A DNA stretch of 64,000 bases from Candidatus Borrarchaeum weybense (GTDB lineage: Archaea; Asgardarchaeota; Sifarchaeia; Borrarchaeales; Borrarchaeaceae): positions 32,001 through 96,000 of the forward strand of contig JAHQJS010000006.1 in the NCBI GenBank assembly GCA_019057385.1, in the 5' to 3' direction. The notes under the pieces were generated by a model. That model worked only from the letters and a program-made list of their open reading frames with translations, was not told the DNA's origin and made no database searches. Position numbers and translations under genes: made by a program. Positions within the stretch are counted from its first letter, which is position 1. Every line of letters starts with the position of its first letter. Below are positions 1-64,000 of the stretch, piece by piece.

Positions 1-1042
1 GTTCTCTTAAAAAAGTGAAATCTGTTGAGCCCTTAGCAAGGGCATGAATTGCACGTAAGTCATTTAATAGCCATCTTGCTTTTATACCACATTTATAATT
101 CAATACCGGTTCAATGTCACCTTCGACAGCCATCTTATACAATAAAAATGGAAAGTCCACGCCAGAATAAATTGCTAGTGGTAGCGATCCCCAAAATCTG
201 GGATTTACCTCAATTAAAACAGGCGTTTTATCTCTTTTATCAACTTTAAATTCTACCATTGCGACTCCATGCCACTCTAAGTACCTAAGTAGTTCGATTG
301 CTATTTTTTCCATTTTTGGATTTCTTACACTCTCTCTTAATGTACTTGGGCCTCCAGTTATGGGATATTGTCTTAAACGCTTATGTGTGAAAAAAGCTCG
401 TAGATCTCCTCTATTAAATAATAATGAGACACCATAACTAATCCCTGGGATATACGCTTGAATTAGAGGATAATTATTTGATTTAAGATTAAATTTTGCG
501 ATTGTTTCTTTATATTTAGTGATCAATTCGTTTTTTGATAACGCATATGAAAGACCGATACTTCCTACGCCCTCTTTTAATTTTATAACAACAGGATAGT
601 CTATCGTATCAGCGATTTTCCGAAGTTGTTCGATTTTCTTTATAATATGTGTTTTTGGAATACGGATTTGTAATTCATTAGCAATTTTTGATAACTCTTC
701 TTTATTGTGAGCTTTCATAATCGCTTTATAATCGTGAAAGGGCACTTTGATAAATTGAATTAATTTTTCTTTGTATTTTACAATTGTATACGTTTCTGGA
801 GAATTAAAAGGTAATATTACTTCATGTTTATCAGTTTTAATAACCTTAATAATTGTTTTAATGAACTGGATTGGGTTTTTATTAGCTGAGGGGTAAAGAA
901 AATGCTTTTTTGAATACTTTGAAAAAAAGGCTGGAGCAAACTTCTCATCACTTGATGTTGTAACGTAAATTCCCTTTCTACCGAAATTTCGGATGGATGC
1001 AATAGTTTTTGGACTATTACCACTGAGTATCAAAACACTCAA
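1..1042 (-). CDS. ATP-grasp (carboxylate-amine ligase) protein, 3' end runs off the window
   Basis: Missing from the ORF track because there is no stop in the window. Manual translation from TTG at 1042 (SD AGGTGA upstream): MSVLILSGNSPKTIASIRNFGRKGI...YPVVIK...LIQAYIPG...HGVAMVEFK...LIEVNPRFWGS, typical ATP-grasp motifs. Confidence 0.9.
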   Translation of the reverse strand, partial: MSVLILSGNSPKTIASIRNFGRKGIYVTTSSDEKFAPAFFSKYSKKHFLYPSANKNPIQFIKTIIKVIKTDKHEVILPFNSPETYTIVKYKEKLIQFIKVPFHDYKAIMKAHNKEELSKIANELQIRIPKTHIIKKIEQLRKIADTIDYPVVIKLKEGVGSIGLSYALSKNELITKYKETIAKFNLKSNNYPLIQAYIPGISYGVSLLFNRGDLRAFFTHKRLRQYPITGGPSTLRESVRNPKMEKIAIELLRYLEWHGVAMVEFKVDKRDKTPVLIEVNPRFWGSLPLAIYSGVDFPFLLYKMAVEGDIEPVLNYKCGIKARWLLNDLRAIHALAKGSTDFTFLRE

Positions 1043-1046
1043 TGTA

Positions 1047-1646
1047 TCACCTATTAGATAACTCTCTTATATTATCCATTCTATTATTCTTTTGAAAAAT
1101 GAATAGCTTAAAACATGAAGAAACAATGTTTTTAGTTTTAATAAGCAGTGTATTACTCGCAATTTTCATTAATTCTTGTCCATTGAATGCACAATGTAAT
1201 TTTCTTTGTTCATTTAATAAGAGACCGAAGAGACCTAGTATTTTCCAGAATAATCCGTCAGCTATTGATATAAGAAGATGTCCGCTCGGTTGCAGTACTT
1301 TCATACATGATTGAAATACTTTCATGGGATCGGAAGTATGTTCAATTACTCCTAACAGATATATTGAATCAAAAGTATTTGCTTTATATGGCAAATACGT
1401 AGCATCGCATATCTGAAAATTATTGCTTGAAAACTTAGGCTTACCTTTAATATCACATAAATATATTTCTTTAACGTGTGGTTGTAGAATTTTATAAAGA
1501 ATTCCGCTTCCACACCCTACGTCTAAGACTATCTTGTTTTGATAATAACTCTTCATTTTTCGTATAGCCATTAGTTGTTTTTGCGCATAATATTTTGTGA
1601 ATAAGGTTCTTTGCGAATGAATATAAAGATTAATTGAACTAGCCAT
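1047..1646 (-). CDS. Class I SAM-dependent methyltransferase
   Basis: VLDVGCGSG motif I, CDATYLPY, VIEH, LQPSG. Confidence 0.9.
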   Translation of the reverse strand: MASSINLYIHSQRTLFTKYYAQKQLMAIRKMKSYYQNKIVLDVGCGSGILYKILQPHVKEIYLCDIKGKPKFSSNNFQICDATYLPYKANTFDSIYLLGVIEHTSDPMKVFQSCMKVLQPSGHLLISIADGLFWKILGLFGLLLNEQRKLHCAFNGQELMKIASNTLLIKTKNIVSSCFKLFIFQKNNRMDNIRELSNR

Positions 1647-1930
1647 CTAACAGACACCCGGCTATAATATGCATTCTAAACTTTGGTATAAACTCTATAT
1701 CTTCTAAAATCCCTTTTTCTTCATTATTTAGAACGATAAACAAACAATTCGGTAATTAGGTAGTCTCCGTGAATATACATGAATATATTGAAAACGTTTC
1801 TTTTAATTAATGAATGCAAAACTGTACATATCCTTTATTATAATTAAAATCGATTCTGTTTTCGTTCACATAGGTATTTCAAGCATTATATCTTTGTTAT
1901 AAAATTCATATAAACGAAAGTGAAGATTAA

Positions 1931-3280
1931 ATGCCAATAGAATTTAAGATTAGTAGTAACAAACTATTCTTATTGGCGAACCAGCTTTTAAAAGACTACA
2001 AGAATGATGTGGATTCATTAACTCTGAGTTTTGGGAATGATGGAGATATCTCATTATGTCGAGGTAAGGTTCCCTATAATGATTTCATAGAATTTGAACA
2101 TCATCCAATCACAGAGTTATTATTCAAACGAGAAATTACCAAGAAAATCAAAGTAAACACCTTAGTCGAGAAAAACAGATTGAGAGGCGAATATATAGCA
2201 AAATTTTCTGATGGGACTCCTGCGATTTCAATAAAGGGAAATCGAATATTTTTCAACTTTAATATATTGGAAGCCATTTATAATGAGTTAATGGAAAATT
2301 CGGTGCAAAAGGATGTCACTTACAAAAAAATTTTAATGACAAAGATCTACTGGGCGTTCCCTAAAGTATTTAGAAGACAAGTTAGAAAAGCGTACCGTAA
2401 AAGAAAAACTCATCTTAGACCACCCCCCATGTTTTTTATTGGCACAACAGCAAATATTTTGATTTATTTGCTCGAAAAAATGATCGAAGAACTTACTGGA
2501 AAAACTAGAGTATACCGACCTACTTGTATTATATCACATGATGTTGATTTGAATTACTGTCAAACAAAAGGCGTTGATATTCTATTTGATATCGAAAAGA
2601 AAAACCATGTGTCTTCAACATGGTTTTTTACACCTCATCATAAAGACTTTCCCCTAAATTGTAAAAGGGTTAAGTATCTCTTTAATAACGGCTTTGAGAT
2701 TGGTGTTCATGGATATACCCACGATGGATTATTAGATAAAATTAGTCCAGATAAGAGGAAAAAGCGATTAAAATTTGCTTTAAAAGAACTTAGCGCGTGT
2801 AAAATTGAAACTTTTGGTTTTAGAAGTCCCTGGATGCTAAGAACAAATGATTTATGGCAATTAATCGATAATATAGGTTATATTTACGATTCTAGTTATC
2901 CTGATAAGGATACATTGTCACTTACGGGATTACCTGGTGTTAATTTCAATCGTCCATTTCACCCCATCATAAATGTCCAAAATTGCTGGCGACAATTAAA
3001 CTTAATAGAATTTCCAGTGAGTTATCCCCAAGATGTCCAAATCTTGGAAGATTACAACTTAGAGGATTCCGAAGCATTCGCATACTGGAAGACCAAGATT
3101 GATTTTATTAAAGACTTCCATGGATTTTTTATATGGCATACTCATCCAATTCAAATAAATAGTCGATTAAAGTTATTTCAAAAAACAATTGATTATTTGA
3201 AAAGAGAAAAATTCTTCTTTTCATCCTTTAAAGATGAAAGTTTAGCATTGCTAAAAACGAAAAAAGAGGAAACCACATAA
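1931..3280 (+). CDS. Polysaccharide deacetylase (CE4/NodB-like) family protein
   Basis: SHDVD, EIGVHGYTH, GFRSP, YDSS, HTHP motifs in the C-terminal half. Confidence 0.85.
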   Translation: MPIEFKISSNKLFLLANQLLKDYKNDVDSLTLSFGNDGDISLCRGKVPYNDFIEFEHHPITELLFKREITKKIKVNTLVEKNRLRGEYIAKFSDGTPAISIKGNRIFFNFNILEAIYNELMENSVQKDVTYKKILMTKIYWAFPKVFRRQVRKAYRKRKTHLRPPPMFFIGTTANILIYLLEKMIEELTGKTRVYRPTCIISHDVDLNYCQTKGVDILFDIEKKNHVSSTWFFTPHHKDFPLNCKRVKYLFNNGFEIGVHGYTHDGLLDKISPDKRKKRLKFALKELSACKIETFGFRSPWMLRTNDLWQLIDNIGYIYDSSYPDKDTLSLTGLPGVNFNRPFHPIINVQNCWRQLNLIEFPVSYPQDVQILEDYNLEDSEAFAYWKTKIDFIKDFHGFFIWHTHPIQINSRLKLFQKTIDYLKREKFFFSSFKDESLALLKTKKEETT

Positions 3281-3406
3281 ACTCAAAAAGTAGAACCTTA
3301 AATGATGCCTTAATTCACAGGAAGAAAGTCATTTCACATTTCGGTCTACTGTAAAGCTGTGGTGCTTTCTTGCTCTATAGGTGTAAGAAAAGTTAAGGTA
3401 TTTAAA

Positions 3407-4567
3407 ATGGAAGAAAAAAGACCTATTGCAGCATTGATTTCCTATTACCAGGCTTCAGAATATGGAGGTTTTTACAAATATGTTCACCAATTAATAGAAA
3501 GTATAGCAGAGTGCGGAGTTAAAGTTCATCTTGTAGTTAAGAGAGACAAGAACCTCTCAAAATTAGAAAAATTACCTAATATTTTCATTCATTACATTAA
3601 CACTCATAGAAAAGCTCTATTCGCGTTATATAGCATATTTATGATTATTAAAATAACAATTAAGTTCAGAATTCAGATTTTTCATTCTCATGGAGTGGAT
3701 GAAGGCGTTCTTAACAATATAATAAAGTCTGTTTTTCGAAGAAAGCAGATAGTTTCCATTCGTGTCAATTGGTGGACTTGGTTAAAAGTTAGAAAAGAGA
3801 ATTCAAAGCGTATTGGTCGACTAATATTTAGTCTCTATTTAATAATTTCTCCCATTCTTATTAGAAGAGCAGACGCCCTTATAATTACTAATAAATACCT
3901 TCAAAAGACAACATCGAAGATCTCTAAAGGAAAACCTGCATTATTAAAATATAATACCATAAAGACAGATATGTTTGATCCTGATCAAATTGCTACTAGT
4001 TTAAAGAATGATATTTCAGTAACTGGCTATGTAGTCATGTATGTTGGACGATTGCTTCCATATAAGGGTGCAGAATATCTGATAAAGGCAATAACTTATG
4101 TAAAAGAAATCCATCCAGATGTCCTACTCATTTTAATAGGCGATGGTTCTCAAAAGATCTTTTTAGAAAGGCTAGTAGAACAAGAAAAACTACTAAAAAA
4201 TGTTCTATTTGCTGGTTATCAAAGAAATATTGCTGAATGGTTGAGCATAACAGATGTTTTTGTACTCCCCTCTCTTACTGAGGGCTCATCAAATGCTCTT
4301 CTAGAAGCAATGAGTATGCGTCTCCCTGTAATAGCAACAAGAGTAGGTAGTGCTCCTGATATAATTAAGCATTTACAAAATGGGCTTCTTGTTGAACCTA
4401 AAAATGCAAAACAAATTGCAGAATACATAAATATCCTGCTAGAAAATAGAGTTCTTGCAAATAAAATTGGAAAGAATGCAAGGAATACTGTAATTAAAAA
4501 TTTCAGCCAATTTGCAGTCTGTGATATACTCGCTTTTTATGACAAATTACTTGGGTTTGATAAATGA
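3407..4567 (+). CDS. GT4 glycosyltransferase
   Basis: YVGRLLPYKG, VFVLPSLTEGSSNALLEAM. ATG 3407 preferred over the track start at 3359. Confidence 0.92.
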   Translation: MEEKRPIAALISYYQASEYGGFYKYVHQLIESIAECGVKVHLVVKRDKNLSKLEKLPNIFIHYINTHRKALFALYSIFMIIKITIKFRIQIFHSHGVDEGVLNNIIKSVFRRKQIVSIRVNWWTWLKVRKENSKRIGRLIFSLYLIISPILIRRADALIITNKYLQKTTSKISKGKPALLKYNTIKTDMFDPDQIATSLKNDISVTGYVVMYVGRLLPYKGAEYLIKAITYVKEIHPDVLLILIGDGSQKIFLERLVEQEKLLKNVLFAGYQRNIAEWLSITDVFVLPSLTEGSSNALLEAMSMRLPVIATRVGSAPDIIKHLQNGLLVEPKNAKQIAEYINILLENRVLANKIGKNARNTVIKNFSQFAVCDILAFYDKLLGFDK

Positions 4568-4660
4568 CCGAACTTTTCAGAACTATAGAACTACCTTTTA
4601 TGATTTTCTATTTATATAGTCGTGCATTTAGATAATTTTATGTGAAAAGAGGTCCAACAG

Positions 4661-5842
4661 ATGAATGTCTCACGGAAACTATCCAAGAGATCTCATAAGC
4701 ACGCTTTTAGAATTTTATTCATTGCCCCTCGATTTTATCCTTTTTGCTCTGGAGGGACTGAGATCGCTTCATATAATTTAACCGAAGAACTAATTAAAAA
4801 GGGAAATAAGGTGTTTGTAATAACTTCAAAAAAAGATAAGAACGTTATTGAAACACCTCCTATCTCTTCACAGGTTTATCTTATTAATACGACAAATATT
4901 CCTTTACTAAGAGGAGTTATTTTTATCATTAAACTGTTTAATCACATGCTTGCATTGAAGGATAAAATAGATCTCATACACGCACAAACAGTTAATATGG
5001 GCTTCATTGCAGGCATATTTGGAAAAGTTATAAACAGGCCAGTAATATCATGGGCTAGAGGTGCAGATATTTACAATCATTTTGGTTCTCTTCATTTCAG
5101 ATTCATACTAAAGTGGCTTAAGAATAATGTAAGAATAATTGCCCTCACTCAAGACTTAAAGAAAAAAATGAGGCAAATTATAACACCTTCAAGAATAAAT
5201 GTAATACCTAATGGGGTACATGTCCAAAGAAAAGACTATTCTAAAGTAAAACTGATTAGAAAACTTAAGATTGATCAAGATATATTCTCAATTAAATTAA
5301 TCTTGTATGTTGGTAGATTAATTAGTTTTAAAGGACTAACTTACCTTATTAAGTCCGTTCCTCTTATTTTGGCGAAAAATCCAGAAGCATATTTCCTGAT
5401 CGTGGGTAATGGTCCTCAGAAACGGGATTTAATAAGACTATGTCGTCAATTAAATATTATGGCTCATTTTCGGTTTATTAATAACTTAACTCAAGAATGG
5501 GTTTCAAGATTTATGAACTGCGTTGACATTTTCGTATATCCTACTCTTAGGGGACAGGGAATGAGTAATGCCGTTTTAGAAGCAATGGCTTCGAAACTAC
5601 CTGTTGTGGCTACAAATGTTGGAGGTTTACCAGAAATTATTTCTAATGGAAAGAATGGGTTATTAGTACCATCAAGAGATGTTGATCGTCTTGCCTCAAC
5701 TATATCCATGTTACTTTCCAATGAAAGTTTATGCAAAAAACTAGGATTAAAAGCTAGAAAAAAGGCCATTGAAAGATATTGTTGGTCTATTATTACAGAC
5801 AAACTACTCAACGTTTATATTGATTTAATTCGAGACGATTAG
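4661..5842 (+). CDS. GT4 glycosyltransferase
   Basis: SGGTE, YVGRLISFKG, GQGMSNAVLEAMAS, ATNVGGLPE. Confidence 0.92.
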   Translation: MNVSRKLSKRSHKHAFRILFIAPRFYPFCSGGTEIASYNLTEELIKKGNKVFVITSKKDKNVIETPPISSQVYLINTTNIPLLRGVIFIIKLFNHMLALKDKIDLIHAQTVNMGFIAGIFGKVINRPVISWARGADIYNHFGSLHFRFILKWLKNNVRIIALTQDLKKKMRQIITPSRINVIPNGVHVQRKDYSKVKLIRKLKIDQDIFSIKLILYVGRLISFKGLTYLIKSVPLILAKNPEAYFLIVGNGPQKRDLIRLCRQLNIMAHFRFINNLTQEWVSRFMNCVDIFVYPTLRGQGMSNAVLEAMASKLPVVATNVGGLPEIISNGKNGLLVPSRDVDRLASTISMLLSNESLCKKLGLKARKKAIERYCWSIITDKLLNVYIDLIRDD

Positions 5843-6012
5843 AAATTTTTAATATTTTAAAAATGCTTTAAATTTTAGATTACAAGATTTTTAAGGTCTC
5901 CTTGAGTTAAAACATACAGACAACTCATTAATTATGTAATCTGTCGCACACAGAATTATTCAAAAATTCAGATAAAAACAGGAAAACAAGATCTTCTTGG
6001 AGGGTGTAACTA

Positions 6013-7695
6013 ATTAGAGAGATATACACCAAAGTCGCATTTAATCAGATTCCTCGACTTTTAAGTCTAATCGACAAAAATGAGTTTTCAAAGACTTATG
6101 GATGTTTTGACAGAGAGTACTGGCATTATAAGATACATGATTTTCCTTGTGCTCGTCTTCAGGAAGCAAGCTTAACTTTGGCTTTAATATATGCAAAAGC
6201 ATATCCCGAAAACCCCTGGTACAATAGTGATTTTATTAGAAAATTATCTATTGGCAGTATAAACTACTGGTGTAAAATGCAGCATAAAGATGGAACTTTT
6301 GATGAATGGTACCCAAATGAACACAGTCATGTAGCTACATGTTTTTCAACGTATGCCATAGCGGAAGCAATACAACTTCTCCTAAAAGAAATTTCTAAAA
6401 GCTATTTAAAGAAATTCCTCACTCATTTAAAGAGGGCAGCAAATTGGCTAGTTAAAAATAATGATTTTAGTGTAATGAATCATCAGGCAGGAAGTGCCCT
6501 CGCTCTTTTAACTATTTATGAGCTTACTAACGATAAAAAATATCTGGAATCCGCTCTTGAAAAAAACAATTTGGTTATCAAAGCACAATCAAGAGAAGGT
6601 TGGTTTTCTGAGTATGGTGCGGCAGATACTGGATATTTAACGCTTTTATTGTATTATCTAAGTATTTTTTATGAAAAAACTGGAGACACAGCATTAATAA
6701 AACCCTTAGAACAGATAATTGGATTTATTAGTTATTTTGTTCATCCCGATCTGAGTTTTGGAGGAGAATATAATAGTAGAGACACAACGTTTTATATTCC
6801 TACAGGTTTTGAGGTATTAGCCAGTGAAATACCTCTTGCAAGAAAAATTGGAGATTTGTATTTGAATGCGTTAGAAAGAGAAAAAATTCTCGCTCCATAT
6901 TCAGAAGACGATAGATATGTTTGTTATGATCTATACAGATATTTACAAGCATATGATTTTTATAAAAAAAATGGCAAAAAAGCCATTCTACCTTTTGAAA
7001 AAGAAGATAATCTCTTTAAGTTTTTTAGCGAGGCAAAGCTTCTTGTAGTAAAGATAAACGATTACTATTCTTTAATAGGAGGCTCTAAAGGTGGAATAAT
7101 CAAGATATTTGATATTCCAAAGAGAAAACTAGTGTATAGCGATTGTGGGATTATTGGAATGGATGAAACTTCAATATTTGGAATTCAGAAATTAGACTCT
7201 TCTTATGAAGTTACTATAGATTCATTAAATAAAGAATTTGAAATTCATACAAACCTAAGGAGGATTTATCAAAAATATTCAAATTTAAAAAGAAAGATTC
7301 TGTTTTATGTTTCTTTACTAATAACTGAAACCTTACAGCAAAGTAATTTTATAAAAAGTTTGATGAGAAAGCAGCTAATACATAAAAAATCAGAAAACAT
7401 AGCTACTGTTCATCGCAAGATAAGATTTGGTGATGAAACAATTGTTGTGATCGATAAAATTGCCCCGTGTAAAGATAGTAAGCCAAAAAAGTTTGGAATT
7501 TCCGAAAAATTTTCTTGGATTTTTAGCGCATCAGCAAATCAATTTGATAACTTTGATCATTTTTTTCTTAAAATCAGAAATCTTGACTCCTCTAAATTAT
7601 CTAGCCTAACTAAGGGAAGACATTATACAGTTTTAAGAGAAATTAATCCATTAAGTCAGACAATAAAATGGTCTATTGAAATCAATAATATTTGA
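6013..7695 (+). CDS. Uncharacterised (alpha/alpha)-toroid plus beta-sandwich protein with heparinase II/III-like architecture; probable ATT start
   Basis: Frame is open 55 codons upstream of the track start (IREIY...YGCFDREYWHYKIHDFPCARLQE), bounded by in-frame TAA 6007-6009. SD GGAGGGTG precedes ATT 6013. Motifs QHKDGTFDEW, MNHQAG, EGWFSEYG. Confidence 0.75.
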   Translation: MREIYTKVAFNQIPRLLSLIDKNEFSKTYGCFDREYWHYKIHDFPCARLQEASLTLALIYAKAYPENPWYNSDFIRKLSIGSINYWCKMQHKDGTFDEWYPNEHSHVATCFSTYAIAEAIQLLLKEISKSYLKKFLTHLKRAANWLVKNNDFSVMNHQAGSALALLTIYELTNDKKYLESALEKNNLVIKAQSREGWFSEYGAADTGYLTLLLYYLSIFYEKTGDTALIKPLEQIIGFISYFVHPDLSFGGEYNSRDTTFYIPTGFEVLASEIPLARKIGDLYLNALEREKILAPYSEDDRYVCYDLYRYLQAYDFYKKNGKKAILPFEKEDNLFKFFSEAKLLVVKINDYYSLIGGSKGGIIKIFDIPKRKLVYSDCGIIGMDETSIFGIQKLDSSYEVTIDSLNKEFEIHTNLRRIYQKYSNLKRKILFYVSLLITETLQQSNFIKSLMRKQLIHKKSENIATVHRKIRFGDETIVVIDKIAPCKDSKPKKFGISEKFSWIFSASANQFDNFDHFFLKIRNLDSSKLSSLTKGRHYTVLREINPLSQTIKWSIEINNI

Positions 7696-7716
7696 CTTTG
7701 CTTTGGAGTACTATAA

Positions 7717-8346
7717 ATGAAAAAAAATGTTTTTAAATCCGGCAAATACGATCCGATAAGACGGCTAGAACACTGGAATCCTCTAATTAGGAAGGCATAT
7801 ATGAACAGATTTATTGTATGCTTTGAACAATTAAAAAAGGTTAATGGAAAACTTTTGGAGTTAGGCATTGGTAGTGGATATACTATACCGCACCTTATTC
7901 ATAAAGGATTTCACATTTTTGGCTTAGATCTTCATAAAAAACTTTCGATTTTTAAAAAAATATATCAAAATTCTAATATTTTCTTGATAAGAGCTGATGC
8001 GCAAAAATTACCTTTCATAACTCATTCTTTTGACTTCCTAATAGCTATAAGTCTATTAGAGCACCTAAATGAACCTGAAAAAACTTTAATTGAAATTAGA
8101 AGAGTTCTAAAAGAAGATGGTGAAGTGAATTTTGGAATTCCAGTAAAAAATCTCCTAACACAACTTTGGTTTTTATTATCCAGATCTCCTGCAGCAGAGG
8201 AACATAAATCACACAAAATTCTTCTCAAATTGATCAGAAAAAACTTCAAAGTGCTGAATGAAGTGAAATTATCATTTGTTTTTTCACATCTGAGCTATTA
8301 TATCGTATTACGCTGTAAAAAGTTAGTCACTACCGAAGATAAATGA
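7717..8346 (+). CDS. Class I SAM-dependent methyltransferase
   Basis: LLELGIGSG, ADAQKLPF, LLEHL, RRVLKEDG. Confidence 0.9.
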   Translation: MKKNVFKSGKYDPIRRLEHWNPLIRKAYMNRFIVCFEQLKKVNGKLLELGIGSGYTIPHLIHKGFHIFGLDLHKKLSIFKKIYQNSNIFLIRADAQKLPFITHSFDFLIAISLLEHLNEPEKTLIEIRRVLKEDGEVNFGIPVKNLLTQLWFLLSRSPAAEEHKSHKILLKLIRKNFKVLNEVKLSFVFSHLSYYIVLRCKKLVTTEDK

Positions 8347-9771
8347 GATAACGGCCATTGCACTTTTGAATTCTGCTTTGAGTGAATTAATATCTTTAAT
8401 TTTCTTTATTCTTTCGAAAATATATGAAGGTCTTAAATAGAAATCTTTATACGCGACTCTAAGAGTTTTTGAAAGATCGGTACCGTCAAGATCAGTAAAC
8501 AATTCGTTATAATATGAGTGCGTGTGAACCATGTCTAATTCCCACTCTGTTCCATCAATTTTGTTATATCCTAGTTTCTTTACTACGAAATCAAAGATTG
8601 GAGTACCAGGATATGGTGTCATAATGCCATATGTCACAGTTGTGGGCTTAATTTCTTTTAAGAAATCCATTGTGGTCTTGATTGATGCTTTAGTTTCACC
8701 AGGACAACCAATCATTAGATGAGCATGTACTTTAATGCCTACTTCTCTACTGATCTTCAATGTTTTTCTTGTCATTTCTAGTGTAATACCCTTTTTTAGA
8801 TTATCTAATATCTTCTGACTTCCGCTTTCAACTCCTATTTTTAAAGTATGACATCCTGCTCTTTTCATTAGTTGAATTATTTCCTTGTTCATTGTTCCAA
8901 CTCTAGCGTTACATAACCAAGAAATATCTAACTTCCGATCAATTATTTCTTTACAGATTTGAACATTTCTTTTTCTATTCATAGTAAACGTTTCATCCCG
9001 GTAAAAAACTTCTTTGTATCCAAGAGATATAAGATATTCAATTTCATCAACGACATTTTTAGCAGACCGCTGTCGATATTTTCCAAAGAATATCGGTGAT
9101 ATACAGAAAATACATTTGCCACCACAACCTCTTGAGGAAATTGCGGTTGTCCAAGGATGTTTCTCAATAAGAGGGTGAAAATAGTCTAAATCATTCGGTA
9201 ACATTGTTCTGTCTGGAAAAGGCAAACTATCTAAATTCTCGATCCAGTTTTTCTTTTTATCGATTAAAATCGAATTATTATGTTTGAATCCAATTCCTGT
9301 AATGTCTCTCAAATTCTTTCCAGCAATGATATCTCTAACAGCGTATTCAGCATCTCCTAAAACTACAAAATCTATTTCTGGATTCTTTAAACATCTTTTT
9401 GGGAAAAATGTAGGATATGAACCAAAAATAATTGTTTTTATGTTTAGATTCCTTTTCCTTATTTGGTGGATGGTTTCTACGTCTTCCCTAAAGGTTATGT
9501 TTGATGTTGAAATTACAACAAAATCATATTCCTTTTTAAGCGAGGCCATAAATTCCTTGCGAGAATTATATATCGCACTAGCATCAATAAAGTCTACTGG
9601 AATCCCTAACTCTTTAATAACTGTTGCAACGTAAAGATTATTTGTAGGAGGTGCTTCTGCATTCGCAATACGTTTACCAGTGCACCAGCAACTAAATAGA
9701 AGATCCCTAACAACATTAGACATGCGATTTGACGGTGGTGTTAAAACTAGTACTCTCAAACGTTGCACCAA
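8323..9771 (-). CDS. Cobalamin-binding radical SAM enzyme (class B / HpnJ-BchE-like)
   Basis: N-terminal B12-binding region, SRGCGGKCIFC (CxxxCxxC), DETFT, GVESGSQ, IGCPGET, TPYPGT. Confidence 0.9.
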   Translation of the reverse strand: MVQRLRVLVLTPPSNRMSNVVRDLLFSCWCTGKRIANAEAPPTNNLYVATVIKELGIPVDFIDASAIYNSRKEFMASLKKEYDFVVISTSNITFREDVETIHQIRKRNLNIKTIIFGSYPTFFPKRCLKNPEIDFVVLGDAEYAVRDIIAGKNLRDITGIGFKHNNSILIDKKKNWIENLDSLPFPDRTMLPNDLDYFHPLIEKHPWTTAISSRGCGGKCIFCISPIFFGKYRQRSAKNVVDEIEYLISLGYKEVFYRDETFTMNRKRNVQICKEIIDRKLDISWLCNARVGTMNKEIIQLMKRAGCHTLKIGVESGSQKILDNLKKGITLEMTRKTLKISREVGIKVHAHLMIGCPGETKASIKTTMDFLKEIKPTTVTYGIMTPYPGTPIFDFVVKKLGYNKIDGTEWELDMVHTHSYYNELFTDLDGTDLSKTLRVAYKDFYLRPSYIFERIKKIKDINSLKAEFKSAMAVISFIFGSD

Positions 9772-9927
9772 AATACGAATTTATAATATGAGCTTAACAT
9801 GCTTTAGGAAAGCATTATATTTAACTTCTTTATTTGAATTTTTCGTATAAATTGTCAGAACGTCCATTAACTTTTTATATATGCTATTTAAATTCATATT
9901 CGGGTTAGAAGAAGCGAGAGTGTAAAT

Positions 9928-10899
9928 TTGAGAAGATATACAGTAGATTTACTAAAAGTTTTAATAGGCCTAGGCATCAGTGTTGTTATATTCTACTTTT
10001 TTGGCATCAACGAAGTATTAAAAGCGATTCGCACTGTTTACTATCCTTTCTTTTTCTTCGGATTCTTCTTCTATTTCTTTAGAAATATAATAGGAACTTG
10101 GAGATTGAAAATCATTCTGACAAATTTGGGGCATAACATATCATTCGCCAGTACCTTTAAGGCACATATGGGTGGCATTGCAATTAGTGATTACACGCCA
10201 AGTAGAATAGGATATTTTTATGCATCTTTGATTCTTAAACAGAATGAAAACATTCCAATTCATTCGGGTTTATCCAGCGTTATATCAAGTAATGCGGTAG
10301 AATTTACTTTCAAAGTACTAGGGATTGTTTTTGCGCTATTCTATTTGATTTGGATCATTCAGCCTAATTTAAGCATTGAAATTTATTTGATTCTAACTCT
10401 AGTGACTATACTTATGATGGTTATAGCAATTAGTCTGATTTTAGTTCTTTGGTGGGAAAGAGCAACGAATTTCTTTGCAATTTTTGAGAAGATCCCCTAT
10501 CTAAGGAAGATATTACAAAAGATCAAAGAAATTCAAATTGAGTCAAAAGAGCTTAAGCCAATTATTTGGAAGATTATAGTTCTTTCAATGATTATATGGG
10601 TTCTAAAAGGACTTACCTGGTTTTTCTTCTTCCTTTCTTTAAGAATTTATGAAATCAGTTTAATAGAGTGTATGTTACTCCAACCTTTAATAACAGCGTT
10701 TTCGTTTATACCTCTGTTTCCTTCAGGAATTGGAGTTCAAGAAATAGGTATTATATTTGTTCTTGGAATATTTGATATTTCTCCACCCTTAGCCTTAGCT
10801 TTTGATTTACTATTGCGTTCTACGATATTATTTAATCTATTAGGGCTATTCTTTGCCTTAAGTGTGATTAGAGCATCCAATTTACAGAAGCTAAAGTAG
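9928..10899 (+). CDS. Lysylphosphatidylglycerol synthase TM / flippase-like membrane protein (UPF0104)
   Basis: Multi-TM protein with YTPSRIG and IPLFPSGIGVQE motifs. Confidence 0.85.
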   Translation: MRRYTVDLLKVLIGLGISVVIFYFFGINEVLKAIRTVYYPFFFFGFFFYFFRNIIGTWRLKIILTNLGHNISFASTFKAHMGGIAISDYTPSRIGYFYASLILKQNENIPIHSGLSSVISSNAVEFTFKVLGIVFALFYLIWIIQPNLSIEIYLILTLVTILMMVIAISLILVLWWERATNFFAIFEKIPYLRKILQKIKEIQIESKELKPIIWKIIVLSMIIWVLKGLTWFFFFLSLRIYEISLIECMLLQPLITAFSFIPLFPSGIGVQEIGIIFVLGIFDISPPLALAFDLLLRSTILFNLLGLFFALSVIRASNLQKLK

Positions 10900-10938
10900 A
10901 AGCAGGAAGCATCGAGGCTTTAGCGTGAGGTAGTTTAC
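10900..10938 (+). mobile_element. Degenerate IS200/IS605 right-end remnant
   Basis: AAGCAGGAAGCATCGAGGCTTTAGCGTGAGGTAGTTTAC resembles the tnpB-element right end pattern CAGGAAGC-hairpin-GGTAGTTCAC. Confidence 0.55.
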
Positions 10939-11570
10939 TTCTCAAGCACAGCTAAATATTTAAAGGCGAAAATATACTTGAAGATACTTAAAAATCTTTC
11001 AATCGAATATAACAAGCCTATCATCTTAAGAGGTGATAAACTCCTCTTAGAGAATCCTCCTGATAGCGGGTATGCGAAAAATTCTAAATAGTCCAGAAAA
11101 GTTAATGAAAATCCGATTTTTCTAGCATTATCGATAACTAATTTTGCCAGAGGATATTCACTAATATCTTCGTGATGAAACTTTTTACGAATAAAAGTAG
11201 ATACTAAAGAGTTGTAAGGATCAAGTAGAATCAGCCTACCATTCTTTTTTAAAACCCTTAAAGCATCCTCTAAAAAATATGAGTATTTGGTGATGTGATG
11301 AAGTGTATCAATACAGACTATCGTGTCAAAATAATTTGATATAAGAGGCAAATATTTTCCATCAGCACTGATATTAATAAATTTCGAGGGTATTATATCG
11401 ATCGTAAGAATCTCTGGAAAAAAATCTTTGAAATTCCCGATACCACTCCCAACTTCCAAGCACTTTCCTGCCTTTATATAGTTCTTTATCTTGTTATACC
11501 ATGAGAAGTAGACCTTTCTAAGGATTTTCTTCTTTTCCCAAATTCTTCTTTTCCTAATCGGGTCGTTCAC
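10935..11570 (-). CDS. Class I SAM-dependent methyltransferase
   Basis: LEVGSGIG, DTLHHI, RVLKKNG. GGTGA SD before GTG start. Confidence 0.9.
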   Translation of the reverse strand: MNDPIRKRRIWEKKKILRKVYFSWYNKIKNYIKAGKCLEVGSGIGNFKDFFPEILTIDIIPSKFINISADGKYLPLISNYFDTIVCIDTLHHITKYSYFLEDALRVLKKNGRLILLDPYNSLVSTFIRKKFHHEDISEYPLAKLVIDNARKIGFSLTFLDYLEFFAYPLSGGFSKRSLSPLKMIGLLYSIERFLSIFKYIFAFKYLAVLEK

Positions 11571-11738
11571 TTTATCACCAAAATTTGGTCACTCTCACAA
11601 AACTCTAATAAAAGATATCGATAGAATTGCTGAGATATTATTGCGGTTTACAAAAGATTTTATTATTGCTGTAAAATTACATACTCCCCTAATTTCTTAG
11701 TACCTTAAATATAGTGCGTAGAGTACGGTAGGAAAAAG

Positions 11739-13883
11739 ATGAATAAGTCAGTTTCTAGAAACAATATTTCTCATCATTTAGGCATTATTAACCAATTGTT
11801 AAGCATCATCATTATGACATTGGCTTCAAGGATCACTGGGAGATCTCTTATCAGAAGCCTTTCAATAATCACTTATTATACTCCACCGACTTATGGATTT
11901 GATTATTTCTCGATTTATCTTTTAAGAATCTATACACATGCTTTTCCGTTTTATTTCTCAGTTGGAATCTTGATAGGCGTTCTGGTGGCACTTTTTTTGA
12001 ATGAAGAAGCTTCTAACCTTAAAAAAAACCTTTGTTCTCTTCCGATTTATTTTTTGGGAAGTTTTATTGGAGATTTCTTAAACGTTGTAAATGAATACAA
12101 TCGACTCTATACTTTGAATGCCTTTATCGGATTTGGATCTGCAATACATTCTTTAATGCCTTTTTTCGTCATATTAGGAGTTGTTTTGGTATTGGGAGGG
12201 TTTGCTGGAAAACTTATCATTTCTTTATTTCCACAAAAAACTTCTATAATTCGTTTGTGGGGGCATCGAATTATCAGAAATGCCTACCAACACGTTAAGA
12301 ATACTTTTAATTATGATAACGCTCTTAAAATTGCAAAAAGAATCAAAAATCGTCTAGTTTTAGAGAATAAATTAAGTTATATTTTACTAATTGTTATTCT
12401 ATTTGCTGCTGCTACTATTCGTTTTTATAATATATCTCAACTAGGCCTACGTTATTGGGACGCCGCATTATATATTCGTAAAACTATCCAGTTCTTAGAT
12501 GGTGGAACGACCGACCAAGCATTTGGACATATTCTTATTCTATCTGCTGTATTTTTACTCTTCGGAAAAGATCCCCTTTTTGCTCTTCTACTCTCAGCAT
12601 TTATAGGAACGTTAAATGTCTATATTATTTTTTTACTAGGCAAGGAATTATATGATGAAAAAGTCGGGTTCTTAGCAGCATCTCTTCTTGCTGTTACTGA
12701 GTATCATATATTATATTCGAGAAGTGCATTAATTCAATCAGATTTAGCCTTTTTTTCACTTTTGACATTCTATTTTTACGTTTTGAGATCAAAAGTATTA
12801 ACTTCAAAGAGGGCTTCTAAAAAGAATAAGGTTCTTAATTCAGTTTCGATCCTGTCAATGATTAGTGGACTTCTCGCTGGCTTTTGTTTTACGATAACTT
12901 GGATCGGCATAATTATAGCGCCAAGCATACTTTTTATTGAATTATTTCTTATTATACTTAAGAAAATTGAATGGAAGAAAGGGCTTTATTTCATAGGAAT
13001 TTTCGCAATTTCAGCGTGTTTGGGTTCTTTAATGATCTTTTTCCCACTTATTTATTTTCAAAGATTTATTATCACGCATTCAACTCAAGAACACATAAGA
13101 GTTGGTATTTTATGGGGTTCCACCTTTAACCTTTTTAGTTTCTTTTCATTTCTGATAATGTTAGTGAATCCTCTGTTTATTGCGCTATTTCTTTTTGGTA
13201 TCGTAATTATAATTAAGGAAAGGAAATTTGAGGATCTTATATTAGTTTCATGGATGATTTATTTCTTAATTTTTTTTAGCGGGCTTCCTCACAAAGAACC
13301 AAGAGACTATATCTCCTCTATATCTGTCTTTTTGCTCATAGCCGCAAGAGGTAGCTTCTTTTTATCCAATTTAAAGATTACAAATAATATCAAAGCCTGG
13401 AAATCAAAATTCCTTTTTCTTATATTTTGTTCTTTGCTAATAATTTCAGGATTTTATACAGCACTTGATACGATTACTTTGGAATCGCCTGCATATAAGA
13501 ACTCTAGCGAATTTTTAATTCAAGATAATTGTCAAGGCGGTCTTGCTCATATGAGTTCAATAATGAATGTCTATACAGACCTAATATGGGATCACTTAGG
13601 CGACAAGGATAAATTGATTGAAGCATATCAAAGAGGATTTACTCATATGTTAATCGATTATAATTATCTTTGGAATAAATATGGCGAGAGAGACATTTCT
13701 CAAGAGATACTTTTAAAATGTCCTGCTGTTTTAATTTTGCCAAATGATATCTCGACCCATATCCCCACATTAAGAGAGTCTGTTCCTCCAGATGTGGTCG
13801 AAGAAATCTTGATCGATCCTTATTCAAAAAATCTTTATGTCTATCGTTTGGACGATGTTATCTATACCTTATCATTGATTTGA
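11739..13883 (+). CDS. GT-C fold (ArnT/PMT_2-like) membrane glycosyltransferase with extra N-terminal TM region
   Basis: IRFYNI...WDAALY, YLLGKELYD-type helix (FLLGKELYDEKVG), YSR, KEPRDY; many TM helices. Confidence 0.8.
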   Translation: MNKSVSRNNISHHLGIINQLLSIIIMTLASRITGRSLIRSLSIITYYTPPTYGFDYFSIYLLRIYTHAFPFYFSVGILIGVLVALFLNEEASNLKKNLCSLPIYFLGSFIGDFLNVVNEYNRLYTLNAFIGFGSAIHSLMPFFVILGVVLVLGGFAGKLIISLFPQKTSIIRLWGHRIIRNAYQHVKNTFNYDNALKIAKRIKNRLVLENKLSYILLIVILFAAATIRFYNISQLGLRYWDAALYIRKTIQFLDGGTTDQAFGHILILSAVFLLFGKDPLFALLLSAFIGTLNVYIIFLLGKELYDEKVGFLAASLLAVTEYHILYSRSALIQSDLAFFSLLTFYFYVLRSKVLTSKRASKKNKVLNSVSILSMISGLLAGFCFTITWIGIIIAPSILFIELFLIILKKIEWKKGLYFIGIFAISACLGSLMIFFPLIYFQRFIITHSTQEHIRVGILWGSTFNLFSFFSFLIMLVNPLFIALFLFGIVIIIKERKFEDLILVSWMIYFLIFFSGLPHKEPRDYISSISVFLLIAARGSFFLSNLKITNNIKAWKSKFLFLIFCSLLIISGFYTALDTITLESPAYKNSSEFLIQDNCQGGLAHMSSIMNVYTDLIWDHLGDKDKLIEAYQRGFTHMLIDYNYLWNKYGERDISQEILLKCPAVLILPNDISTHIPTLRESVPPDVVEEILIDPYSKNLYVYRLDDVIYTLSLI

Positions 13884-14011
13884 CGTATTTGAATAGTATC
13901 ATTTCATCTATTAGAAAATGGGAATTCGAATGTAAATTACAAACTTTAAGTGATTGTATTAAGGTATTTCGAGTTTAAATACGGAAATTTTCGATATTTC
14001 GGCTGATTTAA

Positions 14012-15673
14012 ATGGAGTACATAGACAGTAAACATATCAAACTGTTTATTTGTTTTTTTGTTACAATTATATGCGCACATAGAGTGTTTTTTATTTGGAA
14101 TTATTATTTTGGCGTACCTGCAAGTGATTTTTTTTCCTTTAGAAATCATGCAATATGGTTTGAGCATTGGGAAATTCGCTGGGGAGATAAACGCCTTCCT
14201 TTGTTTCCTTTATTGATGGCTATTCTTGCACAACCGTTTAAACTATTTGGAATTGATCATCCATATTTAATCAGTGCTTATCTCATCAATCTCATTTCAT
14301 TAAGTCTTAGTATTCCTCTCTTATATTCAGTAAATAAGAAAATTCTAAAATCTACGGTACTGTCTCTTCTTTCAACTTTTCTTTTTGTTATTAATGCAGA
14401 ATATCTTGTATGGAATATTCAGCCAATTTTGGACACATTTCTTGTTTTCTCTATTCTACTTACCTTTTATTTATATTTCTTTAAGAGAATGGAGTTAAAA
14501 TATTTTGGAGTTTGTTTCGCTTCATTAATTAGATATGAAGCTATTTTATTAGCCCCAATATTTCTCTTTGATGATATTTTTTTCAAAAAAAGAGAGCGTA
14601 AAAAACTTATTTTATTAGGCCCTATGGCGATTGCTCCATTAACCTTTTGGGTTATCTCTGCGTATTTAGTGTACGGTCTCCCTGCGTATCTCAGGCAAGT
14701 GCAGGTAATTGGCTCACATGCAGGTTTAAGTTTTTTGCTTTCAATTAATTGGGTTATTACTATAGGGATCTACTTTGGATTTAATGGATTACGATTTTTA
14801 ATTACACGCTTAATTGTATCTATAATCCTGATTATAGGACTTATATCCTTTCATAAGAATCGTTTTTTCTTACCTCTTTTCTTATGGTTAGGTAGTTATA
14901 CAGCGCTTCACATGTACTTTTCATTTAACTACTCTCGTTTCGTTATACCAATTTTGTGGCTTATAATAACATTTTGCGTATATGGTTTAAATTCTTCATA
15001 TAATACTATAAGAAAACAAATGCATCATAATTTCTCTAAATTTCATAAAATCTCTCTTATGATATTAGTGATAACGACATTCTCTTTTTATCAATTCTAT
15101 GATAAATCGTATATTCTAAATGCTTTTTTTGTTGATATTCTAGTTGCCTCACTTTTACTGTCTACATTTTCATTGATTATTATTTTAGAGACAGCAGATC
15201 AAAAAAGGAACAATTACAAAATATCCCTTATCTTGATAATTCTGTTTCTTAGTACATTTGCATCAACCTTTAATGGAGATATTCGCACAAATGATATTGC
15301 CTATCAAAAGATACAATTTCGAAAAGTTGGAGAATGGTACAAAGATGTTGCACTAAAGAATGATATATTGGTGGCAACCAGTATTGGAATTGTACAGCAC
15401 TATTCTGGATTGCCTAATGAATTCTTCTTAGGAACAGCTAGTTTTCGCGCAAATACTACAACTGAGTTTATTGAGGAATTAAAAAATCGAGGAGTAACTT
15501 ATGTAGTCTGGGATAGTTATCAAGGCAATCGAGCAAAGGATTACTATTATAATGTTTATAGAGTCTGGCTCATCTCGTTTTTGAGTGATGGAGAAAATAA
15601 ACCACATTTTGAACTTGTTTACGAAGTCGATATTCACTCACAAATCGCTTATGTCTATAAATTCTCCCCATAA
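14012..15673 (+). CDS. GT-C-like polytopic membrane protein (putative glycosyltransferase)
   Basis: SDF, KRLPLFPLL, LIRYE, YSRFVIP; soluble C-terminal domain (RGVTYVVWD). Confidence 0.65.
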   Translation: MEYIDSKHIKLFICFFVTIICAHRVFFIWNYYFGVPASDFFSFRNHAIWFEHWEIRWGDKRLPLFPLLMAILAQPFKLFGIDHPYLISAYLINLISLSLSIPLLYSVNKKILKSTVLSLLSTFLFVINAEYLVWNIQPILDTFLVFSILLTFYLYFFKRMELKYFGVCFASLIRYEAILLAPIFLFDDIFFKKRERKKLILLGPMAIAPLTFWVISAYLVYGLPAYLRQVQVIGSHAGLSFLLSINWVITIGIYFGFNGLRFLITRLIVSIILIIGLISFHKNRFFLPLFLWLGSYTALHMYFSFNYSRFVIPILWLIITFCVYGLNSSYNTIRKQMHHNFSKFHKISLMILVITTFSFYQFYDKSYILNAFFVDILVASLLLSTFSLIIILETADQKRNNYKISLILIILFLSTFASTFNGDIRTNDIAYQKIQFRKVGEWYKDVALKNDILVATSIGIVQHYSGLPNEFFLGTASFRANTTTEFIEELKNRGVTYVVWDSYQGNRAKDYYYNVYRVWLISFLSDGENKPHFELVYEVDIHSQIAYVYKFSP

Positions 15674-15691
15674 TTTATAAAATTAAAGAAG

Positions 15692-17017
15692 GTGAAAGTT
15701 ATATTTCTTAGAAATGAAAACAACCAATTAGACAAGTTTCTGAGTCTAATTATGTTGATTGCTTTTATATCAAGTGTAATTTTATTACTAATTCTATATC
15801 CTGGAATTATTTCAACAATTTTGCACATTTTGACTATTTTAGCAGGAGTTTCAGTATTCTATGCCATTCAACGTAAGAATTTGAATTCAACGATAAATAG
15901 TTTGTTCGTTAACGAAAAAATATTTGTTCTGGTTTTATTCTTGGCTTCTGTTGTTTGTCGGATCTTTTTTATTACTATCCCGAAAAGTAACATCGATGTA
16001 ATCAACGAGATTGCTGCTGCAGAATTCATTTTATATAACGGAATTGTAGCTTATTTTACTTACTATTCCACATTAGTACATATCGGGGCGCAATATCCAC
16101 CCCTTTATCCACTGCTCTTAGCGGTAATTTTCCCCTTCGGAATAACATTGGAGTACGTTAAATTATTCACAGTTATAGTTGGCTCTCTAATAGTAATCCC
16201 TACATACTTAATTGGGAAAGAACTCTACGATAAAAGAAAAGCGACAATTTCCGCATTGTTAATTTTTTCTTTGCCATACACTTTTCTTATGAGTATACAG
16301 GGTTTAAATGATGTTTTAATGACGTTTCTTAGTGCCTTATTCATGTATTTCTTCATTCTGTACATCAAAAATGGAAAAAATAGCGATGGGATCCTTTCAG
16401 GAACAATTATAGGAGTTAGTTTGCTTTTCAAGTACACGATTGGTATTTTTTATCTGTCGACACTAATCTTTGCATTATTCTATAGAACTAAAAAAGAAGA
16501 CAATTATCTATATAAAACGTTGTTCGTGATCCTCGTATCTCTGCTTTGCATTATTCCTTGGTTTATATTTATGTACTATACAGGTATTATTCAAAGACAA
16601 ATTGAGACGTTATTGGCTTTAAGCAGTCCCGGGCGAAAACCTGGTTCAGATTATGGATATGAAATATCTGAATGGTTTCGTTTCGTGTCTTGGTCAGCAT
16701 TGTTCCTTAGCCCGACAAATAATATTCTATTACTAATTTTCATATCCCATTTGATTTATAAAGGAAACGTAAACTGGAAAAATGGCCTCTTGTTATTATG
16801 GGTAATCGTTCCATTCATATTTTTCGGTGTTTTTCACCCACTTATTCGTTATTGGATGATTTCATTTCCAGCTTTAACCTTACTTATTGCCAATTCAATT
16901 GAGGAATTAACTAGCGTAAAATATTGTGAAAAAATATTTCTAACAACCTTTAGTTTTTCATTAATTCTCTGTTTTCTTGCAAGTTATTTAGTTTTGGTTT
17001 ATGTGAGTCCTTTCTGA
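15692..17017 (+). CDS. GT-C fold (ArnT/PMT_2-like) membrane glycosyltransferase
   Basis: QYPPLYPLL, YLIGKELYD, LNDVL, LFKY, LIRY. Start uncertain because the annotated GTG lies inside an AAGGTGA SD. Confidence 0.8.
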   Translation: MKVIFLRNENNQLDKFLSLIMLIAFISSVILLLILYPGIISTILHILTILAGVSVFYAIQRKNLNSTINSLFVNEKIFVLVLFLASVVCRIFFITIPKSNIDVINEIAAAEFILYNGIVAYFTYYSTLVHIGAQYPPLYPLLLAVIFPFGITLEYVKLFTVIVGSLIVIPTYLIGKELYDKRKATISALLIFSLPYTFLMSIQGLNDVLMTFLSALFMYFFILYIKNGKNSDGILSGTIIGVSLLFKYTIGIFYLSTLIFALFYRTKKEDNYLYKTLFVILVSLLCIIPWFIFMYYTGIIQRQIETLLALSSPGRKPGSDYGYEISEWFRFVSWSALFLSPTNNILLLIFISHLIYKGNVNWKNGLLLLWVIVPFIFFGVFHPLIRYWMISFPALTLLIANSIEELTSVKYCEKIFLTTFSFSLILCFLASYLVLVYVSPF

Positions 17018-17115
17018 AAAAAACAACATATTTCACGTTTCTAACACTCAGATTATCTGTCATAACATTTTGAACGTTATAACCTTCTTATTTTAGTTTA
17101 TAAATGAATTTTCTT

Positions 17116-17889
17116 TCATTTTATACATATAAACTGCGTATTAGGTAAGAAAAATAGGATAAGATTTTTCATAATCCTTGACTTTTTACTTATTTCAATG
17201 AGTGCTTTTTTTAGAGAATTCATATTTTTTGAGTTTATGTCATAAACTTCTAAAATATCAATAACCTTCGAAAACCCTAGTGAAAGAAAGAATCTTCTCA
17301 ACTGATAATAAAAGAACTCGTTAAAATCAATGCCTAATTTCATTATATCTTTTCCATGATACCATATTCGAAGTTGGTAACGCAATTTATTTGGCATCCA
17401 ACTATAGAACGGAAAATGGAATTCTCCACTTTTTAAAGCGAATTTATTAGTAGAAACAAAATAGAACAAACCACCCGGCTTTAATGCGTTATAAATCCGT
17501 TTAATACCTTCTTTCCATAATTTAACATGCTCAAATACTGTAATAGCAATGATAACGTCGTATTTTGACGATCCAATGTTTTCTTTTTCAATATTGCCCA
17601 ATTTCACATCTAATTCAATGCCATATCGTTTTCCAAGTTCTTTAGAAAACTTCACAAATTGAGGACTAATATCAATCCCTTCACAGGAGATCCCATCCAA
17701 AGCACAAAGAATTGGAAACCAACCAAGACCCGAACCAATTTCTAGAATTTTTGCGTTTATATCAAGATTTTTAAGTTTTCGAATATGAGACATAATATTG
17801 TAATAATTTCTTTTCTTATCTTCAGCTTTAATCCCTCTACGTTTACTGATATATCGAATCGCATCTTCTGAGTGCTCGTGAATTTCCAA
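17116..17889 (-). CDS. Class I SAM-dependent methyltransferase
   Basis: ILEIGSGLG, GIDIS, VFEHV, LKPGG. Confidence 0.9.
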   Translation of the reverse strand: MEIHEHSEDAIRYISKRRGIKAEDKKRNYYNIMSHIRKLKNLDINAKILEIGSGLGWFPILCALDGISCEGIDISPQFVKFSKELGKRYGIELDVKLGNIEKENIGSSKYDVIIAITVFEHVKLWKEGIKRIYNALKPGGLFYFVSTNKFALKSGEFHFPFYSWMPNKLRYQLRIWYHGKDIMKLGIDFNEFFYYQLRRFFLSLGFSKVIDILEVYDINSKNMNSLKKALIEISKKSRIMKNLILFFLPNTQFICIK

Positions 17890-17936
17890 AATTAAACCTC
17901 AACGATTCTATAATAATTGATACATTTTAAAAGACA

Positions 17937-18569
17937 TTATTGCTTTTTTGCTAAACTGTAATATGAACTAGCATAATCAAGATAAAATTCTTTTGCGGAT
18001 TTGCTTTTTTTCCCATAAGTAAAGAATATATTTGCATATAATCTTCCTACATGACGAAAAATTGTCTGTAATAATCTTATTGGCATAAAGTATTTTGCAA
18101 TCATTTCTAAGACATTTTTATCAGCAGCAATAAACAAAATTTCAAATCCACAGCCTTTGAGCAATTCTTCCAGCCCCTTCCATGTCATATGATAATAGCT
18201 TACATAGTTTTTACCATGACAAGGCTCAAGAAAAGCTGATTTGATAAAAACATATCCTCCTCTAATTAAAACCCTATTGATTTCTTTAAATGACTTCCAA
18301 GGGTCTGACAGATGTTCTAGAAGAGCAATATTAGAAACTATAGCAAATGTATTATCTATGAAAGGTAGGTTATGTGCATCGTTTAATACTGAAATCCTAG
18401 GATTAAAATTGATATCAGATCCTATCCATTCATATCCTAATTTCTCAAAGAGTTTCTTGTCTTTATCGTCACGACATCCTAAATCTAAGCAAAGACCACC
18501 TATCCTAGGAATTTTTTTGATCATTGAATCAGTCCAATGATGAGGTATTGATGAATTCTCCTTCCTCAT
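17937..18569 (-). CDS. Class I SAM-dependent methyltransferase
   Basis: CLDLGC, DAHNLPF, LLEHLSDP, RVLIRGG. Confidence 0.9.
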   Translation of the reverse strand: MRKENSSIPHHWTDSMIKKIPRIGGLCLDLGCRDDKDKKLFEKLGYEWIGSDINFNPRISVLNDAHNLPFIDNTFAIVSNIALLEHLSDPWKSFKEINRVLIRGGYVFIKSAFLEPCHGKNYVSYYHMTWKGLEELLKGCGFEILFIAADKNVLEMIAKYFMPIRLLQTIFRHVGRLYANIFFTYGKKSKSAKEFYLDYASSYYSLAKKQ

Positions 18570-18701
18570 AATTTCCTCTCCATCAAATAACTTTTACATC
18601 TTTGAAATACCCACTACTGATTGGGACTTTTGAAGGTGAAGTGTAGGGATGAAAAGACGCTTTAATTATCAGATTCTCGCATTAAGATATTTTATTTCTA
18701 T

Positions 18702-19811
18702 TTAAGTCTTCGATAATTCGTAGATTTTCTCAATTTGTTGAGCTATTACTCTCAAATCATATTTCTTTGCATGTTCAATTGCCATTGCTCTCATTCTTGT
18801 AATATTATGAACTGTTAAAATATCAATTACAGCCAGAGCTAGTTCCCTTGAGTTTTTTGGGGCGACAATAATACCGTTTTCACCATTCTTAACAATTAAA
18901 GGAACGCCTCCTACATTTGTAGCTACAACAGGTACACCCATCGCCATAGCTTCTAATATCACTACAGGAAGTCCTTCAGAAAGAGATGGGAGAATTAAGA
19001 TGTCCGCCATTTGCAGATATTCAGGGATCTTTTCATGCGGGACACTGCCAACAAATTCAATCTCTGAATGATTTATTTTGTTTGAGTTTATCAGCATCTG
19101 AGAGAAATTCTTCAGGCGTTTTTCCTCTTCACCTTCACCCACAATGGTAAGTTTTATGTTTTTAATTCTTTCTTTAATCATCGGTATTGCTTGTAAGAGA
19201 TATCTAACACCTTTTATTTTATGCAGTCTACCAATAAACATCAGATTTATCTTTTCATCATTGTAGGTTTTTTTTCTGTGAAACTTTTTGAGGTTTATTC
19301 CTTCTGGTACAATATACACATCTTCTCTCTTTGATAACCTTATAATTTCTTTTTTCATGTTTTCATCTAAAGCTAATACAAAATTAGCATGAGAAACAAT
19401 AAACTTGAATATGATTCTTGAAAATACATTTTTTCTTTCTGCTTGATAGACATCTGAACCTTTTCCCCAAACAATACAAGGAATACCGAACAGAATTTTT
19501 GATAGAATTGCCGATAAACTAGAATATTCAATCATCTGTGATTGAACAACATCAATGTTTTTCAATTGCCTTATTTGTATGAGCAGGGAAATTATAAAGG
19601 TGAAAAAGCGTAAAATAGGTAAATCAATAACTTTTATACGTATGATAAAGAAATTGCTTATTCTTTCATTTAAAGCGAGGGGGGCTTTATGCCTTGTAAG
19701 AATTATAATTTGATGGTTCTTTGCTAATTCTTCGGCAAGTTGATATGTCCCTATTTCTACTCCTCCATATTCAAGAGGAAGAAAACTATGAATTAATATA
19801 CCGATTTTCAA
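18702..19811 (-). CDS. GT4 glycosyltransferase
   Basis: YGGVE, FIGRLHKIKG, LPSLSEGLPVVILEAM. Confidence 0.92.
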   Translation of the reverse strand: MKIGILIHSFLPLEYGGVEIGTYQLAEELAKNHQIIILTRHKAPLALNERISNFFIIRIKVIDLPILRFFTFIISLLIQIRQLKNIDVVQSQMIEYSSLSAILSKILFGIPCIVWGKGSDVYQAERKNVFSRIIFKFIVSHANFVLALDENMKKEIIRLSKREDVYIVPEGINLKKFHRKKTYNDEKINLMFIGRLHKIKGVRYLLQAIPMIKERIKNIKLTIVGEGEEEKRLKNFSQMLINSNKINHSEIEFVGSVPHEKIPEYLQMADILILPSLSEGLPVVILEAMAMGVPVVATNVGGVPLIVKNGENGIIVAPKNSRELALAVIDILTVHNITRMRAMAIEHAKKYDLRVIAQQIEKIYELSKT

Positions 19812-20244
19812 ACTACCACCAATCTGCTCATAAAGCCTGTCTCGAACAGAAATACAAATGTGATCTCATTATATTAAAGTAGGTTTCATTTAAAATTGAT
19901 GGTGTGTCCCAAACTTCGTCTGATGCTACGTAATAATTTTCTTTAAATTTTTATAATATCTTATAGAAATTATTCACTTTTAATGGGATATTGATAATCC
20001 TCATCCTATCAACTGTGCCTTCTTCTTTGAAATATTGAATCTAGGGTTTAACGATTTAGTTTATGACTTTATAAACACAAAACGCAAGAACTAAGATTAA
20101 AGTTCGGTAAACATAAACTTTTAAGAACTTTCTTAACAATGCTCTTTTGGTAATTTAATGATGTATATCTCTTAACAAGATTAAGAAGATAAATTTAGAT
20201 TTTAATAAACTTCAGATATATCAAGAGAATACGTGGTTTGATGT

Positions 20245-21096
20245 ATGGGGGAAGAACAGAAACCCATTAAATATGAACCGGAGCGATCAATTAAACAAGG
20301 GTATATCTCGCTCTGGAAAGAAATGTTCAAGGATACAAGAGAAAGCAAATGGCTAATTCGTCAGCTTTTTTTAAGAGATTTTAAAGCAATGTATAATCAA
20401 TCACTATTAGGAGTTTTATGGGCAATTATCATACCTCTTATAACACTTGGAACCTTTATTGTTTTGAGAAGTTCGGGATTATTTAGTGTTGGGGCGATAG
20501 AGGTACCTTATCCTATCTATGCACTCTTGGGTTTGATATTCTGGCAATTATTTGTCACTGGGATTTTACAGAGCACAAATTCGTTGACAAGCGCGGGCAC
20601 GATGATTAAAAAAATTAATTTTCCTCGTGAGGCCTTGATCTTCGCATCCTTTGGTAATACAATTGTCTCTTTTCTAATTCAGATAGTGATCGTTTCTATA
20701 TTATTTAGTATTTATGGATTTGTCCCTAATTGGAAGTTTGTACTGTTTCCGCTCATGGTAATTCCAATATTACTATTGACCTGCGGTTTAGGGTTCATAT
20801 TTTCAATAATAAATGGTATAATACGAGATTTAGGGCGAATCCTTAGCCTTGGATTAACCTTTTTATTGTTTGTTACTCCTATACTTTACGAAATCCCCGA
20901 AAGTGGCGTTGTAGCCACACTAGCCCGTGTCAACCCTTTATTTTATCTTTCGACAGCACCGAGGGATATCGCCCTTACTGGAACAATAAGTTATCCGTTT
21001 GGATTTTTCATCTCCTGTGCACTTTCAGTTTTCGTTTTTTTCTTTTGCTGGATGGCCTTTCATCTGACTGAAACTAGAATAGCGGAGAGGATTTAG
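20245..21096 (+). CDS. wzm: ABC-2 polysaccharide exporter permease (copy 1)
   Basis: RDFKAMYNQSLLGVLWAII, IKKINFPRE, RDLG, TPILY, NPL. Confidence 0.9.
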   Translation: MGEEQKPIKYEPERSIKQGYISLWKEMFKDTRESKWLIRQLFLRDFKAMYNQSLLGVLWAIIIPLITLGTFIVLRSSGLFSVGAIEVPYPIYALLGLIFWQLFVTGILQSTNSLTSAGTMIKKINFPREALIFASFGNTIVSFLIQIVIVSILFSIYGFVPNWKFVLFPLMVIPILLLTCGLGFIFSIINGIIRDLGRILSLGLTFLLFVTPILYEIPESGVVATLARVNPLFYLSTAPRDIALTGTISYPFGFFISCALSVFVFFFCWMAFHLTETRIAERI

Positions 21097-21101
21097 GAAC
21101 T

Positions 21102-22391
21102 ATGATATTGCGAGAAAAAAATGCGTTTACATCAGTTGGGGACGAGGTTGTTATTAGAGTGGAAAATGTATCAAAGAAGTTTTCTAAGTCTCTCAAGAGG
21201 TCTATGATCTATGGCATTAAGGATACCATTAAAAATATTTTTAAGTCGTCCGCGAAACCTGATATACTCAGAAAAGGTGAATTCTGGGCAGTAAATAATA
21301 TTTCATTTGAATTAAAAATGGGAGAATGTTTCGGCATTATAGGTCCAAATGGTTCAGGTAAAACAACGCTATTATCAATGTTGAACGGGATTTTTATGCC
21401 TGATACAGGCACGATAACAATAAAAGGAAAAACAGGCGCGTTAATAGCTGTTGGAGCGGGATTTCATCCCATGCTAACAGGTAGGGAAAATATTTACATT
21501 AAAGGTGCCATTATGGGAATGAGCAAAGCTGAACTTGACTCGAAATTTGATACCATAGTTGAATTTGCTGACATAGGCGATTTTCTTGATATGCCCGTAA
21601 AAAACTATAGTTCTGGGATGTTTGTAAGACTAGGTTTCTCTGTTGCAGTACATTGTGAACCGGAAATTCTTTTGATAGATGAAGTACTTTCTGTCGGTGA
21701 TTTGTCTTTTCAAAATAAATGTCTCCAGCGTCTTGATGAACTTAGGGAGAAAACGAATGCTGTGGTGCTTGTTAGTCATAATCTGGAACATGTAAGGACT
21801 TTATGCGATAGAGTATTGGTATTAAATAGTGGAAAGCCTGTGTTTTTAGGAACGTCAACTCAAGCCATCCAAAAATATGAGGAAATCACTCGCGATAAAC
21901 GATTGAAAAATTTGGAGAGGACTGGTGGACTTAGCAGGTATTTATTTTACTCATCTGGAGACATTGAATTTCTAGAAGGGGGGATAATGAATGAGTTAGG
22001 AAAACAAATTGACGCAATATCAATAGATGATGACGTAATCACATTCATAAGATTTCGAGTAAAAAACTCCATAGACACAGCCATAATAGCTATCTCTATA
22101 TTGAACACGCGGCATACACTATGTATTTGGCAGTTCAGTAATGACAAAGATCCGACTAAATTCTACAAATTTGATAGGGGAGAATATCTTGTAAAGGCGA
22201 AATTCAAGAAACCAAGGTTGGCCCCAGGAGTTTACACGATTTCCTATTCCATAAGGGATCAAAAAAGCGGAGAGATATATGAGAAGAATATAGGGTTTGT
22301 TGCTCCATTTAAAGTAACCGGCAAAGCGTTTGAGCGTAGCGTAATTTATGTAGAAAGCGAATGGGATGTAGAAAAGATTAAGATGAACTGA
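21102..22391 (+). CDS. wzt: ABC polysaccharide exporter ATPase with C-terminal Wzt_C-type domain (copy 1)
   Basis: Walker A GPNGSGKT, YSSGM signature, LLIDEVLSVGD, about 170 aa C-terminal extension. Confidence 0.92.
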   Translation: MILREKNAFTSVGDEVVIRVENVSKKFSKSLKRSMIYGIKDTIKNIFKSSAKPDILRKGEFWAVNNISFELKMGECFGIIGPNGSGKTTLLSMLNGIFMPDTGTITIKGKTGALIAVGAGFHPMLTGRENIYIKGAIMGMSKAELDSKFDTIVEFADIGDFLDMPVKNYSSGMFVRLGFSVAVHCEPEILLIDEVLSVGDLSFQNKCLQRLDELREKTNAVVLVSHNLEHVRTLCDRVLVLNSGKPVFLGTSTQAIQKYEEITRDKRLKNLERTGGLSRYLFYSSGDIEFLEGGIMNELGKQIDAISIDDDVITFIRFRVKNSIDTAIIAISILNTRHTLCIWQFSNDKDPTKFYKFDRGEYLVKAKFKKPRLAPGVYTISYSIRDQKSGEIYEKNIGFVAPFKVTGKAFERSVIYVESEWDVEKIKMN

Positions 22392-22453
22392 TGAAGAAGA
22401 AATAACTTTATTCGTTTTGAGAAGAAACAAGCTGTAATGAATGGAGTCTTAGT

Positions 22454-23362
22454 ATGAAAAAATTAACGTCTTACGATTTTTACATAGTCATAAGATCTGC
22501 AAATGAAAGGTCTTTACCTCTTTGTCTGAAATCGGTTAGGTCTCTAGGTGTGGATTTTGAGGTCATTAACATAAATCCTTTTTGGAAAGCAGTGATTAAA
22601 ACATTTAAAATTGGAATCAAAAGAGGGAGAAGATTTACAGTTGGATTAGATGCAGATATTGTCTTATATAAAAACGCAATTGACACTTTCATTAGAGTTA
22701 TCACCAAAACGCCAAGATATTGGAAATATGATTTTGGCCTAAAAGATCGATTTTATCCTAATAAAATATGGGGAGTGCATGTCTATGAGACGAGGGCTCT
22801 TCCAATTGCACTTGAGAATTTACCAAAGAATATCCAAATAATCTCAAAGCCAGAACGTCGATTTTGTTTCGAACTCAGGAAGAAAGAATACAACGACATT
22901 AACGTTCCTGATATAGTCGGAGAACATGGTTATAATCAATATTACAGAGATATTTTCAATCGTTTCTTTCATAGAGCGATCAGGAATCCACGTCATAAGA
23001 AAAAAATTTTCAAAATTACTGATAATAATGAAAACGACACTGGTTACAATCAAAATTATTACAGGAATCTCCCCAACCGCGTCTTTAATAGAGTCGTTAA
23101 AAAACCATATCTTGAGAAAATAATTTTCAAGAACCTTGATAATCTTAAAACTGACCCAGAACTAATGATGGCATACTTAGGTTGGCAAGAAGGAGAATCT
23201 TTTCTTTACAAATATAAATTGAAAATGATGATGAAGAGATTACTTCTCCTAGGTAGAAAATTAAGTAAGGACGTATTTCTCCCAATGGACTTTAAGAAAC
23301 AGAAAGACATCAAAAAATATCTTAAGAGATATGGATTAAAAGAACTAGAACCTTTGAATTGA
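22454..23362 (+). CDS. GT-A/GT2-like protein with an internal duplication
   Basis: VGLDADIVL DxD motif; repeated segment GYNQ-YYR...IFK...DN. Confidence 0.6.
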   Translation: MKKLTSYDFYIVIRSANERSLPLCLKSVRSLGVDFEVININPFWKAVIKTFKIGIKRGRRFTVGLDADIVLYKNAIDTFIRVITKTPRYWKYDFGLKDRFYPNKIWGVHVYETRALPIALENLPKNIQIISKPERRFCFELRKKEYNDINVPDIVGEHGYNQYYRDIFNRFFHRAIRNPRHKKKIFKITDNNENDTGYNQNYYRNLPNRVFNRVVKKPYLEKIIFKNLDNLKTDPELMMAYLGWQEGESFLYKYKLKMMMKRLLLLGRKLSKDVFLPMDFKKQKDIKKYLKRYGLKELEPLN

Positions 23363-23428
23363 GATAATTAATTTTTAATTAAATAAGAGTAGAAAAAGAA
23401 TGCGTGAACCAATTTGTGTTGAAAGACC

Positions 23429-24484
23429 ATGAAAATTCATATATACTATGGTTTCAGGGAAGGCGCATGGGGAGGAGCGAATCAATTTTTGAAATATTTG
23501 AAAAATTATTTAATTTCACAGGATTTGTATGAGGAAGATCCGTTAAAGGCTTCCGTGATATTATTTAATAGTTATCCGTTTAGGGAAGAGTGGAGGTTTA
23601 AAAGATTATTGAAGATTAAACGTGATAATAAGATCATAATTCATCGAGTAGATGGACCTATTTCGATAGTCAGAGGACATGGAAAGTGGAAATATATCGA
23701 TGAAATAATTTATAAATTTAATAAATTAGCTGCTGATGGTACTATTTTTCAAAGTAGATGGTCTATGATAAATAATAAACACATTGGAATGAAATCAAAT
23801 GATTACGAAACAATATTACTTAATGGAACTGACCCGTCTGTTTTTAGTTATACAAAGTCTTTGATTGGAGAAAAAGTTAAACTGGTATGTTCAAGTTGGT
23901 CTTCTAATTGGAATAAGGGATTTAAACTATACAAATATCTAGATGAAAATTTGGATTTTTCCAAGTTTGAAATGTGTTTTATTGGTAATTCACCTATAAA
24001 GTTCAAAAACATAAAATATGTTAAACCATTGCCTCCTAAAAGCATTGCAAAAAAACTAAGGAATTATAATATTTATATTACGGCTAGTGTAAACGATCCA
24101 TGTTCAAATTCACTAATAGAAGCGATATCTGTTGGATTGCCAATAATTGCAATAAATAGTGGAGGAAATCCAGAAATATTAGAAAGAACAAATTCAGGTT
24201 TACTATTTAATAGTGAAAATGATGCTATTGAGAAGATCGAAGATTTGGTAAAAAATTATTCGGAAATAGTCAAAAAAATTAAACCCCTTACTATTGATGA
24301 CGTTGGAAAAAAATATGTGGAATTTAGTGAAAATTTAGAACCACGGAAGAAAATATCTACTGGAGATGTTTTTAGGTTTATGAACTTTTTTTACTTCAAG
24401 AAAATAATAAGTGGAGAGACAAAATGGATACGGAAATGTTGTATGAACTTAAAGATAAAATTCTTATGTTTTTGCAGAAGATGA
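23429..24484 (+). CDS. GT4-like glycosyltransferase
   Basis: WGGANQF, HRVDGP, YITASVNDPCSNSLIEA, SGGNPE. Confidence 0.85.
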   Translation: MKIHIYYGFREGAWGGANQFLKYLKNYLISQDLYEEDPLKASVILFNSYPFREEWRFKRLLKIKRDNKIIIHRVDGPISIVRGHGKWKYIDEIIYKFNKLAADGTIFQSRWSMINNKHIGMKSNDYETILLNGTDPSVFSYTKSLIGEKVKLVCSSWSSNWNKGFKLYKYLDENLDFSKFEMCFIGNSPIKFKNIKYVKPLPPKSIAKKLRNYNIYITASVNDPCSNSLIEAISVGLPIIAINSGGNPEILERTNSGLLFNSENDAIEKIEDLVKNYSEIVKKIKPLTIDDVGKKYVEFSENLEPRKKISTGDVFRFMNFFYFKKIISGETKWIRKCCMNLKIKFLCFCRR

Positions 24485-25503
24485 AAGGCAAAAATGGATT
24501 CTATAGATATTCTCTCTCTGGAGATTTATATGATGAGAATATACACTGGGGGCTTGGAAATTCTATTTTTGCACTTAGATTATACTATATGATAAATTCT
24601 CTTGAAAATAAAGACTTAAATGATATATATAATGTTGTTATTTCATACCAAAGACCAAATGGATACATATATGACGATTATCTACACAGAAAAACACTTT
24701 CTATGGGAAAGATACTTTCTTCAATAAAAAATCTTCGATTAAGAAATTTATTCCGAGAAAAAGAAAAAAGAGCTGAAACAAGACAGTCCTTCTCCTCGCT
24801 CTTTATGATACGCAAAAAACCTCCCATTCCCTTTTATGATTTTCCAAAATCAGAAGCATCGATAGAAAAATATCTTTCTACCTTAAATTGGAATAAGCCT
24901 TGGGATGCAGGCAGTCATTTTAGTATTTTAATTTTCTTTTTGTTTAATATGAAGAGGTTCTATCCTAGATATTTTGACTATGATGCAAATGAACTAATTA
25001 ATTATGCCCTTGGATGGATAAATGAAATTCAAAATGATGATGGAAGCTGGTATATTGGTAATACAACCTCGAATCAAAAAATAAATGGTGCTATGAAAAT
25101 ACTAACGGGATTGAATGTAACGAGTGAGCCGATTAATAACCCCGAGAAACTTATAGATTTATCTCTTAGGACGATAAATGATAGTCAGGCCTGCGATAAC
25201 TTCAATATTGTCTATGTTCTTTACAACTGTTCAAAACAAATTAACTTCGCGTATAGGCAGGACGAAATTGAAAGATTTTTTGAGGATAGGCTAAGATTAT
25301 ACCAGAAATATTATTTTAAAGATATCGGGGGATTTTCTTTTCATCCAAATAAATCAAATGAATCTTATTATGGTGCGAAAATAACAAAAGGATTATGCGA
25401 ACCCGATATCCACGGAACAATGTTATTTACATGGGGCATAAGCTTAATCTCAGAAGTTCTGGGTATTAATAAAGAGATAGGTTTAAAACCCTTTATCCCA
25501 TAG
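24424..25503 (+). CDS. Uncharacterised protein, probable alpha-barrel with prenyltransferase-like repeats
   Basis: Long ORF with SD GGAG; repeats YQRPNGY, IQNDDGSW, IGGFSF; overlaps the upstream GT by 61 bp. Confidence 0.6.
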   Translation: MDTEMLYELKDKILMFLQKMKGKNGFYRYSLSGDLYDENIHWGLGNSIFALRLYYMINSLENKDLNDIYNVVISYQRPNGYIYDDYLHRKTLSMGKILSSIKNLRLRNLFREKEKRAETRQSFSSLFMIRKKPPIPFYDFPKSEASIEKYLSTLNWNKPWDAGSHFSILIFFLFNMKRFYPRYFDYDANELINYALGWINEIQNDDGSWYIGNTTSNQKINGAMKILTGLNVTSEPINNPEKLIDLSLRTINDSQACDNFNIVYVLYNCSKQINFAYRQDEIERFFEDRLRLYQKYYFKDIGGFSFHPNKSNESYYGAKITKGLCEPDIHGTMLFTWGISLISEVLGINKEIGLKPFIP

Positions 25504-25693
25504 GCATTTCTCAATATAATTGGCTAGAATATCTGAAACTAGGACAATCAAAACACTATTAATTAAGCTTTGGGGAGAAATGGGATTGAATATATGATGC
25601 AATAGGATCGAAAAGTGAAAAAACCATCGCAAACATAAAGATTACGTCAAAAAAAAACGACCGAAAAAATGACTAAAATGTCAATGCATTGAA

Positions 25694-26779
25694 GTGAAAA
25701 GAACTATGAAAAAGATCTACAACTACTTTTTTTCTCGATTTAAAAGGCCTCATACTATATTGTACTACATTATAGAATCAGCGGACTGGGTGATCAGATG
25801 GATCGGCAACGAAATATCAGAAAAAATGAACAGTCAAAAACTTTTAAAGACCATAGCAACCAATACCCACGCTTGTATTCATAATCAGATAATCCATTTT
25901 GGCAGTAGAAATTTCTTGCTAAGGAATTCTTGGAGAACTGTTGACTCAAGCAACAAGATTGTGTTAAGTTGGTATCATGGTTCAGAGAAAGACAAGACGC
26001 CGTCAAATCTGGCGATGATAAAAACTTTACCTGAAGCTTGTGAAAAGGTTGATGTGATCCATACAGCATGCAAAATATCGAGAGAGAAATTGATAAATTG
26101 GGGCGTTCCAGAAGAAAAGATTGTACTTATCCCTTTTGGAGTTAATCTGGAAATTTTCAAACATGTGTCAGTAGCACAGAAAAACAAAATCAGAAAAACT
26201 CTTGGCTTACCACAAGACAAGATTGTTATAGGATCTTTCCAGAAAGATGGATTAGGATGGGGAGAGGGGCTGGAGCCGAAATTAGTGAAGGGCCCTGATA
26301 TCTTTGTAGAAGTTGTTGATAGGTTATATAGAGACTATGATATAATAGCTTTTATTCTTGGCCCTGCAAGAGGTTACGTAAAAAGAGAGTTAGAGAAAAG
26401 AGGAGTCCCATATCTACATGATTCTACTAGTGGTTGGAGTATGACATCAAAATTCTATCATGCTTTAGATTTGTACTTGGTGACATCTAGAGAAGAAGGT
26501 GGTCCACTGGCAATATTAGAAGCAATGGCTACTGGAGTACCATTAGTGAGTACAAAGGTTGGCATGTCACCAGACGTTATAATAGATGGATATAATGGCC
26601 TCCTGAGTGAATTAGAGGATGTGCATATGTTGGTAAGAAAAGCGACAAGTATAATAGAAGATAAAGAGTTAGCCTATCAATTAGTAGCGAATGGACTGAA
26701 AACTGTCAAGAATTATTCATGGGAGAAGATATGTAGGCGTCATTACGAAGAAATCTATTCAAGGTTTATCACAACGTAA
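25694..26779 (+). CDS. GT4-like glycosyltransferase
   Basis: IGSFQKD, KGPD, TSREEGGPLAILEAM. Confidence 0.88.
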   Translation: MKRTMKKIYNYFFSRFKRPHTILYYIIESADWVIRWIGNEISEKMNSQKLLKTIATNTHACIHNQIIHFGSRNFLLRNSWRTVDSSNKIVLSWYHGSEKDKTPSNLAMIKTLPEACEKVDVIHTACKISREKLINWGVPEEKIVLIPFGVNLEIFKHVSVAQKNKIRKTLGLPQDKIVIGSFQKDGLGWGEGLEPKLVKGPDIFVEVVDRLYRDYDIIAFILGPARGYVKRELEKRGVPYLHDSTSGWSMTSKFYHALDLYLVTSREEGGPLAILEAMATGVPLVSTKVGMSPDVIIDGYNGLLSELEDVHMLVRKATSIIEDKELAYQLVANGLKTVKNYSWEKICRRHYEEIYSRFITT

Positions 26780-26898
26780 TATTGGAAAAAGACACAATGA
26801 AGTCTTATGTCTAATGAATATACAAAAATGACAAAAGAAGTTAGAAAGTGCATAACAAGTAATACAAATAGTAGTGATTAAGATAGAGGAGAAAATGT

Positions 26899-27561
26899 AT
26901 GAATGTCAACAATGGATCAAAAAAGCATACTGTGGAAATAGAGCCACATCTTGATTGGTCTAAATATAAAACAAATTTTCTTGACTCTTTGAGAAGTAAA
27001 CCTATAAGAGAACTGTTGAAAAAGAAAATTATAGCATATATTGTAAACGAAGGTTTCTCTAAAATAATGGAAATTGGTTTTGGGAGTGGATATGAGTATA
27101 AGCGTTTAAGAGACGATTTAAAAAGATATAATGCCAAATACATAGGTGTCGATTATACTCTCAAGTTTGTTGAAGAGGCGAGAAAAAAGTATCCCAAAAT
27201 CGATTGGTTTCAGGGAGATATCAGAAGTTTAGATTTTGAAGATAATGCAGTTGATTTAATTTTTGCCTATCATGTTTTAGAACACCAAAAAGGTTTACCA
27301 GACGTTAGAAAAGCAATTAAGGAAATGTGCCGAGTAGCAAAAGAGAAAGTAATAATTATTTGGTTTAAAGCCCCCTCAATAGTTGATAAAACAAGCCACT
27401 GGAGAGATGGCAATTTTTTTGTTTATAAATATAGTGCCGCAGATATTTGGAGGATAGTCTTAGAAACTGATTTTATTGTAAAAGAAATTTTATGGGAGAA
27501 TCCCTGGCAAAATACTGTTTGGACTCTTGAAAAAAAGAAGAAACCTGAAGAAATCTACTGA
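26899..27561 (+). CDS. Class I SAM-dependent methyltransferase
   Basis: MEIGFGSG, GVDY, GDIRSLDF, VLEH, EMCRV. Confidence 0.88.
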   Translation: MNVNNGSKKHTVEIEPHLDWSKYKTNFLDSLRSKPIRELLKKKIIAYIVNEGFSKIMEIGFGSGYEYKRLRDDLKRYNAKYIGVDYTLKFVEEARKKYPKIDWFQGDIRSLDFEDNAVDLIFAYHVLEHQKGLPDVRKAIKEMCRVAKEKVIIIWFKAPSIVDKTSHWRDGNFFVYKYSAADIWRIVLETDFIVKEILWENPWQNTVWTLEKKKKPEEIY

Positions 27562-27660
27562 AAAATAAAAAAGTTTCCTGAAAGCTTTCATAAAGAATTT
27601 GGAGATGAGTAAATTCAGGTTATCATTATACCGACTCGTAAAACCTGTAGGCGACCCAAT

Positions 27661-28680
27661 ATGAAAAACTATGAATTTGTCAAAATGCCCTGCACTCCGA
27701 ACACTGTTGGAGTAAGAACTCCAAATGGTATAACTGAATTGTATGGAATATGGCCATTAATCGACGAAAATTTGCGTTTTCTTAACATCATTGCTGTTGG
27801 TCATAAGAGTGGCATACATGACAAAGTTCACCTTCCTTTAACAAAAAAATTGTTTCCAACAGCAAAGTATATTTTCAACTGCCAAAGTGGTCCTTATCTA
27901 GTTTCACATTACAATGAGGTTCTTGAGTTCTTTGATGGACATATGACATTGGATTATGACCGTTCAAATTCCAAATCTCTTTACATGAGCCATTCAATGA
28001 TGGTAAGAAGCATGCCCTTCGAAAATCTTTTCTGGGAACCCCAAAAAGTAAAGAAATGGGATTTCAGCATTCTCACTAGAGTTGGAGACAATAATGCGAA
28101 GAGGTGGGATCGATGCATAAGGATTGTGGACAAACTATGCTCTAATGGTTTAACTGGCCTAGTATTTACGCAAAGAGATGATTTTTCAAAAGTATTAAGA
28201 TCAAGGTTTTCAAAAGAGAGAATTTTTAAGAAATACGTAGAAGCTGGACTTTTATATCTTTCTAGTTATATAGATCATCACAAATTTCACAAACTGCAGA
28301 GCATGGCACGAGTAAGTATTTTTCCGAATACTTGTGATGCATTTCCTAAGAATATTATTGAAAATGTACTTGCAGACAAGATGGTGGTCATAAGTAGAGA
28401 TCTTTTATATGGAAAATCCGTTATTACACCGGAATTTGGAGAATGCTTAGATTTCGACTCACGTTCATCCTTAGAGAGATGTTTAGAAATTGTAGAAAAA
28501 GAAAAGATGAGAAAAAGTCCTCTCAATAATCGACAAAAATGGTTAAAAAAATATAGCTTTGGCCCATTGGCAGCACTCTGGGCTGAAGAGTTAAATGCGA
28601 AATTTAATACAGACAGCAAACTTGCTTTCTTTATGAATCATATTGAACGAATAAAAAAAATGAACTCAATTTTAGCCTAA
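27661..28680 (+). CDS. Divergent GT-B glycosyltransferase-like protein
   Basis: SIFPNTCDAFPKNIIENVLAD resembles the GT4 D/E-X7-E loop. Confidence 0.55.
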   Translation: MKNYEFVKMPCTPNTVGVRTPNGITELYGIWPLIDENLRFLNIIAVGHKSGIHDKVHLPLTKKLFPTAKYIFNCQSGPYLVSHYNEVLEFFDGHMTLDYDRSNSKSLYMSHSMMVRSMPFENLFWEPQKVKKWDFSILTRVGDNNAKRWDRCIRIVDKLCSNGLTGLVFTQRDDFSKVLRSRFSKERIFKKYVEAGLLYLSSYIDHHKFHKLQSMARVSIFPNTCDAFPKNIIENVLADKMVVISRDLLYGKSVITPEFGECLDFDSRSSLERCLEIVEKEKMRKSPLNNRQKWLKKYSFGPLAALWAEELNAKFNTDSKLAFFMNHIERIKKMNSILA

Positions 28681-28755
28681 GAGACTCTATTTTCTAGCTA
28701 TTGAGACTTTTTAGAAACTCGCCTAATAGCATAGGATATATTGGTGAGATTTATT

Positions 28756-29886
28756 ATGAGAATTACGGACACCACGCTAACTTTGTTTTTCACTCGAAAC
28801 ATGAGTTTGAAGGAGTGGTCGGACATCGGTATTATTGAACGAGAACTTTTGATATACAAGAAACTCTCGATGCATCTGAAGAAAGTCAATATAGTAACAT
28901 ATGGAGGCCGCAAAGACAAATTTTATTCTAGAAAACTTGGGGCTATTAATGTTTTGCCAGTGACATGGCACACTAGGACAACTACCATTCTTCATTTATT
29001 GATGAAATATTATCCTGAAATTAAGAACTCAAGTATATTAAAGACAAATCAGATTTCAGGTTCTGAAATTCCTTTATGGTTCAAAAAGAAATTCGGGAAA
29101 AAATTAATCGTGCGGTGCGGCTATTTATATGCTCAATTCACATTCAAACTGACAAAAGACGAGGCAACGCGTAAGAAGGCCTATAGGTTAGAACGTGATG
29201 CTTTCTCATTTGCTGACGTGGGGATCGTATCATCTCTCAGGGATCGCGAATATGTCTTAGCAGAATATAGGATTAAGCCTGAGAAAATAAAGGTTATACC
29301 AAATTATGTAGCGACTGATATTTTTAGACCGATTCCATCAATCCAAAAAAACTACGATTTAGTTTATGTTGGAAGAGGTGGAGCCCAAAAAAACTTAGAG
29401 AATCTATTAAAAGCGATAAAATATCTCAAAACAGAAAAGCATATACCATCATTGTTGATGATAGGAAACTGCTGTTATGATAGTAAGATCAAGCGAATGA
29501 TAGATAAATATGAGTTAGATGTGGCATTAAATGGTATTATCCCAAATTTTAAACTTCCCCAGATAATTAATCAAGCTAGGATTTTCGTTCTTCCTTCATA
29601 CTTTGAGGGTCACCCTAAAGCATTGCTTGAAGCTATGAGTTGTGGAATACCATGTCTTGGAACTAATGTTACTGGAATAAAGAACGATATTGAACATTTG
29701 GTCACGGGTTATTTGTCCGAGACTGATTTTAAAAGCATTGCAGACTCAATAGGCACACTTTTGTCTGATGAATCACTTCAATTCAAACTTGGCAGAAGAG
29801 CACGAAATTATATCTTAAAAAATTATTCGCTAGATAAGATATTACAAATGGAACTTGAAGTCATAGGAGAGGTACTTGCCTCATGA
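28756..29886 (+). CDS. GT4 glycosyltransferase (module copy 1)
   Basis: LTLFFT...RELLIY, LKTNQ, LPSYFEGHPKALLEAMSCG. ATG 28756 aligns with the start of paralog 53569-54699. Confidence 0.92.
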   Translation: MRITDTTLTLFFTRNMSLKEWSDIGIIERELLIYKKLSMHLKKVNIVTYGGRKDKFYSRKLGAINVLPVTWHTRTTTILHLLMKYYPEIKNSSILKTNQISGSEIPLWFKKKFGKKLIVRCGYLYAQFTFKLTKDEATRKKAYRLERDAFSFADVGIVSSLRDREYVLAEYRIKPEKIKVIPNYVATDIFRPIPSIQKNYDLVYVGRGGAQKNLENLLKAIKYLKTEKHIPSLLMIGNCCYDSKIKRMIDKYELDVALNGIIPNFKLPQIINQARIFVLPSYFEGHPKALLEAMSCGIPCLGTNVTGIKNDIEHLVTGYLSETDFKSIADSIGTLLSDESLQFKLGRRARNYILKNYSLDKILQMELEVIGEVLAS

Positions 29887-30171
29887 ATCTACATAAAATC
29901 TTGTTTAGACCTGTAATGTCCCCTTTAAGCAAATTATCGCTAGAAAAAATGGTATCAATAATTATGCTTATTCTTCAAGAATTGGCATTTTAAGAACATA
30001 TGCATACCAGATATCATATTTGTTTCATTGAAAATATAGCTAATGGCAACATATTTTAGACGTTGTTTGCGGAAATAGCTTTTTAGTGAAATAATATAGT
30101 TGCTAACAAGAGGATCTAGATTATTTGGATAGATCTAAATAGAAATTTGGGTTGTAGTAAAATCAATATAA
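29883..30171 (+). pseudogene. Eroded methyltransferase, paralog of 41973-42737
   Basis: ATGA-coupled start; fragments TRYHICFIENI, HILDVVCGNSF, IDLN, EIWVVVKSI* with stops, frameshifts and large deletions. Confidence 0.8.
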
Positions 30172-30183
30172 GGGATCTAAAAC

Positions 30184-31191
30184 ATGATAAATGAATCAAA
30201 AATCAGTGTAGTAATGTCGGTCTTCAACGGAGAAAAATATCTTGGTGAAGCTGTTGATAGCATCCTAAATCAAACCTTCAAAGATTTTGAATTCATTGTC
30301 ATAAATGATGGCTCTACCGATGGCACACGAGAGATTCTTGAGTCATATAATGATTCACGTATTGTTTTAATTCACCAAGAAAACATAGGGTTAACAAAAT
30401 CCTTAAATAAAGGGATCGCACTGGCAAAAGGAGAATATATTGCACGCCAGGATGCCGATGATATTTCAATGCCCGAAAGACTTGAAAAACAGATCGAATT
30501 CTTAGAAAATCATAAAAATATTGTTCTCCTTGGCACTGCAATAAAATGTATTGACATTAATGGAGTTCATCTCAAAACAGTTAAATACCCACATGACTAT
30601 ACTTCCATCCGGAAGGCCATAAATCGATTTAATTGCTTTTATCATGGTTCAGTAATTTTTAAACGGCACTGTTTTCTTGAACTAGGAGGTTATCGGGAAT
30701 TTTTCATAAAATCACAAGATTACGACTTGTGGCTGAGGTTTGTAGAAAAATTTGAGGCTGCAAATTTATCACTTCCTCTATATAAATACCGTTTCAGCCG
30801 CACTTCTTTTGCGTTTAATAACCTTGTTTCCAAAAAAAGAATGGCAAAATTCGCAAGACAATTGAATAACACAAGAAAGAGTGAGGTTAATAAGCAAAGT
30901 CTCATTCAAGATTTAAAGATTTTTTTTAAATCTCCATTATCATTAGCAGAAAAAAAAGATATACTTCAAATCTACAATCACTGGGCTGAATTGTTGTTAG
31001 TAAATAATATTAAAAAAGAAGCCTTTCTACTGCTTGATGACTCTTTTGAAAATCTCCCTTCTTACCTATACAAATTTCTCTTTAGAATTGTTAAGTTTAC
31101 TCGCTCATCGTTTCTCCTCAGGATGCTTATAAAATTGATTAAAATGTTTTTGATATTGCCAACTCCAAGTTTTTACATATATCTTGTCTAA
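30184..31191 (+). CDS. GT2 glycosyltransferase
   Basis: SVVMSVFNGE, INDGSTD, ARQDADD, QDYDLWLR. Confidence 0.93.
   Translation: MINESKISVVMSVFNGEKYLGEAVDSILNQTFKDFEFIVINDGSTDGTREILESYNDSRIVLIHQENIGLTKSLNKGIALAKGEYIARQDADDISMPERLEKQIEFLENHKNIVLLGTAIKCIDINGVHLKTVKYPHDYTSIRKAINRFNCFYHGSVIFKRHCFLELGGYREFFIKSQDYDLWLRFVEKFEAANLSLPLYKYRFSRTSFAFNNLVSKKRMAKFARQLNNTRKSEVNKQSLIQDLKIFFKSPLSLAEKKDILQIYNHWAELLLVNNIKKEAFLLLDDSFENLPSYLYKFLFRIVKFTRSSFLLRMLIKLIKMFLILPTPSFYIYLV
30259..30508 (+). repeat. 250-bp near-perfect inverted repeat, left copy (partner 41636-41885)
   Basis: Manual alignment gives 248/250 identity; mismatches at 30279 and 30318 are both synonymous C/T. Confidence 0.95.
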
Positions 31192-31229
31192 AGATACCTA
31201 GAATTCATGGGGGTTGTTCGGATGTGTAG

Positions 31230-32219
31230 TTAGTCGAACAATTCCTGTTTAGGGTAAGAATGAATAACGCAAGTATATAATGTGGCTCTACTAAATTTAA
31301 TCTTTTTCGCCTGAAAGTCTCTCTTTATTGCTATGCTTAAATCTCGATTATATGAACGTAAATCAAATTTTCTCTGCTTTAAATGTAAAAAATCCCTATG
31401 AAGGTCAAAAAAGTATTTATGGTGTACAGCATTACAGCTTTTACCTCCGAGAACAAACGTATAACAATTAGAAAAATCTGAATATAATGAGAGCATTCTG
31501 TTAATAGCCTGAAGAGTGTATTGTCGATAACCATGAACTCCATATGATCTTAAGGCCGATACAGGAGGTACAATGTGGATTTGTATGCAGGTATTATGAT
31601 TACGTTTTATTGAATCTCTTAATATAGCAAATAATTGAAGATCATTTCTATAGTGTTCTAAAAAGAAATTACTAATGATTAAATTTGTTTTTTTTGGTAT
31701 CTGTTTAATATTTTCAACATTGGCATTGATGACATTAAAACGAGAGTCTACTGCTCTCAATTTCTCCCATACCGCATAATTTTCCTCATATCCATTGTCG
31801 ATTCCAACATATTGTGAAACCTTTTGCGTCAAATTATCAATCCACTTAAAAAGTAAGCCATTTCCGCAACCTAGTTCAAGGACATGGAGACTGTCAAGCT
31901 CTGTCACAACTTTTTCCCAAGGGAAATAATTCAAAAAAAATCTAGCCATAAGACGCATAGGCGATGCGCGATCTACTTTCTTCTTTGACGGGTATTCATA
32001 ACATTCTGGAATAAAGCGACGCACATCTACTGCATGGTTATAAGAACGTGAAATAATATGATTGCTAATAAGATTAAACGTTATAAAAAAAAGCTTCTCT
32101 ATTTTTCCATGGATATAACAACCGTCTTTGTAAAAACAACGTGTATTCAATCCATCACGTCCATGACTTGATCTAATCCTATCTTTCAAAAGATGAAAGT
32201 TTATACCTATAATAGACAC
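31230..32219 (-). CDS. Class I SAM-dependent methyltransferase
   Basis: VLELGCGNG, YVGID, FLEH. Start position uncertain. Confidence 0.8.
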   Translation of the reverse strand: MSIIGINFHLLKDRIRSSHGRDGLNTRCFYKDGCYIHGKIEKLFFITFNLISNHIISRSYNHAVDVRRFIPECYEYPSKKKVDRASPMRLMARFFLNYFPWEKVVTELDSLHVLELGCGNGLLFKWIDNLTQKVSQYVGIDNGYEENYAVWEKLRAVDSRFNVINANVENIKQIPKKTNLIISNFFLEHYRNDLQLFAILRDSIKRNHNTCIQIHIVPPVSALRSYGVHGYRQYTLQAINRMLSLYSDFSNCYTFVLGGKSCNAVHHKYFFDLHRDFLHLKQRKFDLRSYNRDLSIAIKRDFQAKKIKFSRATLYTCVIHSYPKQELFD

Positions 32220-32406
32220 TGAAATCTGGATTTACCATTCTCCAAATTTCAATAATCCAACTGTCAGCCCTATCAATCATTACCAGAAGTTCCTCAAAAT
32301 GAGGTCTATTTTCTTCTGTTGCAGTCCCGTCGAGATCAGGAGTTACAATCATAATTCTACCACCGAGCTTTAGAATGTGCAGCAATTCTTTTAAGGCCGT
32401 CTTCAT
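32179..32406 (-). pseudogene. Methyltransferase C-terminal fragment
   Basis: ALKELLHILKLGGRIMIVTPD matches the 'E..RVLKPGG' post-motif, but no intact SAM-binding N-terminus lies upstream. Confidence 0.55.
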
Positions 32407-32849
32407 TCAAGGCCGCATTCTTGTTCTTAAAGGCAAGATTTTTAGTTTTTTATATTCGTTTGGATATCTTACAACTTATTCGTGCCTATGTTATCTCATC
32501 CATTGAAGTATAGTTTTAATTTCGTGAATTCCATCGTACGCAAACTATCACATATTCAGATTGTATAGTAAACTATGTCACTTTAAACTCCTTTACTTAA
32601 TAAACAAACTCCCTAAAGAATGGATTGTAAAATTGGTTTGCAAATGTGTTCAATGCGATCAACTTCCTAACAGATTTACGCACAAACTCGCTAAAGATCA
32701 ATTCCTAATCATTATATATTCAAAGGTAAGTTTGAAATTTTTAATATGCATATCATAACTCATTTCACTAGGGATGGTGATAAACAAAAGCTCAATAGTA
32801 ATTCATACTAAGAAGTATCTAAAACATGGTTATTTCCCATTTCAGCAAA

Positions 32850-32861
32850 CCCCCCCCCCCC
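32850..32861. repeat. C12 homopolymer tract
   Basis: 12 consecutive C in an AT-rich intergenic region between divergent genes. Confidence 0.9.
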
Positions 32862-33066
32862 AATTTATATCTGACAAGTCTGAATCGGAGAACTGGCAAT
32901 TTTCTAATTTGTTATATCTGAGAACATTTCTTTTACCTGATTCTGCCGAAAACTAAGGTTTAAATACAAATGTTACTATTTAAGAGCGATTTACAGATAT
33001 TAAAACATTTTATAAAGGATTTTCCGAAAAATTTGGTGGAAAATAACGAGCTTAGTTGGTGAACTT

Positions 33067-33984
33067 ATGCAGAGGGAGCTGAAAGAATTGCAGAATATAT
33101 ATTTGAAGTATTTAGAAGAAGGAAAAATACCTCTACCAAGGATAATCCATGTGGAAACTAGGTCTAAATGTAATGGGTTCTGCAGTTTCTGTCCCGCTTC
33201 AATTAACTCTGATAAGCGTAAGGATCTTTATATGCCAGATGAACTTATTGAAAAGGTTATCGAAGAATTGAGTGAGTTAGATTACCCTAATCGGTTATCA
33301 TTTTATAATAACAATGAGCCTTTTTTAGATAAGCGGATATTCGAAATTGTTAAATTAACTAGGGCGAAACTGCCTAAAGCATATTTAGAATTAAAGTCAA
33401 ATGGTACAGTATTAACGACCCAAAAAATCATTAGAATATTCAATGCCGGACTCGATATGCTTTACATTAATGATTATTCAAATAATAACCAGTTTAGGAA
33501 AAACGTCAAACAAATAATTGAAGATCTAAAACAGATAAGACGTTTTAAGGGTCATTTAGAGGAAAATCAGTATTTCAGCAGAATTAAAATTAAACTTAGA
33601 GATTTAAATGCTGTTTTAGGAACCAGAGCAGGAACAAGTCCCAACAAGCCATACAAGAAACCTCCCATGCAAAAAGTATGTTTTCGTTCTTTTGAGATGA
33701 TGGTCATAAATCCCGAGGGTGATGTTACTGTTTGTAGTGAAGATTTTTATCACAGTATAAACATGGGGAATATCAAAAAACAAACTTTATTTGAAATTTG
33801 GACATCTAAGGAATGGAATAATCTCAGGGGCAAATTAATTATTGGTGACCGTTTATGTACAGATGCTTGCTCAAAATGTGACTTTATGGGTTTTTCTCGT
33901 GAAATATTAAAGGAACACGAACTTTACAAAAAATATTCTAAGTTAGGAAAATTAAAAGCGTTTTATGATTCCTTATTCAATTAA
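33067..33984 (+). CDS. Radical SAM protein with SPASM/twitch domain
   Basis: CNGFCSFC, NEPFLD, SNG; C-terminal CFRSF...GDVTVCSED...GNI...CSKC. Confidence 0.9.
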   Translation: MQRELKELQNIYLKYLEEGKIPLPRIIHVETRSKCNGFCSFCPASINSDKRKDLYMPDELIEKVIEELSELDYPNRLSFYNNNEPFLDKRIFEIVKLTRAKLPKAYLELKSNGTVLTTQKIIRIFNAGLDMLYINDYSNNNQFRKNVKQIIEDLKQIRRFKGHLEENQYFSRIKIKLRDLNAVLGTRAGTSPNKPYKKPPMQKVCFRSFEMMVINPEGDVTVCSEDFYHSINMGNIKKQTLFEIWTSKEWNNLRGKLIIGDRLCTDACSKCDFMGFSREILKEHELYKKYSKLGKLKAFYDSLFN

Positions 33985-33997
33985 ATATTGAAACTGA

Positions 33998-34978
33998 GTG
34001 AGTATGTCGCAAAAAATATTATTTGCAGTAATAGGTACATCCGGCATAGCCTCAGACCATATAAGAGCTCTACAAAATTCTCCTAAGGCTGATGTAGTTT
34101 TCATTTACAGTCGAGATATTGACAGATCCATGCAATTTGCAGAGGGTTTTGGGTTGACCCCTGTCAAGTTATATGAGGAGATTTTAAATGATAAAACAAT
34201 CGACGCCGTAGATATTGTGACAGAACCTAGCAGACATGCTAAACTTGCATTAGAAGCTATAAAATATGGGAAACATGTTTTAATTGAGAAACCGTTAGAC
34301 ACCGATATCACATTAGCTGAAAAATTGATGGTAGAGGCTGAAAAATCCCCCAAAATAACAAGCGTAATATCACAAAAGCGTTTTGAACCAACTATAAAGT
34401 CCATGAAAGAAGAACTTGAAAGAGGGTCAATAGGACGACCATATTTAGCAGAAGTTAAATTATTGTGGGAAAGAACCAACGAATATTATCGTCACGGTAA
34501 CGGATGGAGGAGTACTTTAGGCAACGTCTTAATCAATCAGGCTATACATTGGATCGATATTGGGCTCTGGTTTTTTGGTCTCCCAAATAAAGTGCAATCA
34601 TTAACTACAAAAGTTAAAGAAAGCATATCTTGTTATGATACTGCAATATGCTGCCTGAAATTTACCAGAAATGTTTTGTTTAATCTAGTTTGCTCTACTG
34701 CTGTTCAGAAGAGTCAACCAGAAGAATTCAGAATATATGGAACAAAAGGTATCCTCGATTATAATGTGCGAAAGAACTCAAAGTTAAGGAACAAATTCTC
34801 CATACTAAATAAGGCAATCAGTTTTCTAAATCCGATTAAAAGTCCTCTCCAATGCCAGATAGATGAGTTTGTCGATTCAATAATCAGTAAAAAATCTCCA
34901 TTGGTTTCTGTTAAAGATGCTTATGCTGCCTTGAAAATAGCAAAAATTTGCGAAGAAGAGAACGTAGCAAAGAAATAA
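33998..34978 (+). CDS. Gfo/Idh/MocA family oxidoreductase
   Basis: VIGTSGIA, HVLIEKP, NQAIHWID. Confidence 0.9.
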   Translation: MSMSQKILFAVIGTSGIASDHIRALQNSPKADVVFIYSRDIDRSMQFAEGFGLTPVKLYEEILNDKTIDAVDIVTEPSRHAKLALEAIKYGKHVLIEKPLDTDITLAEKLMVEAEKSPKITSVISQKRFEPTIKSMKEELERGSIGRPYLAEVKLLWERTNEYYRHGNGWRSTLGNVLINQAIHWIDIGLWFFGLPNKVQSLTTKVKESISCYDTAICCLKFTRNVLFNLVCSTAVQKSQPEEFRIYGTKGILDYNVRKNSKLRNKFSILNKAISFLNPIKSPLQCQIDEFVDSIISKKSPLVSVKDAYAALKIAKICEEENVAKK

Positions 34979-35155
34979 AAGGACTGAAATATAAAAAAAT
35001 AACAATTTTTAAAGCCCTTAAAGAAGTTTTTGAAATCAATATTATCATTTACTAATGAAAACCAACTGAATCGATTTATCGAGTGAAATAAACTACGGAA
35101 ATCAATTTAAAATGTAAATCATCATTTTCTTAGATTTCTAAGTTCACTTAAAGCG

Positions 35156-36421
35156 CTATTGGGATTTTTCATCGTATTCAGTACGCCTTGCTTCCATCAT
35201 TTTTATCATATCTGATAAAAATCCAAAGAGGACTAACTGAAGACTTGAAATGATAAGTGTGGCTACCAAGACTACAGAACCTATCCCGAAAAGCCTTCCT
35301 GTTCTTAATGTTTCAAATAATACATAAAGACCATAAATCAATCCAGTTAAGAAAAATACGAGTCCGGTAAAACTGAATAAGTAAATACCTCTATGAAAAT
35401 AGAGTTTCCTTTGTGTTCCACGAAAGAGTATAGTAAGTACTCTTAAGATGTATTTAGGCAGATTAATATAGGACTTCCTTGTCCCATAAATAGTTTTAAC
35501 TGGAACGAATTTAACTTGCACTCCCTTTACACTGCATTCGATCAGGATGTCATTTGGAATTCCCCAGCGATCTGAAAGAAATTCCAGATTAATCCTTTTT
35601 AGCGCATCTCTCGAAATTGCTGTATATCCACATTGAGAGTCCTTAACGTCATAATCTGTAATTGCACTTGTTAAAAAACTGAGAAATCTATTTCCAATAT
35701 ATCTAAAATGTGGCATTCCCTTTTCTACTGGACGTCCACTCAGTCTCTCTCCAACCACATAATCAGCATCTCCTCTTACAATAGGTTCAATAACTGTGGA
35801 AATTTCCGTTGGATCATGTTGACCATCACCTGCAACTACTATGGCAATATCGTCATTATTTCGTAGTGCTTCTTTGTAACCTGTTTTAATACTTGCGCCA
35901 ACACCTCTATTCTTTACATGACGAATAACGGAAGTAGCACCTGCTGCCAAGGCTTCTCCTGCAGTATTATCTGTGCTATGGTCATCTATGACAATGATGT
36001 CTTGAACGATATCTTTAGGTATCTTCTTTACCACTTTGCCAATTCTGCCTTCTTCATTGTATGCAGGAATGGCTACTGCAATTTTTAGACGTCTTTGTGA
36101 TGTCATAACCTTTTGAAATTCCTTTGCCACAAGTTCTTTCTCTGGCGCTCTCTTTTTTCTATAAATTAATCTTTTAACCCCGCCTGCTAGGAACAGTACG
36201 ACGCCTACAATAAATGAAATCCAAGCTACTGCAGCAAAATATGCTAAAAAGCCAAATGAACTAAGATAAAGGAGTGGCCAAGTAAGTAAAAAGTTCAGAT
36301 AACCAAAATAAAATTGAATGTGACTAAGAATGAAGAAGAGTATAGCGGCAAGTCCAAAAATAATGATACATATAATTGAAAGCATAAATGCAATGATACT
36401 TAAAAACCATAATTTTGACAT
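35156..36421 (-). CDS. DPM1-like GT2 (polyprenol-phosphate glycosyltransferase) with N- and C-terminal TM helices
   Basis: IPAYNEE, DDHSTD, NRGVG, GDGQHDP, DSQCGY. Confidence 0.88.
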   Translation of the reverse strand: MSKLWFLSIIAFMLSIICIIIFGLAAILFFILSHIQFYFGYLNFLLTWPLLYLSSFGFLAYFAAVAWISFIVGVVLFLAGGVKRLIYRKKRAPEKELVAKEFQKVMTSQRRLKIAVAIPAYNEEGRIGKVVKKIPKDIVQDIIVIDDHSTDNTAGEALAAGATSVIRHVKNRGVGASIKTGYKEALRNNDDIAIVVAGDGQHDPTEISTVIEPIVRGDADYVVGERLSGRPVEKGMPHFRYIGNRFLSFLTSAITDYDVKDSQCGYTAISRDALKRINLEFLSDRWGIPNDILIECSVKGVQVKFVPVKTIYGTRKSYINLPKYILRVLTILFRGTQRKLYFHRGIYLFSFTGLVFFLTGLIYGLYVLFETLRTGRLFGIGSVVLVATLIISSLQLVLFGFLSDMIKMMEARRTEYDEKSQ

Positions 36422-36571
36422 TTAGCTAACCCTTTCTATTCAACTCTCCTGTCATACTCACATATTCGTGACCCACTTAACTCCTTAGCACTAATTTAAG
36501 TGTTTTGTAAAGAATTCTGAAAATAACGGTTTATACCTCTAAAACTTCATGTGAGTTACATAAGACTTCTT

Positions 36572-38314
36572 CTACGTGCTGAATTCGAATATTATCATAC
36601 CTGCAGTTCTATAAATTTCTTTAAAATAGTTATTTGCCTTAATTAGTTGCGCAACGGCGTCGATTTCCAAGACGATATAGTTAATGTTATTTTGAGAGCA
36701 AAATATTGCCAGTTCTGATGGAGCAAGATCATAAAGGCTTTGGTTTAAGATAATGCTTCTAGGATATAAAATAGAATAATATGGATGAGAATCTTCGCTT
36801 AATACCAAGATTACTGCATTTTCAGGGGAATTATCACATAGCCAAAGAGCAGCCGCTACATCTTCAGATCTGTGATACCTAGAAATGGTTGTATGGTATC
36901 CTACTACCATTCCAAAATAAATCTGATACACTAAACACATTACAATAAAAAAGTGAAGCATGTAAGATTTTATATTGCCTTTTTGATTTAGAGGCGTTAA
37001 AACCTTACCGAATGCTTTTATCGTACTCCATAAACCTTGTGCGGCTAAAGTAGACGCAAAAACAGAGAAAACGGGATAAATCCTTATGTTCATCCACCAA
37101 TATGGTAAATTGATAAAGTTAATTAGAATGAATGAATATAAAAAACACATTGGATAAAACATTCGTTCAGATGAGCGATTTAAAAGAAAATAGATTACTC
37201 CAATAAATGAGAACGCTAAACTATAGCCAAATGTCCAGTATGAATTTGTGTAAGAATTATGAAAAAACGAAATATTTGCACTAAAGGTACTAGATAAAAT
37301 ATAACTCAAAATTGTTTGAGTAAAATTCGGCAGAAGTAAACCTGCACTAATTATTGATAAAACTGTCATAACTGAAATTCTATAAGGTTTAGTTAATACA
37401 ATATAAAGAAGCGCTGGTACTACAACTGGTCCAAAACAACTAAAGCTGATTAACCCTAACCCTAGTATGGTCAGCAGTCCAAGAATTTCTGCTTTCAGAT
37501 CTTTTTCGATAATAAATAGGGCTAAAACTGCAATTAGAAACAATCCAACTGATTCTGTAATATAGATTTTCCCCCTCCAAATTACTAATTGTGAGGTCCC
37601 ATAAACAAGGACTGAGTAGATAGCGAACTTATCTGAATTAAGAAGTTTTTTGGAAGCAGTATATACCCCTAGACATTGTAAAAAATATAGAAATGTCCCT
37701 ATATAAAATACTATATAATAAGAATTTATCAAATTAGGCAGAATCATCAATGCTAAAAAATATGCCGCTCCACGTGGGAACCATCCCAAATAGTCATACT
37801 CCCAAGATCCAGTTTCGGCTTGAATATGCCCAGTTACCGCTATCTTCTTACTTTCAATGAGCCAGAACCATGGATCCCTCGCAGGCAAAACGATGCTCTT
37901 TAATAAATCATTTAATATGAAAAATACAATGAAGCATAAAACTAATAGTAGAAGTACATTCGATGTATTTATTTTACTAACTTTTAATTTGATAAGTAGA
38001 TCTTTCCCTACATCCCTTTTGAGTTTATGTCTTACATTTTTTAATAAATGAAAAATATCTTTGTGATAAAGTAGAATTACAAGACATGGAAATGGTAGAA
38101 TGGATGTTGTCAACGTTACTAAGTTAATGATTAAAAATTCATCTAGAAGATAACTAACTATTACTAAATAACTGATTCCTATCCCTATTGCTAGAATAAA
38201 TAGTTCTAGGGTTTCGTATCTTTTGAGATCTCGATATAAAATGCTCAATATAGAAAGTCCTGGAATAGTTGTGATGCCTATAAACCAAACAAGAAGTAAT
38301 ATGATATTAATCAA
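36572..38314 (-). CDS. Polytopic membrane protein, GT-C-like
   Basis: RDPW, FPRG, about 12 TM helices; C-terminal WLCDNSPENAVIL...NINYIV domain. Confidence 0.65.
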   Translation of the reverse strand: MINIILLLVWFIGITTIPGLSILSILYRDLKRYETLELFILAIGIGISYLVIVSYLLDEFLIINLVTLTTSILPFPCLVILLYHKDIFHLLKNVRHKLKRDVGKDLLIKLKVSKINTSNVLLLLVLCFIVFFILNDLLKSIVLPARDPWFWLIESKKIAVTGHIQAETGSWEYDYLGWFPRGAAYFLALMILPNLINSYYIVFYIGTFLYFLQCLGVYTASKKLLNSDKFAIYSVLVYGTSQLVIWRGKIYITESVGLFLIAVLALFIIEKDLKAEILGLLTILGLGLISFSCFGPVVVPALLYIVLTKPYRISVMTVLSIISAGLLLPNFTQTILSYILSSTFSANISFFHNSYTNSYWTFGYSLAFSFIGVIYFLLNRSSERMFYPMCFLYSFILINFINLPYWWMNIRIYPVFSVFASTLAAQGLWSTIKAFGKVLTPLNQKGNIKSYMLHFFIVMCLVYQIYFGMVVGYHTTISRYHRSEDVAAALWLCDNSPENAVILVLSEDSHPYYSILYPRSIILNQSLYDLAPSELAIFCSQNNINYIVLEIDAVAQLIKANNYFKEIYRTAGMIIFEFST

Positions 38315-38736
38315 ACTTGAACCTCTTTAATGCCGTATCAAATCCAGTTTACAGACTTTTTCCATGCAGACGAGAAGAATCCGCAAGTTTGCACATCTTC
38401 CTTCATAAATTGGTTTTAAATATTTCCTCTTTCAACCTAAAGAGGATTTTTCTAACTTTTGATACGATTTAAAATATCGAGAATTAACAGTATCAAACAA
38501 AATAACAAATCTTCACGTTTTTGTAAAGATAAATAGTTGTCCAATAGCATTCTGGTTTCTTCTTTTTAATGTTTCATCCATTAGACATTCATTAAGGTAT
38601 ATTAAATGTGTACTATGGTATTTTTTTCTTGTATAAAGAAATAATGCAAAAGTTGTTTTTTTTCCTTCTAAGAAAATAGAGAGTTCCAATTCGACATATA
38701 ATTCAGCAAACTGCTTGAATATTGTCTCCTATTAAG

Positions 38737-39723
38737 TCAAATATCGTGTATTATGCCTCTAATGAATCCAAGAGACCAGCCAAAAAATTCTACAACAAAG
38801 ATGAGCACTAAAAATAAAAAAAACTTACGATTTAGATTATTTTGAATAACTAAATGTGTTGAAAACGCCAAAATTACAAGGAAATAAGTCATAATCGCGC
38901 CTAAAACTACGATGAAAAGAATGTGCCAATTAAATGCCAATACTATTAGTATTATTATTGAAATCAATTCTAAAGAGGGGAGTATGTGTATCCATTCTAT
39001 TAATTTTGTATTCTTTTTGGCTAATTGAGCTCTTCCTATTGCATATCTGAATATTTGTCTGAAAAATGCTCGTGGTGTAGCTCTATGATAATGAAAAACC
39101 TTTGCAGAAGGAATATACAATATTTTGTAGCCTTGTCCCCTAAGTCTTTGATTCAATTCTGCATCTTCTGCCGTTATCAAACTCTCATTAAATAGTCCAA
39201 TTTCATTGAAGATATCTTTATAATAGGCCGCGTTGCAACCAGGAGCACTCTTAACGTATTTATTTCCTCTTAAGACCTTAGTATGGGTAGACGTACCTCC
39301 TCCCAAAGGGGTCGATAATGCAAGTCCAACCGCTTTAGAAAAATTATCTAAGTCTGGCGGGATGGTATTTGGACCCGTTGCGCAAACAATGCCTTTATTT
39401 CTATCTAATGCTAAAACCAAATCATCTAACCAATTTTTTTCAACTATGCAATCACCATCTGTAAAGGCAATTATGTCACCTTCTGCAATCTTAATTCCTT
39501 CATTACATGCCCCCGCTCGCGTTCCCTTATTCTCATAAATTATCCTTATGTCATATTTGGATGCAATGCGTATAGTATCATCTGTTGAATGTCCATCTAC
39601 GATTATTACTTCTTTTTTTGAATAATTCAAATTGAATATGGACTTTAAACAATTTTCTATTGTTCTCTCATTATTTTTTGTTGGTAAGATAATGCTCACA
39701 AGGGGATTTTTGAAAACATCCAC
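38737..39723 (-). CDS. GT2 glycosyltransferase with C-terminal TM helices
   Basis: VDGHSTD, FTDGDC, AEDAELNQR, QIFRY. Confidence 0.9.
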   Translation of the reverse strand: MDVFKNPLVSIILPTKNNERTIENCLKSIFNLNYSKKEVIIVDGHSTDDTIRIASKYDIRIIYENKGTRAGACNEGIKIAEGDIIAFTDGDCIVEKNWLDDLVLALDRNKGIVCATGPNTIPPDLDNFSKAVGLALSTPLGGGTSTHTKVLRGNKYVKSAPGCNAAYYKDIFNEIGLFNESLITAEDAELNQRLRGQGYKILYIPSAKVFHYHRATPRAFFRQIFRYAIGRAQLAKKNTKLIEWIHILPSLELISIIILIVLAFNWHILFIVVLGAIMTYFLVILAFSTHLVIQNNLNRKFFLFLVLIFVVEFFGWSLGFIRGIIHDI

Positions 39724-39919
39724 TTTTTTCCAATCCTAAATATTCCAATTAAAGAATCGTTAATACACATTTCCAAAATATTGTTTTCGTTCCGCTACTT
39801 ATATTTGTAGAAGAATGATCATTTTTCCATAGAATTAAATTCATATATCATCCGTCAGCCCCTTCGGCTCTATTAGGACTCGATTATAACATTACCACAT
39901 GAATTAGTTTGATATTTGT

Positions 39920-39987
39920 ACCGTTCCTTTCATTATAGACATCTCTTACAGAGTGACTATTTGAATATTAACAGTTACACACCCTAG
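39920..39987 (-). repeat. Short intergenic sequence homologous to the flanks and right end of the 51.6-51.9 kb element
   Basis: GTAAGAGATGTCTATAATGAAAGGAACGGT matches 51899-51928 with one mismatch; CTAGGGTGTGTAACTGTTAA resembles 51551-51570. Confidence 0.75.
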
Positions 39988-39997
39988 ATGCTCATCT

Positions 39998-40741
39998 CTA
40001 TTTACAAAAAGCAATTCCAATATTTCTAAAAATCCAATAGTTCAAGTGATGTCTTTCACAAAAAATTAGAAAAGCATTCTTCAGAAAAGGTAAACTTACA
40101 ACATCATGCGATGATAGTACTCCATTTTGATTTACATGTTTAAAAGCTATATTATATTCCCAATACATGTGCTCTAATGTATGAAGACTATCATGAAAAA
40201 AGAGGTCTATGTGACTTAGCTGATTTAGCAATTTAGGGAGTAACACGGTGCTATCCCCGATAATTAATTCCCACCTATCTAAGGCTGCTTCTCGAACAAG
40301 AAAACCTTTAGGCGGCATATTTGGATCATGAGGGAGATCGATACTATATAATTTACCGGATCCGTTTTTCTTTATTGCCTCAAGGATATGAGAACTGGAT
40401 GCACCGTATAAAGTACCTGTTTCAACGACAATACTTGGCTTTAGTGCCCGGACTAATAAATATAGAGTTTCGCAATCAAAATTGAAAGTTGTGTCACTAC
40501 TGTGTCCAATCATTTTAATCAATTCAGATTTCTTAGAATCATACCAGGATTTAAATTCCGAATTAAGATATGCGGAATAAAAGGTCTTTGCGTCAACATC
40601 AAAATTTGTAGATAAAAACTCTAAGAAATTAGCACGTTCTTTGGTGTCTGGAGTTCTTTGTTCGATTAAAAGTTTATATAATTTTGTAAGCACCTGAGTT
40701 GGATACCTGATCGATTTCAATAGTAGTTTATGGTTTTTCAT
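39998..40741 (-). CDS. Class I SAM-dependent methyltransferase (Methyltransf_24-like)
   Basis: VVETGTLYGASS, LYSIDLP, IGDS, FHDSLH, HDV. Confidence 0.88.
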   Translation of the reverse strand: MKNHKLLLKSIRYPTQVLTKLYKLLIEQRTPDTKERANFLEFLSTNFDVDAKTFYSAYLNSEFKSWYDSKKSELIKMIGHSSDTTFNFDCETLYLLVRALKPSIVVETGTLYGASSSHILEAIKKNGSGKLYSIDLPHDPNMPPKGFLVREAALDRWELIIGDSTVLLPKLLNQLSHIDLFFHDSLHTLEHMYWEYNIAFKHVNQNGVLSSHDVVSLPFLKNAFLIFCERHHLNYWIFRNIGIAFCK

Positions 40742-40979
40742 TTTTTTTAACTACTTCCATATTCTAACGTCCCCATATTTACAAGATCTGGGGCGCAAAA
40801 TATCTTACAGAGATCTATATCAATTTTTTTCAAAATTGTCCATTGTTTTTTAATTCACAAATCACTTTTTATTTTTCGTTTTAAGAGATTATTTCTGACA
40901 TTAAATCAACATATAATTAGTTTAAAGACTTTTGATAAGAAATCGAAACTAACCACAGAGTACCATGCTTTTTTTCTTC

Positions 40980-41960
40980 TTACTTTCCTACAAAAAAGAG
41001 AAATCGAAGTCGTATAAGTATCTTTAGGAGAACCGATATCTGAAAAATCTTTATAATTCTAAAGAGTAATTTGTAGAGGTTTGATGGATGGTATTTAACT
41101 CCTTCAGCCATCAGTGTAAAAGCGTCGTTTTTTTTATGTTGTCTTAACAATAGAAAACTCCAATAGTTATAACGGCGAAATATTGCTTTTTTTTCAAAAG
41201 AGGATAATGGTGTTTCCAAGAACTGTTGTAGATCTTTAGTAAGTGCCTTTTCACTAATTCCCTTCTCTCTTGCAAAAGCTAATCGCCTTGCAAATATTCC
41301 CATTCTCCTTTGAACAGCAATTTTTTTGTAAGTAAAAGAATGGACGCTTAAACGACGTATATATAAAGGAGTTGATAGATTCGCGGCTTCAAAGTTTTCA
41401 ACAAATCTCAACCATAGATCGTAATCCTGTGTTGTAAAAAAAATCTCTCTGTAACCTCCCACTTCAAAAAAAGACTGCCGCTTAAATATTACTGAACCAT
41501 GACAGAAAAGATTATCTTGTTTTATAATTTTCTGGATGGAAGAATAATCACATGGATATTTTCTCGTGTGGATATATGCACCTCTTCCGTCTATAATTTT
41601 AACTGCAGTACCAATCAGGGCCAGATTATTATGACTTTCTAAGAATTCGATCTGTTTTTCAAGTCTTTCGGGCATTGAAATATCATCGGCATCCTGGCGT
41701 GCAATATATTCTCCTTTTGCCAGTGCGATCCCTTTATTTAAGGATTTTGTTAACCCTATGTTTTCTTGGTGAATTAAAACAATACGTGAATCATTATATG
41801 ACTCAAGAATCTCTCGTGTGCCATCAGTAGAGCCATCATTTATGACAATGAATTCAAAATCTTTAAAGGTTTGATTTAGGATGCTGGCAATAGCTATACG
41901 GAGATATTTTTCGTTGTTGTAGACAGGCATCACTACGCTAACTTTGGGTACATGTTCCAT
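40980..41960 (-). CDS. GT2 glycosyltransferase (paralog of 30184-31191)
   Basis: VSVVMPVYNNE, INDGSTD, ARQDADD, QDYDLWLR. Confidence 0.93.
   Translation of the reverse strand: MEHVPKVSVVMPVYNNEKYLRIAIASILNQTFKDFEFIVINDGSTDGTREILESYNDSRIVLIHQENIGLTKSLNKGIALAKGEYIARQDADDISMPERLEKQIEFLESHNNLALIGTAVKIIDGRGAYIHTRKYPCDYSSIQKIIKQDNLFCHGSVIFKRQSFFEVGGYREIFFTTQDYDLWLRFVENFEAANLSTPLYIRRLSVHSFTYKKIAVQRRMGIFARRLAFAREKGISEKALTKDLQQFLETPLSSFEKKAIFRRYNYWSFLLLRQHKKNDAFTLMAEGVKYHPSNLYKLLFRIIKIFQISVLLKILIRLRFLFFVGK
41636..41885 (-). repeat. 250-bp near-perfect inverted repeat, right copy (partner 30259-30508)
   Basis: Reverse complement of 30259-30508 with 2 mismatches. Confidence 0.95.
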
Positions 41961-41972
41961 TACTTCTAACCC

Positions 41973-42737
41973 TTATATTGGTTTTACTACAGCCCAAATT
42001 TCTCCCCAGCGAATTTCATACGTTTCTGCCTTTAATTCTGCCCGTTCTAGTTCTTCAAAAAATGTTTCCTGTGTATACTCAATATAATGTGTACGATCCA
42101 ATCGATAGTCCAGCCCTAGTTCCTTCATCAGGGGCACCCGCCAGTCACGCTCAAAAAGTGGAACTCTTAGAAGATATTTGTCTGAACCAATTCTATTCTT
42201 AAGCTGCTTTAGGAATTTAACGCGATGTTCAATGTGTTCTAGAACATTTGACAATATTATTATATCGAATTTTTTGTCTGGTAGATCCGTCAAGGCGTTT
42301 CCCACTATGAATGTCAAATTTGGGTGTTTATAGTATTTCTTTGCGAATTCAATATAGTTCTTATTTAAATCAATACCTAACAATTTAACATTCTTCACAT
42401 TAGTGACAATGTCATACGATAAAAAACCATTTCCACAGCCTAAATCTAAAATGTGGTCGCTATCATTTATATTTTTGATAAAAAAATTATGATATCTAGT
42501 AAGCCTATGTTTTACATGTAAGCCGTCTCCATAGCGTTTTGATTCCCGTCCTGTTAACGAATATATTACTCGGTCTAATTGCAACAACAATCTTAGTGAA
42601 TCAGAGGGCTTTTTTTCTGATGATAGCAATATTTTGATAATAAGTGTGATTACTGATACTTTCTTGTTACTTGATATTTCACCTAATTTGGGTAAACTAG
42701 ATGCTATTATTCTTAACAAAACTTTAAATGAATTCAT
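41973..42737 (-). CDS. Class I SAM-dependent methyltransferase (only intact copy of three)
   Basis: ILDLGCGNG, LGIDLN, SNVLEHI. Confidence 0.9.
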   Translation of the reverse strand: MNSFKVLLRIIASSLPKLGEISSNKKVSVITLIIKILLSSEKKPSDSLRLLLQLDRVIYSLTGRESKRYGDGLHVKHRLTRYHNFFIKNINDSDHILDLGCGNGFLSYDIVTNVKNVKLLGIDLNKNYIEFAKKYYKHPNLTFIVGNALTDLPDKKFDIIILSNVLEHIEHRVKFLKQLKNRIGSDKYLLRVPLFERDWRVPLMKELGLDYRLDRTHYIEYTQETFFEELERAELKAETYEIRWGEIWAVVKPI

Positions 42738-43045
42738 GAAGCAAGAACCTCTTTAATGGCTTCAATCTCCATATATAATACATTATCCAAAGAATATTTT
42801 GTTAAAATATAATTTCTAGCATTTCTGCCAAGCTTATTCTGAAGCGACTCATCGAACATAAGTGTCTCTATCGTTTCTGCAATACTCTTGAAGTCAGTTT
42901 TGCAGAAATAACCTGTTACTAAATGTTCAATATCTTTTCTTATACCTGCAACATTCGTTCCAATACAGGATAAGCCACAACTCATGGCTTCAAGCAATAC
43001 TTTTTTAGTGAAAAATAATGTCAGTATTGTGTCAATAAGTTTCAT
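42734..43045 (-). pseudogene. GT4 with in-frame internal deletion (module copy 2)
   Basis: MKLIDTILTLFFTKK is joined directly to VLLEAMSCG; about 270 codons present in paralogs 28756 and 53569 are missing. Confidence 0.85.
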
Positions 43046-43197
43046 AACTAATTACCAACATATTTTTTAAAATTCTCTCTCAGTCTTCAATATCTCGAAA
43101 CTCATAACTCTATAAAATATGCTACACATTACTCAAACGATTAGAAAAATCAAAAGAACGCTCTTCCTAGTATAATCAATAGCATTCTCGATATTAT

Positions 43198-45234
43198 TCA
43201 TGAATCTACATTCTTTAAGGTCTTCCACACGGTATATATTGACAAATACTTATCTGCGATTTCATCCAGTTTAGGGATGGAGATCAGTTTTTGAAATAAC
43301 TTATAATTCCTAGCTAAGCGAAACAACTGTGTCAGAATCTCTTCTTTATTGTTGAATCCAAGTCCTCCGTAGCCCACTAGTTCGGGATGTCCTCCTTCAT
43401 TTAGGTATAAGGCCGGTAGGCCACATGCTAAAGCTTCGATGAGCGCATTGGAACAAGGATCATTCTTACTGGCAGTTATATATATGTCATGATTGCGCAA
43501 TATATCTCCTAGCGCTTCTGAAGGCTGAGGAGAAATATTGTGAATATTATCAAATTCAAATGGAGTGTTTCCAACGAAAGTATATTCGAATCTGTCCCAA
43601 TCTAAATGATCTTCAATCCATTTATATGTTTCGAATCCTTTGCGTAGATTATCTGACCAACTTGTAGAAATTAGGCGAATCTTTCTACGTGAAGAATATG
43701 GGATCTTTCCATTACTATGAAAAATTCTGGCATCCACCGCATTTGGAATGATGATAGGTCTTCTTGGAGTATATCCCATTTCAACAGTCTTTTGATAACT
43801 CCAATAGGATTGGAACACGGTAAAATCTGCTACCGTATTATTAATCTTAAATACTTTATCATCAAGCCCTTTATCCTTGCCCCTTACCACGACAGTAGGA
43901 CCATCTACCCTGTGCACCATGCAGATATTACTATAATCCTTTCTTTGTCGATTAAATTTGTCCATGTCAAATGTGAATGAGTTGAGTACACAAATTTTAG
44001 AAGTGCTTCCTAGTCTTGTAGAAACTTTCCATCGTTTATTCTCCATTGCTTTTTTCAAAGCCATAAGGAATTGGTTTCCACCTCCCCAAGGCGGCTTATG
44101 AAAGGCATGTAAAATTGTTATGACTCCTCGTTTCGTTAATCTATCACGTAAACGACTGAAAAAGGATGCATTTAATCTTATTCTATTCTCTAGTTTATCT
44201 AAAGTCTTTGATCGTACTTTTCGACTTGTCAATTCACGATAAATTCGTGTCCAATATCTTCCTACGGCTTCTAGAGTGTGTTCTTCTTTAATTCTTTGAT
44301 AATTGAGTTCAATAAATTCCGATAAATTGTTTGTTTCAATATCGTTGATTATTAAGGTAATTCCTTCTACCGGGTCTGGGTATATTGTTTTTAAGGCCAG
44401 AATATCGGTAGCTTGCCCGACGTTTGTGCTAATTATTTTGCATTTAGCAGTAGCACATTCTATTATAGCTTTTGGACCACCTTCTAGGCGACCGGTTACT
44501 AAATATAAATCGACTATGTTATAAAGAAAATTGATGGTTTCTTGAGGAAGCGTATTGATATAAAGGTCATCTTCTTCGACTTCTAGCCTCTTTCCGACAT
44601 AGACAAAAGGTATTGAATATCGTGAAAGTTGTTTAAATAACCAAAATCTTCTAGGTCCCGCTAATACTACACAAATATTTTTCTTTTGTTGATAGAGTCT
44701 TTTTATCACTTCGAAAAAAACATCAGGCCCTTTAATATATTTAGGTGTCTTAAGGTCGCCCCCCTCAGTATCCCTTTGAAAACTGCCAATAAGATATTTA
44801 TCCCTTGGTATATTGTATTTTTTGCAAAATTCATCTAATATAGGATCTCTCTTATCTATTTTGTAAAATATCTTCAAGTTAACAGGGTAAGGTACGTAAT
44901 CTCCATCAAAATGACAATCATCAAGCATTTTTTTGGCCCTTTTGGACATCACAATCCATTTATCCACGAACGGCAATACTCTGAGATAATTGGGATGCAT
45001 CAGCATATTCTTGACATCGTGTGGGATATGTGCTATAACATATTTCTCTGCAAGATATCCGGAATCAATCATTTGGAGGGCAGTCCAGTTCACCGAATGG
45101 ATGATGTTACAATTTTTAAGATCGGTGAATTCGCAAAAGGGTGATAAGCACCTTCTTAAGAGATTAAGATCATCCGCAGTTGCCCATTTAACTGGATCCC
45201 CTCCCATCAAGAATACTTTATACATCTTTTGCAC
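43198..45234 (-). CDS. Tandem two-domain GT4-like glycosyltransferase
   Basis: N-half IGSFQRD/KGPD/EGGPKAIIE resembles 25694; C-half WGGGNQF/HRVDGP/NDPCSNALIEA resembles 23429. Confidence 0.88.
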   Translation of the reverse strand: MQKMYKVFLMGGDPVKWATADDLNLLRRCLSPFCEFTDLKNCNIIHSVNWTALQMIDSGYLAEKYVIAHIPHDVKNMLMHPNYLRVLPFVDKWIVMSKRAKKMLDDCHFDGDYVPYPVNLKIFYKIDKRDPILDEFCKKYNIPRDKYLIGSFQRDTEGGDLKTPKYIKGPDVFFEVIKRLYQQKKNICVVLAGPRRFWLFKQLSRYSIPFVYVGKRLEVEEDDLYINTLPQETINFLYNIVDLYLVTGRLEGGPKAIIECATAKCKIISTNVGQATDILALKTIYPDPVEGITLIINDIETNNLSEFIELNYQRIKEEHTLEAVGRYWTRIYRELTSRKVRSKTLDKLENRIRLNASFFSRLRDRLTKRGVITILHAFHKPPWGGGNQFLMALKKAMENKRWKVSTRLGSTSKICVLNSFTFDMDKFNRQRKDYSNICMVHRVDGPTVVVRGKDKGLDDKVFKINNTVADFTVFQSYWSYQKTVEMGYTPRRPIIIPNAVDARIFHSNGKIPYSSRRKIRLISTSWSDNLRKGFETYKWIEDHLDWDRFEYTFVGNTPFEFDNIHNISPQPSEALGDILRNHDIYITASKNDPCSNALIEALACGLPALYLNEGGHPELVGYGGLGFNNKEEILTQLFRLARNYKLFQKLISIPKLDEIADKYLSIYTVWKTLKNVDS

Positions 45235-45248
45235 GCTACATCATATAC

Positions 45249-46013
45249 TTAAAGCGGTTTAGTGGCAATTATGCCATATCCTGTTGTGTAACTGTTAAAA
45301 AACTGATTTTTTTTAAAAAATGGTCTCCTATCAAACTTCAGAGCAATTCTTTTTCCAAATACTGCTAATTTGTAAATCGTCAACCTCATAAGCCTCTTAA
45401 TTCTTGACTTCATTCTCTCTTTTATAATTTCATAGGCAAAACCAGTTAGCATTTCAGAGGCAACGCTAAAAAAAAGTCCCTGTCTTTCAGTTTTAATATT
45501 CTGAAATCCAATAGCATTAAGGATCGTTTGCCAGTAATACTCTGTATATCGTCCATAATCTTGCGGATCAGGATGTATCCTGTGAAGGAAAGGTACACTA
45601 ACCAGCAATAGACCTCCGGGTTTTAAGACGCGAAAGGCCTCTTTTATTACCTTTATTGGATCCAATACATGCTCTAAAAGCTCAGAGCATACAACTCCAT
45701 CGAAAGAACTGTCTGGAACAGGGATATCCGCAACATCACAAAAGAAATCAGGTTCCGTGGAAGCATCGATATTAGCGTATTTTACGGATAGAGGATAACT
45801 TTCGATATTGAAATATCCCCTTTTGTTTTTCTTTTTGCCACCCATATCTAATATGTTTGCTCCTTGCTTAAACAAACAAATATTTCGAATGTAGAATTCA
45901 TCTATATAATATCGTCTAAGAGTTAAAAATGTGTATATCTTCTCATTTTTCCTTTTTATCAGACACTTGCCCTCCGGTAGGTCCATAGAGATCATAGTTA
46001 TTGAGTGAAGCAC
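45249..46013 (-). CDS. Class I SAM-dependent methyltransferase
   Basis: ILDMGG, CSELLEHV, RVLKPGG, HPDPQDYGRYT. Confidence 0.9.
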   Translation of the reverse strand: MLHSITMISMDLPEGKCLIKRKNEKIYTFLTLRRYYIDEFYIRNICLFKQGANILDMGGKKKNKRGYFNIESYPLSVKYANIDASTEPDFFCDVADIPVPDSSFDGVVCSELLEHVLDPIKVIKEAFRVLKPGGLLLVSVPFLHRIHPDPQDYGRYTEYYWQTILNAIGFQNIKTERQGLFFSVASEMLTGFAYEIIKERMKSRIKRLMRLTIYKLAVFGKRIALKFDRRPFFKKNQFFNSYTTGYGIIATKPL

Positions 46014-46212
46014 ATTTTTTAAATTTCAAGAAAGCCATTGAAATGATAATAAGGGGTTTTAAATACTCATATCATACTTTCCCATTCAGCACAAATAAAA
46101 AGCTTTTCTTCATGTAGATCAGATTAAAGCATCATCTTAATGTGTTATAGGTAAACTTATTTACTCTCTTAAAACTGATAAGATCTAAACGTTGTTAAAA
46201 ATGAAATAAGGA

Positions 46213-47124
46213 ATGAAAATGCCCATAAATACTAAGAAAATGGAAATAGATAACACTATTTATAAACTTGAAGTTCGAGAAAACGCTTTTCAGGATGATG
46301 AGGCAACTCGAATATTGATTCCTGCATTTTTAAAAAATAAAACCGCAGCAGAATTGACTCGAATCTGTATTGACAGTATTATTAAATATACTGAGGAACC
46401 TTATGAACTCTGGTATATTGATAACAATTCGCCCCAGAAATTTACAGAATGGTTGGATCAATATCCTCAAATTAACATAATTTTTAACAAGACCGAACCA
46501 GTTAATCCATTTCGATATAGAAAAGGATATATGAAGAAAAGAGACCAAACAAAAGATGCTTCTTATGCTAATGCGATTGGATTAGAACTCGGTTGTAACG
46601 TTATCAAAGATACTGCAAAATTCGTTTTTGTAATGCATAGTGATATTTTAATTACAAAAAACGGTTGGTTAAAATTTCTAAAATCAAAATTAAATGAAAA
46701 AATAAAAGCAATTGGCATAAGAAAAGACAGGATAAGAGTTCATGCGCTCCACGTTGGAGGACTTTTTTTTGATTTCTCACTATTTAAAAAGTTAGAGATG
46801 AGTTTTCTACCTAACATAAAATGTGAAAGATATCCCAACCGTCCAGAATATGATGTAGGTGATGATATTACAATTAAATTAAAAGAAAATAACTTTGGAG
46901 TTTTTACTTGCAAAAATACCTTTAATGACATTCAATTAAATGAACTTATTCCTCCAAATAATCCGATAAAAGAATTAAAATGTGATAAGGCATTTGATGA
47001 TACAAATGAAATATTTTACCTCCATTTAGGAAGAGGTGCGCCAAAATCATTCGGGAAATACAAAAGAAAAAATAAGTTGACTGCTGAACAATGGATAGAT
47101 TTTGCAAAAAACTATATCTTATAA
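46213..47124 (+). CDS. GT2-like glycosyltransferase
   Basis: CIDSI, YIDNNS, MHSDIL, YDVG, HLGRG. Confidence 0.7.
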   Translation: MKMPINTKKMEIDNTIYKLEVRENAFQDDEATRILIPAFLKNKTAAELTRICIDSIIKYTEEPYELWYIDNNSPQKFTEWLDQYPQINIIFNKTEPVNPFRYRKGYMKKRDQTKDASYANAIGLELGCNVIKDTAKFVFVMHSDILITKNGWLKFLKSKLNEKIKAIGIRKDRIRVHALHVGGLFFDFSLFKKLEMSFLPNIKCERYPNRPEYDVGDDITIKLKENNFGVFTCKNTFNDIQLNELIPPNNPIKELKCDKAFDDTNEIFYLHLGRGAPKSFGKYKRKNKLTAEQWIDFAKNYIL

Positions 47125-47197
47125 ACAAAACGATCCTTAGTTATTGAAGTTTTTACGAGTAATATATTCTACTACTGTAACTGTAGAAGTGGCGAAA

Positions 47198-47918
47198 ATG
47201 AAACAATAACTAGTGAAGTTCATAAACTCATTTTTAAATCCAATATTTAAGCGATTTATATTATTTAAGAGAACGAAAAAGAGAACTAAATTCAGATTCA
47301 TGCATGACAAGGTTCTTAATACCACAATCAAGTATGATGACGCTCATAGGAAACATCTTCATCTACAATTACATCGATCTCTATCTGAGGAGAATATTAA
47401 GACATCTAAACGGTATATGTATTTAATAAATCGCTTAAGAGAAATTATTACCCCCTCAAACATGAGATTTTTGTGTGTTAGATGCAGGTCTGTTGGAGAA
47501 ACCAATTATTTTAAATCTATTGGAGCAAAAAGAGTTATCAGGATCGATCTTTTTTCTGAGAGTGAAGATATAATGATAATGGATGCATGATATGACTTTC
47601 GAAGATAATAATGTTGATGTCATATTCCGTTGTCATTCTCTTGAACATGCGCGCGATTACAAAAAAACTGTTAAAGAATTTACAAGAGTTGCAAAGAATG
47701 ATTCGATCTTTTTAATTGAAGTTCCAGTGAACTATGAAACTAAAGGCGCTGATTTGTGGGATTTCAAATCATTACAAGATCTCAAGAAGGTATTCCAACC
47801 ATACATTGGAAAAATATTGTTTGAAGAATCTCTAGGAAAGGATGCAAAAAACAATTTTGGTACGACGGATATAATAAGGTTAATTTTTAGGATTAAGAAG
47901 AGGATTAATGGATTTTAA
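47198..47918 (+). pseudogene. Frameshifted methyltransferase
   Basis: ATG AAA CAA TAA early stop; split at 47583-47590 (ATGGATGCATGAT, consistent with a 2-bp loss from MDMHD); motif glycines appear replaced (LCVRCR, VIRIDL); HSLEH in the second piece. Confidence 0.8.
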
Positions 47919-48025
47919 GCAACTCTAACTAATTAAATTCAGAGACACACCGCATCACACGAGAACTTTTTTTTATCAAACAGAATTACCTGCAATACGA
48001 TTAAATCCTTTCTTAATTAATTTGA

Positions 48026-48652
48026 TTATTTTTTCCCGATTATTAAAATGCTATCACACCAATCAATGCGATAAATTTGATTTATATATCTTGCCAGTAT
48101 TCTCTCAATAATTCCTTTAGGATGTCTTTTGCTATAACGTGATATTTCAATTACTTCAAGGCCTGCATATTTATATAACATATACAAAGCTTTGTATTCC
48201 CAATAAGTGATATGAGTGATATTTGTTCTTTGACGTACGGGATGATGGATATTAGGAACAGTTGAAATTAAATAACCATTTTTTTCAAGATGTTTTGAAA
48301 GTATACAAAATAGATCTATACTATCTTGCAGACTAATATGCTCAAAAACTTGATTCGCAACAATTAAAGAAAACCGTTCATCATTAGGAATTTCTTCGAC
48401 CGAAGAATAAGTAAAGTCACCACACGGGTCATTATCTAATGAAAAATATAAATCGTCTTTTAACTTTAAAAATTTCTGTAAAGGTTTTTCTTTTCCTGCA
48501 CCAACATCTAGGACTTTTCCACTATGATAAAGATTTACAATTCTTTTTTGATGATTTTTTAATATTGGTAAATCTTTAATAGAGCCAAACCTCAAAAAGC
48601 ACTCTCTCAGACAATCAGAGAAAAATCCGTATTCGAATTTTTTTGTATTCAT
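48026..48652 (-). CDS. Class I SAM-dependent methyltransferase
   Basis: VLDVGAG, NQVFEHI, STVPN; SD AGGAGG. Confidence 0.88.
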   Translation of the reverse strand: MNTKKFEYGFFSDCLRECFLRFGSIKDLPILKNHQKRIVNLYHSGKVLDVGAGKEKPLQKFLKLKDDLYFSLDNDPCGDFTYSSVEEIPNDERFSLIVANQVFEHISLQDSIDLFCILSKHLEKNGYLISTVPNIHHPVRQRTNITHITYWEYKALYMLYKYAGLEVIEISRYSKRHPKGIIERILARYINQIYRIDWCDSILIIGKK

Positions 48653-48698
48653 GCCTAGCCTCCTTTCATAAACTCAAGAATTATTTATATGATTTCTC

Positions 48699-48943
48699 AA
48701 TACAACCCCTCAACTTGTTGGAGGGGAGGGATGAAGTGCGTTACGTTGTTCACTTTCACGATACTCTGTAACCCTTAAATACTGTTTCGCATAGCTCATA
48801 TGTAGAATTGAGCTGAGGTAACACTCACCAGGCTCACATTCACATCACGTTCAGGGCAGGAATTGTCCGTTGAGCATGTGTGACATGTCCCGTTGGGAAT
48901 GAATGATTCAGGAAGCTAGCCTACTTGTAGGGTGGTAGTTAAC
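48699..48943 (+). mobile_element. Non-autonomous IS200/IS605 derivative retaining left end, promoter, omegaRNA-like scaffold and right end (tnpB deleted)
   Basis: Left-end hairpin CCCCTCAACTTGTTGGAGGGG...GATGAAG; TTAAATA box 48775; GAGGT SD; AGGGCAGGAATTGTCC (GQELSVEHV, TnpB-tail-like); right end CAGGAAGCTAGCCTACTTGTAGGGTGGTAGTTAAC. Confidence 0.7.
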
Positions 48944-49119
48944 TATGTCTATGCAATAACATGGATCTTTCTTCTTCTTTTCTCATTCCGATTATAGATA
49001 GTTGAAAAGCTATTTGTGAATATGTTCTTTATATTTTGAAAAAAATTTAAAATACCACAAATCTGCACCTATCAACTTTAAATCCTTTTTTAAACAATAA
49101 TTTCTCATTAAGCATCTTT

Positions 49120-50430
49120 TTAATCAATGAATTCCATTTTCCATTCACTTTTGGTATGTACTAGTCCTCTTGGAATGGCATCTCCTTCAATGATAAACGG
49201 TTTTAAATCAGATATTCTTTCATAAATCTCATTGGTAATCCCATTTCTTATGCTGAAAATCATAGAATATACTCCAGGAACTAAACTGGGTGTTAAGAAC
49301 TTCACAATTAACCTGTATTTACCTTTCAAAATATTACTAAATCTGATTTTATCGTACTCATTACTTATATGCCATATACAGTTGTTAACATTCATTGATT
49401 CAGCCCTAATTGCAACTGAAAAGTAAAGTTCCTCGAAATGCTTAGTTGTTTCAAACTCAAAGAATGTTATAAGTGGTTTTTCAACTTTAATTTTTTCAGT
49501 TAAGTTCCCAAATTCATCCAAAATTCCCGCGTCACCAAAAATGAAGTCTCCAGATGATATACGTACACCAGGAAGGACCATCTGTTTTTTGTTTTTGATA
49601 TCTGTAAGGCTTCTCTCCCTTGCCATTTCATGATATTTTGATAAAGCTTCGTGAGTCTTTCCCAGGAAAACTTGTTTGCCATTGTTGAGTATCAACACTC
49701 TGTCGCACAATTGTCTTATATGCCCTAAATTATGGCTGACGAAAACTATTGCGTAGGCATTTTCTAAAACTTGACTTACTCGACGCAAACTTTTATTTTG
49801 AAAAGCCAAATCACCAACAGATAAAACTTCATCGATTAATAATACTTCAGGTTCGCAATGCACAGCAACAGAGAAGCCTAATCTTACAAACATCCCAGAA
49901 CTATAGTTTTTCACTGGTGAATCAAGAAAATCACCGATATCTGCAAACTTAACGATATCATCAAATTTCTCCTCAATTTCTTCCTTACTCATGCCCAGTA
50001 TAGCACCGTTTATATAGATGTTTTCTCTTCCTGTTAGCATGGGATGAAACCCTGCCCCAACGGCTATCAGTGCACCAGTTTTGCCTTTTATAGTGATTTT
50101 TCCTTTATCCGGCATATAAATCCCGTTCATTATTGATAAAAGCGATGTTTTACCAGCACCGTTAGGACCGATAATTCCGAGACATTCACCTTTTTTCACC
50201 TCAAAAGATACATCATTTAGAGCCCAGAATTCATCTTTTCTAAGTATGTCAGGCTTTGCGGACATCCGCAAAATATTTCTGATAGTGTCTTTTATGCCAT
50301 AGGCCATGGACCGCCTGAGTGACCTAGAAAACTTCTTTGAAACATTTTCAGCTTTGATGACAACCTCATCATTTTCTGAGAAAATTTCATCATCATCTTT
50401 TAAGACTAAAATTCTATATCCGCTCCGCAA
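49120..50430 (-). CDS. wzt: ABC polysaccharide exporter ATPase with C-terminal Wzt_C-type domain (copy 2)
   Basis: GPNGAGKT, YSSGM, LLIDEVLSVGD; paralog of 21102-22391. Start uncertain. Confidence 0.92.
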   Translation of the reverse strand: MRSGYRILVLKDDDEIFSENDEVVIKAENVSKKFSRSLRRSMAYGIKDTIRNILRMSAKPDILRKDEFWALNDVSFEVKKGECLGIIGPNGAGKTSLLSIMNGIYMPDKGKITIKGKTGALIAVGAGFHPMLTGRENIYINGAILGMSKEEIEEKFDDIVKFADIGDFLDSPVKNYSSGMFVRLGFSVAVHCEPEVLLIDEVLSVGDLAFQNKSLRRVSQVLENAYAIVFVSHNLGHIRQLCDRVLILNNGKQVFLGKTHEALSKYHEMARERSLTDIKNKKQMVLPGVRISSGDFIFGDAGILDEFGNLTEKIKVEKPLITFFEFETTKHFEELYFSVAIRAESMNVNNCIWHISNEYDKIRFSNILKGKYRLIVKFLTPSLVPGVYSMIFSIRNGITNEIYERISDLKPFIIEGDAIPRGLVHTKSEWKMEFID

Positions 50431-51265
50431 TTCTTGTTTCTGCTAGATGAAAGGACATCCAACAGAAGAAAAAGACGAATACCGAAAGGCCACAGGAGAT
50501 AAAATAGCTTAAGGGATGACTTAAAGTTCCAGTCAGGGCAATCTCCCTCGGTCCTATAGAAAGATAATACAAGGGGTTGATGCGAGCCAATGTAACTACA
50601 AAGCCACTTTCGGGAAGTTCATAAGCTATGGGAGTAATGAACAATAAAAAGGTTAAGCCAAGGGTAAGTATGCGTCCCAAATCTCTTATGATGCCATTTA
50701 TAATTGAGCAGATGAAGCCTAGGCCACAGCTCAATAATAATATGGGAACAGCCATCAGTGGAAACATCACAAATTGCCAGTGAGGAATGAAATTATAAAC
50801 TCCAAACAAAATAAACACTGCTCCCAGTTGAAACAAAAACGAGATGATGGTATTCCCAAATGTAGCAAAGACTAAGGCTTCCCGTGGAAAATTAATCTTT
50901 TTAAGCATCCCACCAGCACTTACAAGCGAATTGGTACTCTGAACTAGCCCGGTGACAAATAATTGCCAGAAGGACAACCCAAGGAGTGCGTAGATCACAT
51001 AAGGTACCTCTATAGCTCCCACACTAAAAAATCCGGAGCTTCTCAACACTATAAAGGTAGCAAGCGTTACCAGCGGTATGATAAGCGCCCAGGCGACACC
51101 TAAGATTGATTGTCCATATTGTCCTTTAAAGTCCCTGACAAACAGTTGCTGGATTAACCAGTTGCTTTCTTTCGTATTGTGGAATATTTCTTTCCAGAGA
51201 ATTCTATAACCTCTTTTTATTGATTGTTCTGGCTCATATACTGTTATATTTTCTTCTTTGACCAT
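50414..51265 (-). CDS. wzm: ABC-2 polysaccharide exporter permease (copy 2)
   Basis: Full-length paralog of 20245-21096 (both end ETRIAERI). ATG 51265 aligns with the paralog start. Confidence 0.9.
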   Translation of the reverse strand: MVKEENITVYEPEQSIKRGYRILWKEIFHNTKESNWLIQQLFVRDFKGQYGQSILGVAWALIIPLVTLATFIVLRSSGFFSVGAIEVPYVIYALLGLSFWQLFVTGLVQSTNSLVSAGGMLKKINFPREALVFATFGNTIISFLFQLGAVFILFGVYNFIPHWQFVMFPLMAVPILLLSCGLGFICSIINGIIRDLGRILTLGLTFLLFITPIAYELPESGFVVTLARINPLYYLSIGPREIALTGTLSHPLSYFISCGLSVFVFFFCWMSFHLAETRIAERI

Positions 51266-51596
51266 AACAACTAACCACATGTACTCTATTATAAAACTGA
51301 AGGCATTTAAATTCTGTTTGTATCTGTTTTTGCCCTTCTTAAAATTTTTTGTTAACAGATCTAGTAATTATTTTATAATTATAACTGCAAATTATTTACT
51401 CTTCATAAATCTGTGGAGCTGAATATATTTTATAAATTAAAATGGCGATTTAGATAACTCTTTAGAATTCCTCAACAAGTTTGGATGGCATTCTATCATG
51501 GAAGAGGACTTTCGGTAGTTAAAACTTTTATTTGATGAGAATGCTGAATACTAGGGTATATAACAGTTAACATATTTATAGGCATATATCGTTTTA

Positions 51597-51912
51597 TAGA
51601 CACTTCTTTCAGAGCGGGAGGTTGATGAGAGCGCACCTGTTACGCGCTAACAGCAACGTTGTCCTTTTATACTGCCTCCCCTATAGTAGTGTGCCATTAA
51701 CTCACTGCCCTCACACTCCATCTTACCATCGGGATGTCTGCCGCCTTTGACCTCACTAACGCTAGCGTATCCATTAAAACTCCCACAGGATATATCCTTA
51801 CGCCGTCAACTGGATATGCTCCGCGATCTTGTGATGCAGGCCGCTCAACCGTTCTAGCGGGGACTCCACTCCACTGCTGACGAGTGGATAGCCAATCGGT
51901 AAGAGATGTCTA
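51597..51912. mobile_element. Putative MITE with imperfect 14-bp terminal inverted repeats
   Basis: TAGACACTTCTTTC ... GTAAGAGATGTCTA (11/14 complementary) enclose a markedly GC-richer interior with no long ORF. Confidence 0.55.
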
Positions 51913-51952
51913 TTATGAAAGGAACGGTTTCTTTGTTACGAAGTTAATTTCA

Positions 51953-53155
51953 TTATTTAAGCTTTCTAATCAGTTTAAACATTCGATAAATAAGCTTACG
52001 AAAATGCTCATAATAATAACAAAGGTAATATACATGAGAAATTGGTCCAAAGTTCCAATCATAATAATAGCCTAATCGTTTTGCTGCAGGATATAATATC
52101 CCCGATATCAATCTTTGTTCAAAAGAGTCTAATTCAGTGCGCCATCTATTGCTTAAAGCCATTAAAATTTTCCCTTGAATTTGTCTCTCCTCAAACATTG
52201 TGTTTGACTTAGCAGGCAGGCTATTGACAGTTGGATGTAATAAAATTTCATCCATTGAGATCTCTAGAAAACGGGCGATGTTCTTCATTTGAGTCACTGG
52301 ATTTGTTACTAAATCTTCATAACGTAATATATGATATTTCTCTTTTCCAAAGCGTTCTTGATTCTGGAAACCTGCTTCAATAGAGTTTTGAATCATTTTT
52401 ACATAGTTTAAGGCGTTCCAGTTCCACTTACGTAGTTTACAAAGTCGTTTTAATGATGCTATATTAGGGCGAGGATCTCGTATTATATGAATGAAGTGTG
52501 CAGCTGGAAACAAATTCTTGATTTGGTCAGTCTTCATCTCATTCCCAGGGGTTTTTTCAACCCATAACTTAGGATTGGCTGGACGCTTAGGATTAGCGCA
52601 GTAAAACGCTAAAACAACGGCAAGGAAAGAGGCACGGTCGGAAAGCGGCAAATATTCAAGCCAATAATCTAGATAATAAAGAAAGTTCAAATATGGTATA
52701 TTGTGCTCTCCCAAAATCCAGAAAGGTTTCTGTCCTGTTGGATTAATAAGACGAGAGGTCCAATATGTATCCCAACCTTCCAAACGTTTAGACAATGGCA
52801 AATTATAGTGTTTATTTATCAAGTTTATCATATGAGAATCGCCAGGCATGACAATAAGTTCGGGATGACCGTCTAAAAGCTCTAAAAGTAATGATGTTCC
52901 GCTTTTCATACAGCCACAGATGAACACGCATTTATCGGTTATCTCTTTCACAGATTCTGTAAGTTTGTTATTAATATCCAAATTTCTTTCTTTGATACTC
53001 TTGAGAGTGTTTGTATAGGCTGTGAGGATCTCGCGTGTTGCTATTGTATTTTTGAGATCACGCTTTGGAAATAATCTATCTCTCTGTTCAAATATTTGAT
53101 TTAAAGCAAGTCGGAAATCACCAAGTTTGTGATAGACACTATTATTGTCTGACAT
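51953..53155 (-). CDS. Sulfotransferase (PAPS-dependent)
   Basis: 5'-PSB FICGCMKSGTSLL, WVEKTP, 3'-PB IHIIRDPRPNIAS, RYEDLV. Confidence 0.88.
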   Translation of the reverse strand: MSDNNSVYHKLGDFRLALNQIFEQRDRLFPKRDLKNTIATREILTAYTNTLKSIKERNLDINNKLTESVKEITDKCVFICGCMKSGTSLLLELLDGHPELIVMPGDSHMINLINKHYNLPLSKRLEGWDTYWTSRLINPTGQKPFWILGEHNIPYLNFLYYLDYWLEYLPLSDRASFLAVVLAFYCANPKRPANPKLWVEKTPGNEMKTDQIKNLFPAAHFIHIIRDPRPNIASLKRLCKLRKWNWNALNYVKMIQNSIEAGFQNQERFGKEKYHILRYEDLVTNPVTQMKNIARFLEISMDEILLHPTVNSLPAKSNTMFEERQIQGKILMALSNRWRTELDSFEQRLISGILYPAAKRLGYYYDWNFGPISHVYYLCYYYEHFRKLIYRMFKLIRKLK

Positions 53156-53572
53156 TATGCAATTGACATCCCAGATTTCTTAATCTTCTAAAGCAATAAT
53201 TTTCCATTTTTGAACTCATTAAGTTTTGTGTTAATGAAAAGTATCCTTGAAAGTCTTTTCCCTTACGAGTAGCTCACTTTGAACAGGTAGAATAACCTTC
53301 AAGCCACCCTTTTTTCGCGTTGTTTCAAGTTTCTTTTTAAGTTGTTTGTATTTCAAAAGCATTCTAGAGTAATTGATTAACGCTTTCTTGCTTTCCCAGT
53401 TTAAAGAAATATATTTCGATCCAATTTTAGCAACATTCTCAATAAATCTGAAGGATTTTTCTCTAGCAAGATCCATCCCTTAATATCAAATGAAATAATG
53501 AGGAATTCTTATCACCGACAATTCGCTTGGAAGAAAATAAAGGTTTTATTAAAAAAGATTTAGGAGTTTCAT
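53155..53572 (-). pseudogene. Eroded methyltransferase, third copy of 41973-42737
   Basis: ATGA-coupled to the GT4; alternate frame reads KNPSDLLRMLLKLDRNIFL*TGK versus KKPSDSLRLLLQLDRVIYSLTGR; ends EFKMENY...EIW. Confidence 0.75.
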
Positions 53573-54699
53573 AGGACAAGGACCTCTTTTATAACTTCTA
53601 GTTCCAGTTGTACTATTTTGTCTAACGCAAATTTTTTCAAAATATAATTTCGAGCATTTTTGCCAAGTTTAGACTGAAGGGACTCATCAGACAGAAGTGA
53701 TTCTATCGCCTCTGCAATACTCTTAAAATCAGTGTTGCACAAATATCCTGTGCCTAAATGTTCAATATCTTCTCTTATTCCTGTAACATCAGTTCCGATA
53801 CATGGTATACCACAACTCATGGCTTCAAGCAATGTCTTAGGATGACCCTCATAGTAAGAAGGAAGAATGAAAATTCGAGCTTGATTAATAATTAGGGGTA
53901 ACTTGAAATTTGGTACAGTGCCCTTTAATGTGACATTTAATGCGTATTTATCTATCAATTGCTTGACCTTACTGTTATAGCAGCATCTTCCCACCATTAG
54001 TAATGAAATTTTGCGCTTTTCTGTTTTAAGAAAGTGAATCGCCTTTAACAAATTAGCAATATTCTTTTCTTGACTGCCTCTGCCAATAAAAACGAGATCA
54101 TATTTCTTTTTGCCTCTAAATGGCTTGAAAACATTAGTTTCAACATAGTTAGGGATGACTTTTATTTTCGTTGAATCAAGCTTATAATGCTTGATAACTA
54201 TATCACGTTGCCAAGCAGAAGTAACGATTCCCATATCTGCTAAAGTGAATGCGCTTTTTTCTAATTGAATGGCAGCCCTGATGATTTTTTCAGCCTTGTA
54301 TTTTTTTGTTATATTTCTGCTTAGTAAGTATCCACATCGCACAATTAGTTTTTTCCCAAATTTCTTCTTAAACCATAACGGGATCTCAGACCCTCGAATC
54401 TGATTCGTCTTTAAGATGTCTGAATGCTTGATCTGGGAAAAATGTCTCAGCAATAATTGTAGAATGGGTGTTGCTTTGGTATACCACATAATTGGTAAAA
54501 GATTAATATGTTCTCTGAGTTTCCTCGAATAAACTATATCTTTGTAGCCTCCATATGTTACCATATTGACTTTTCTTAAGTACATTGACAGTTTCTTATA
54601 AAGAGCAAGTTCCCGGTCAATAATACCAACATCAGCCCACATTTTCAGGCTCATTCGTTTAGTGAAAAATAACGTTAATATGGTGTCTGCGAGTTCCAT
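53569..54699 (-). CDS. GT4 glycosyltransferase (module copy 3, paralog of 28756-29886)
   Basis: LTLFFT, LKTNQ, EGHPKTLLEAMSCG. Confidence 0.92.
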   Translation of the reverse strand: MELADTILTLFFTKRMSLKMWADVGIIDRELALYKKLSMYLRKVNMVTYGGYKDIVYSRKLREHINLLPIMWYTKATPILQLLLRHFSQIKHSDILKTNQIRGSEIPLWFKKKFGKKLIVRCGYLLSRNITKKYKAEKIIRAAIQLEKSAFTLADMGIVTSAWQRDIVIKHYKLDSTKIKVIPNYVETNVFKPFRGKKKYDLVFIGRGSQEKNIANLLKAIHFLKTEKRKISLLMVGRCCYNSKVKQLIDKYALNVTLKGTVPNFKLPLIINQARIFILPSYYEGHPKTLLEAMSCGIPCIGTDVTGIREDIEHLGTGYLCNTDFKSIAEAIESLLSDESLQSKLGKNARNYILKKFALDKIVQLELEVIKEVLVL

Positions 54700-54716
54700 A
54701 AATAATTAGCACCTAC

Positions 54717-55859
54717 TTAATCATCAAGTAAAGAATAAAGAATCGCCGAAAGTCTTTTCCCTATTTTAGACCAATTAAAATAATCCTCAATTCGTTTTCT
54801 TGCATTTGTTCCAAGTCTTTTTTTGAGTGATTCATCTTCTAAAAGAATTTCAAAATAATTAATTAGTTTTTTTTTCTCATAAGGGTCAAAAAGAAGACCC
54901 GTTTCATTGTTTAAAATAATTTCAGGGATACCTCCAATTTTACTTGCGATAATAGGCTTACCACAAGCTGATGCTTCTAAAAGGACGGTTGGTAAAGAAT
55001 CGTGAAAAGTAGGATAAAATATAATGTCTGCAGCAGCGTATGCATATTCAACGCCCTTTAAAAATCCGGTCATAATAATACGTGAAGATAATTTGTATCT
55101 TTTTATTATTTCTTTAAAATAATTACGGTATCGTCCTTTTCCTACAATCACGAAAGAAACATCTCGATGTTTCTCCAGCATTTTTTTAATAGTTGGAAGG
55201 TGATAGGCTATCCCGCGTACTTTTTCTGGAAAATCAAAACCTAAGACACAAACAATTAACTTTTGGCTTTCTAAATTATATTTTTGTCTAAAAACTGCAC
55301 CATCTACAGTTAAATTAAATCGGGAGTTGTTCACGCCATTAAAAACGGTAAAATTTTTTTTTGGGGCAGGGATATAGCCTAAAGTAACTTTTCTCAGGTA
55401 ATTACAAACGGGAAGGATTATATTAGACATCTTAAGGCAGAAATTACCCAACGAATTAATCATCAGGCTTCGCGTAAAATTCATAAAGGTTTTTTGCTCT
55501 GACCTACGTTGTTTTACCTCATCCCAAAAATTTCCTCTTAAGCGAATGCAAAATGGAATAGATCTAGTAATTTTAGAAATTAAGGGATAGATATTAACAA
55601 GAGAAACTGTATCACTCATAATAAGATCTGGAGAATACTCCTGGATTTTGTTGTATATTTTTACAAGACCATATTTTTTCCCGATCACAGGTGCATTCCA
55701 TCTTCCAGAGAATCCAATAATGCGTTTTACATCTATTATTTCACAAGAAATATCATGCTCTTGAATTGCAAGAGCAGTTTCTTGTGCACGTACCACTCTT
55801 TCAGCAAGATACGCTATTTTCAATTTCTTACATCTCAGAAAAATACCGTTTTTAATCAA
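54717..55859 (-). CDS. GT4 glycosyltransferase
   Basis: YPTFHDSLPTVLLEASACGKP, GGIPE. Confidence 0.9.
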   Translation of the reverse strand: MIKNGIFLRCKKLKIAYLAERVVRAQETALAIQEHDISCEIIDVKRIIGFSGRWNAPVIGKKYGLVKIYNKIQEYSPDLIMSDTVSLVNIYPLISKITRSIPFCIRLRGNFWDEVKQRRSEQKTFMNFTRSLMINSLGNFCLKMSNIILPVCNYLRKVTLGYIPAPKKNFTVFNGVNNSRFNLTVDGAVFRQKYNLESQKLIVCVLGFDFPEKVRGIAYHLPTIKKMLEKHRDVSFVIVGKGRYRNYFKEIIKRYKLSSRIIMTGFLKGVEYAYAAADIIFYPTFHDSLPTVLLEASACGKPIIASKIGGIPEIILNNETGLLFDPYEKKKLINYFEILLEDESLKKRLGTNARKRIEDYFNWSKIGKRLSAILYSLLDD

Positions 55860-56389
55860 ATCTAGGCTTAAGATTATTCCTGAATATTTTTTTCAATAAT
55901 TCTTTCGCCCAATTTCGCTTTTTACATCCGTTCTAATTTCACGCATTGCATATTGAATTTACATTTTAAATTATTTGTTTTCCTTAGAAAGCTTAGAAAT
56001 TACGTAAATATTATGATCTCTTTTAAGAAATCCCAAAATAGCAGAAACCATGTTTACTTATGAAAAGACCAAATGTTCATTCCAGTTTCTGTCACTTTAA
56101 TAATTTTACTTAACGCTTGTAAGAATAATTCTTTTAAAATTTAGAAAATTACATAATTGACTAAGTAAAATCTTATAAAGACCTCAATATAATACGAAAG
56201 TTGTATAAGACGCAATCTCAGCGAATCTGAAGTTCAGGAAGGAGAAAATTGTATTGCGCGTAAGAACTAAGAACTTAGATTGGATTATGGGATTTGCATT
56301 ATTGTCTGATAGCAGCGTAGTAGTAATTTATGTAAATTATTAACGTTTCAAAAAAAAAAGCTTGGTTGAACTTTAGGGAGAAGGTCATT

Positions 56390-57256
56390 ATGAAAAGTGG
56401 AATGCCTATATTCATTGTAGGTGTTGGGCGAAGTGGTTCAACAGTTTTCCATAGGATGTTTTCCGAACATCCCAACGTTGCTTGGCTATCCTTATTATGC
56501 GACATATGTCCAGGTAAACCATCAATAAATAGACTTCTTATGAAATCAATTGCTTATCCGATAATTGGAAGATGCCTAAGACAACTTAATCGAGGGGAGC
56601 ATTATAAATTCTGGAATTATTATTTTAAAGGCTTTGGTACTCCTTGCAGAGATCTTTCACCTGAAGATGTGACAAAAAAGACAAAAGAGCAAATTAAAGA
56701 AGTAGTATCAAAAATGTTGACTAAGAAAAGAAATAAGTTTTTAGCCAAGATTACTGGTTGGCCTAGAATTGGTTTTTTACATGAAATATTCAAGGATGCA
56801 AAGTTTATTCATATATTGAGAGATGGACGGGCGGTAGCAAACTCATTGATCAATGAAGATTGGTGGTTGGGCTGGAAAGGTCCCCAGAATTGGAGATGGG
56901 GCGAACTCACGCCATCTCATAAGGAAGAGTGGGAAAAGTATAACAAATCTTTCATTGCGCTTGCGTGCATCGAGTGGAAAATTTTAGTGGGTGCCATTGA
57001 AGAGGCAAAAAGATACATAGAACACACTGATTTCTTTGAGATCAAATATGAGAATCTTTGTGCTGCCCCTCTAAGTGTATTTAAAGATGTTGTAGAATTT
57101 TGTGAACTTAAATGGACAAAGAAATTTGAGAATTCAATAAAGAAGCATAAATTGAAAAATACAAACTATAAATGGCAAAAAGAATTTAGCGACATCCAGA
57201 AAAATATTGCTGAAAATATTCTTCGCGATTATTTAAATAGATATGAGTATTTATGA
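56390..57256 (+). CDS. Sulfotransferase (PAPS-dependent)
   Basis: IFIVGVGRSGST, IHILRDGRAVANS, KYENL. ATG 56390 follows SD GGAGAAGGT. Confidence 0.88.
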   Translation: MKSGMPIFIVGVGRSGSTVFHRMFSEHPNVAWLSLLCDICPGKPSINRLLMKSIAYPIIGRCLRQLNRGEHYKFWNYYFKGFGTPCRDLSPEDVTKKTKEQIKEVVSKMLTKKRNKFLAKITGWPRIGFLHEIFKDAKFIHILRDGRAVANSLINEDWWLGWKGPQNWRWGELTPSHKEEWEKYNKSFIALACIEWKILVGAIEEAKRYIEHTDFFEIKYENLCAAPLSVFKDVVEFCELKWTKKFENSIKKHKLKNTNYKWQKEFSDIQKNIAENILRDYLNRYEYL

Positions 57257-57346
57257 TTTTATTATAGACGCCATCATGGAATAGACGTATTTTTATGGAT
57301 TGTTAAATCATTTAATGTCTTAAAAGCCCTGAGTTGAGCTAAAGAC

Positions 57347-58684
57347 ATGTATAGATTTATGGTTATTGCGGGCACAAGGCCGGAATTCATTAAGTTAGCG
57401 CCAGTAATTAAAGCTATTTTAGAATTCAAAGATATTGAACTTATTTTCGTGCACAGTGAACAGCATTATGATATTGAATTATCCGATGTTTTTCTTAAAG
57501 AATTAAACTTGCCCTCCCCGCATGAATTTCTCAATGTCGGATCAGGCACTCATGGAGAGCAAACCTCTAGACTATTGATAGAATGTGAACGGGTAATGAG
57601 GTCTTATGCGCCTGATTTAATTTTTGTTGAAGGTGATACTAACACGGTTCTTGGTGCAGGATTGGCTGCCATCAAGTTGAATCTTCCGTTAGCTCATGTG
57701 GAGGCTGGCTTACGAAGTTACGATAGAATGATGCCAGAGGAAATCAATCGAAAGGTAGTAGGTTTATGTGCAGCGATTCACTTTGCGCCTACGAAACGTG
57801 CTGCCTTGAATTTAATATATGAGGGGATCCCACCTAAAAAAATACATGTCACTGGGAATACTGTAGTTGATGCGTGTCTTTTCTTTTCAAAAACTGCAAA
57901 ACAAAAATCAACTATATTAAGTGATCTTGGCATTCAAAAAGACAAGAAACTGGTTGTTGTAACTGCTCATAGACCTGAGAATGTAGATAATGAACGCAAT
58001 TTAAGGGAAATTACTGAAGGAATCGTGGAACTTGGAAATGATGGCCACCAAATTGTTTTTTCAGTTCATCCAAGAACCAAAAAAATGTTGGAAAAAATGC
58101 GATTTAAATACGCTTCCGTTGACTCCTTTTTCCTTAGTGAGCCTTTAGGATATTTAGATTTCCTAAGACTATTGCTTGAGGCGGATTTAGTTATTACAGA
58201 CTCAGGTGGTATACAAGAAGAGGCCTTAACTCTTAAATGTCCGTGTTTAACCATCAGAAGAAATACTGAGCGTCCAGAAACAGTTGAAGTTGGTGCAAAC
58301 ATTTTAATTGGTGCAAATAAAAATCTTTTAGTCAAATATGCCAGAAAAATTCTCTTAGATCAGAATTTTTCGTCAAAAATGCGACCTTCCTTTAATCCCT
58401 TCGGCGATGGGCGTGCTGGAGAGAGGATTGTTAAAATATCAAGGGATCATTGTAGTGAAGGTATTCAAATTGATTCCCCAACATTTTTGGAGCGTCCTCC
58501 AATGATATTTAAACTCCTCAAAGTATCAGAATCATTGGAAGGTCTAACAATAGCGGCATTAAAGAAGAAATTTCCAGAGATTGAAGTCACTCTCGTATAT
58601 GATCTGGAAGGCAAGCCACTATTTCCTCAAAATGATCTGACCCTTCGTAAAGATTGGAGCATTAGAATTATCGAGTCATATTAG
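57347..58684 (+). CDS. wecB: UDP-N-acetylglucosamine 2-epimerase (non-hydrolysing) with C-terminal extension
   Basis: GTRPEFIK, QHYD, GDTNT, HVEAGLRS, PEEINR, TDSGGIQEEA, TERPE, NPFGDG. Confidence 0.95.
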   Translation: MYRFMVIAGTRPEFIKLAPVIKAILEFKDIELIFVHSEQHYDIELSDVFLKELNLPSPHEFLNVGSGTHGEQTSRLLIECERVMRSYAPDLIFVEGDTNTVLGAGLAAIKLNLPLAHVEAGLRSYDRMMPEEINRKVVGLCAAIHFAPTKRAALNLIYEGIPPKKIHVTGNTVVDACLFFSKTAKQKSTILSDLGIQKDKKLVVVTAHRPENVDNERNLREITEGIVELGNDGHQIVFSVHPRTKKMLEKMRFKYASVDSFFLSEPLGYLDFLRLLLEADLVITDSGGIQEEALTLKCPCLTIRRNTERPETVEVGANILIGANKNLLVKYARKILLDQNFSSKMRPSFNPFGDGRAGERIVKISRDHCSEGIQIDSPTFLERPPMIFKLLKVSESLEGLTIAALKKKFPEIEVTLVYDLEGKPLFPQNDLTLRKDWSIRIIESY

Positions 58685-58730
58685 TGCCCATTTATTTCTT
58701 TTTAATACAAACCAAGTGTAAGTTGTCAAA

Positions 58731-58782
58731 GTGACATCCTCCCCATCCTTTCGGAAGGGGACTTCCAGCCGATAAAGTTAAA
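58731..58782 (-). mobile_element. IS200/IS605 end hairpin remnant
   Basis: Minus strand TTTAAC...GGAAGTCCCCTTCCGAAAGGATGGGGAGGATGTCAC, a GC hairpin of the IS605-end type between convergent genes. Confidence 0.6.
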
Positions 58783-58809
58783 ACGTTGAAAATTAGAGAG
58801 TTTTTCACA

Positions 58810-59502
58810 TTATCTAAATAGATTCTTTAACAACGTATAAAGTATATTAAACCCATCAATTAACCGATTAACCTTCGATTTGCCATATTTCCTCTTATAT
58901 TCAGTCTTTGGAATTTCAATTACTCTATATTTCTTCTTTAGCGCTTTAGCCAAAAGTTCAATTGTAAGCGCCATTTTTTCTTCTCTTAGCGTTTTTATTT
59001 CATGCAATATTTCTCTTTTGAATGCCCTAAATCCGCTTTGTGAGTTTAATATTCTTTTTCTGTAGCGAATTCGTAAAAGAAGAAAAGTTAACATCTCTCC
59101 AATTTTCGTTAGGAAAGGAATTCTATAATTATATTCTCCGAGATACCGAGAACCAATAACAAAATCTGCTTCATTTTCTAGTATTGGATTTATTAGATTT
59201 GGAATTTCAGCTGCCCTATTTTGATTATCGGCATCAATTGTTACGATAATATTACCTAATGCTGCTTCAAAACCTGTTAATAGTGCTGCACCATAACCTC
59301 GATTTAATATGTGTTTTATGACTACGGCATTCAATTTTTTGGCAATTTCATAAGTATCGTCTTCAGAACCATCATCAACAACAATTATCTCAGACTTATC
59401 TAAAAGATCTTTAGGAATATTTAAAATAACATTAGGTATTGAGATCGCTTCATTATAGGCAGGGATAACAATTGAAAGGAAAGGATTATTAGAGTTCATC
59501 AA
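58810..59502 (-). CDS. DPM1-like GT2 (dolichol/polyprenol-phosphate glycosyltransferase)
   Basis: IPAYNEA, VDDGSED, NRGYG, IDADNQ, GSRY, SQSGFRAF. Confidence 0.9.
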   Translation of the reverse strand: MMNSNNPFLSIVIPAYNEAISIPNVILNIPKDLLDKSEIIVVDDGSEDDTYEIAKKLNAVVIKHILNRGYGAALLTGFEAALGNIIVTIDADNQNRAAEIPNLINPILENEADFVIGSRYLGEYNYRIPFLTKIGEMLTFLLLRIRYRKRILNSQSGFRAFKREILHEIKTLREEKMALTIELLAKALKKKYRVIEIPKTEYKRKYGKSKVNRLIDGFNILYTLLKNLFR

Positions 59503-59621
59503 CTATTGATTTGTCTTGCAAAATAAAAGTCTTCTTAATGTGAAATATATAACTTTAAACTAATTCTTGGCTATCAAGAGATTGTTCATAAATAAATAAT
59601 TGAAATTGGAAGTCTAAGAAA

Positions 59622-59999
59622 ATGATATTTCCTTATCAAATTGTGATTCTAGTTTTAGTTTCAATATTCATAGGATACACACTCTTAAACTATAAAAGAG
59701 GAGAGATTTCATTTCTCGCAATGATACTATGGCTCTTGATTTGGACCTTTATGATTTATACGACCTTTTCCTTTAGATTAATAGGTTATATCGGACAAAT
59801 TTTTTCAGCTCAAGCAGGACTGAATATAATTGTCGCGTTTTCGACAATATCCCTGTTTTTTGTTTGTTATGTACTTTTCATTCAAATATCAAAAATTAGA
59901 AAAGAAATTACACAAATAGTGAGATATATTGGATTAAAGGAAGCAAAAAGACTCAAGCCCGAATCACAGATTAAGAAAAAGAGTCCCCAAAAGATGTAA
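59622..59999 (+). CDS. DUF2304-like small membrane protein
   Basis: 3 TM helices plus C-terminal ITQIVR coil; adjacent to a DPM1-like GT2, the usual context for this family. Confidence 0.75.
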   Translation: MIFPYQIVILVLVSIFIGYTLLNYKRGEISFLAMILWLLIWTFMIYTTFSFRLIGYIGQIFSAQAGLNIIVAFSTISLFFVCYVLFIQISKIRKEITQIVRYIGLKEAKRLKPESQIKKKSPQKM

Positions 60000-60065
60000 T
60001 AAATAAAAAGAAATAATTTCAATACTTTAAGTCTTCTATTAAAAATGATCAATTAATAAAACACT

Positions 60066-61268
60066 TTGAATGGCAGTTTGAAAATGTCACTGCAAAACAT
60101 AAATCTTCTGTATTTTACTCCATGTGAACTACATGAAGGAGTCGGAGGGAGCGCAAGGTTAGAAAATATGGTATCTATTTTTCAGCAATTAGGAGTGAAC
60201 ATACAACTAGTGTCCTATATACCAAGAGATGAATTTAGGATTAAATATGAGAACATTAATCGTTTTCTAAACGTAACAAAGATTTATGTTTCAAAATTAG
60301 CCCCCAAATTTATCAAAGCGTTGGCAATTCCGCTGATTCTGCTGTTTGGTTTAAAGTATGCTAAAAAAAGCGATATTTTATTTGCCCATGCACCCGGTAT
60401 AATGACCGGTTTTCCCGCAATGATCCTTGCTAAAATATTTAATAAACCATTGATTGTTGATCATATGGATGTTAATGATCCTGATACGCCTGAATTTATT
60501 TTTAATAAAGTTTTACAAAACTCAACAGTTGTTTTTGTAATAAGCCATTATTTAGAAGGGGAAGTCAAAAGCAAGTTTGGAAAAACTGTGATATATATCC
60601 CAATATTCATAGATCCTGAAGTTTTTCAAATAAATCCTCTTGAGGGGAAAAAGGTAAGAGAAGGTTTGGGGATAAGGGATAATGACGTTCTAATTGGATA
60701 TGCGGGATCCTTCTGGTATGTTGAAGGTGTGCCATTTCTCTTGAAAGCGTGTAAGAATTTGATTGATAAACATAAGAATATTAGACTAATTATGATTGGT
60801 AGAATGAATGTGGGTTCAGACAACATACCAATGCTTCTAGATAAACTATCACTAAGAGAAAAGGCGAATCACATTTCCCATCAACCTCGCAAACTTATTC
60901 CAAACTATCTTTCAGCATGTGATATTCTCTGCTCACCAAAGATCGATTGTGAAATTAATAGAGCCGCAAATCCTGTGAAGGTCATTGAATATTTATCTAT
61001 GGGTCTGCCTGTAGTTTGTTCCGCCGTAGGTGGAATAATTGGCGCTGTAAAAAATGGAATTAATGGCCTTCTTGTAAAACCGGGCAATGTAAAGGATCTG
61101 GAGGAAAAATTGGAATGGATTATACTAAATCCCGAACAGGCGAAAGAAATGGGAAAGAATGGAAGAAAAACTGTAATAGAGAACTATAGTTATAATGCGA
61201 TCAAAAATAAGATTAAGCGTGTGATTATCAAAATAAGAGAAATGAAGAAAGGAAATCAAATAATATGA
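60066..61268 (+). CDS. GT4 glycosyltransferase
   Basis: GYAGSF, EGV, NPVKVIEYLSMGLP. Start may be ATG 60084. Confidence 0.9.
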   Translation: MNGSLKMSLQNINLLYFTPCELHEGVGGSARLENMVSIFQQLGVNIQLVSYIPRDEFRIKYENINRFLNVTKIYVSKLAPKFIKALAIPLILLFGLKYAKKSDILFAHAPGIMTGFPAMILAKIFNKPLIVDHMDVNDPDTPEFIFNKVLQNSTVVFVISHYLEGEVKSKFGKTVIYIPIFIDPEVFQINPLEGKKVREGLGIRDNDVLIGYAGSFWYVEGVPFLLKACKNLIDKHKNIRLIMIGRMNVGSDNIPMLLDKLSLREKANHISHQPRKLIPNYLSACDILCSPKIDCEINRAANPVKVIEYLSMGLPVVCSAVGGIIGAVKNGINGLLVKPGNVKDLEEKLEWIILNPEQAKEMGKNGRKTVIENYSYNAIKNKIKRVIIKIREMKKGNQII

Positions 61269-62476
61269 GAATACTTCAAGTCACAAACTTCTTTAAACCA
61301 TCATGGGAGGCAGGAGGCCCTGCAAAGATAACATACGAACTATCTAAAAAGTTGCTGGAAAGAGGTCACGAAGTTACAGTTTATACGACTGATGGTTTTA
61401 AGCGGAGGTTAAATGTAGAAAAAAATAGACCTGTAGACGTTGATGGAATAAGGACGTACTATTTTAGGAATTTGTCCAAAAGTCTCGTAACAAAGATATC
61501 TACACTTCCCTATTACGCACCATTGATAGCAAGAAAAGAGATAACAGATTTTGATATTATACATATAAATGAACTCAATATGTTAGGCTTTTTGGTTCAT
61601 CGCTATGCAAAAAAATATAAGATTCCTTATGTATTGCAGGGTCATGGTTCCCTTTTTTTTAAGATAAGTGGAAGAGTTACTTTTTCTTCTGAGGGAAATA
61701 TAGTTATTACAAAAAAAAGATTACTTGGAAGAATGTGGAACGTCCTCTTTGAGCGCCCAACATTATATAATGCATCAAAAATAATTGCCTTGACAGAGAA
61801 AGAAGCAGAGGAATGTAAGAAGATAAATGTAGATGAAAATAGGATTGTGATTATTCCAAATGGAATTAACTTGAATTTATATGAAAACCTGCCAAAAAGA
61901 GGAGAGTTTAGAAGTAAATATTCAATAAAAGATAACGAAAGGCTGATTTTGTACTTAGGTAGAATACATAAAATTAAAGGCATTAATTTACTCATAAAGG
62001 CATTTGCAAGTCTGCTTAAAGAATTGAAAGATGTTAGACTTGTAATTGTGGGACCAGATGATGGATTTATGCCGACTTTAATGAAACATGTAAGAGAGTC
62101 TAACATAGATAATAGAATTTTATTTACAGGGCCATTGTATGAAAAGGAAAAGTTAACAGCTTATGTTGATGCTGATGTTTATGTTCTGCCTTCGATATAT
62201 GAAACCTTCCCAAATACAATACTTGAAGCTTGGGCTTGTGGTACACCTGTAATTGTGACTAATCGATGTGGCATTGCCGATTTTGTTGATAAAGTCGGAT
62301 ACGTGGTCAAATATAATGAAGACCAATTGCGAGGTGCAATTTCTAAGATTATAAGTGACGAAGAGTTAAGAAAAAGAATTGGAGCAGAAAGTAAGAAGTT
62401 GGTGCGAAAAGAGTTTAGTTTGGATAAAGTAATTGGAAAAATAGAAGCATTGTATGAAACAATACTAGCAAAATAA
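61265..62476 (+). CDS. GT4 glycosyltransferase
   Basis: GGP, YLGRIHKIKG, LPSIYETFPNTILEAWACG. Confidence 0.92.
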   Translation: MRILQVTNFFKPSWEAGGPAKITYELSKKLLERGHEVTVYTTDGFKRRLNVEKNRPVDVDGIRTYYFRNLSKSLVTKISTLPYYAPLIARKEITDFDIIHINELNMLGFLVHRYAKKYKIPYVLQGHGSLFFKISGRVTFSSEGNIVITKKRLLGRMWNVLFERPTLYNASKIIALTEKEAEECKKINVDENRIVIIPNGINLNLYENLPKRGEFRSKYSIKDNERLILYLGRIHKIKGINLLIKAFASLLKELKDVRLVIVGPDDGFMPTLMKHVRESNIDNRILFTGPLYEKEKLTAYVDADVYVLPSIYETFPNTILEAWACGTPVIVTNRCGIADFVDKVGYVVKYNEDQLRGAISKIISDEELRKRIGAESKKLVRKEFSLDKVIGKIEALYETILAK

Positions 62477-62508
62477 AAGCATTGTATGAAACAATACTAG
62501 CAAAATAA
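62445..62508 (+). repeat. Perfect 32-bp tandem duplication spanning the GT4 stop codon
   Basis: AAGCATTGTATGAAACAATACTAGCAAAATAA x2. Confidence 0.95.
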
Positions 62509-62608
62509 AATGAAAAACTAAAAACATTAATAATTACAACAATTCTCCCCGAATGATTGTGATAGATGATTTTTCCTAACAAATTTTGCAGTAGATCCTT
62601 TTTGTTTC

Positions 62609-62658
62609 AAGATCGTGAATCTACTACACAATAGACCTTTGCATCACCTTCTCTGAAT
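62609..62658 (+). repeat. Diverged direct repeat of 63950-63999 (orphan copy of a gene 3' end)
   Basis: 44/50 identity; minus strand reads FREGDAKVYCVVDSRS* versus FKEGNAKVYRVIDSRS*. Confidence 0.85.
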
Positions 62659-62735
62659 ACTAAAAGTGAATGATTTTTCTGTTAAAGATTCAAGTCCGCG
62701 ATAGGGTTACATAAAACTTTTTTTTTCTAAAAAAA

Positions 62736-63587
62736 TCAATTTTTTCGATATATTAGCGTGAAAAAATCTCCGGGCGCTGATCCTTCAACATTTTTGTAAA
62801 ATAGAGTCATGTTTAGCTTTTTGGTAATATTGAGATTATTAATGGATTTTTCTCGATTCGTCAAAAACAGATGATTTCCTTCTACATGTAGGTCGTGTTG
62901 ATGTAATCCCGTCCATTTTTCTCTCGTTCCTACCTTGACGAATCCAAAGAGATTCATAAAACCTCCAGGTTTCAAAATATAATATAGTTTGTTGATAAAT
63001 TCTTGCGGTGAGATTGCATGATCCATAGCATTTTGACTTAAGACTAGATGAAAATTATTTTGCTCGAACAGTTCATCTAGACGCTCTCCTGTTCCTTCAA
63101 TACATTTTAATGGATAATTAACCTTGTATTTTTTATTTAAATGATTATAAAGTTTTGCTAGCGGGTCTACAGTAATAATTTTCCACGCGGTTATATTTAA
63201 ATATTCAAAAAATGAAGTCACGGGGCCTGAACCCACATCAATTAACTTCAACTTTTCATTGAAATCTTTTGATAAGATTTCTAACACTTGTCTCATTTCT
63301 TTCGAGTATCTATTTTTTGTTAGATTTGCATCCCACCATTCAGGATATTCGCCAGAAACATGATAACGATAATAAGCGCGTTTCCAATGAAGAATTTCTG
63401 ATGAGTAATCTATGCTATTTGTTAATCTTGCATAGAACTTGTCAGAAAGAAATCTAATATAATATCTAATATTTGTTAAGGATGGATGGGTTATATCAAA
63501 CCAAACACTTCTTAACATTATTTTAGTCACCCAATACCCATTAGAGGGTTTACTCGTATGGATTTCCGATCCCTGCAGTGATTTCAA
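62736..63587 (-). CDS. Class I SAM-dependent methyltransferase
   Basis: LIDVGSGP, VDPLA, NAMDH, LKPGG. Start uncertain. Confidence 0.88.
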   Translation of the reverse strand: MKSLQGSEIHTSKPSNGYWVTKIMLRSVWFDITHPSLTNIRYYIRFLSDKFYARLTNSIDYSSEILHWKRAYYRYHVSGEYPEWWDANLTKNRYSKEMRQVLEILSKDFNEKLKLIDVGSGPVTSFFEYLNITAWKIITVDPLAKLYNHLNKKYKVNYPLKCIEGTGERLDELFEQNNFHLVLSQNAMDHAISPQEFINKLYYILKPGGFMNLFGFVKVGTREKWTGLHQHDLHVEGNHLFLTNREKSINNLNITKKLNMTLFYKNVEGSAPGDFFTLIYRKN

Positions 63588-63947
63588 TTTCCGTCTATGG
63601 TCTTATGGAGTTTCAAAGAGCATCTAACCAAAAAATACGAATAAACTGGTTACGGGCGTCACTATTTTTATTTTAGGGTGGTGTTATTTTAAATAATATT
63701 TTCTAGTATTTTCGGCCAGAATTAGTAATAGCGTACAAGGATATTTTATAGATCGCCTATAGTTTAAAAAGCACAGCGCATTACTTTACAATCTATGTTT
63801 TCATATTTATTGATAAGGTAAAAATGGACCTTGAATTGAAAAACAAAGGAATTAGGAACGATATGAAAGAAATAAGCACTTGTAAAGTGCAATAACAATT
63901 CCCCGAAATCATTATTTTGAAAATAAGATTTTGCAATACATTCTTTT

Positions 63948-64000
63948 TTAAGATCGTGAATCTATGACACGATAGACCTTTGCGTTACCTTCTTTGAATG
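63948..64000 (-). CDS. Probable 3' end of a gene entering from beyond the window
   Basis: ...FKEGNAKVYRVIDSRS* resembles the C-terminal tails of the GT-C-like proteins in this window. Confidence 0.4.
   Translation of the reverse strand, partial: FKEGNAKVYRVIDSRS

Follow-up and report, generated by a model that had tools for sequence, protein, structure and literature searches.

The window analysed here, 64 000 nucleotides from an archaeon of the Asgard genus Candidatus Borrarchaeum (the host genome scores 1223 bits against the archaeal SSU model), is filled by a low-GC island of glycan genes that extends beyond it (GC about 0.32 in the window, 0.37 in the genome). It contains two convergent wzm–wzt operons, one on the left (L, 20245–31191, plus strand) and one on the right (R, 51280–40980, minus strand), separated by a central segment (Table 1). 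Blastp among the ORFs of the window and a repeat search place paralogous modules in mirror order in the two arms, such that homologous genes are collinear in inverted orientation. Pfam confirmed the assignments as ABC2_membrane, ABC_tran with Wzt_C, GT4, GT2 and methyltransferase (MTase). An earlier reading of the DNA (the sequence-only reading) had described facing wzm–wzt operons with paralogous modules around a core of radical SAM, Gfo and lipid-carrier GT genes; blastp, blastn and Pfam bear out the operons, and the core does contain radical SAM and Gfo genes together with GT2 genes of the membrane type.

Table 1. Features of the two arms, the central segment and the right flank (window positions; identities are between proteins unless stated; C4, locus on contig C4).
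Position	Strand	Feature	Evidence or remark
20185–20244	+	Conserved ∼60-nt 5′ region of wzm L, putative archaeal promoter/leader	TTTAAT-like box, CTTCAG, GTGGTT, then ATG
20245–21096	+	wzm L, ABC-2 permease, 283 aa	PF01061; 73.6% to C4 copy
21102–22391	+	wzt L, ABC ATPase with Wzt_C carbohydrate-binding domain	PF00005, PF14524
22454–23362	+	302-aa protein, GT-A-like (lead from Atlas features)	No Pfam match
23429–24484	+	GT4, like C-terminal half of fused GT	Pfam GT1 family
24424–25503	+	359-aa protein, LanC-like/alpha-alpha toroid (Atlas lead)	70% paralogue in C4
25694–26779	+	GT4, like N-terminal half of fused GT	Pfam
26899–27561	+	SAM MTase, candidate glycan modifier/terminator	PF08241
28741–29886	+	GT4 of GT4–MTase–GT2 cassette, intact	71% to right remnant
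29884–30183	+	Decayed MTase remnant (left pseudo-MTase)	tblastn, blastn against right MTase
30184–31191	+	GT2 L	PF00535
30259–30508	+	250-nt tract in GT2 L	99.2% DNA identity (2 mismatches) to reverse complement of 41636–41885
31230–32219	−	MTase-like gene	Pfam
33067–34978	+	Radical SAM/SPASM enzyme (33067–33984), Gfo/Idh/MocA oxidoreductase (33998–34978)	
35156–36421	−	Membrane GT2, 4 TM segments, candidate dolichyl-phosphate-sugar synthase	
36572–38314	−	580-aa protein, ∼12 TM segments, narrow family	Two paralogues in fourth cassette
38737–39723	−	GT2 with C-terminal TM helices	76% paralogue in fourth cassette
39998–40741	−	Methyltransf_24 gene	Pfam
40980–41960	−	GT2 R, bears partner tract 41636–41885	Pfam, blastp
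41973–42737	−	Cassette MTase, intact	Pfam; 69% to fourth-cassette copy
42734–43057	−	GT4 remnant, in-frame internal deletion	blastp, repeat search
43102	.	Strain breakpoint	MAG contig, Logan contig
43198–45234	−	Two-domain (fused) GT4, 678 aa	71% to C4 copy
45249–46013	−	MTase	Pfam
46213–47918	+	Opposite-strand insert: GT2-like ORF (46213–47124), frameshifted MTase (47213–47918)	
48026–48652	−	MTase, downstream of wzt R	Pfam
49120–50430	−	wzt R, ABC ATPase with Wzt_C	Pfam, blastp
50414–51280	−	wzm R	Pfam, blastp
51953–55859	−	Co-oriented genes upstream of wzm R: sulfotransferase (51953–53155), GT4 (53569–54699), GT4 (54717–55859)	

The two arms compared

The Wzm proteins of the arms are 74.6% identical over 283 aa, the Wzt proteins 56.6% over 429 aa and the GT2 enzymes 63%. 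Blastn self-comparison and the repeat search reveal inverted similarity at the DNA level, ∼ 75% in wzm and the 5′ part of wzt, in GT2 and in the GT4 tail. The first two GT4 genes downstream of wzt L match the single fused enzyme of the right arm, the proximal one at 36.7% (residues 372–664) and the distal one at 32.2% (residues 114–338), so the split-versus-fused arrangement that had been proposed holds.

Decay has been reciprocal: the MTase was lost from the left arm and the GT4 from the right. Both pseudogenes of the sequence-only reading are real. The left one carries stops and deletions relative to the right MTase (tblastn), of which ∼ 38 codons at the N-terminus, one internal motif and the 9 final codons remain; blastn matches 29995–30085 to 42420–42511 (E = 6.6e-10). 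The right GT4 is an in-frame remnant (103 aa, 42734–43045) in which ∼ 22 codons survive from the start and ∼ 90 from the end. In a related organism (L014) a decayed GT4 copy of ∼ 1.1 kb persists; this organism also conserves both genes of the opposite-strand insert and lacks a counterpart of window positions 51314–54607.

The exporters and their upstream region

A PF01061 permease adjoins a PF00005 ATPase in both arms and in a third wzm–wzt locus of the same genome, on contig C4, and PF14524 scores above cut-off in all three Wzt copies. Relatives in the PDB are TarG and Wzm for Wzm L, and Wzt/TagH on the ATPase side; Wzt L matches Aquifex aeolicus Wzt (8dku/7k2t) over its full length, through residue 426 (E = 1.6e-62). 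For wzm R, the second ATG (51265) is the probable true start. The ATPase part (NBD) of Wzt is 72% identical between L and R and 63–64% between either and C4, whereas the carbohydrate-binding domains of L and R are only 32% identical. With dN/dS of about 0.1 for wzm, the copies are under purifying selection; synonymous sites are saturated (dS above 1; 1.2–2.6) and the copies are old.

Similarity upstream of the two wzm genes had also been noted. In an anchored alignment it is real but short, being significant at −60 to −1 (L–R z = 5.9, 0 of 1000 shuffles), and the same stretch precedes wzm in the C4 locus (L–C4 z = 4.2). No significant similarity to the right or C4 loci was found beyond −60. 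We regard this 60-nt region as a putative promoter/leader.

The central segment

The radical SAM/SPASM and Gfo/Idh/MocA enzymes are probable sugar-tailoring enzymes. For the first membrane GT2 of the table, the best NCBIfam model is AglJ, below cut-off. The 580-aa protein gave negative results with Pfam, NCBIfam and hhalign to PMT_2, its AF2 model is poor, and its family has 6 detectable representatives among 1.84 billion; an embedding-based lead and its topology make it a candidate GT-C type glycosyltransferase, as a lead only.

Further copies and gene trees

The arms are not a pair of twins, as had been supposed: besides the C4 locus, a fourth GT4–MTase–GT2 cassette lies just outside the window, about 33 kb away. 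Nor are L and R each other's closest relatives for all common genes. The fused GT of R is 71% identical to that of C4, against 32–37% to its left counterparts; the sulfotransferase is common to R and C4 only (62%); and the 24424–25503 gene is common to L and C4 only, with its C4 paralogue adjoining the C4 fused GT. The left cassette GT4 is 65% identical to the third copy of this gene, 53569–54699, and 66% to the fourth-cassette copy, which is in turn the nearest relative of the third; the GT2 copies are about equidistant. Divergence along the arms is uneven, 32–75% amino acid identity with one DNA tract at 99%. The modules of the arms thus have partly different histories.

The three Wzm copies belong to a single lineage-specific clade (SH-aLRT 93), which supports the proposal that L and R are ancient paralogues within an ABC-transporter-dependent glycan pathway. 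Ca. Borrarchaeum yapensis and a Promethearchaeota MAG carry the nearest Wzm loci. For each copy the clade contains closer orthologues from other metagenomic organisms: L pairs with P0002 (88%), R with P0006/P0010 and C4 with B. yapensis, with which its locus is syntenic. GT2 follows the same pattern, one clade with nearer partners elsewhere. In the whole-protein Wzt tree L, R and C4 lie in separate supported groups; in the NBD tree L and R are sisters with weak support (76). Approximately unbiased (AU) tests of an L+R clade gave p = 0.60 for Wzm, the constrained tree being slightly better, and p = 0.34 for GT2, so that sister paralogy of the arms is neither shown nor rejected by the gene trees. 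L-type and R-type contexts are conserved in other organisms. On one related scaffold, two wzt genes stand in tandem and are not mirrored. Among 251 genomes sampled from the phylum, exporters bearing Wzt_C were found in 7, and a set of three loci in no other. Genome G004, listed under the same genus, carries the C4 type only, with a Wzm identical to that of B. yapensis.

Recombination

The region still recombines. The 250-nt tract in GT2 L and its partner in GT2 R are near-identical inside genes that are otherwise 60–75% identical, which marks recent gene conversion between them; they could also act as a site of inversion. A second conversion tract, 40220–40501, is near-identical to C6:115664–115945 and links two methyltransferase paralogues. 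Two contigs, one from a MAG and one from Logan, are 99.8–99.97% identical to the window on the right of 43102; past this point the near-identical strain continues with a 78%-identical MTase 3′ end and GT2 and then unrelated genes. The strain switch is found in two independent assemblies.

Since the tract pair brackets an 11.1-kb core (30509–41635) as inverted repeats, we considered whether the core is an invertible segment that switches the surface glycan. A flip would keep both GT2 reading frames open while exchanging their C-terminal two-thirds, and the module for extracytoplasmic decoration (MTase24, membrane GT2s, 12-TM protein) would pass from the right to the left export operon. In run X3 one 437-nt contig (3.5×) runs from the right 5′ flank into the left 3′ flank; it may be a de Bruijn chimera formed at low coverage, or reflect a conversion tract of greater length. 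The Pfam-scanned ORFs at 17–56 kb include no recombinase family, the gaps there hold no large unassigned ORF, and no invertible promoter was found. We consider such a switch rather improbable.

Origin of the two arms

We favour, with a probability of about 0.6, a reading in which the arms are two of at least three paralogous Wzm–Wzt glycan assembly and export loci that stand tail to tail as a mosaic of duplication, loss, decay and recombination. Each arm is assembled from shared cassettes, namely wzm–wzt, a two-domain or split GT4 and GT4–MTase–GT2, and such cassettes recur in the C4 locus and in the fourth cassette. A mosaic, rather than a clean two-arm duplication, is indicated because the copies are old, have orthologues elsewhere and combine modules of partly different history. 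Of the old inverted duplication proposed earlier, paralogy, age and mirror order stand; the single event is the less probable part, given the modules nearest to C4 and the relative with tandem wzt genes. Indeed, in a larger family of at least three clusters still swapping pieces, a single mirror-image duplication cannot be shown.

One old inverted duplication in situ, followed by point mutation, reciprocal pseudogenization, gene loss and replacement, is nevertheless possible, although on balance unlikely. The mirror order of the common modules and the upstream stretch in both arms speak for it; an L–R duplication of the exporter, with other genes lost or replaced afterwards, is compatible with trees that do not reject L+R (AU test) and with NBDs that are closest, if weakly sister, between L and R. 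Against this stand the fused GT, sulfotransferase and 24424–25503 gene with their C4 affinities, cassette GT4 and GT2 copies outside the arms that are equally close or closer, the upstream motif in C4, the tandem, non-inverted wzt pair of a relative and an identity that ranges from 32% to 99% along the arms.

That the arms were acquired horizontally from different donors, the duplication being only apparent, seems to us improbable. The sparse distribution of Wzt_C exporters in the phylum, the low GC of the window, the C4-only G004 and the placement of L and R beside different metagenomic sequences in the whole-Wzt tree could be taken as signs of it. But low GC is usual in glycan loci, the separation in the Wzt tree stems from the fast-evolving C-terminal domain, and the Wzm, Wzt NBD and GT2 copies form single lineage-specific clades with Borrarchaeum or Promethearchaeota sequences. 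The one Wzm clade supports genuine paralogy of the arms over separate acquisition from distant taxa.

Least credible of all, and very improbable, is an assembly artefact in which the contig joins two strains or mis-joins repeats and the mirror arrangement is absent from one chromosome. The identical 250-nt tracts do exceed short-read k-mers, Logan contigs break there, a near-identical strain in the same study continues differently, and the orientation of the core cannot be checked from contigs alone. However, arms with ∼ 75% DNA identity are too diverged for strain alleles, an independent Logan contig matches the right arm to 41835 at 100%, and the R-arm order recurs in another organism. Depths in run X1, which as the possible source sample is not fully independent support, are 32 for the left arm, 31 for the core and 26 for the 3′ part of the right GT2, with 57, about double, for the collapsed tract.

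A model for assembly and export

Homology with bacterial O-antigen and S-layer-glycan pathways suggests how paralogous loci of this kind may work. A priming enzyme (AglH/WecA-like) would start the chain, with dolichyl phosphate as carrier; the genome encodes this enzyme and AglB at other sites, AglB on another contig. Cytoplasmic GT4 and GT2 enzymes would extend the chain, and GT4, GT2 and fused GT4 are present in the arms, the last as a candidate chain-extending enzyme. Methyl or sulfate groups may then cap or decorate it; several methyltransferases and sulfotransferases are present and may include a chain terminator. The Wzt C-terminal domain would recognize the finished chain for Wzm–Wzt to carry across the membrane, and the membrane GT2 and polytopic-protein module may add sugars outside. 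With only 32% identity between their Wzt binding domains, L and R probably export lipid-linked glycans that differ from each other and in their caps, which fits the two surface glycans proposed earlier.

Comparison with known systems

The arms resemble the ABC-dependent O-antigen pathway (E. coli O9a/O8 WbdA–WbdD–Wzm–Wzt; Aquifex aeolicus 6M96, 7K2T, 8DKU) in their adjacent permease and ATPase, the C-terminal Wzt_C on the ATPase, a two-domain GT4 beside methyltransferases, a priming enzyme encoded elsewhere and the absence of Wzx or Wzy families among the ORFs scanned at 17–56 kb. They differ in having no recognized WbdD-like kinase/coiled-coil terminator, in their sulfotransferases and in three exporter paralogues in one genome. 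In an archaeal host the expected carrier is dolichyl phosphate, with neither a lipid A-core acceptor nor an outer membrane.

Geobacillus stearothermophilus, a single-membrane cell, exports its S-layer glycoprotein glycan through the Wzm/Wzt of the slg cluster. Export of a lipid-linked glycan is ABC-dependent there too, with a surface protein as the final site of the chain; a WsaB-like O-oligosaccharyltransferase was not identified here. The membrane GT2s of the central segment (AglJ-like; C-terminal-TM GT2) beside a polytopic 12-TM protein recall three-component extracytoplasmic glycosylation (GtrA/GtrB/GtrC, ArnC/ArnT) as outlined in PMC11127046. Set against that outline, the polytopic protein has no GT-C match in Pfam or NCBIfam, and no GtrA-like flippase was identified.

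Asgard archaea are the closest known prokaryotic relatives of eukaryotes. To our knowledge, almost nothing is known of their cell surface, and we know of no lipid carrier, acceptor or glycan structure described for any of them. The three Wzt binding domains and the narrow 12-TM family are targets for work on Asgard surface glycans.

Bacteria have mosaic O-antigen and capsule loci, and Bacteroides has phase-variable capsule loci. The present loci differ in their Asgard host, and neither an invertible promoter nor a site-specific recombinase was found. With these bacterial loci they share several paralogous copies in one genome, strain-level cassette exchange, conversion tracts and pseudogene remnants at the cassette borders. 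The Borrarchaeum lineage has expanded bacterial-style ABC-transporter-dependent glycan export to three paralogous loci. Like the O-antigen and capsule loci of bacteria, these evolve through exchange of cassettes, gene conversion, decay into pseudogenes and replacement at the level of strains. Such evolution suggests that the surface of the archaeon is under pressure to diversify, with viruses or partners as possible agents. The mechanism in general is familiar, and what is unusual is the host of an otherwise ordinary kind of system.

Layout and pairing of the two arms

Two convergent gene strings, each beginning with wzm and wzt, lie within 20245-51280 of the window (see table). The genome comprises 4.18 Mb in 8 contigs with a GC content of ~ 0.37, compared with ~ 0.32 for the window, and the entire 64-kb window is a glycan island. 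The right wzm probably starts at its second ATG (51265). A search against Rfam gave no RNA families in the window.

Genes of the left (+) and right (-) wzm-wzt arms, the third locus and the fourth cassette. Coordinates are those of the window unless a contig is named; identities are to the window's copies.
Feature	Coordinates	Strand
Left wzm / wzt	20245-21096 / 21102-22391	+
302-aa protein of unknown family	after wzt, before GT4 23429-24484	+
GT4	23429-24484	+
359-aa protein of unknown family	24424-25503	+
GT4	25694-26779	+
Methyltransferase	26899-27561	+
339-aa protein of unknown family	between methyltransferase 26899-27561 and GT4 28741-29886	+
GT4	28741-29886	+
Methyltransferase remnant, decayed	29884-30183	+
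Left GT2	30184-31191	+
Methyltransferase-like gene	between the strings	-
Radical SAM/SPASM gene; Gfo/Idh/MocA gene	between the strings	
MTase24, GT2 with TM helices, 580-aa 12-TM protein, AglJ-like membrane GT2	past right GT2, to 35156	-
580-aa 12-TM protein, three genome copies	36572-38314; L016:3171-4958; L016:5020-6765	
Right GT2	41960-40980	-
Methyltransferase	42737-41973	-
GT4 remnant, 103 aa	43045-42734	-
Two-domain (fused) GT4, 678 aa	45234-43198	-
Methyltransferase	46013-45249	-
Insert on opposite strand	46213-47918	+
Methyltransferase	48652-48026	-
Right wzm / wzt	51280/51265-50414 / 50430-49120	-
Third locus, start: sulfotransferase (62% to right arm's), wzm (74-75%), wzt (49-57%), unique genes	C4, 235.6-258.8 kb	all on one strand
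Third locus, end: 24424 paralogue (70%), fused GT, 370-aa gene, GT2 (63-64%)	C4, 235.6-258.8 kb	all on one strand
Fourth cassette: GT2, MTase, intact GT4 (60-69%), 580-aa membrane protein x2 (64-75%), TM-bearing GT2 (76%), MTase24 (89%)	C6:107.1-116.2 kb	

The left (L) and right (R) arms pair by blastp of their ORFs in Wzm (74.6% identity), Wzt (56.6%) and GT2 (63%); GT4 28741 matches the right GT4 remnant (71%), GT4 23429 the C-terminal half of the fused GT (36.7%) and GT4 25694 its N-terminal half (32.2%). Inverted DNA matches of ~ 75% identity cover wzm with the first ~ 620 nt of wzt, GT2 and the GT4 tail. The paired modules in two facing arms, described in the sequence-only reading, are thus confirmed, and both pseudogenes (left methyltransferase, right GT4) are real. 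Its claim of likeness upstream of the two wzm genes holds over the 60 nt that precede the start (alignment z 5.9); local and anchored alignments gave nothing significant beyond -60, and the third locus has the same stretch (z 4.2). A promoter is predicted ~ 35-45 nt ahead of each wzm.

Misassembly is an unlikely source of the mirror arms. They differ by 25% in DNA, the right-arm order recurs on another contig (L014, below), and depth in sequencing run X1 is 32 for the left arm, 31 for the 11-kb core between the GT2 genes and 26 for the 3' part of the right GT2, with about double (57) at the collapsed tract. As X1 may be the source sample, this support is not independent. The X1 contigs leave 41973-46500 uncovered, yet a Logan contig of that study covers the region, and the hole proves nothing.

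Upstream of the left arm, positions 1-17017 encode a deacetylase, GT4s, a B12 radical SAM protein, a UPF0104/LPG_synthase_TM membrane protein and at least two PMT_2-type GT-C proteins with a 553-aa ORF without assignment between them. The central segment has an 850-nt gap with a 75-aa ORF (32179-32406, -) similar to the C-terminal region of a SAM methyltransferase; this ORF may be another gene remnant. The 580-aa 12-TM protein has no match in Pfam or NCBIfam and belongs to a very narrow family (6 representatives at E<=1e-3 among 1.84 billion proteins, 4 of them close). An AlphaFold2 model from a 7-sequence alignment was too poor for a fold search (mean pLDDT 47.6), and hhalign comparison with the window's PMT_2 protein gave a probability of 0.6%.

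A third locus, a fourth cassette and recurring units

Searching the whole genome with the window proteins (tblastn, plus ORF maps) revealed a third wzm-wzt locus on contig C4 and a fourth cassette just beyond the window, so that the proposed two-copy 'twin' system does not stand. A further member of the cassette GT4 family lies at 53569-54699. The recurring units are wzm-wzt, the two-domain GT4, cassette A (GT4-MTase-GT2) and cassette B (MTase24-GT2-membrane protein). The right arm carries A then B, the fourth site B then A and the left arm A only. Cassette A is intact at the fourth site only, having lost its MTase in the left arm and its GT4 in the right. Wzt_C is present in 7 of 251 sampled genomes of the phylum, and only this genome has three copies.

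Phylogeny and divergence

All three Wzm copies share one 22-row clade (SH-aLRT 93) of a 72-row tree, but each has nearer partners: L groups with the metagenomic protein P0002 (88%), R with P0006/P0010 and C4 with ten sequences including Candidatus Borrarchaeum yapensis. The nearest Wzm loci among named genomes are those of B. yapensis and a Promethearchaeota MAG; the Wzm of G004, a genome listed as the same genus, is identical to that of B. yapensis, whose contig is syntenic with the C4 locus. A clade of the L and R lineages is not rejected (AU p 0.60), the constrained tree being slightly better. The whole-Wzt tree places the copies in separate supported groups, L with P0242 (77%), R with P0252 (94%) and C4 with B. 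yapensis (82%), whereas in a tree of the Wzt ATPase part (NBD) L joins (R, P0252) with a support of 76 only. Identity of the NBD is 72% between L and R and 63-64% to C4, that of the C-terminal binding domain 32% and 18-21%. For GT2, the L, R, C4, fourth and variant-strain copies fall in one 26-row clade, each with nearer partners, and the fourth-copy group is nearer to R than L is; without the conversion tract (below), an L+R clade is 6.5 lnL worse and not rejected (p 0.34). The Wzm and GT2 trees therefore neither show nor reject left-right sisterhood.

Values of dS are 1.2-1.6 for wzm (dN/dS ~ 0.1), 2.1-2.6 for wzt and 1.4-3.7 for GT2, save for 0.64 between L and R, a value lowered by the conversion tract. 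Judged from their sequences, the copies are old, functional paralogues within one lineage-specific family, in which the L and R exporters may be sister genes. The glycosyltransferase repertoire departs from this pattern: the fused GT is 71% identical between R and C4 versus 32-37% between R and L, the 24424 gene is found in L and C4 only and the sulfotransferase in R and C4 only. The single inverted duplication proposed earlier is accordingly compatible with the Wzm and GT2 topology tests and at odds with these three genes.

Relatives and a strain variant

The order of the right arm, with its opposite-strand insert, is preserved on L014, a Logan contig of a separate study whose Wzt is 94% identical. 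DNA identity of L014 to the window over successive segments is 98.4%, 92.3%, 94.6% and 92.8%, a mosaic. Its decayed GT4 (~ 1.1 kb) is longer than the remnant in our genome, which therefore reflects a later internal deletion. The same divergent GT4 lies upstream on the JGI contig that encodes P0002, the left-type Wzm. An ENA scaffold has two co-oriented wzt genes separated by 13 kb, of which one is the left-type orthologue. Neighbouring exporter loci thus recur in relatives; the mirror layout does not.

Between 61280 and 43102 the window is matched at 99.8-99.97% identity by two contigs, one from the NCBI MAG GCA_019058535.1 and the other a Logan contig of a separate run. Past 43102 both pass into a 78%-identical MTase 3' end plus GT2 and then into unrelated genes; a Logan contig of another run reproduces the window's version. 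In place of the window core the variant (L010:11150-20935; JAHPYX010000120.1) encodes a PMT-like GT-C, a GT4, three B12-binding radical SAM proteins, a methyltransferase, a polysaccharide deacetylase and a hexapeptide acyltransferase, without blastn match in our genome. Because the variant switches at 43102, the border of cassette A is a strain-level recombination breakpoint.

L014 lacks 48689-48943 and 51314-54607. The former is a 255-nt mini-element between the right wzt and the adjoining methyltransferase, for which L014 (otherwise 92-98% identical) presents the empty site; ~ 35 related copies (77-90% identity) occur across the genome contigs. The latter, a 3.3-kb segment, includes a GC-rich element without ORF (51551-51927) upstream of the right wzm. 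A 41-nt end piece of this element recurs inverted at 39920-39960 (90%; site 39920-39987), and the genome has weak copies at other sites.

The rRNA operon reaches 1223 bits against the archaeal SSU model and 874 against the bacterial one; taken with the Wzm relatives and the C4 synteny above, this makes the host an Asgard archaeon in the genus Borrarchaeum. The 16S gene (G000:C5:332562-335234; L004:1506-4171) spans 2666 nt against 1478 model positions and therefore contains ~ 1.2 kb of insert(s). A tRNA match 1.3 kb upstream measures 133 nt against a 71-nt model, which suggests an intron.

Conversion tracts and possible inversion

Positions 30259-30508 (left GT2) are the reverse complement of 41636-41885 (right GT2) with 2 bases different, against 30-35% of positions in the flanks. 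A 40-nt core of the conversion tract had no matches in JGI metagenome contigs. A second near-identical tract, direct and 282 nt long (40220-40501 and C6:115664-115945), lies within two MTase24 paralogues otherwise ~ 89% identical in protein, and its sequence points to recent gene conversion across 43 kb.

A single 437-nt contig of run X3 (3.5x depth) joins the 5' flank of the right GT2 to the 3' flank of the left GT2, the junction falling within the first 38 identical bases. This is the expected inversion product; a de Bruijn chimera or a longer conversion tract fits equally well at 3.5x. No recombinase was found near the 11-kb core, and we consider it improbable that the core switches by inversion.

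Discussion

Full-text literature searches turned up no account of Wzm/Wzt systems from Asgard archaea. One survey of Asgard transporters reports a single LPS-type system, from one MAG (PMC7997004), and exporters of this kind are absent from a review of archaeal N-glycosylation (PMC11407970). The interest of the present loci lies in their host, their threefold expansion and their recombination tracts. Overall, what had been observed in the sequence stands, and its interpretation is supported in part.

The left Wzt aligns over its full length, binding domain included, with Aquifex aeolicus Wzt, and Wzm matches TarG/Wzm structures; the fused GT had no match among PDB sequences. The genome encodes AglH/WecA-like priming enzymes and AglB at other sites. 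By analogy with the E. coli O9a and S-layer glycan pathways, synthesis would be primed on dolichyl phosphate and the chain extended in the cytoplasm by GT4/GT2 enzymes, with the fused GT4 as candidate polymerizing enzyme. A methyl or sulfate cap would then be added, the Wzt C-domain would recognize the chain and Wzm-Wzt would export it; the membrane GT2 and 12-TM module possibly decorate it outside. Since the Wzt C-domains have diverged, we argue that the arms would handle different glycans. The system is nonetheless of a known kind, that of ABC-dependent glycan loci evolving as mosaics.

Follow-up and report, generated by a model that had tools for sequence, protein, structure and literature searches.

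Two converging glycan operons carry inverted GT2 paralogs

The window, by which we mean the whole 64-kb stretch of DNA analysed (C6:32-96 kb), belongs to a metagenome-assembled genome of the Promethearchaeota (Asgard), for which marker contamination stands at 7%. It contains two converging Wzm/Wzt glycan-export operons, roughly mirror images of each other, in which the two glycosyltransferase genes of interest, GT2a and GT2b, are located. The features that define this architecture are the following.

20245-22391, plus strand: wzm-wzt exporter of operon A (ABC2_membrane; ABC_tran and Wzt_C)
29617-29936, plus strand: older part of duplication arm A, the 3' end of a 381-aa GT4 gene, 75% identical to 42684-43003
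29995-30170, plus strand: remnant of a decayed methyltransferase gene in the arm-A spacer, with similarity to arm B
30184-31191, plus strand: GT2a, family-2 glycosyltransferase of 335 aa (PF00535, E=1.3e-36), final gene of the plus-strand block
40980-41960, minus strand: GT2b, family-2 glycosyltransferase of 326 aa (PF00535, E=1.1e-40), within the minus-strand block
42684-43003, minus strand: older part of duplication arm B, a 103-aa remnant of a GT4 C-terminus (42734-43045) together with the start of a 254-aa methyltransferase gene
49120-51280, minus strand: wzm-wzt exporter of operon B, an inverted match to the operon A exporter

The two exporters share 75% nucleotide identity over 1529 nt in inverted orientation, and each GT2 gene lies within its own gene block. 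GT2a and GT2b are found on one contig, 11 kb apart; both PF00535 matches exceed the gathering score, and a DxD-type motif, QDADD, occupies residues 89-93. At the protein level they are 63% identical over the whole length, a value that falls to 50% when the tract described below is left out. In addition, the spacer of arm A retains traces of the arm-B methyltransferase: positions 30141-30170 match the final codons of that gene (41973-42003) at 28 of 30 nucleotides, and positions 29995-30085 are about 75% identical to 42420-42511. GT2a and GT2b are ancient inverted paralogs lying within a diverged inverted duplication, which comprises the 3' end of the GT4 gene, the methyltransferase gene and the GT2 gene.

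A 250-bp tract of near identity within otherwise diverged genes

Within the two paralogs, one short segment departs clearly from the level of divergence of its surroundings.

30259-30508, plus strand: tract copy A, codons 26-108 of GT2a, identical at 248 of 250 positions to the reverse complement of 41636-41885
41636-41885, minus strand: tract copy B, codons 26-108 of GT2b, covered from 41636 to 41864 by a Logan contig at depth 57 in run X1

The two mismatches between copy A and the reverse complement of copy B fall at 30279 and 30318 (C versus T), and the longest perfect run between the copies measures 190 nt. Both mismatches are synonymous, since 2 of the 83 codons differ and the residues are equal at all 83. 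In both genes the tract begins 75 nt past the ATG, in equal reading phase, and encodes the protein span from SILNQTFKDFEFIVINDGSTDGT to ARQDADDIS...QIEFLE. Around it, an inverted homology of 991 nt (30141-31131 and 41013-42003) is about 75% identical, and beyond the tract GT2a and GT2b are about 70% identical in DNA. The sequence-only reading, which had described a 99% identical inverted repeat of 250 bp with two synonymous mismatches inside genes diverged on either side, was therefore exact on these points.

To place these values in context, the same 83 codons were compared in a further two paralogs from the genome itself and in three genes from same-genus genomes. These five controls showed 74-78% nucleotide identity and 25-35 synonymous differences, and among the four GT2 paralogs the tract is common to just one pair, GT2a and GT2b. 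The tract region is also the most conserved part of the family, with 80-94% amino acid identity to homologs, against 50-57% for the C-terminal half.

When the 251 mismatches were permuted 100,000 times, a perfect run of 190 nt was never reached, the maximum being 62, and the probability of two or fewer mismatches in 250 nt is about 7e-24 at 78% identity, the level of other paralogs over the same codons. Both results rule out chance as the source of the tract. Constraint at the protein level is ruled out as well, given that the same codons are just 74-78% identical in the five other genes.

Gene conversion as the probable origin of the tract

All together, these data support the tract as the footprint of a fairly recent, non-reciprocal gene conversion between the two GT2 paralogs, a reading to which we assign a probability of roughly 0.8. 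The sequence-only reading had offered gene conversion as an explanation just as good as an invertible segment; it is the one that the evidence supports. As expected of ectopic gene conversion, the partners are diverged homologues on the same replicon, the tract is sharp-edged and includes synonymous sites, and general recombination genes are present. Specifically, the genome encodes two RadA/Rad51 proteins together with MutS and NucS homologs, while a search for the Hjc resolvase gave no Pfam match in the genome.

Homologous recombination, of the RadA type in this archaeon, would have copied about 250 bp from one GT2 paralog onto the other, and we infer that this conversion proceeded through general recombination. 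The site lies in the nucleotide-sugar-binding half, where members of the GT2 family are most alike and where a heteroduplex between genes about 75% identical would be best tolerated. The transfer was presumably non-reciprocal, because the copies are identical and two reciprocal crossovers would exchange the segments instead of homogenising them. The family alignments gave no signal as to which gene was donor and which recipient. A search of four same-genus genomes recovered no ortholog of either GT2 gene, and so provides neither a date for the event nor support for recurrent conversion; only orthologs of another paralog (C4:257755) are present there, at about 94% nucleotide identity.

A similar island of identity was found within the segment between the two tract copies.

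40250-40501, minus strand: second conversion-like tract, 252 nt with 1 mismatch, in a Methyltransf_24 gene

Its partner lies beyond the window, 43 kb off and in direct orientation (C6:115694-115945), and Logan contig borders occur at 40279 and 40472. Genome-wide, at least four same-contig paralog pairs besides GT2a and GT2b carry such islands, this one included (C6:72250/115694, C7:450102/451719, C6:815014/816742 and C4:480098/481899). Inter-contig pairs were excluded from this count because, with a bin contamination of 7%, they could stem from a second organism. Because several further paralog pairs bear a footprint of this kind, conversion probably helps to shape gene families in this lineage. 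So read, the GT2 tract provides direct sequence evidence of ectopic homologous recombination between diverged paralogs in a paralog-rich Promethearchaeota glycan locus.

Would the 11.1-kb core invert?

A crossover between the two tract copies would invert the DNA that they enclose, and the sequence-only reading was right about this geometry, including the in-frame chimeras that would result.

30509-41635, no strand: segment of 11,127 bp that a tract crossover would invert (putative inversion; open reading frames and Pfam matches)
Genes at its borders: 3' parts of GT2a and GT2b
Plus strand, within it: radical SAM/SPASM enzyme; GFO/IDH/MocA oxidoreductase
Minus strand, within it: 329-aa methyltransferase; 421-aa GT2; 580-aa protein of unknown function; 328-aa GT2; 247-aa Methyltransf_24 protein

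The same reading had proposed a recombinase-independent, shufflon-like glycan switch that exchanges GT2 C-termini between the operons. As a functional invertible segment, the core would be flipped at appreciable frequency by general recombination between the tracts; four downstream glycan genes would move with the GT2 bodies from one Wzm/Wzt operon to the other and make the population heterogeneous in its surface glycan, much as the sap inversions of Campylobacter fetus do. In its favour, the repeats are inverted, share the same codon phase and are long enough for homologous recombination, and flipping the core would break no gene. In addition, for the tufA/tufB pair Hughes (2000), as quoted in two later studies (PMC5485169, PMC6735719), reports inversion of the intervening DNA in up to about half of the recombination events.

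The consequences of such an exchange, however, argue against a functional switch. Because both genes carry the identical tract, a chimeric protein could depart from its parent in residues 1-25 only, at just 12 positions. No new specificity would arise, and the exchange would amount to a swap of upstream context: all that a tract crossover would change is the operon to which the GT2 bodies and the four downstream genes belong. The proposed swapping of GT2 C-termini thus fails as a glycan switch. Both genes already lie in expressed-looking operons, which leaves no on/off logic; the tract is held by one pair alone among the four GT2 paralogs; and paralog pairs in direct orientation, for which inversion is impossible, also have tracts of about this size.

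In the protein collection, full-length entries and fragments alike, neither chimeric GT2 alleles nor a second orientation were found. Clustering at 90% groups GT2a and GT2b with no proteins from outside this contig, the next full-length match being 66% identical and the best fragment 72-80%. Relatives are too divergent to compare, and in the two G004 copies the neighbouring synteny is too different for an inversion to be scored. Moreover, no tyrosine or serine recombinase (PF00589, PF00239) was found within 570 kb, the nearest lying at C6:664-676 kb, in agreement with the earlier claim that the window holds no site-specific recombinase.

The locus is present in the Logan contigs (k=31) of four sequencing runs, X1 to X4, with X1 as the likely source sample. 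In X4, a 437-nt contig of depth 3.5 joins the outer flank of GT2b, the tract and the inner flank of GT2a, with the joint linking 30318 and 41827 on opposite strands. This contig might be taken to favour inversion, but it carries no orientation information, because the k=31 graph is identical for both orientations when the exact repeat (190-229 nt) is much longer than k. We rejected the joint as evidence of inversion, since the contig passes through as the competing branches are uncovered; X4 depth is 0 at 40948-41581.

We regard it as improbable that natural populations contain both orientations of the core at measurable frequency, flipped by RadA-dependent tract crossovers, with the GT2 bodies and the four glycan genes alternately driven by either Wzm/Wzt operon. 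If this were true, the archaeal lineage nearest to eukaryotes would possess a recombinase-independent switch of its surface glycan. That the segment works as a functional invertible element is, in our estimate, slightly less probable again.

The tract is most probably the product of ordinary gene conversion, and nothing in the data shows the 11 kb flipping as a switch. Under gene conversion, the 229-250 bp of identity may now serve as a substrate for occasional crossovers, and an 11.1-kb inversion would be a by-product and no programmed switch. At the tract, the chromosome could also undergo inversion undamaged, which matters for the reading of synteny and of assemblies.

Other explanations for the tract

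Strain variants occur at the locus, in the form of SNP clusters in X2 (40022-40079) and X3 (42399-42488). Such variants, and the fact that all four X2 variant letters match a paralog at C6:115436-115563, are compatible with a double import, in which both GT2 genes separately took the same segment from another strain or species. When the X3 cluster was assayed as a conversion patch, no paralog matched it convincingly. A double import would require two events with borders matching to within one base at each side; the closest database protein over the tract region reaches 94% amino acid identity, with none closer; and one intragenomic event is more parsimonious. We therefore consider this explanation very unlikely.

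An artefact of assembly or polishing, by which one paralog was corrected with the reads of the other or the repeat was collapsed or misjoined, has to be considered for a metagenome-assembled genome, the more so as tracts of about 250 nt fall within the range of read lengths. Furthermore, a Logan contig disagrees with both assembly copies at 41745, the site equivalent to 30399. The independent X1 contigs nevertheless terminate at 30309 and 41665 and begin at 30479, positions that all lie 30 nt within a tract border and together mark three of the four borders, and the shared piece, a 229-nt contig, ends at 41864. This shared contig shows a depth of 57, compared to 26-32 (about 31) in the flanks, and no diverged alternative of the tract was seen among the k=31 contigs of X1. 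Each of the four tract flanks has a match of 100% identity in one or more runs; for copy B, the outer flank (41865-45385) is uncovered by X1 contigs and present just in X2 to X4. Given that X1 contigs are interrupted at the borders of the tract and that their shared piece shows double depth, we conclude that both tract copies are real. An artefact, including the collapsed repeat that the sequence-only reading had named as a possible refutation, is accordingly highly unlikely.

Least credible of all is that the copies are kept identical by selection at the nucleotide level, acting on an RNA, a binding site or another element embedded in the tract. Only the identity itself speaks for it, and the synonymous differences in the two paralogs and three same-genus genes argue that this region is under no nucleotide-level constraint in the GT2 family.

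Comparison with known systems

Invertons are, as a rule, built on short inverted repeats that are acted on by an invertase, and they are defined by reads in both orientations. The GT2 repeat, in contrast, is 250 bp of coding homology between paralogs instead of a short specific site, and no invertase lies nearby, so that it lacks these two hallmarks of an inverton or shufflon. The GT2 pair resembles the intragenic invertons in that inverted repeats within coding sequence could recode proteins, and in archaea invertons are barely explored, with 12 putative ones in 42 archaeal data sets (Chanin et al., bioRxiv 10.1101/2023.03.11.532203). The tract alone reveals neither a new mechanism nor a glycan switch.

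Another comparison is offered by the sap locus of Campylobacter fetus, where work by Dworkin and Blaser in 1996-97 reportedly described inversion between opposed S-layer gene homologs with conserved 5' regions, largely dependent on recA, and on which Ray and colleagues are said to have reported further in 2000. The GT2 genes likewise are inverted paralogs with a shared 5' part and divergent 3' parts, and a crossover would swap the 3' parts without a dedicated invertase. In sap, however, a single promoter on the invertible segment switches expression among several cassettes, whereas each GT2 gene appears to be placed behind its own wzm-wzt, in its own operon context, and not as a silent cassette. 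Only two of four paralogs carry the tract, the chimeras would be near-equal to their parents, and inversion has not been observed.

The tufA and tufB genes of Salmonella enterica are inverted paralogs with contiguous conversion tracts and a mean branch-migration walk of about 500 nt (PMC5485169), and homologous recombination keeps them in concerted evolution (Abdulkarim & Hughes 1996; Hughes 2000; Paulsson et al. 2017, PMC5485169; Brandis et al. 2019, PMC6735719). Identity is about 99% throughout the tuf genes, with recurrent conversion under strong selection, whereas the GT2 pair is about 70% identical with one isolated tract; the former recombine through RecA at a distance of 760 kb, while the latter, 11 kb apart, would rely on the archaeal RadA. 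Recombination events between tufA and tufB can also invert the DNA between them, and no inversion was observed in the GT2 pair. What the two systems have in common is a pair of inverse paralogs on one chromosome and contiguous conversion tracts of some hundred bases, presumably non-reciprocal in the GT2 pair as well, with no site-specific recombinase.

A near-identical tract in two inverted GT2 paralogs

We assign a probability of about 0.8 to the reading that the feature is a gene-conversion tract between ancient, inverted paralogs of glycosyltransferase family 2 (GT2), real but ordinary in interpretation. The two homologous, diverged genes, GT2a and GT2b, lie on one replicon (contig C6), and both show a Pfam PF00535 match and a DxD-type motif (QDADD).

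Features of the locus (window coordinates)
30184-31191, + strand, GT2a, 335 aa (PF00535, E=1e-36)
40980-41960, - strand, GT2b, 326 aa (PF00535, E=1e-40)
20245-22391, + strand, wzm-wzt exporter, operon A (Pfam)
51280-49120, - strand, wzm-wzt exporter, operon B (Pfam)
42734-43045, GT4 remnant, arm B, 103 aa
30141-30170, methyltransferase remnant, arm A spacer, 28/30 bases shared with the final codons of the methyltransferase in arm B
29995-30085, methyltransferase remnant, arm A spacer, about 75% identical to 42420-42511

A repeat finder returned two inverted homologies, one of 991 nt at 75% identity (30141-31131 versus 41013-42003) and one that pairs 29617-29936 with 42684-43003. Base-by-base comparison of tract copy A (30259-30508) with the reverse complement of copy B (41636-41885) showed mismatches at 30279 and 30318 only, with a longest perfect run of 190 nt, while the 30-nt windows flanking the tract on both sides held 15-25 matches. 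The tract begins 75 nt past the ATG in both genes, so that its codon phase is equal, and encodes NDGSTDGT to QDADD. At the protein level the genes are 63% identical overall, with residues 26-108 identical, against 52% over residues 1-25 and 50% over residues 109-324. These comparisons bear out what the sequence-only reading had described, namely the coordinates, the identity, two synonymous mismatches, divergence of the same genes on either side and a location in the nucleotide-sugar-binding half.

The metagenome-assembled genome (4.18 Mb, 8 contigs, 7% marker contamination) carries in the window two converging Wzm/Wzt glycan-export operons, each with ABC2_membrane and ABC_tran genes, the latter with a Wzt_C domain; between their exporter genes, 1529 nt align in inverted orientation at 75% identity. 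The mirror pairs, both at 75% nucleotide identity, are centred about 35,756 for the exporters (20197-21722 / 49789-51315) and about 36,072 for the GT2 genes (30141-31131 / 41013-42003). This roughly mirror-image layout suggests a single ancient inverted duplication of the whole export operon, diversified afterwards by gene replacement. The GT2 pair is part of an old inverted duplication that also takes in the GT4 3' end and the methyltransferase, and the decay of the GT4 and methyltransferase remnants in the arms indicates that the paralogs are ancient and the 250-bp tract a young overlay.

Two more GT2 paralogs of the family occur in the genome (C4:257755-258659 and C6:107163-108149; 72% and 69% nucleotide identity to GT2a). 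In a same-genus genome, G004, the C4 copy has its ortholog some 16 kb downstream of a wzm-wzt pair (G004:C124), an arrangement suggesting that further Wzm/Wzt-type glycan loci could exist in the genome under study.

Presence of both copies in the sequencing runs

The locus is present in four runs (X1 to X4) of one sediment-metagenome study, analysed as Logan k=31 contigs; X1 is possibly the sample behind the assembly. In X1, contig ends fall at 30309 (30 nt beyond site 30279) and 41665, and a contig start at 30479; these three positions are each exactly k-1 bases inward of one of the four tract borders. A shared 229-nt contig (41636-41864 = 30280-30508) terminates at 41864, adjoining the mismatch at 41865, and has a depth of 57.2 versus 32.2, 31.1 and 26.4 in the flanking contigs. 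The border breaks and the raised depth indicate that the tract is present twice in the raw reads, joined to different flanks. Repeat collapse, named by the sequence-only reading as a possible artefact, was rejected together with mis-polishing on this evidence, which is independent of the assembly.

The outer flank of copy B (41865-45385) has no X1 contig and is covered at 100% identity by X2-X4; the rest of the locus stands at about 31x in X1, and the gap may reflect either one long contig lost to a filter or a difference in that sample. The shared double-depth contig departs from both assembly copies at 41745 (= 30399), having C for their T (A at 30399), and given this base the assembly may not show exactly how the two copies differ. 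In addition, in each of the four runs contigs break off or diverge at 39920, 39951 and 39960 into numerous dissimilar loose ends, and the 39920-39960 region has a 41-nt match (90%) at 51888-51928, which fits a multi-copy mini-element.

Identity beyond chance and protein constraint

Within the family, conservation is highest in the tract region (homologs in the database are 80-94% identical here and 50-57% in the C-terminal half), so a control comparison was needed, for which we used the same 83 codons in paralogs C4:257755 and C6:107163 plus three genes from genomes of the same genus. All non-orthologous control pairs showed 74-78% nucleotide identity and 25-35 synonymous differences among 61-69 conserved codons, versus 99.2% and 2 synonymous differences in 83 codons for GT2a and GT2b. 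Neither protein-level selection nor a nucleotide-level element shared across the family can account for the tract. When the 251 mismatches of the gene alignment were permuted, a perfect run never exceeded 62 nt in 100,000 trials, and under a binomial model with 78.3% identity, at most 2 mismatches in 250 nt have P = 7e-24. The near-identity is contiguous, includes synonymous sites and exceeds both chance and protein constraint, as in ectopic gene conversion.

Gene conversion and other identity islands

Gene conversion, previously considered an equal alternative to inversion, is the explanation that we favour, on the basis of the tract identity, the control pairs and other islands in the same genome. 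The match between the two copies implies a non-reciprocal transfer, since reciprocal exchange swaps rather than homogenises. General homologous recombination would have copied about 250 bp from one GT2 gene onto the other; the same event may itself have flipped the segment. The tract sits where the paralogs were already most alike (about 78% versus 64-70% in adjacent codons in the control comparison), presumably the place where heteroduplex is best tolerated. In agreement with the earlier observation that the window lacks a site-specific recombinase, profile searches (PF00589, PF00239) gave no gene for a tyrosine or serine recombinase closer than 570 kb. RadA/Rad51 is encoded twice in the genome, alongside MutS and NucS homologs; there is no Pfam match to Hjc resolvase. 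The RadA/Rad51 genes (C7:360700-361416 and C5:107472-108188) are full-length, with open frames of 314 aa, and their identity is 88% across the matched translation of the Rad51 domain and 78.5% at the DNA level. Either they are true paralogs, or the bin mixes two related organisms (7% contamination).

Same-contig paralogs contain further identity islands of 166-895 nt (99.6-100%), with homologous flanks mostly 50-90% identical; inter-contig pairs were left out of the count, as the bin may contain a second organism.

Island pairs
C6:72250/115694, direct repeats of 252 nt separated by 43 kb
C7:450102/451719
C6:815014/816742
C4:480098/481899, homologous flank on one side only

One copy of the first pair lies inside the 11-kb segment (window 40250-40501; partner C6:115694-115945), with 1 mismatch in 252 nt between Methyltransf_24 paralogs, and is a second conversion-like tract. 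Its shared k=31 contig in X1 has a depth of only 35 versus 20-32 for the flanks, so that the second copy is seemingly not equally abundant there. As the same footprint occurs in direct-oriented pairs, it is independent of any inversion function.

Two strain variants lie nearby. In X2, four SNPs within 39992-40120 (40022, 40048, 40051, 40079) all match paralog C6:115436-115563, and the contig continues in unlike sequence left of 39992, the site of the 67-bp mini-element; the variant could be another conversion patch, or else an allele lacking the element. In X3, one contig (depth 4.7) carries 10 SNPs within 90 nt (42399-42488) of the 254-aa methyltransferase gene, with no convincing match among the paralogs of the genome, and may have been imported from a different strain by recombination.

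Inversion and orientation of the segment

The sequence-only reading proposed an inversion of the 11.1-kb core that swaps GT2 C-termini. Its geometry fits, as crossing over within the tract would flip 30509-41635 (11,127 bp) with no gene broken, but no new enzymes would arise: residues 26-108 being identical, the chimeras differ from the parental enzymes only by 12 differences in residues 1-25, and no new acceptor specificity is expected. Inversion would put the GT2b body behind operon A, followed by the genes for the Methyltransf_24 protein, the 328-aa GT2, the 580-aa unknown and the 421-aa GT2, and the GT2a body behind the arm-B methyltransferase; any change in expression would hinge on promoters within the spacers of 150-420 nt.

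A 437-nt X4 contig (depth 3.5) joins the reverse complement of 41978-41827 (the GT2b start, with its allele at 41865) to 30318-30602 (the GT2a allele at 30318, the remaining tract and 94 nt of GT2a-specific sequence). On paper this is a recombinant junction, but it was rejected as evidence of orientation: the exact repeat (190-229 nt) is longer than k (31) and the distinguishing sites are 39 nt apart, also more than k, so that the contig cannot phase them and the de Bruijn graph is identical for both orientations. The competing branches are uncovered in X4 (depth 0 at 40948-41581 and 0.67 at 29536-30169); the contig therefore crosses the repeat and is equally likely under either orientation.

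The strain comparison proposed earlier yielded no chimeric or near-identical GT2 allele, full-length or fragmentary, in the protein collection, and the four same-genus genomes searched have no GT2a or GT2b orthologs and loci arranged too differently for an orientation comparison. A selected, recombinase-independent glycan switch is improbable: the geometry is its one argument, set against near-parental chimeras and the lack of chimeric alleles in that collection.

Comparison with known systems

In C. fetus sap, one promoter turns homologous inversion into an expression switch, whereas GT2a and GT2b each lie within their own gene block. Invertons generally use short repeats and an invertase, in contrast to the 250 bp of paralog homology in the tract and its recombinase-free surroundings. 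They also differ in that their definition, for intragenic ones too, requires reads of both orientations (10.1101/2023.03.11.532203). Among systems studied by experiment, the nearest is the tufA/tufB pair of Salmonella: these inverted paralogs convert one another along contiguous tracts through homologous recombination, at a rate of about 1e-5 to 1e-6 per generation, and in as many as roughly half of the selected events the DNA between the genes is also inverted (PMC5485169; PMC6735719, both quoting Hughes 2000). Conversion and inversion thus issue from a single intermediate, and rare flips of the GT2 segment are to be expected.
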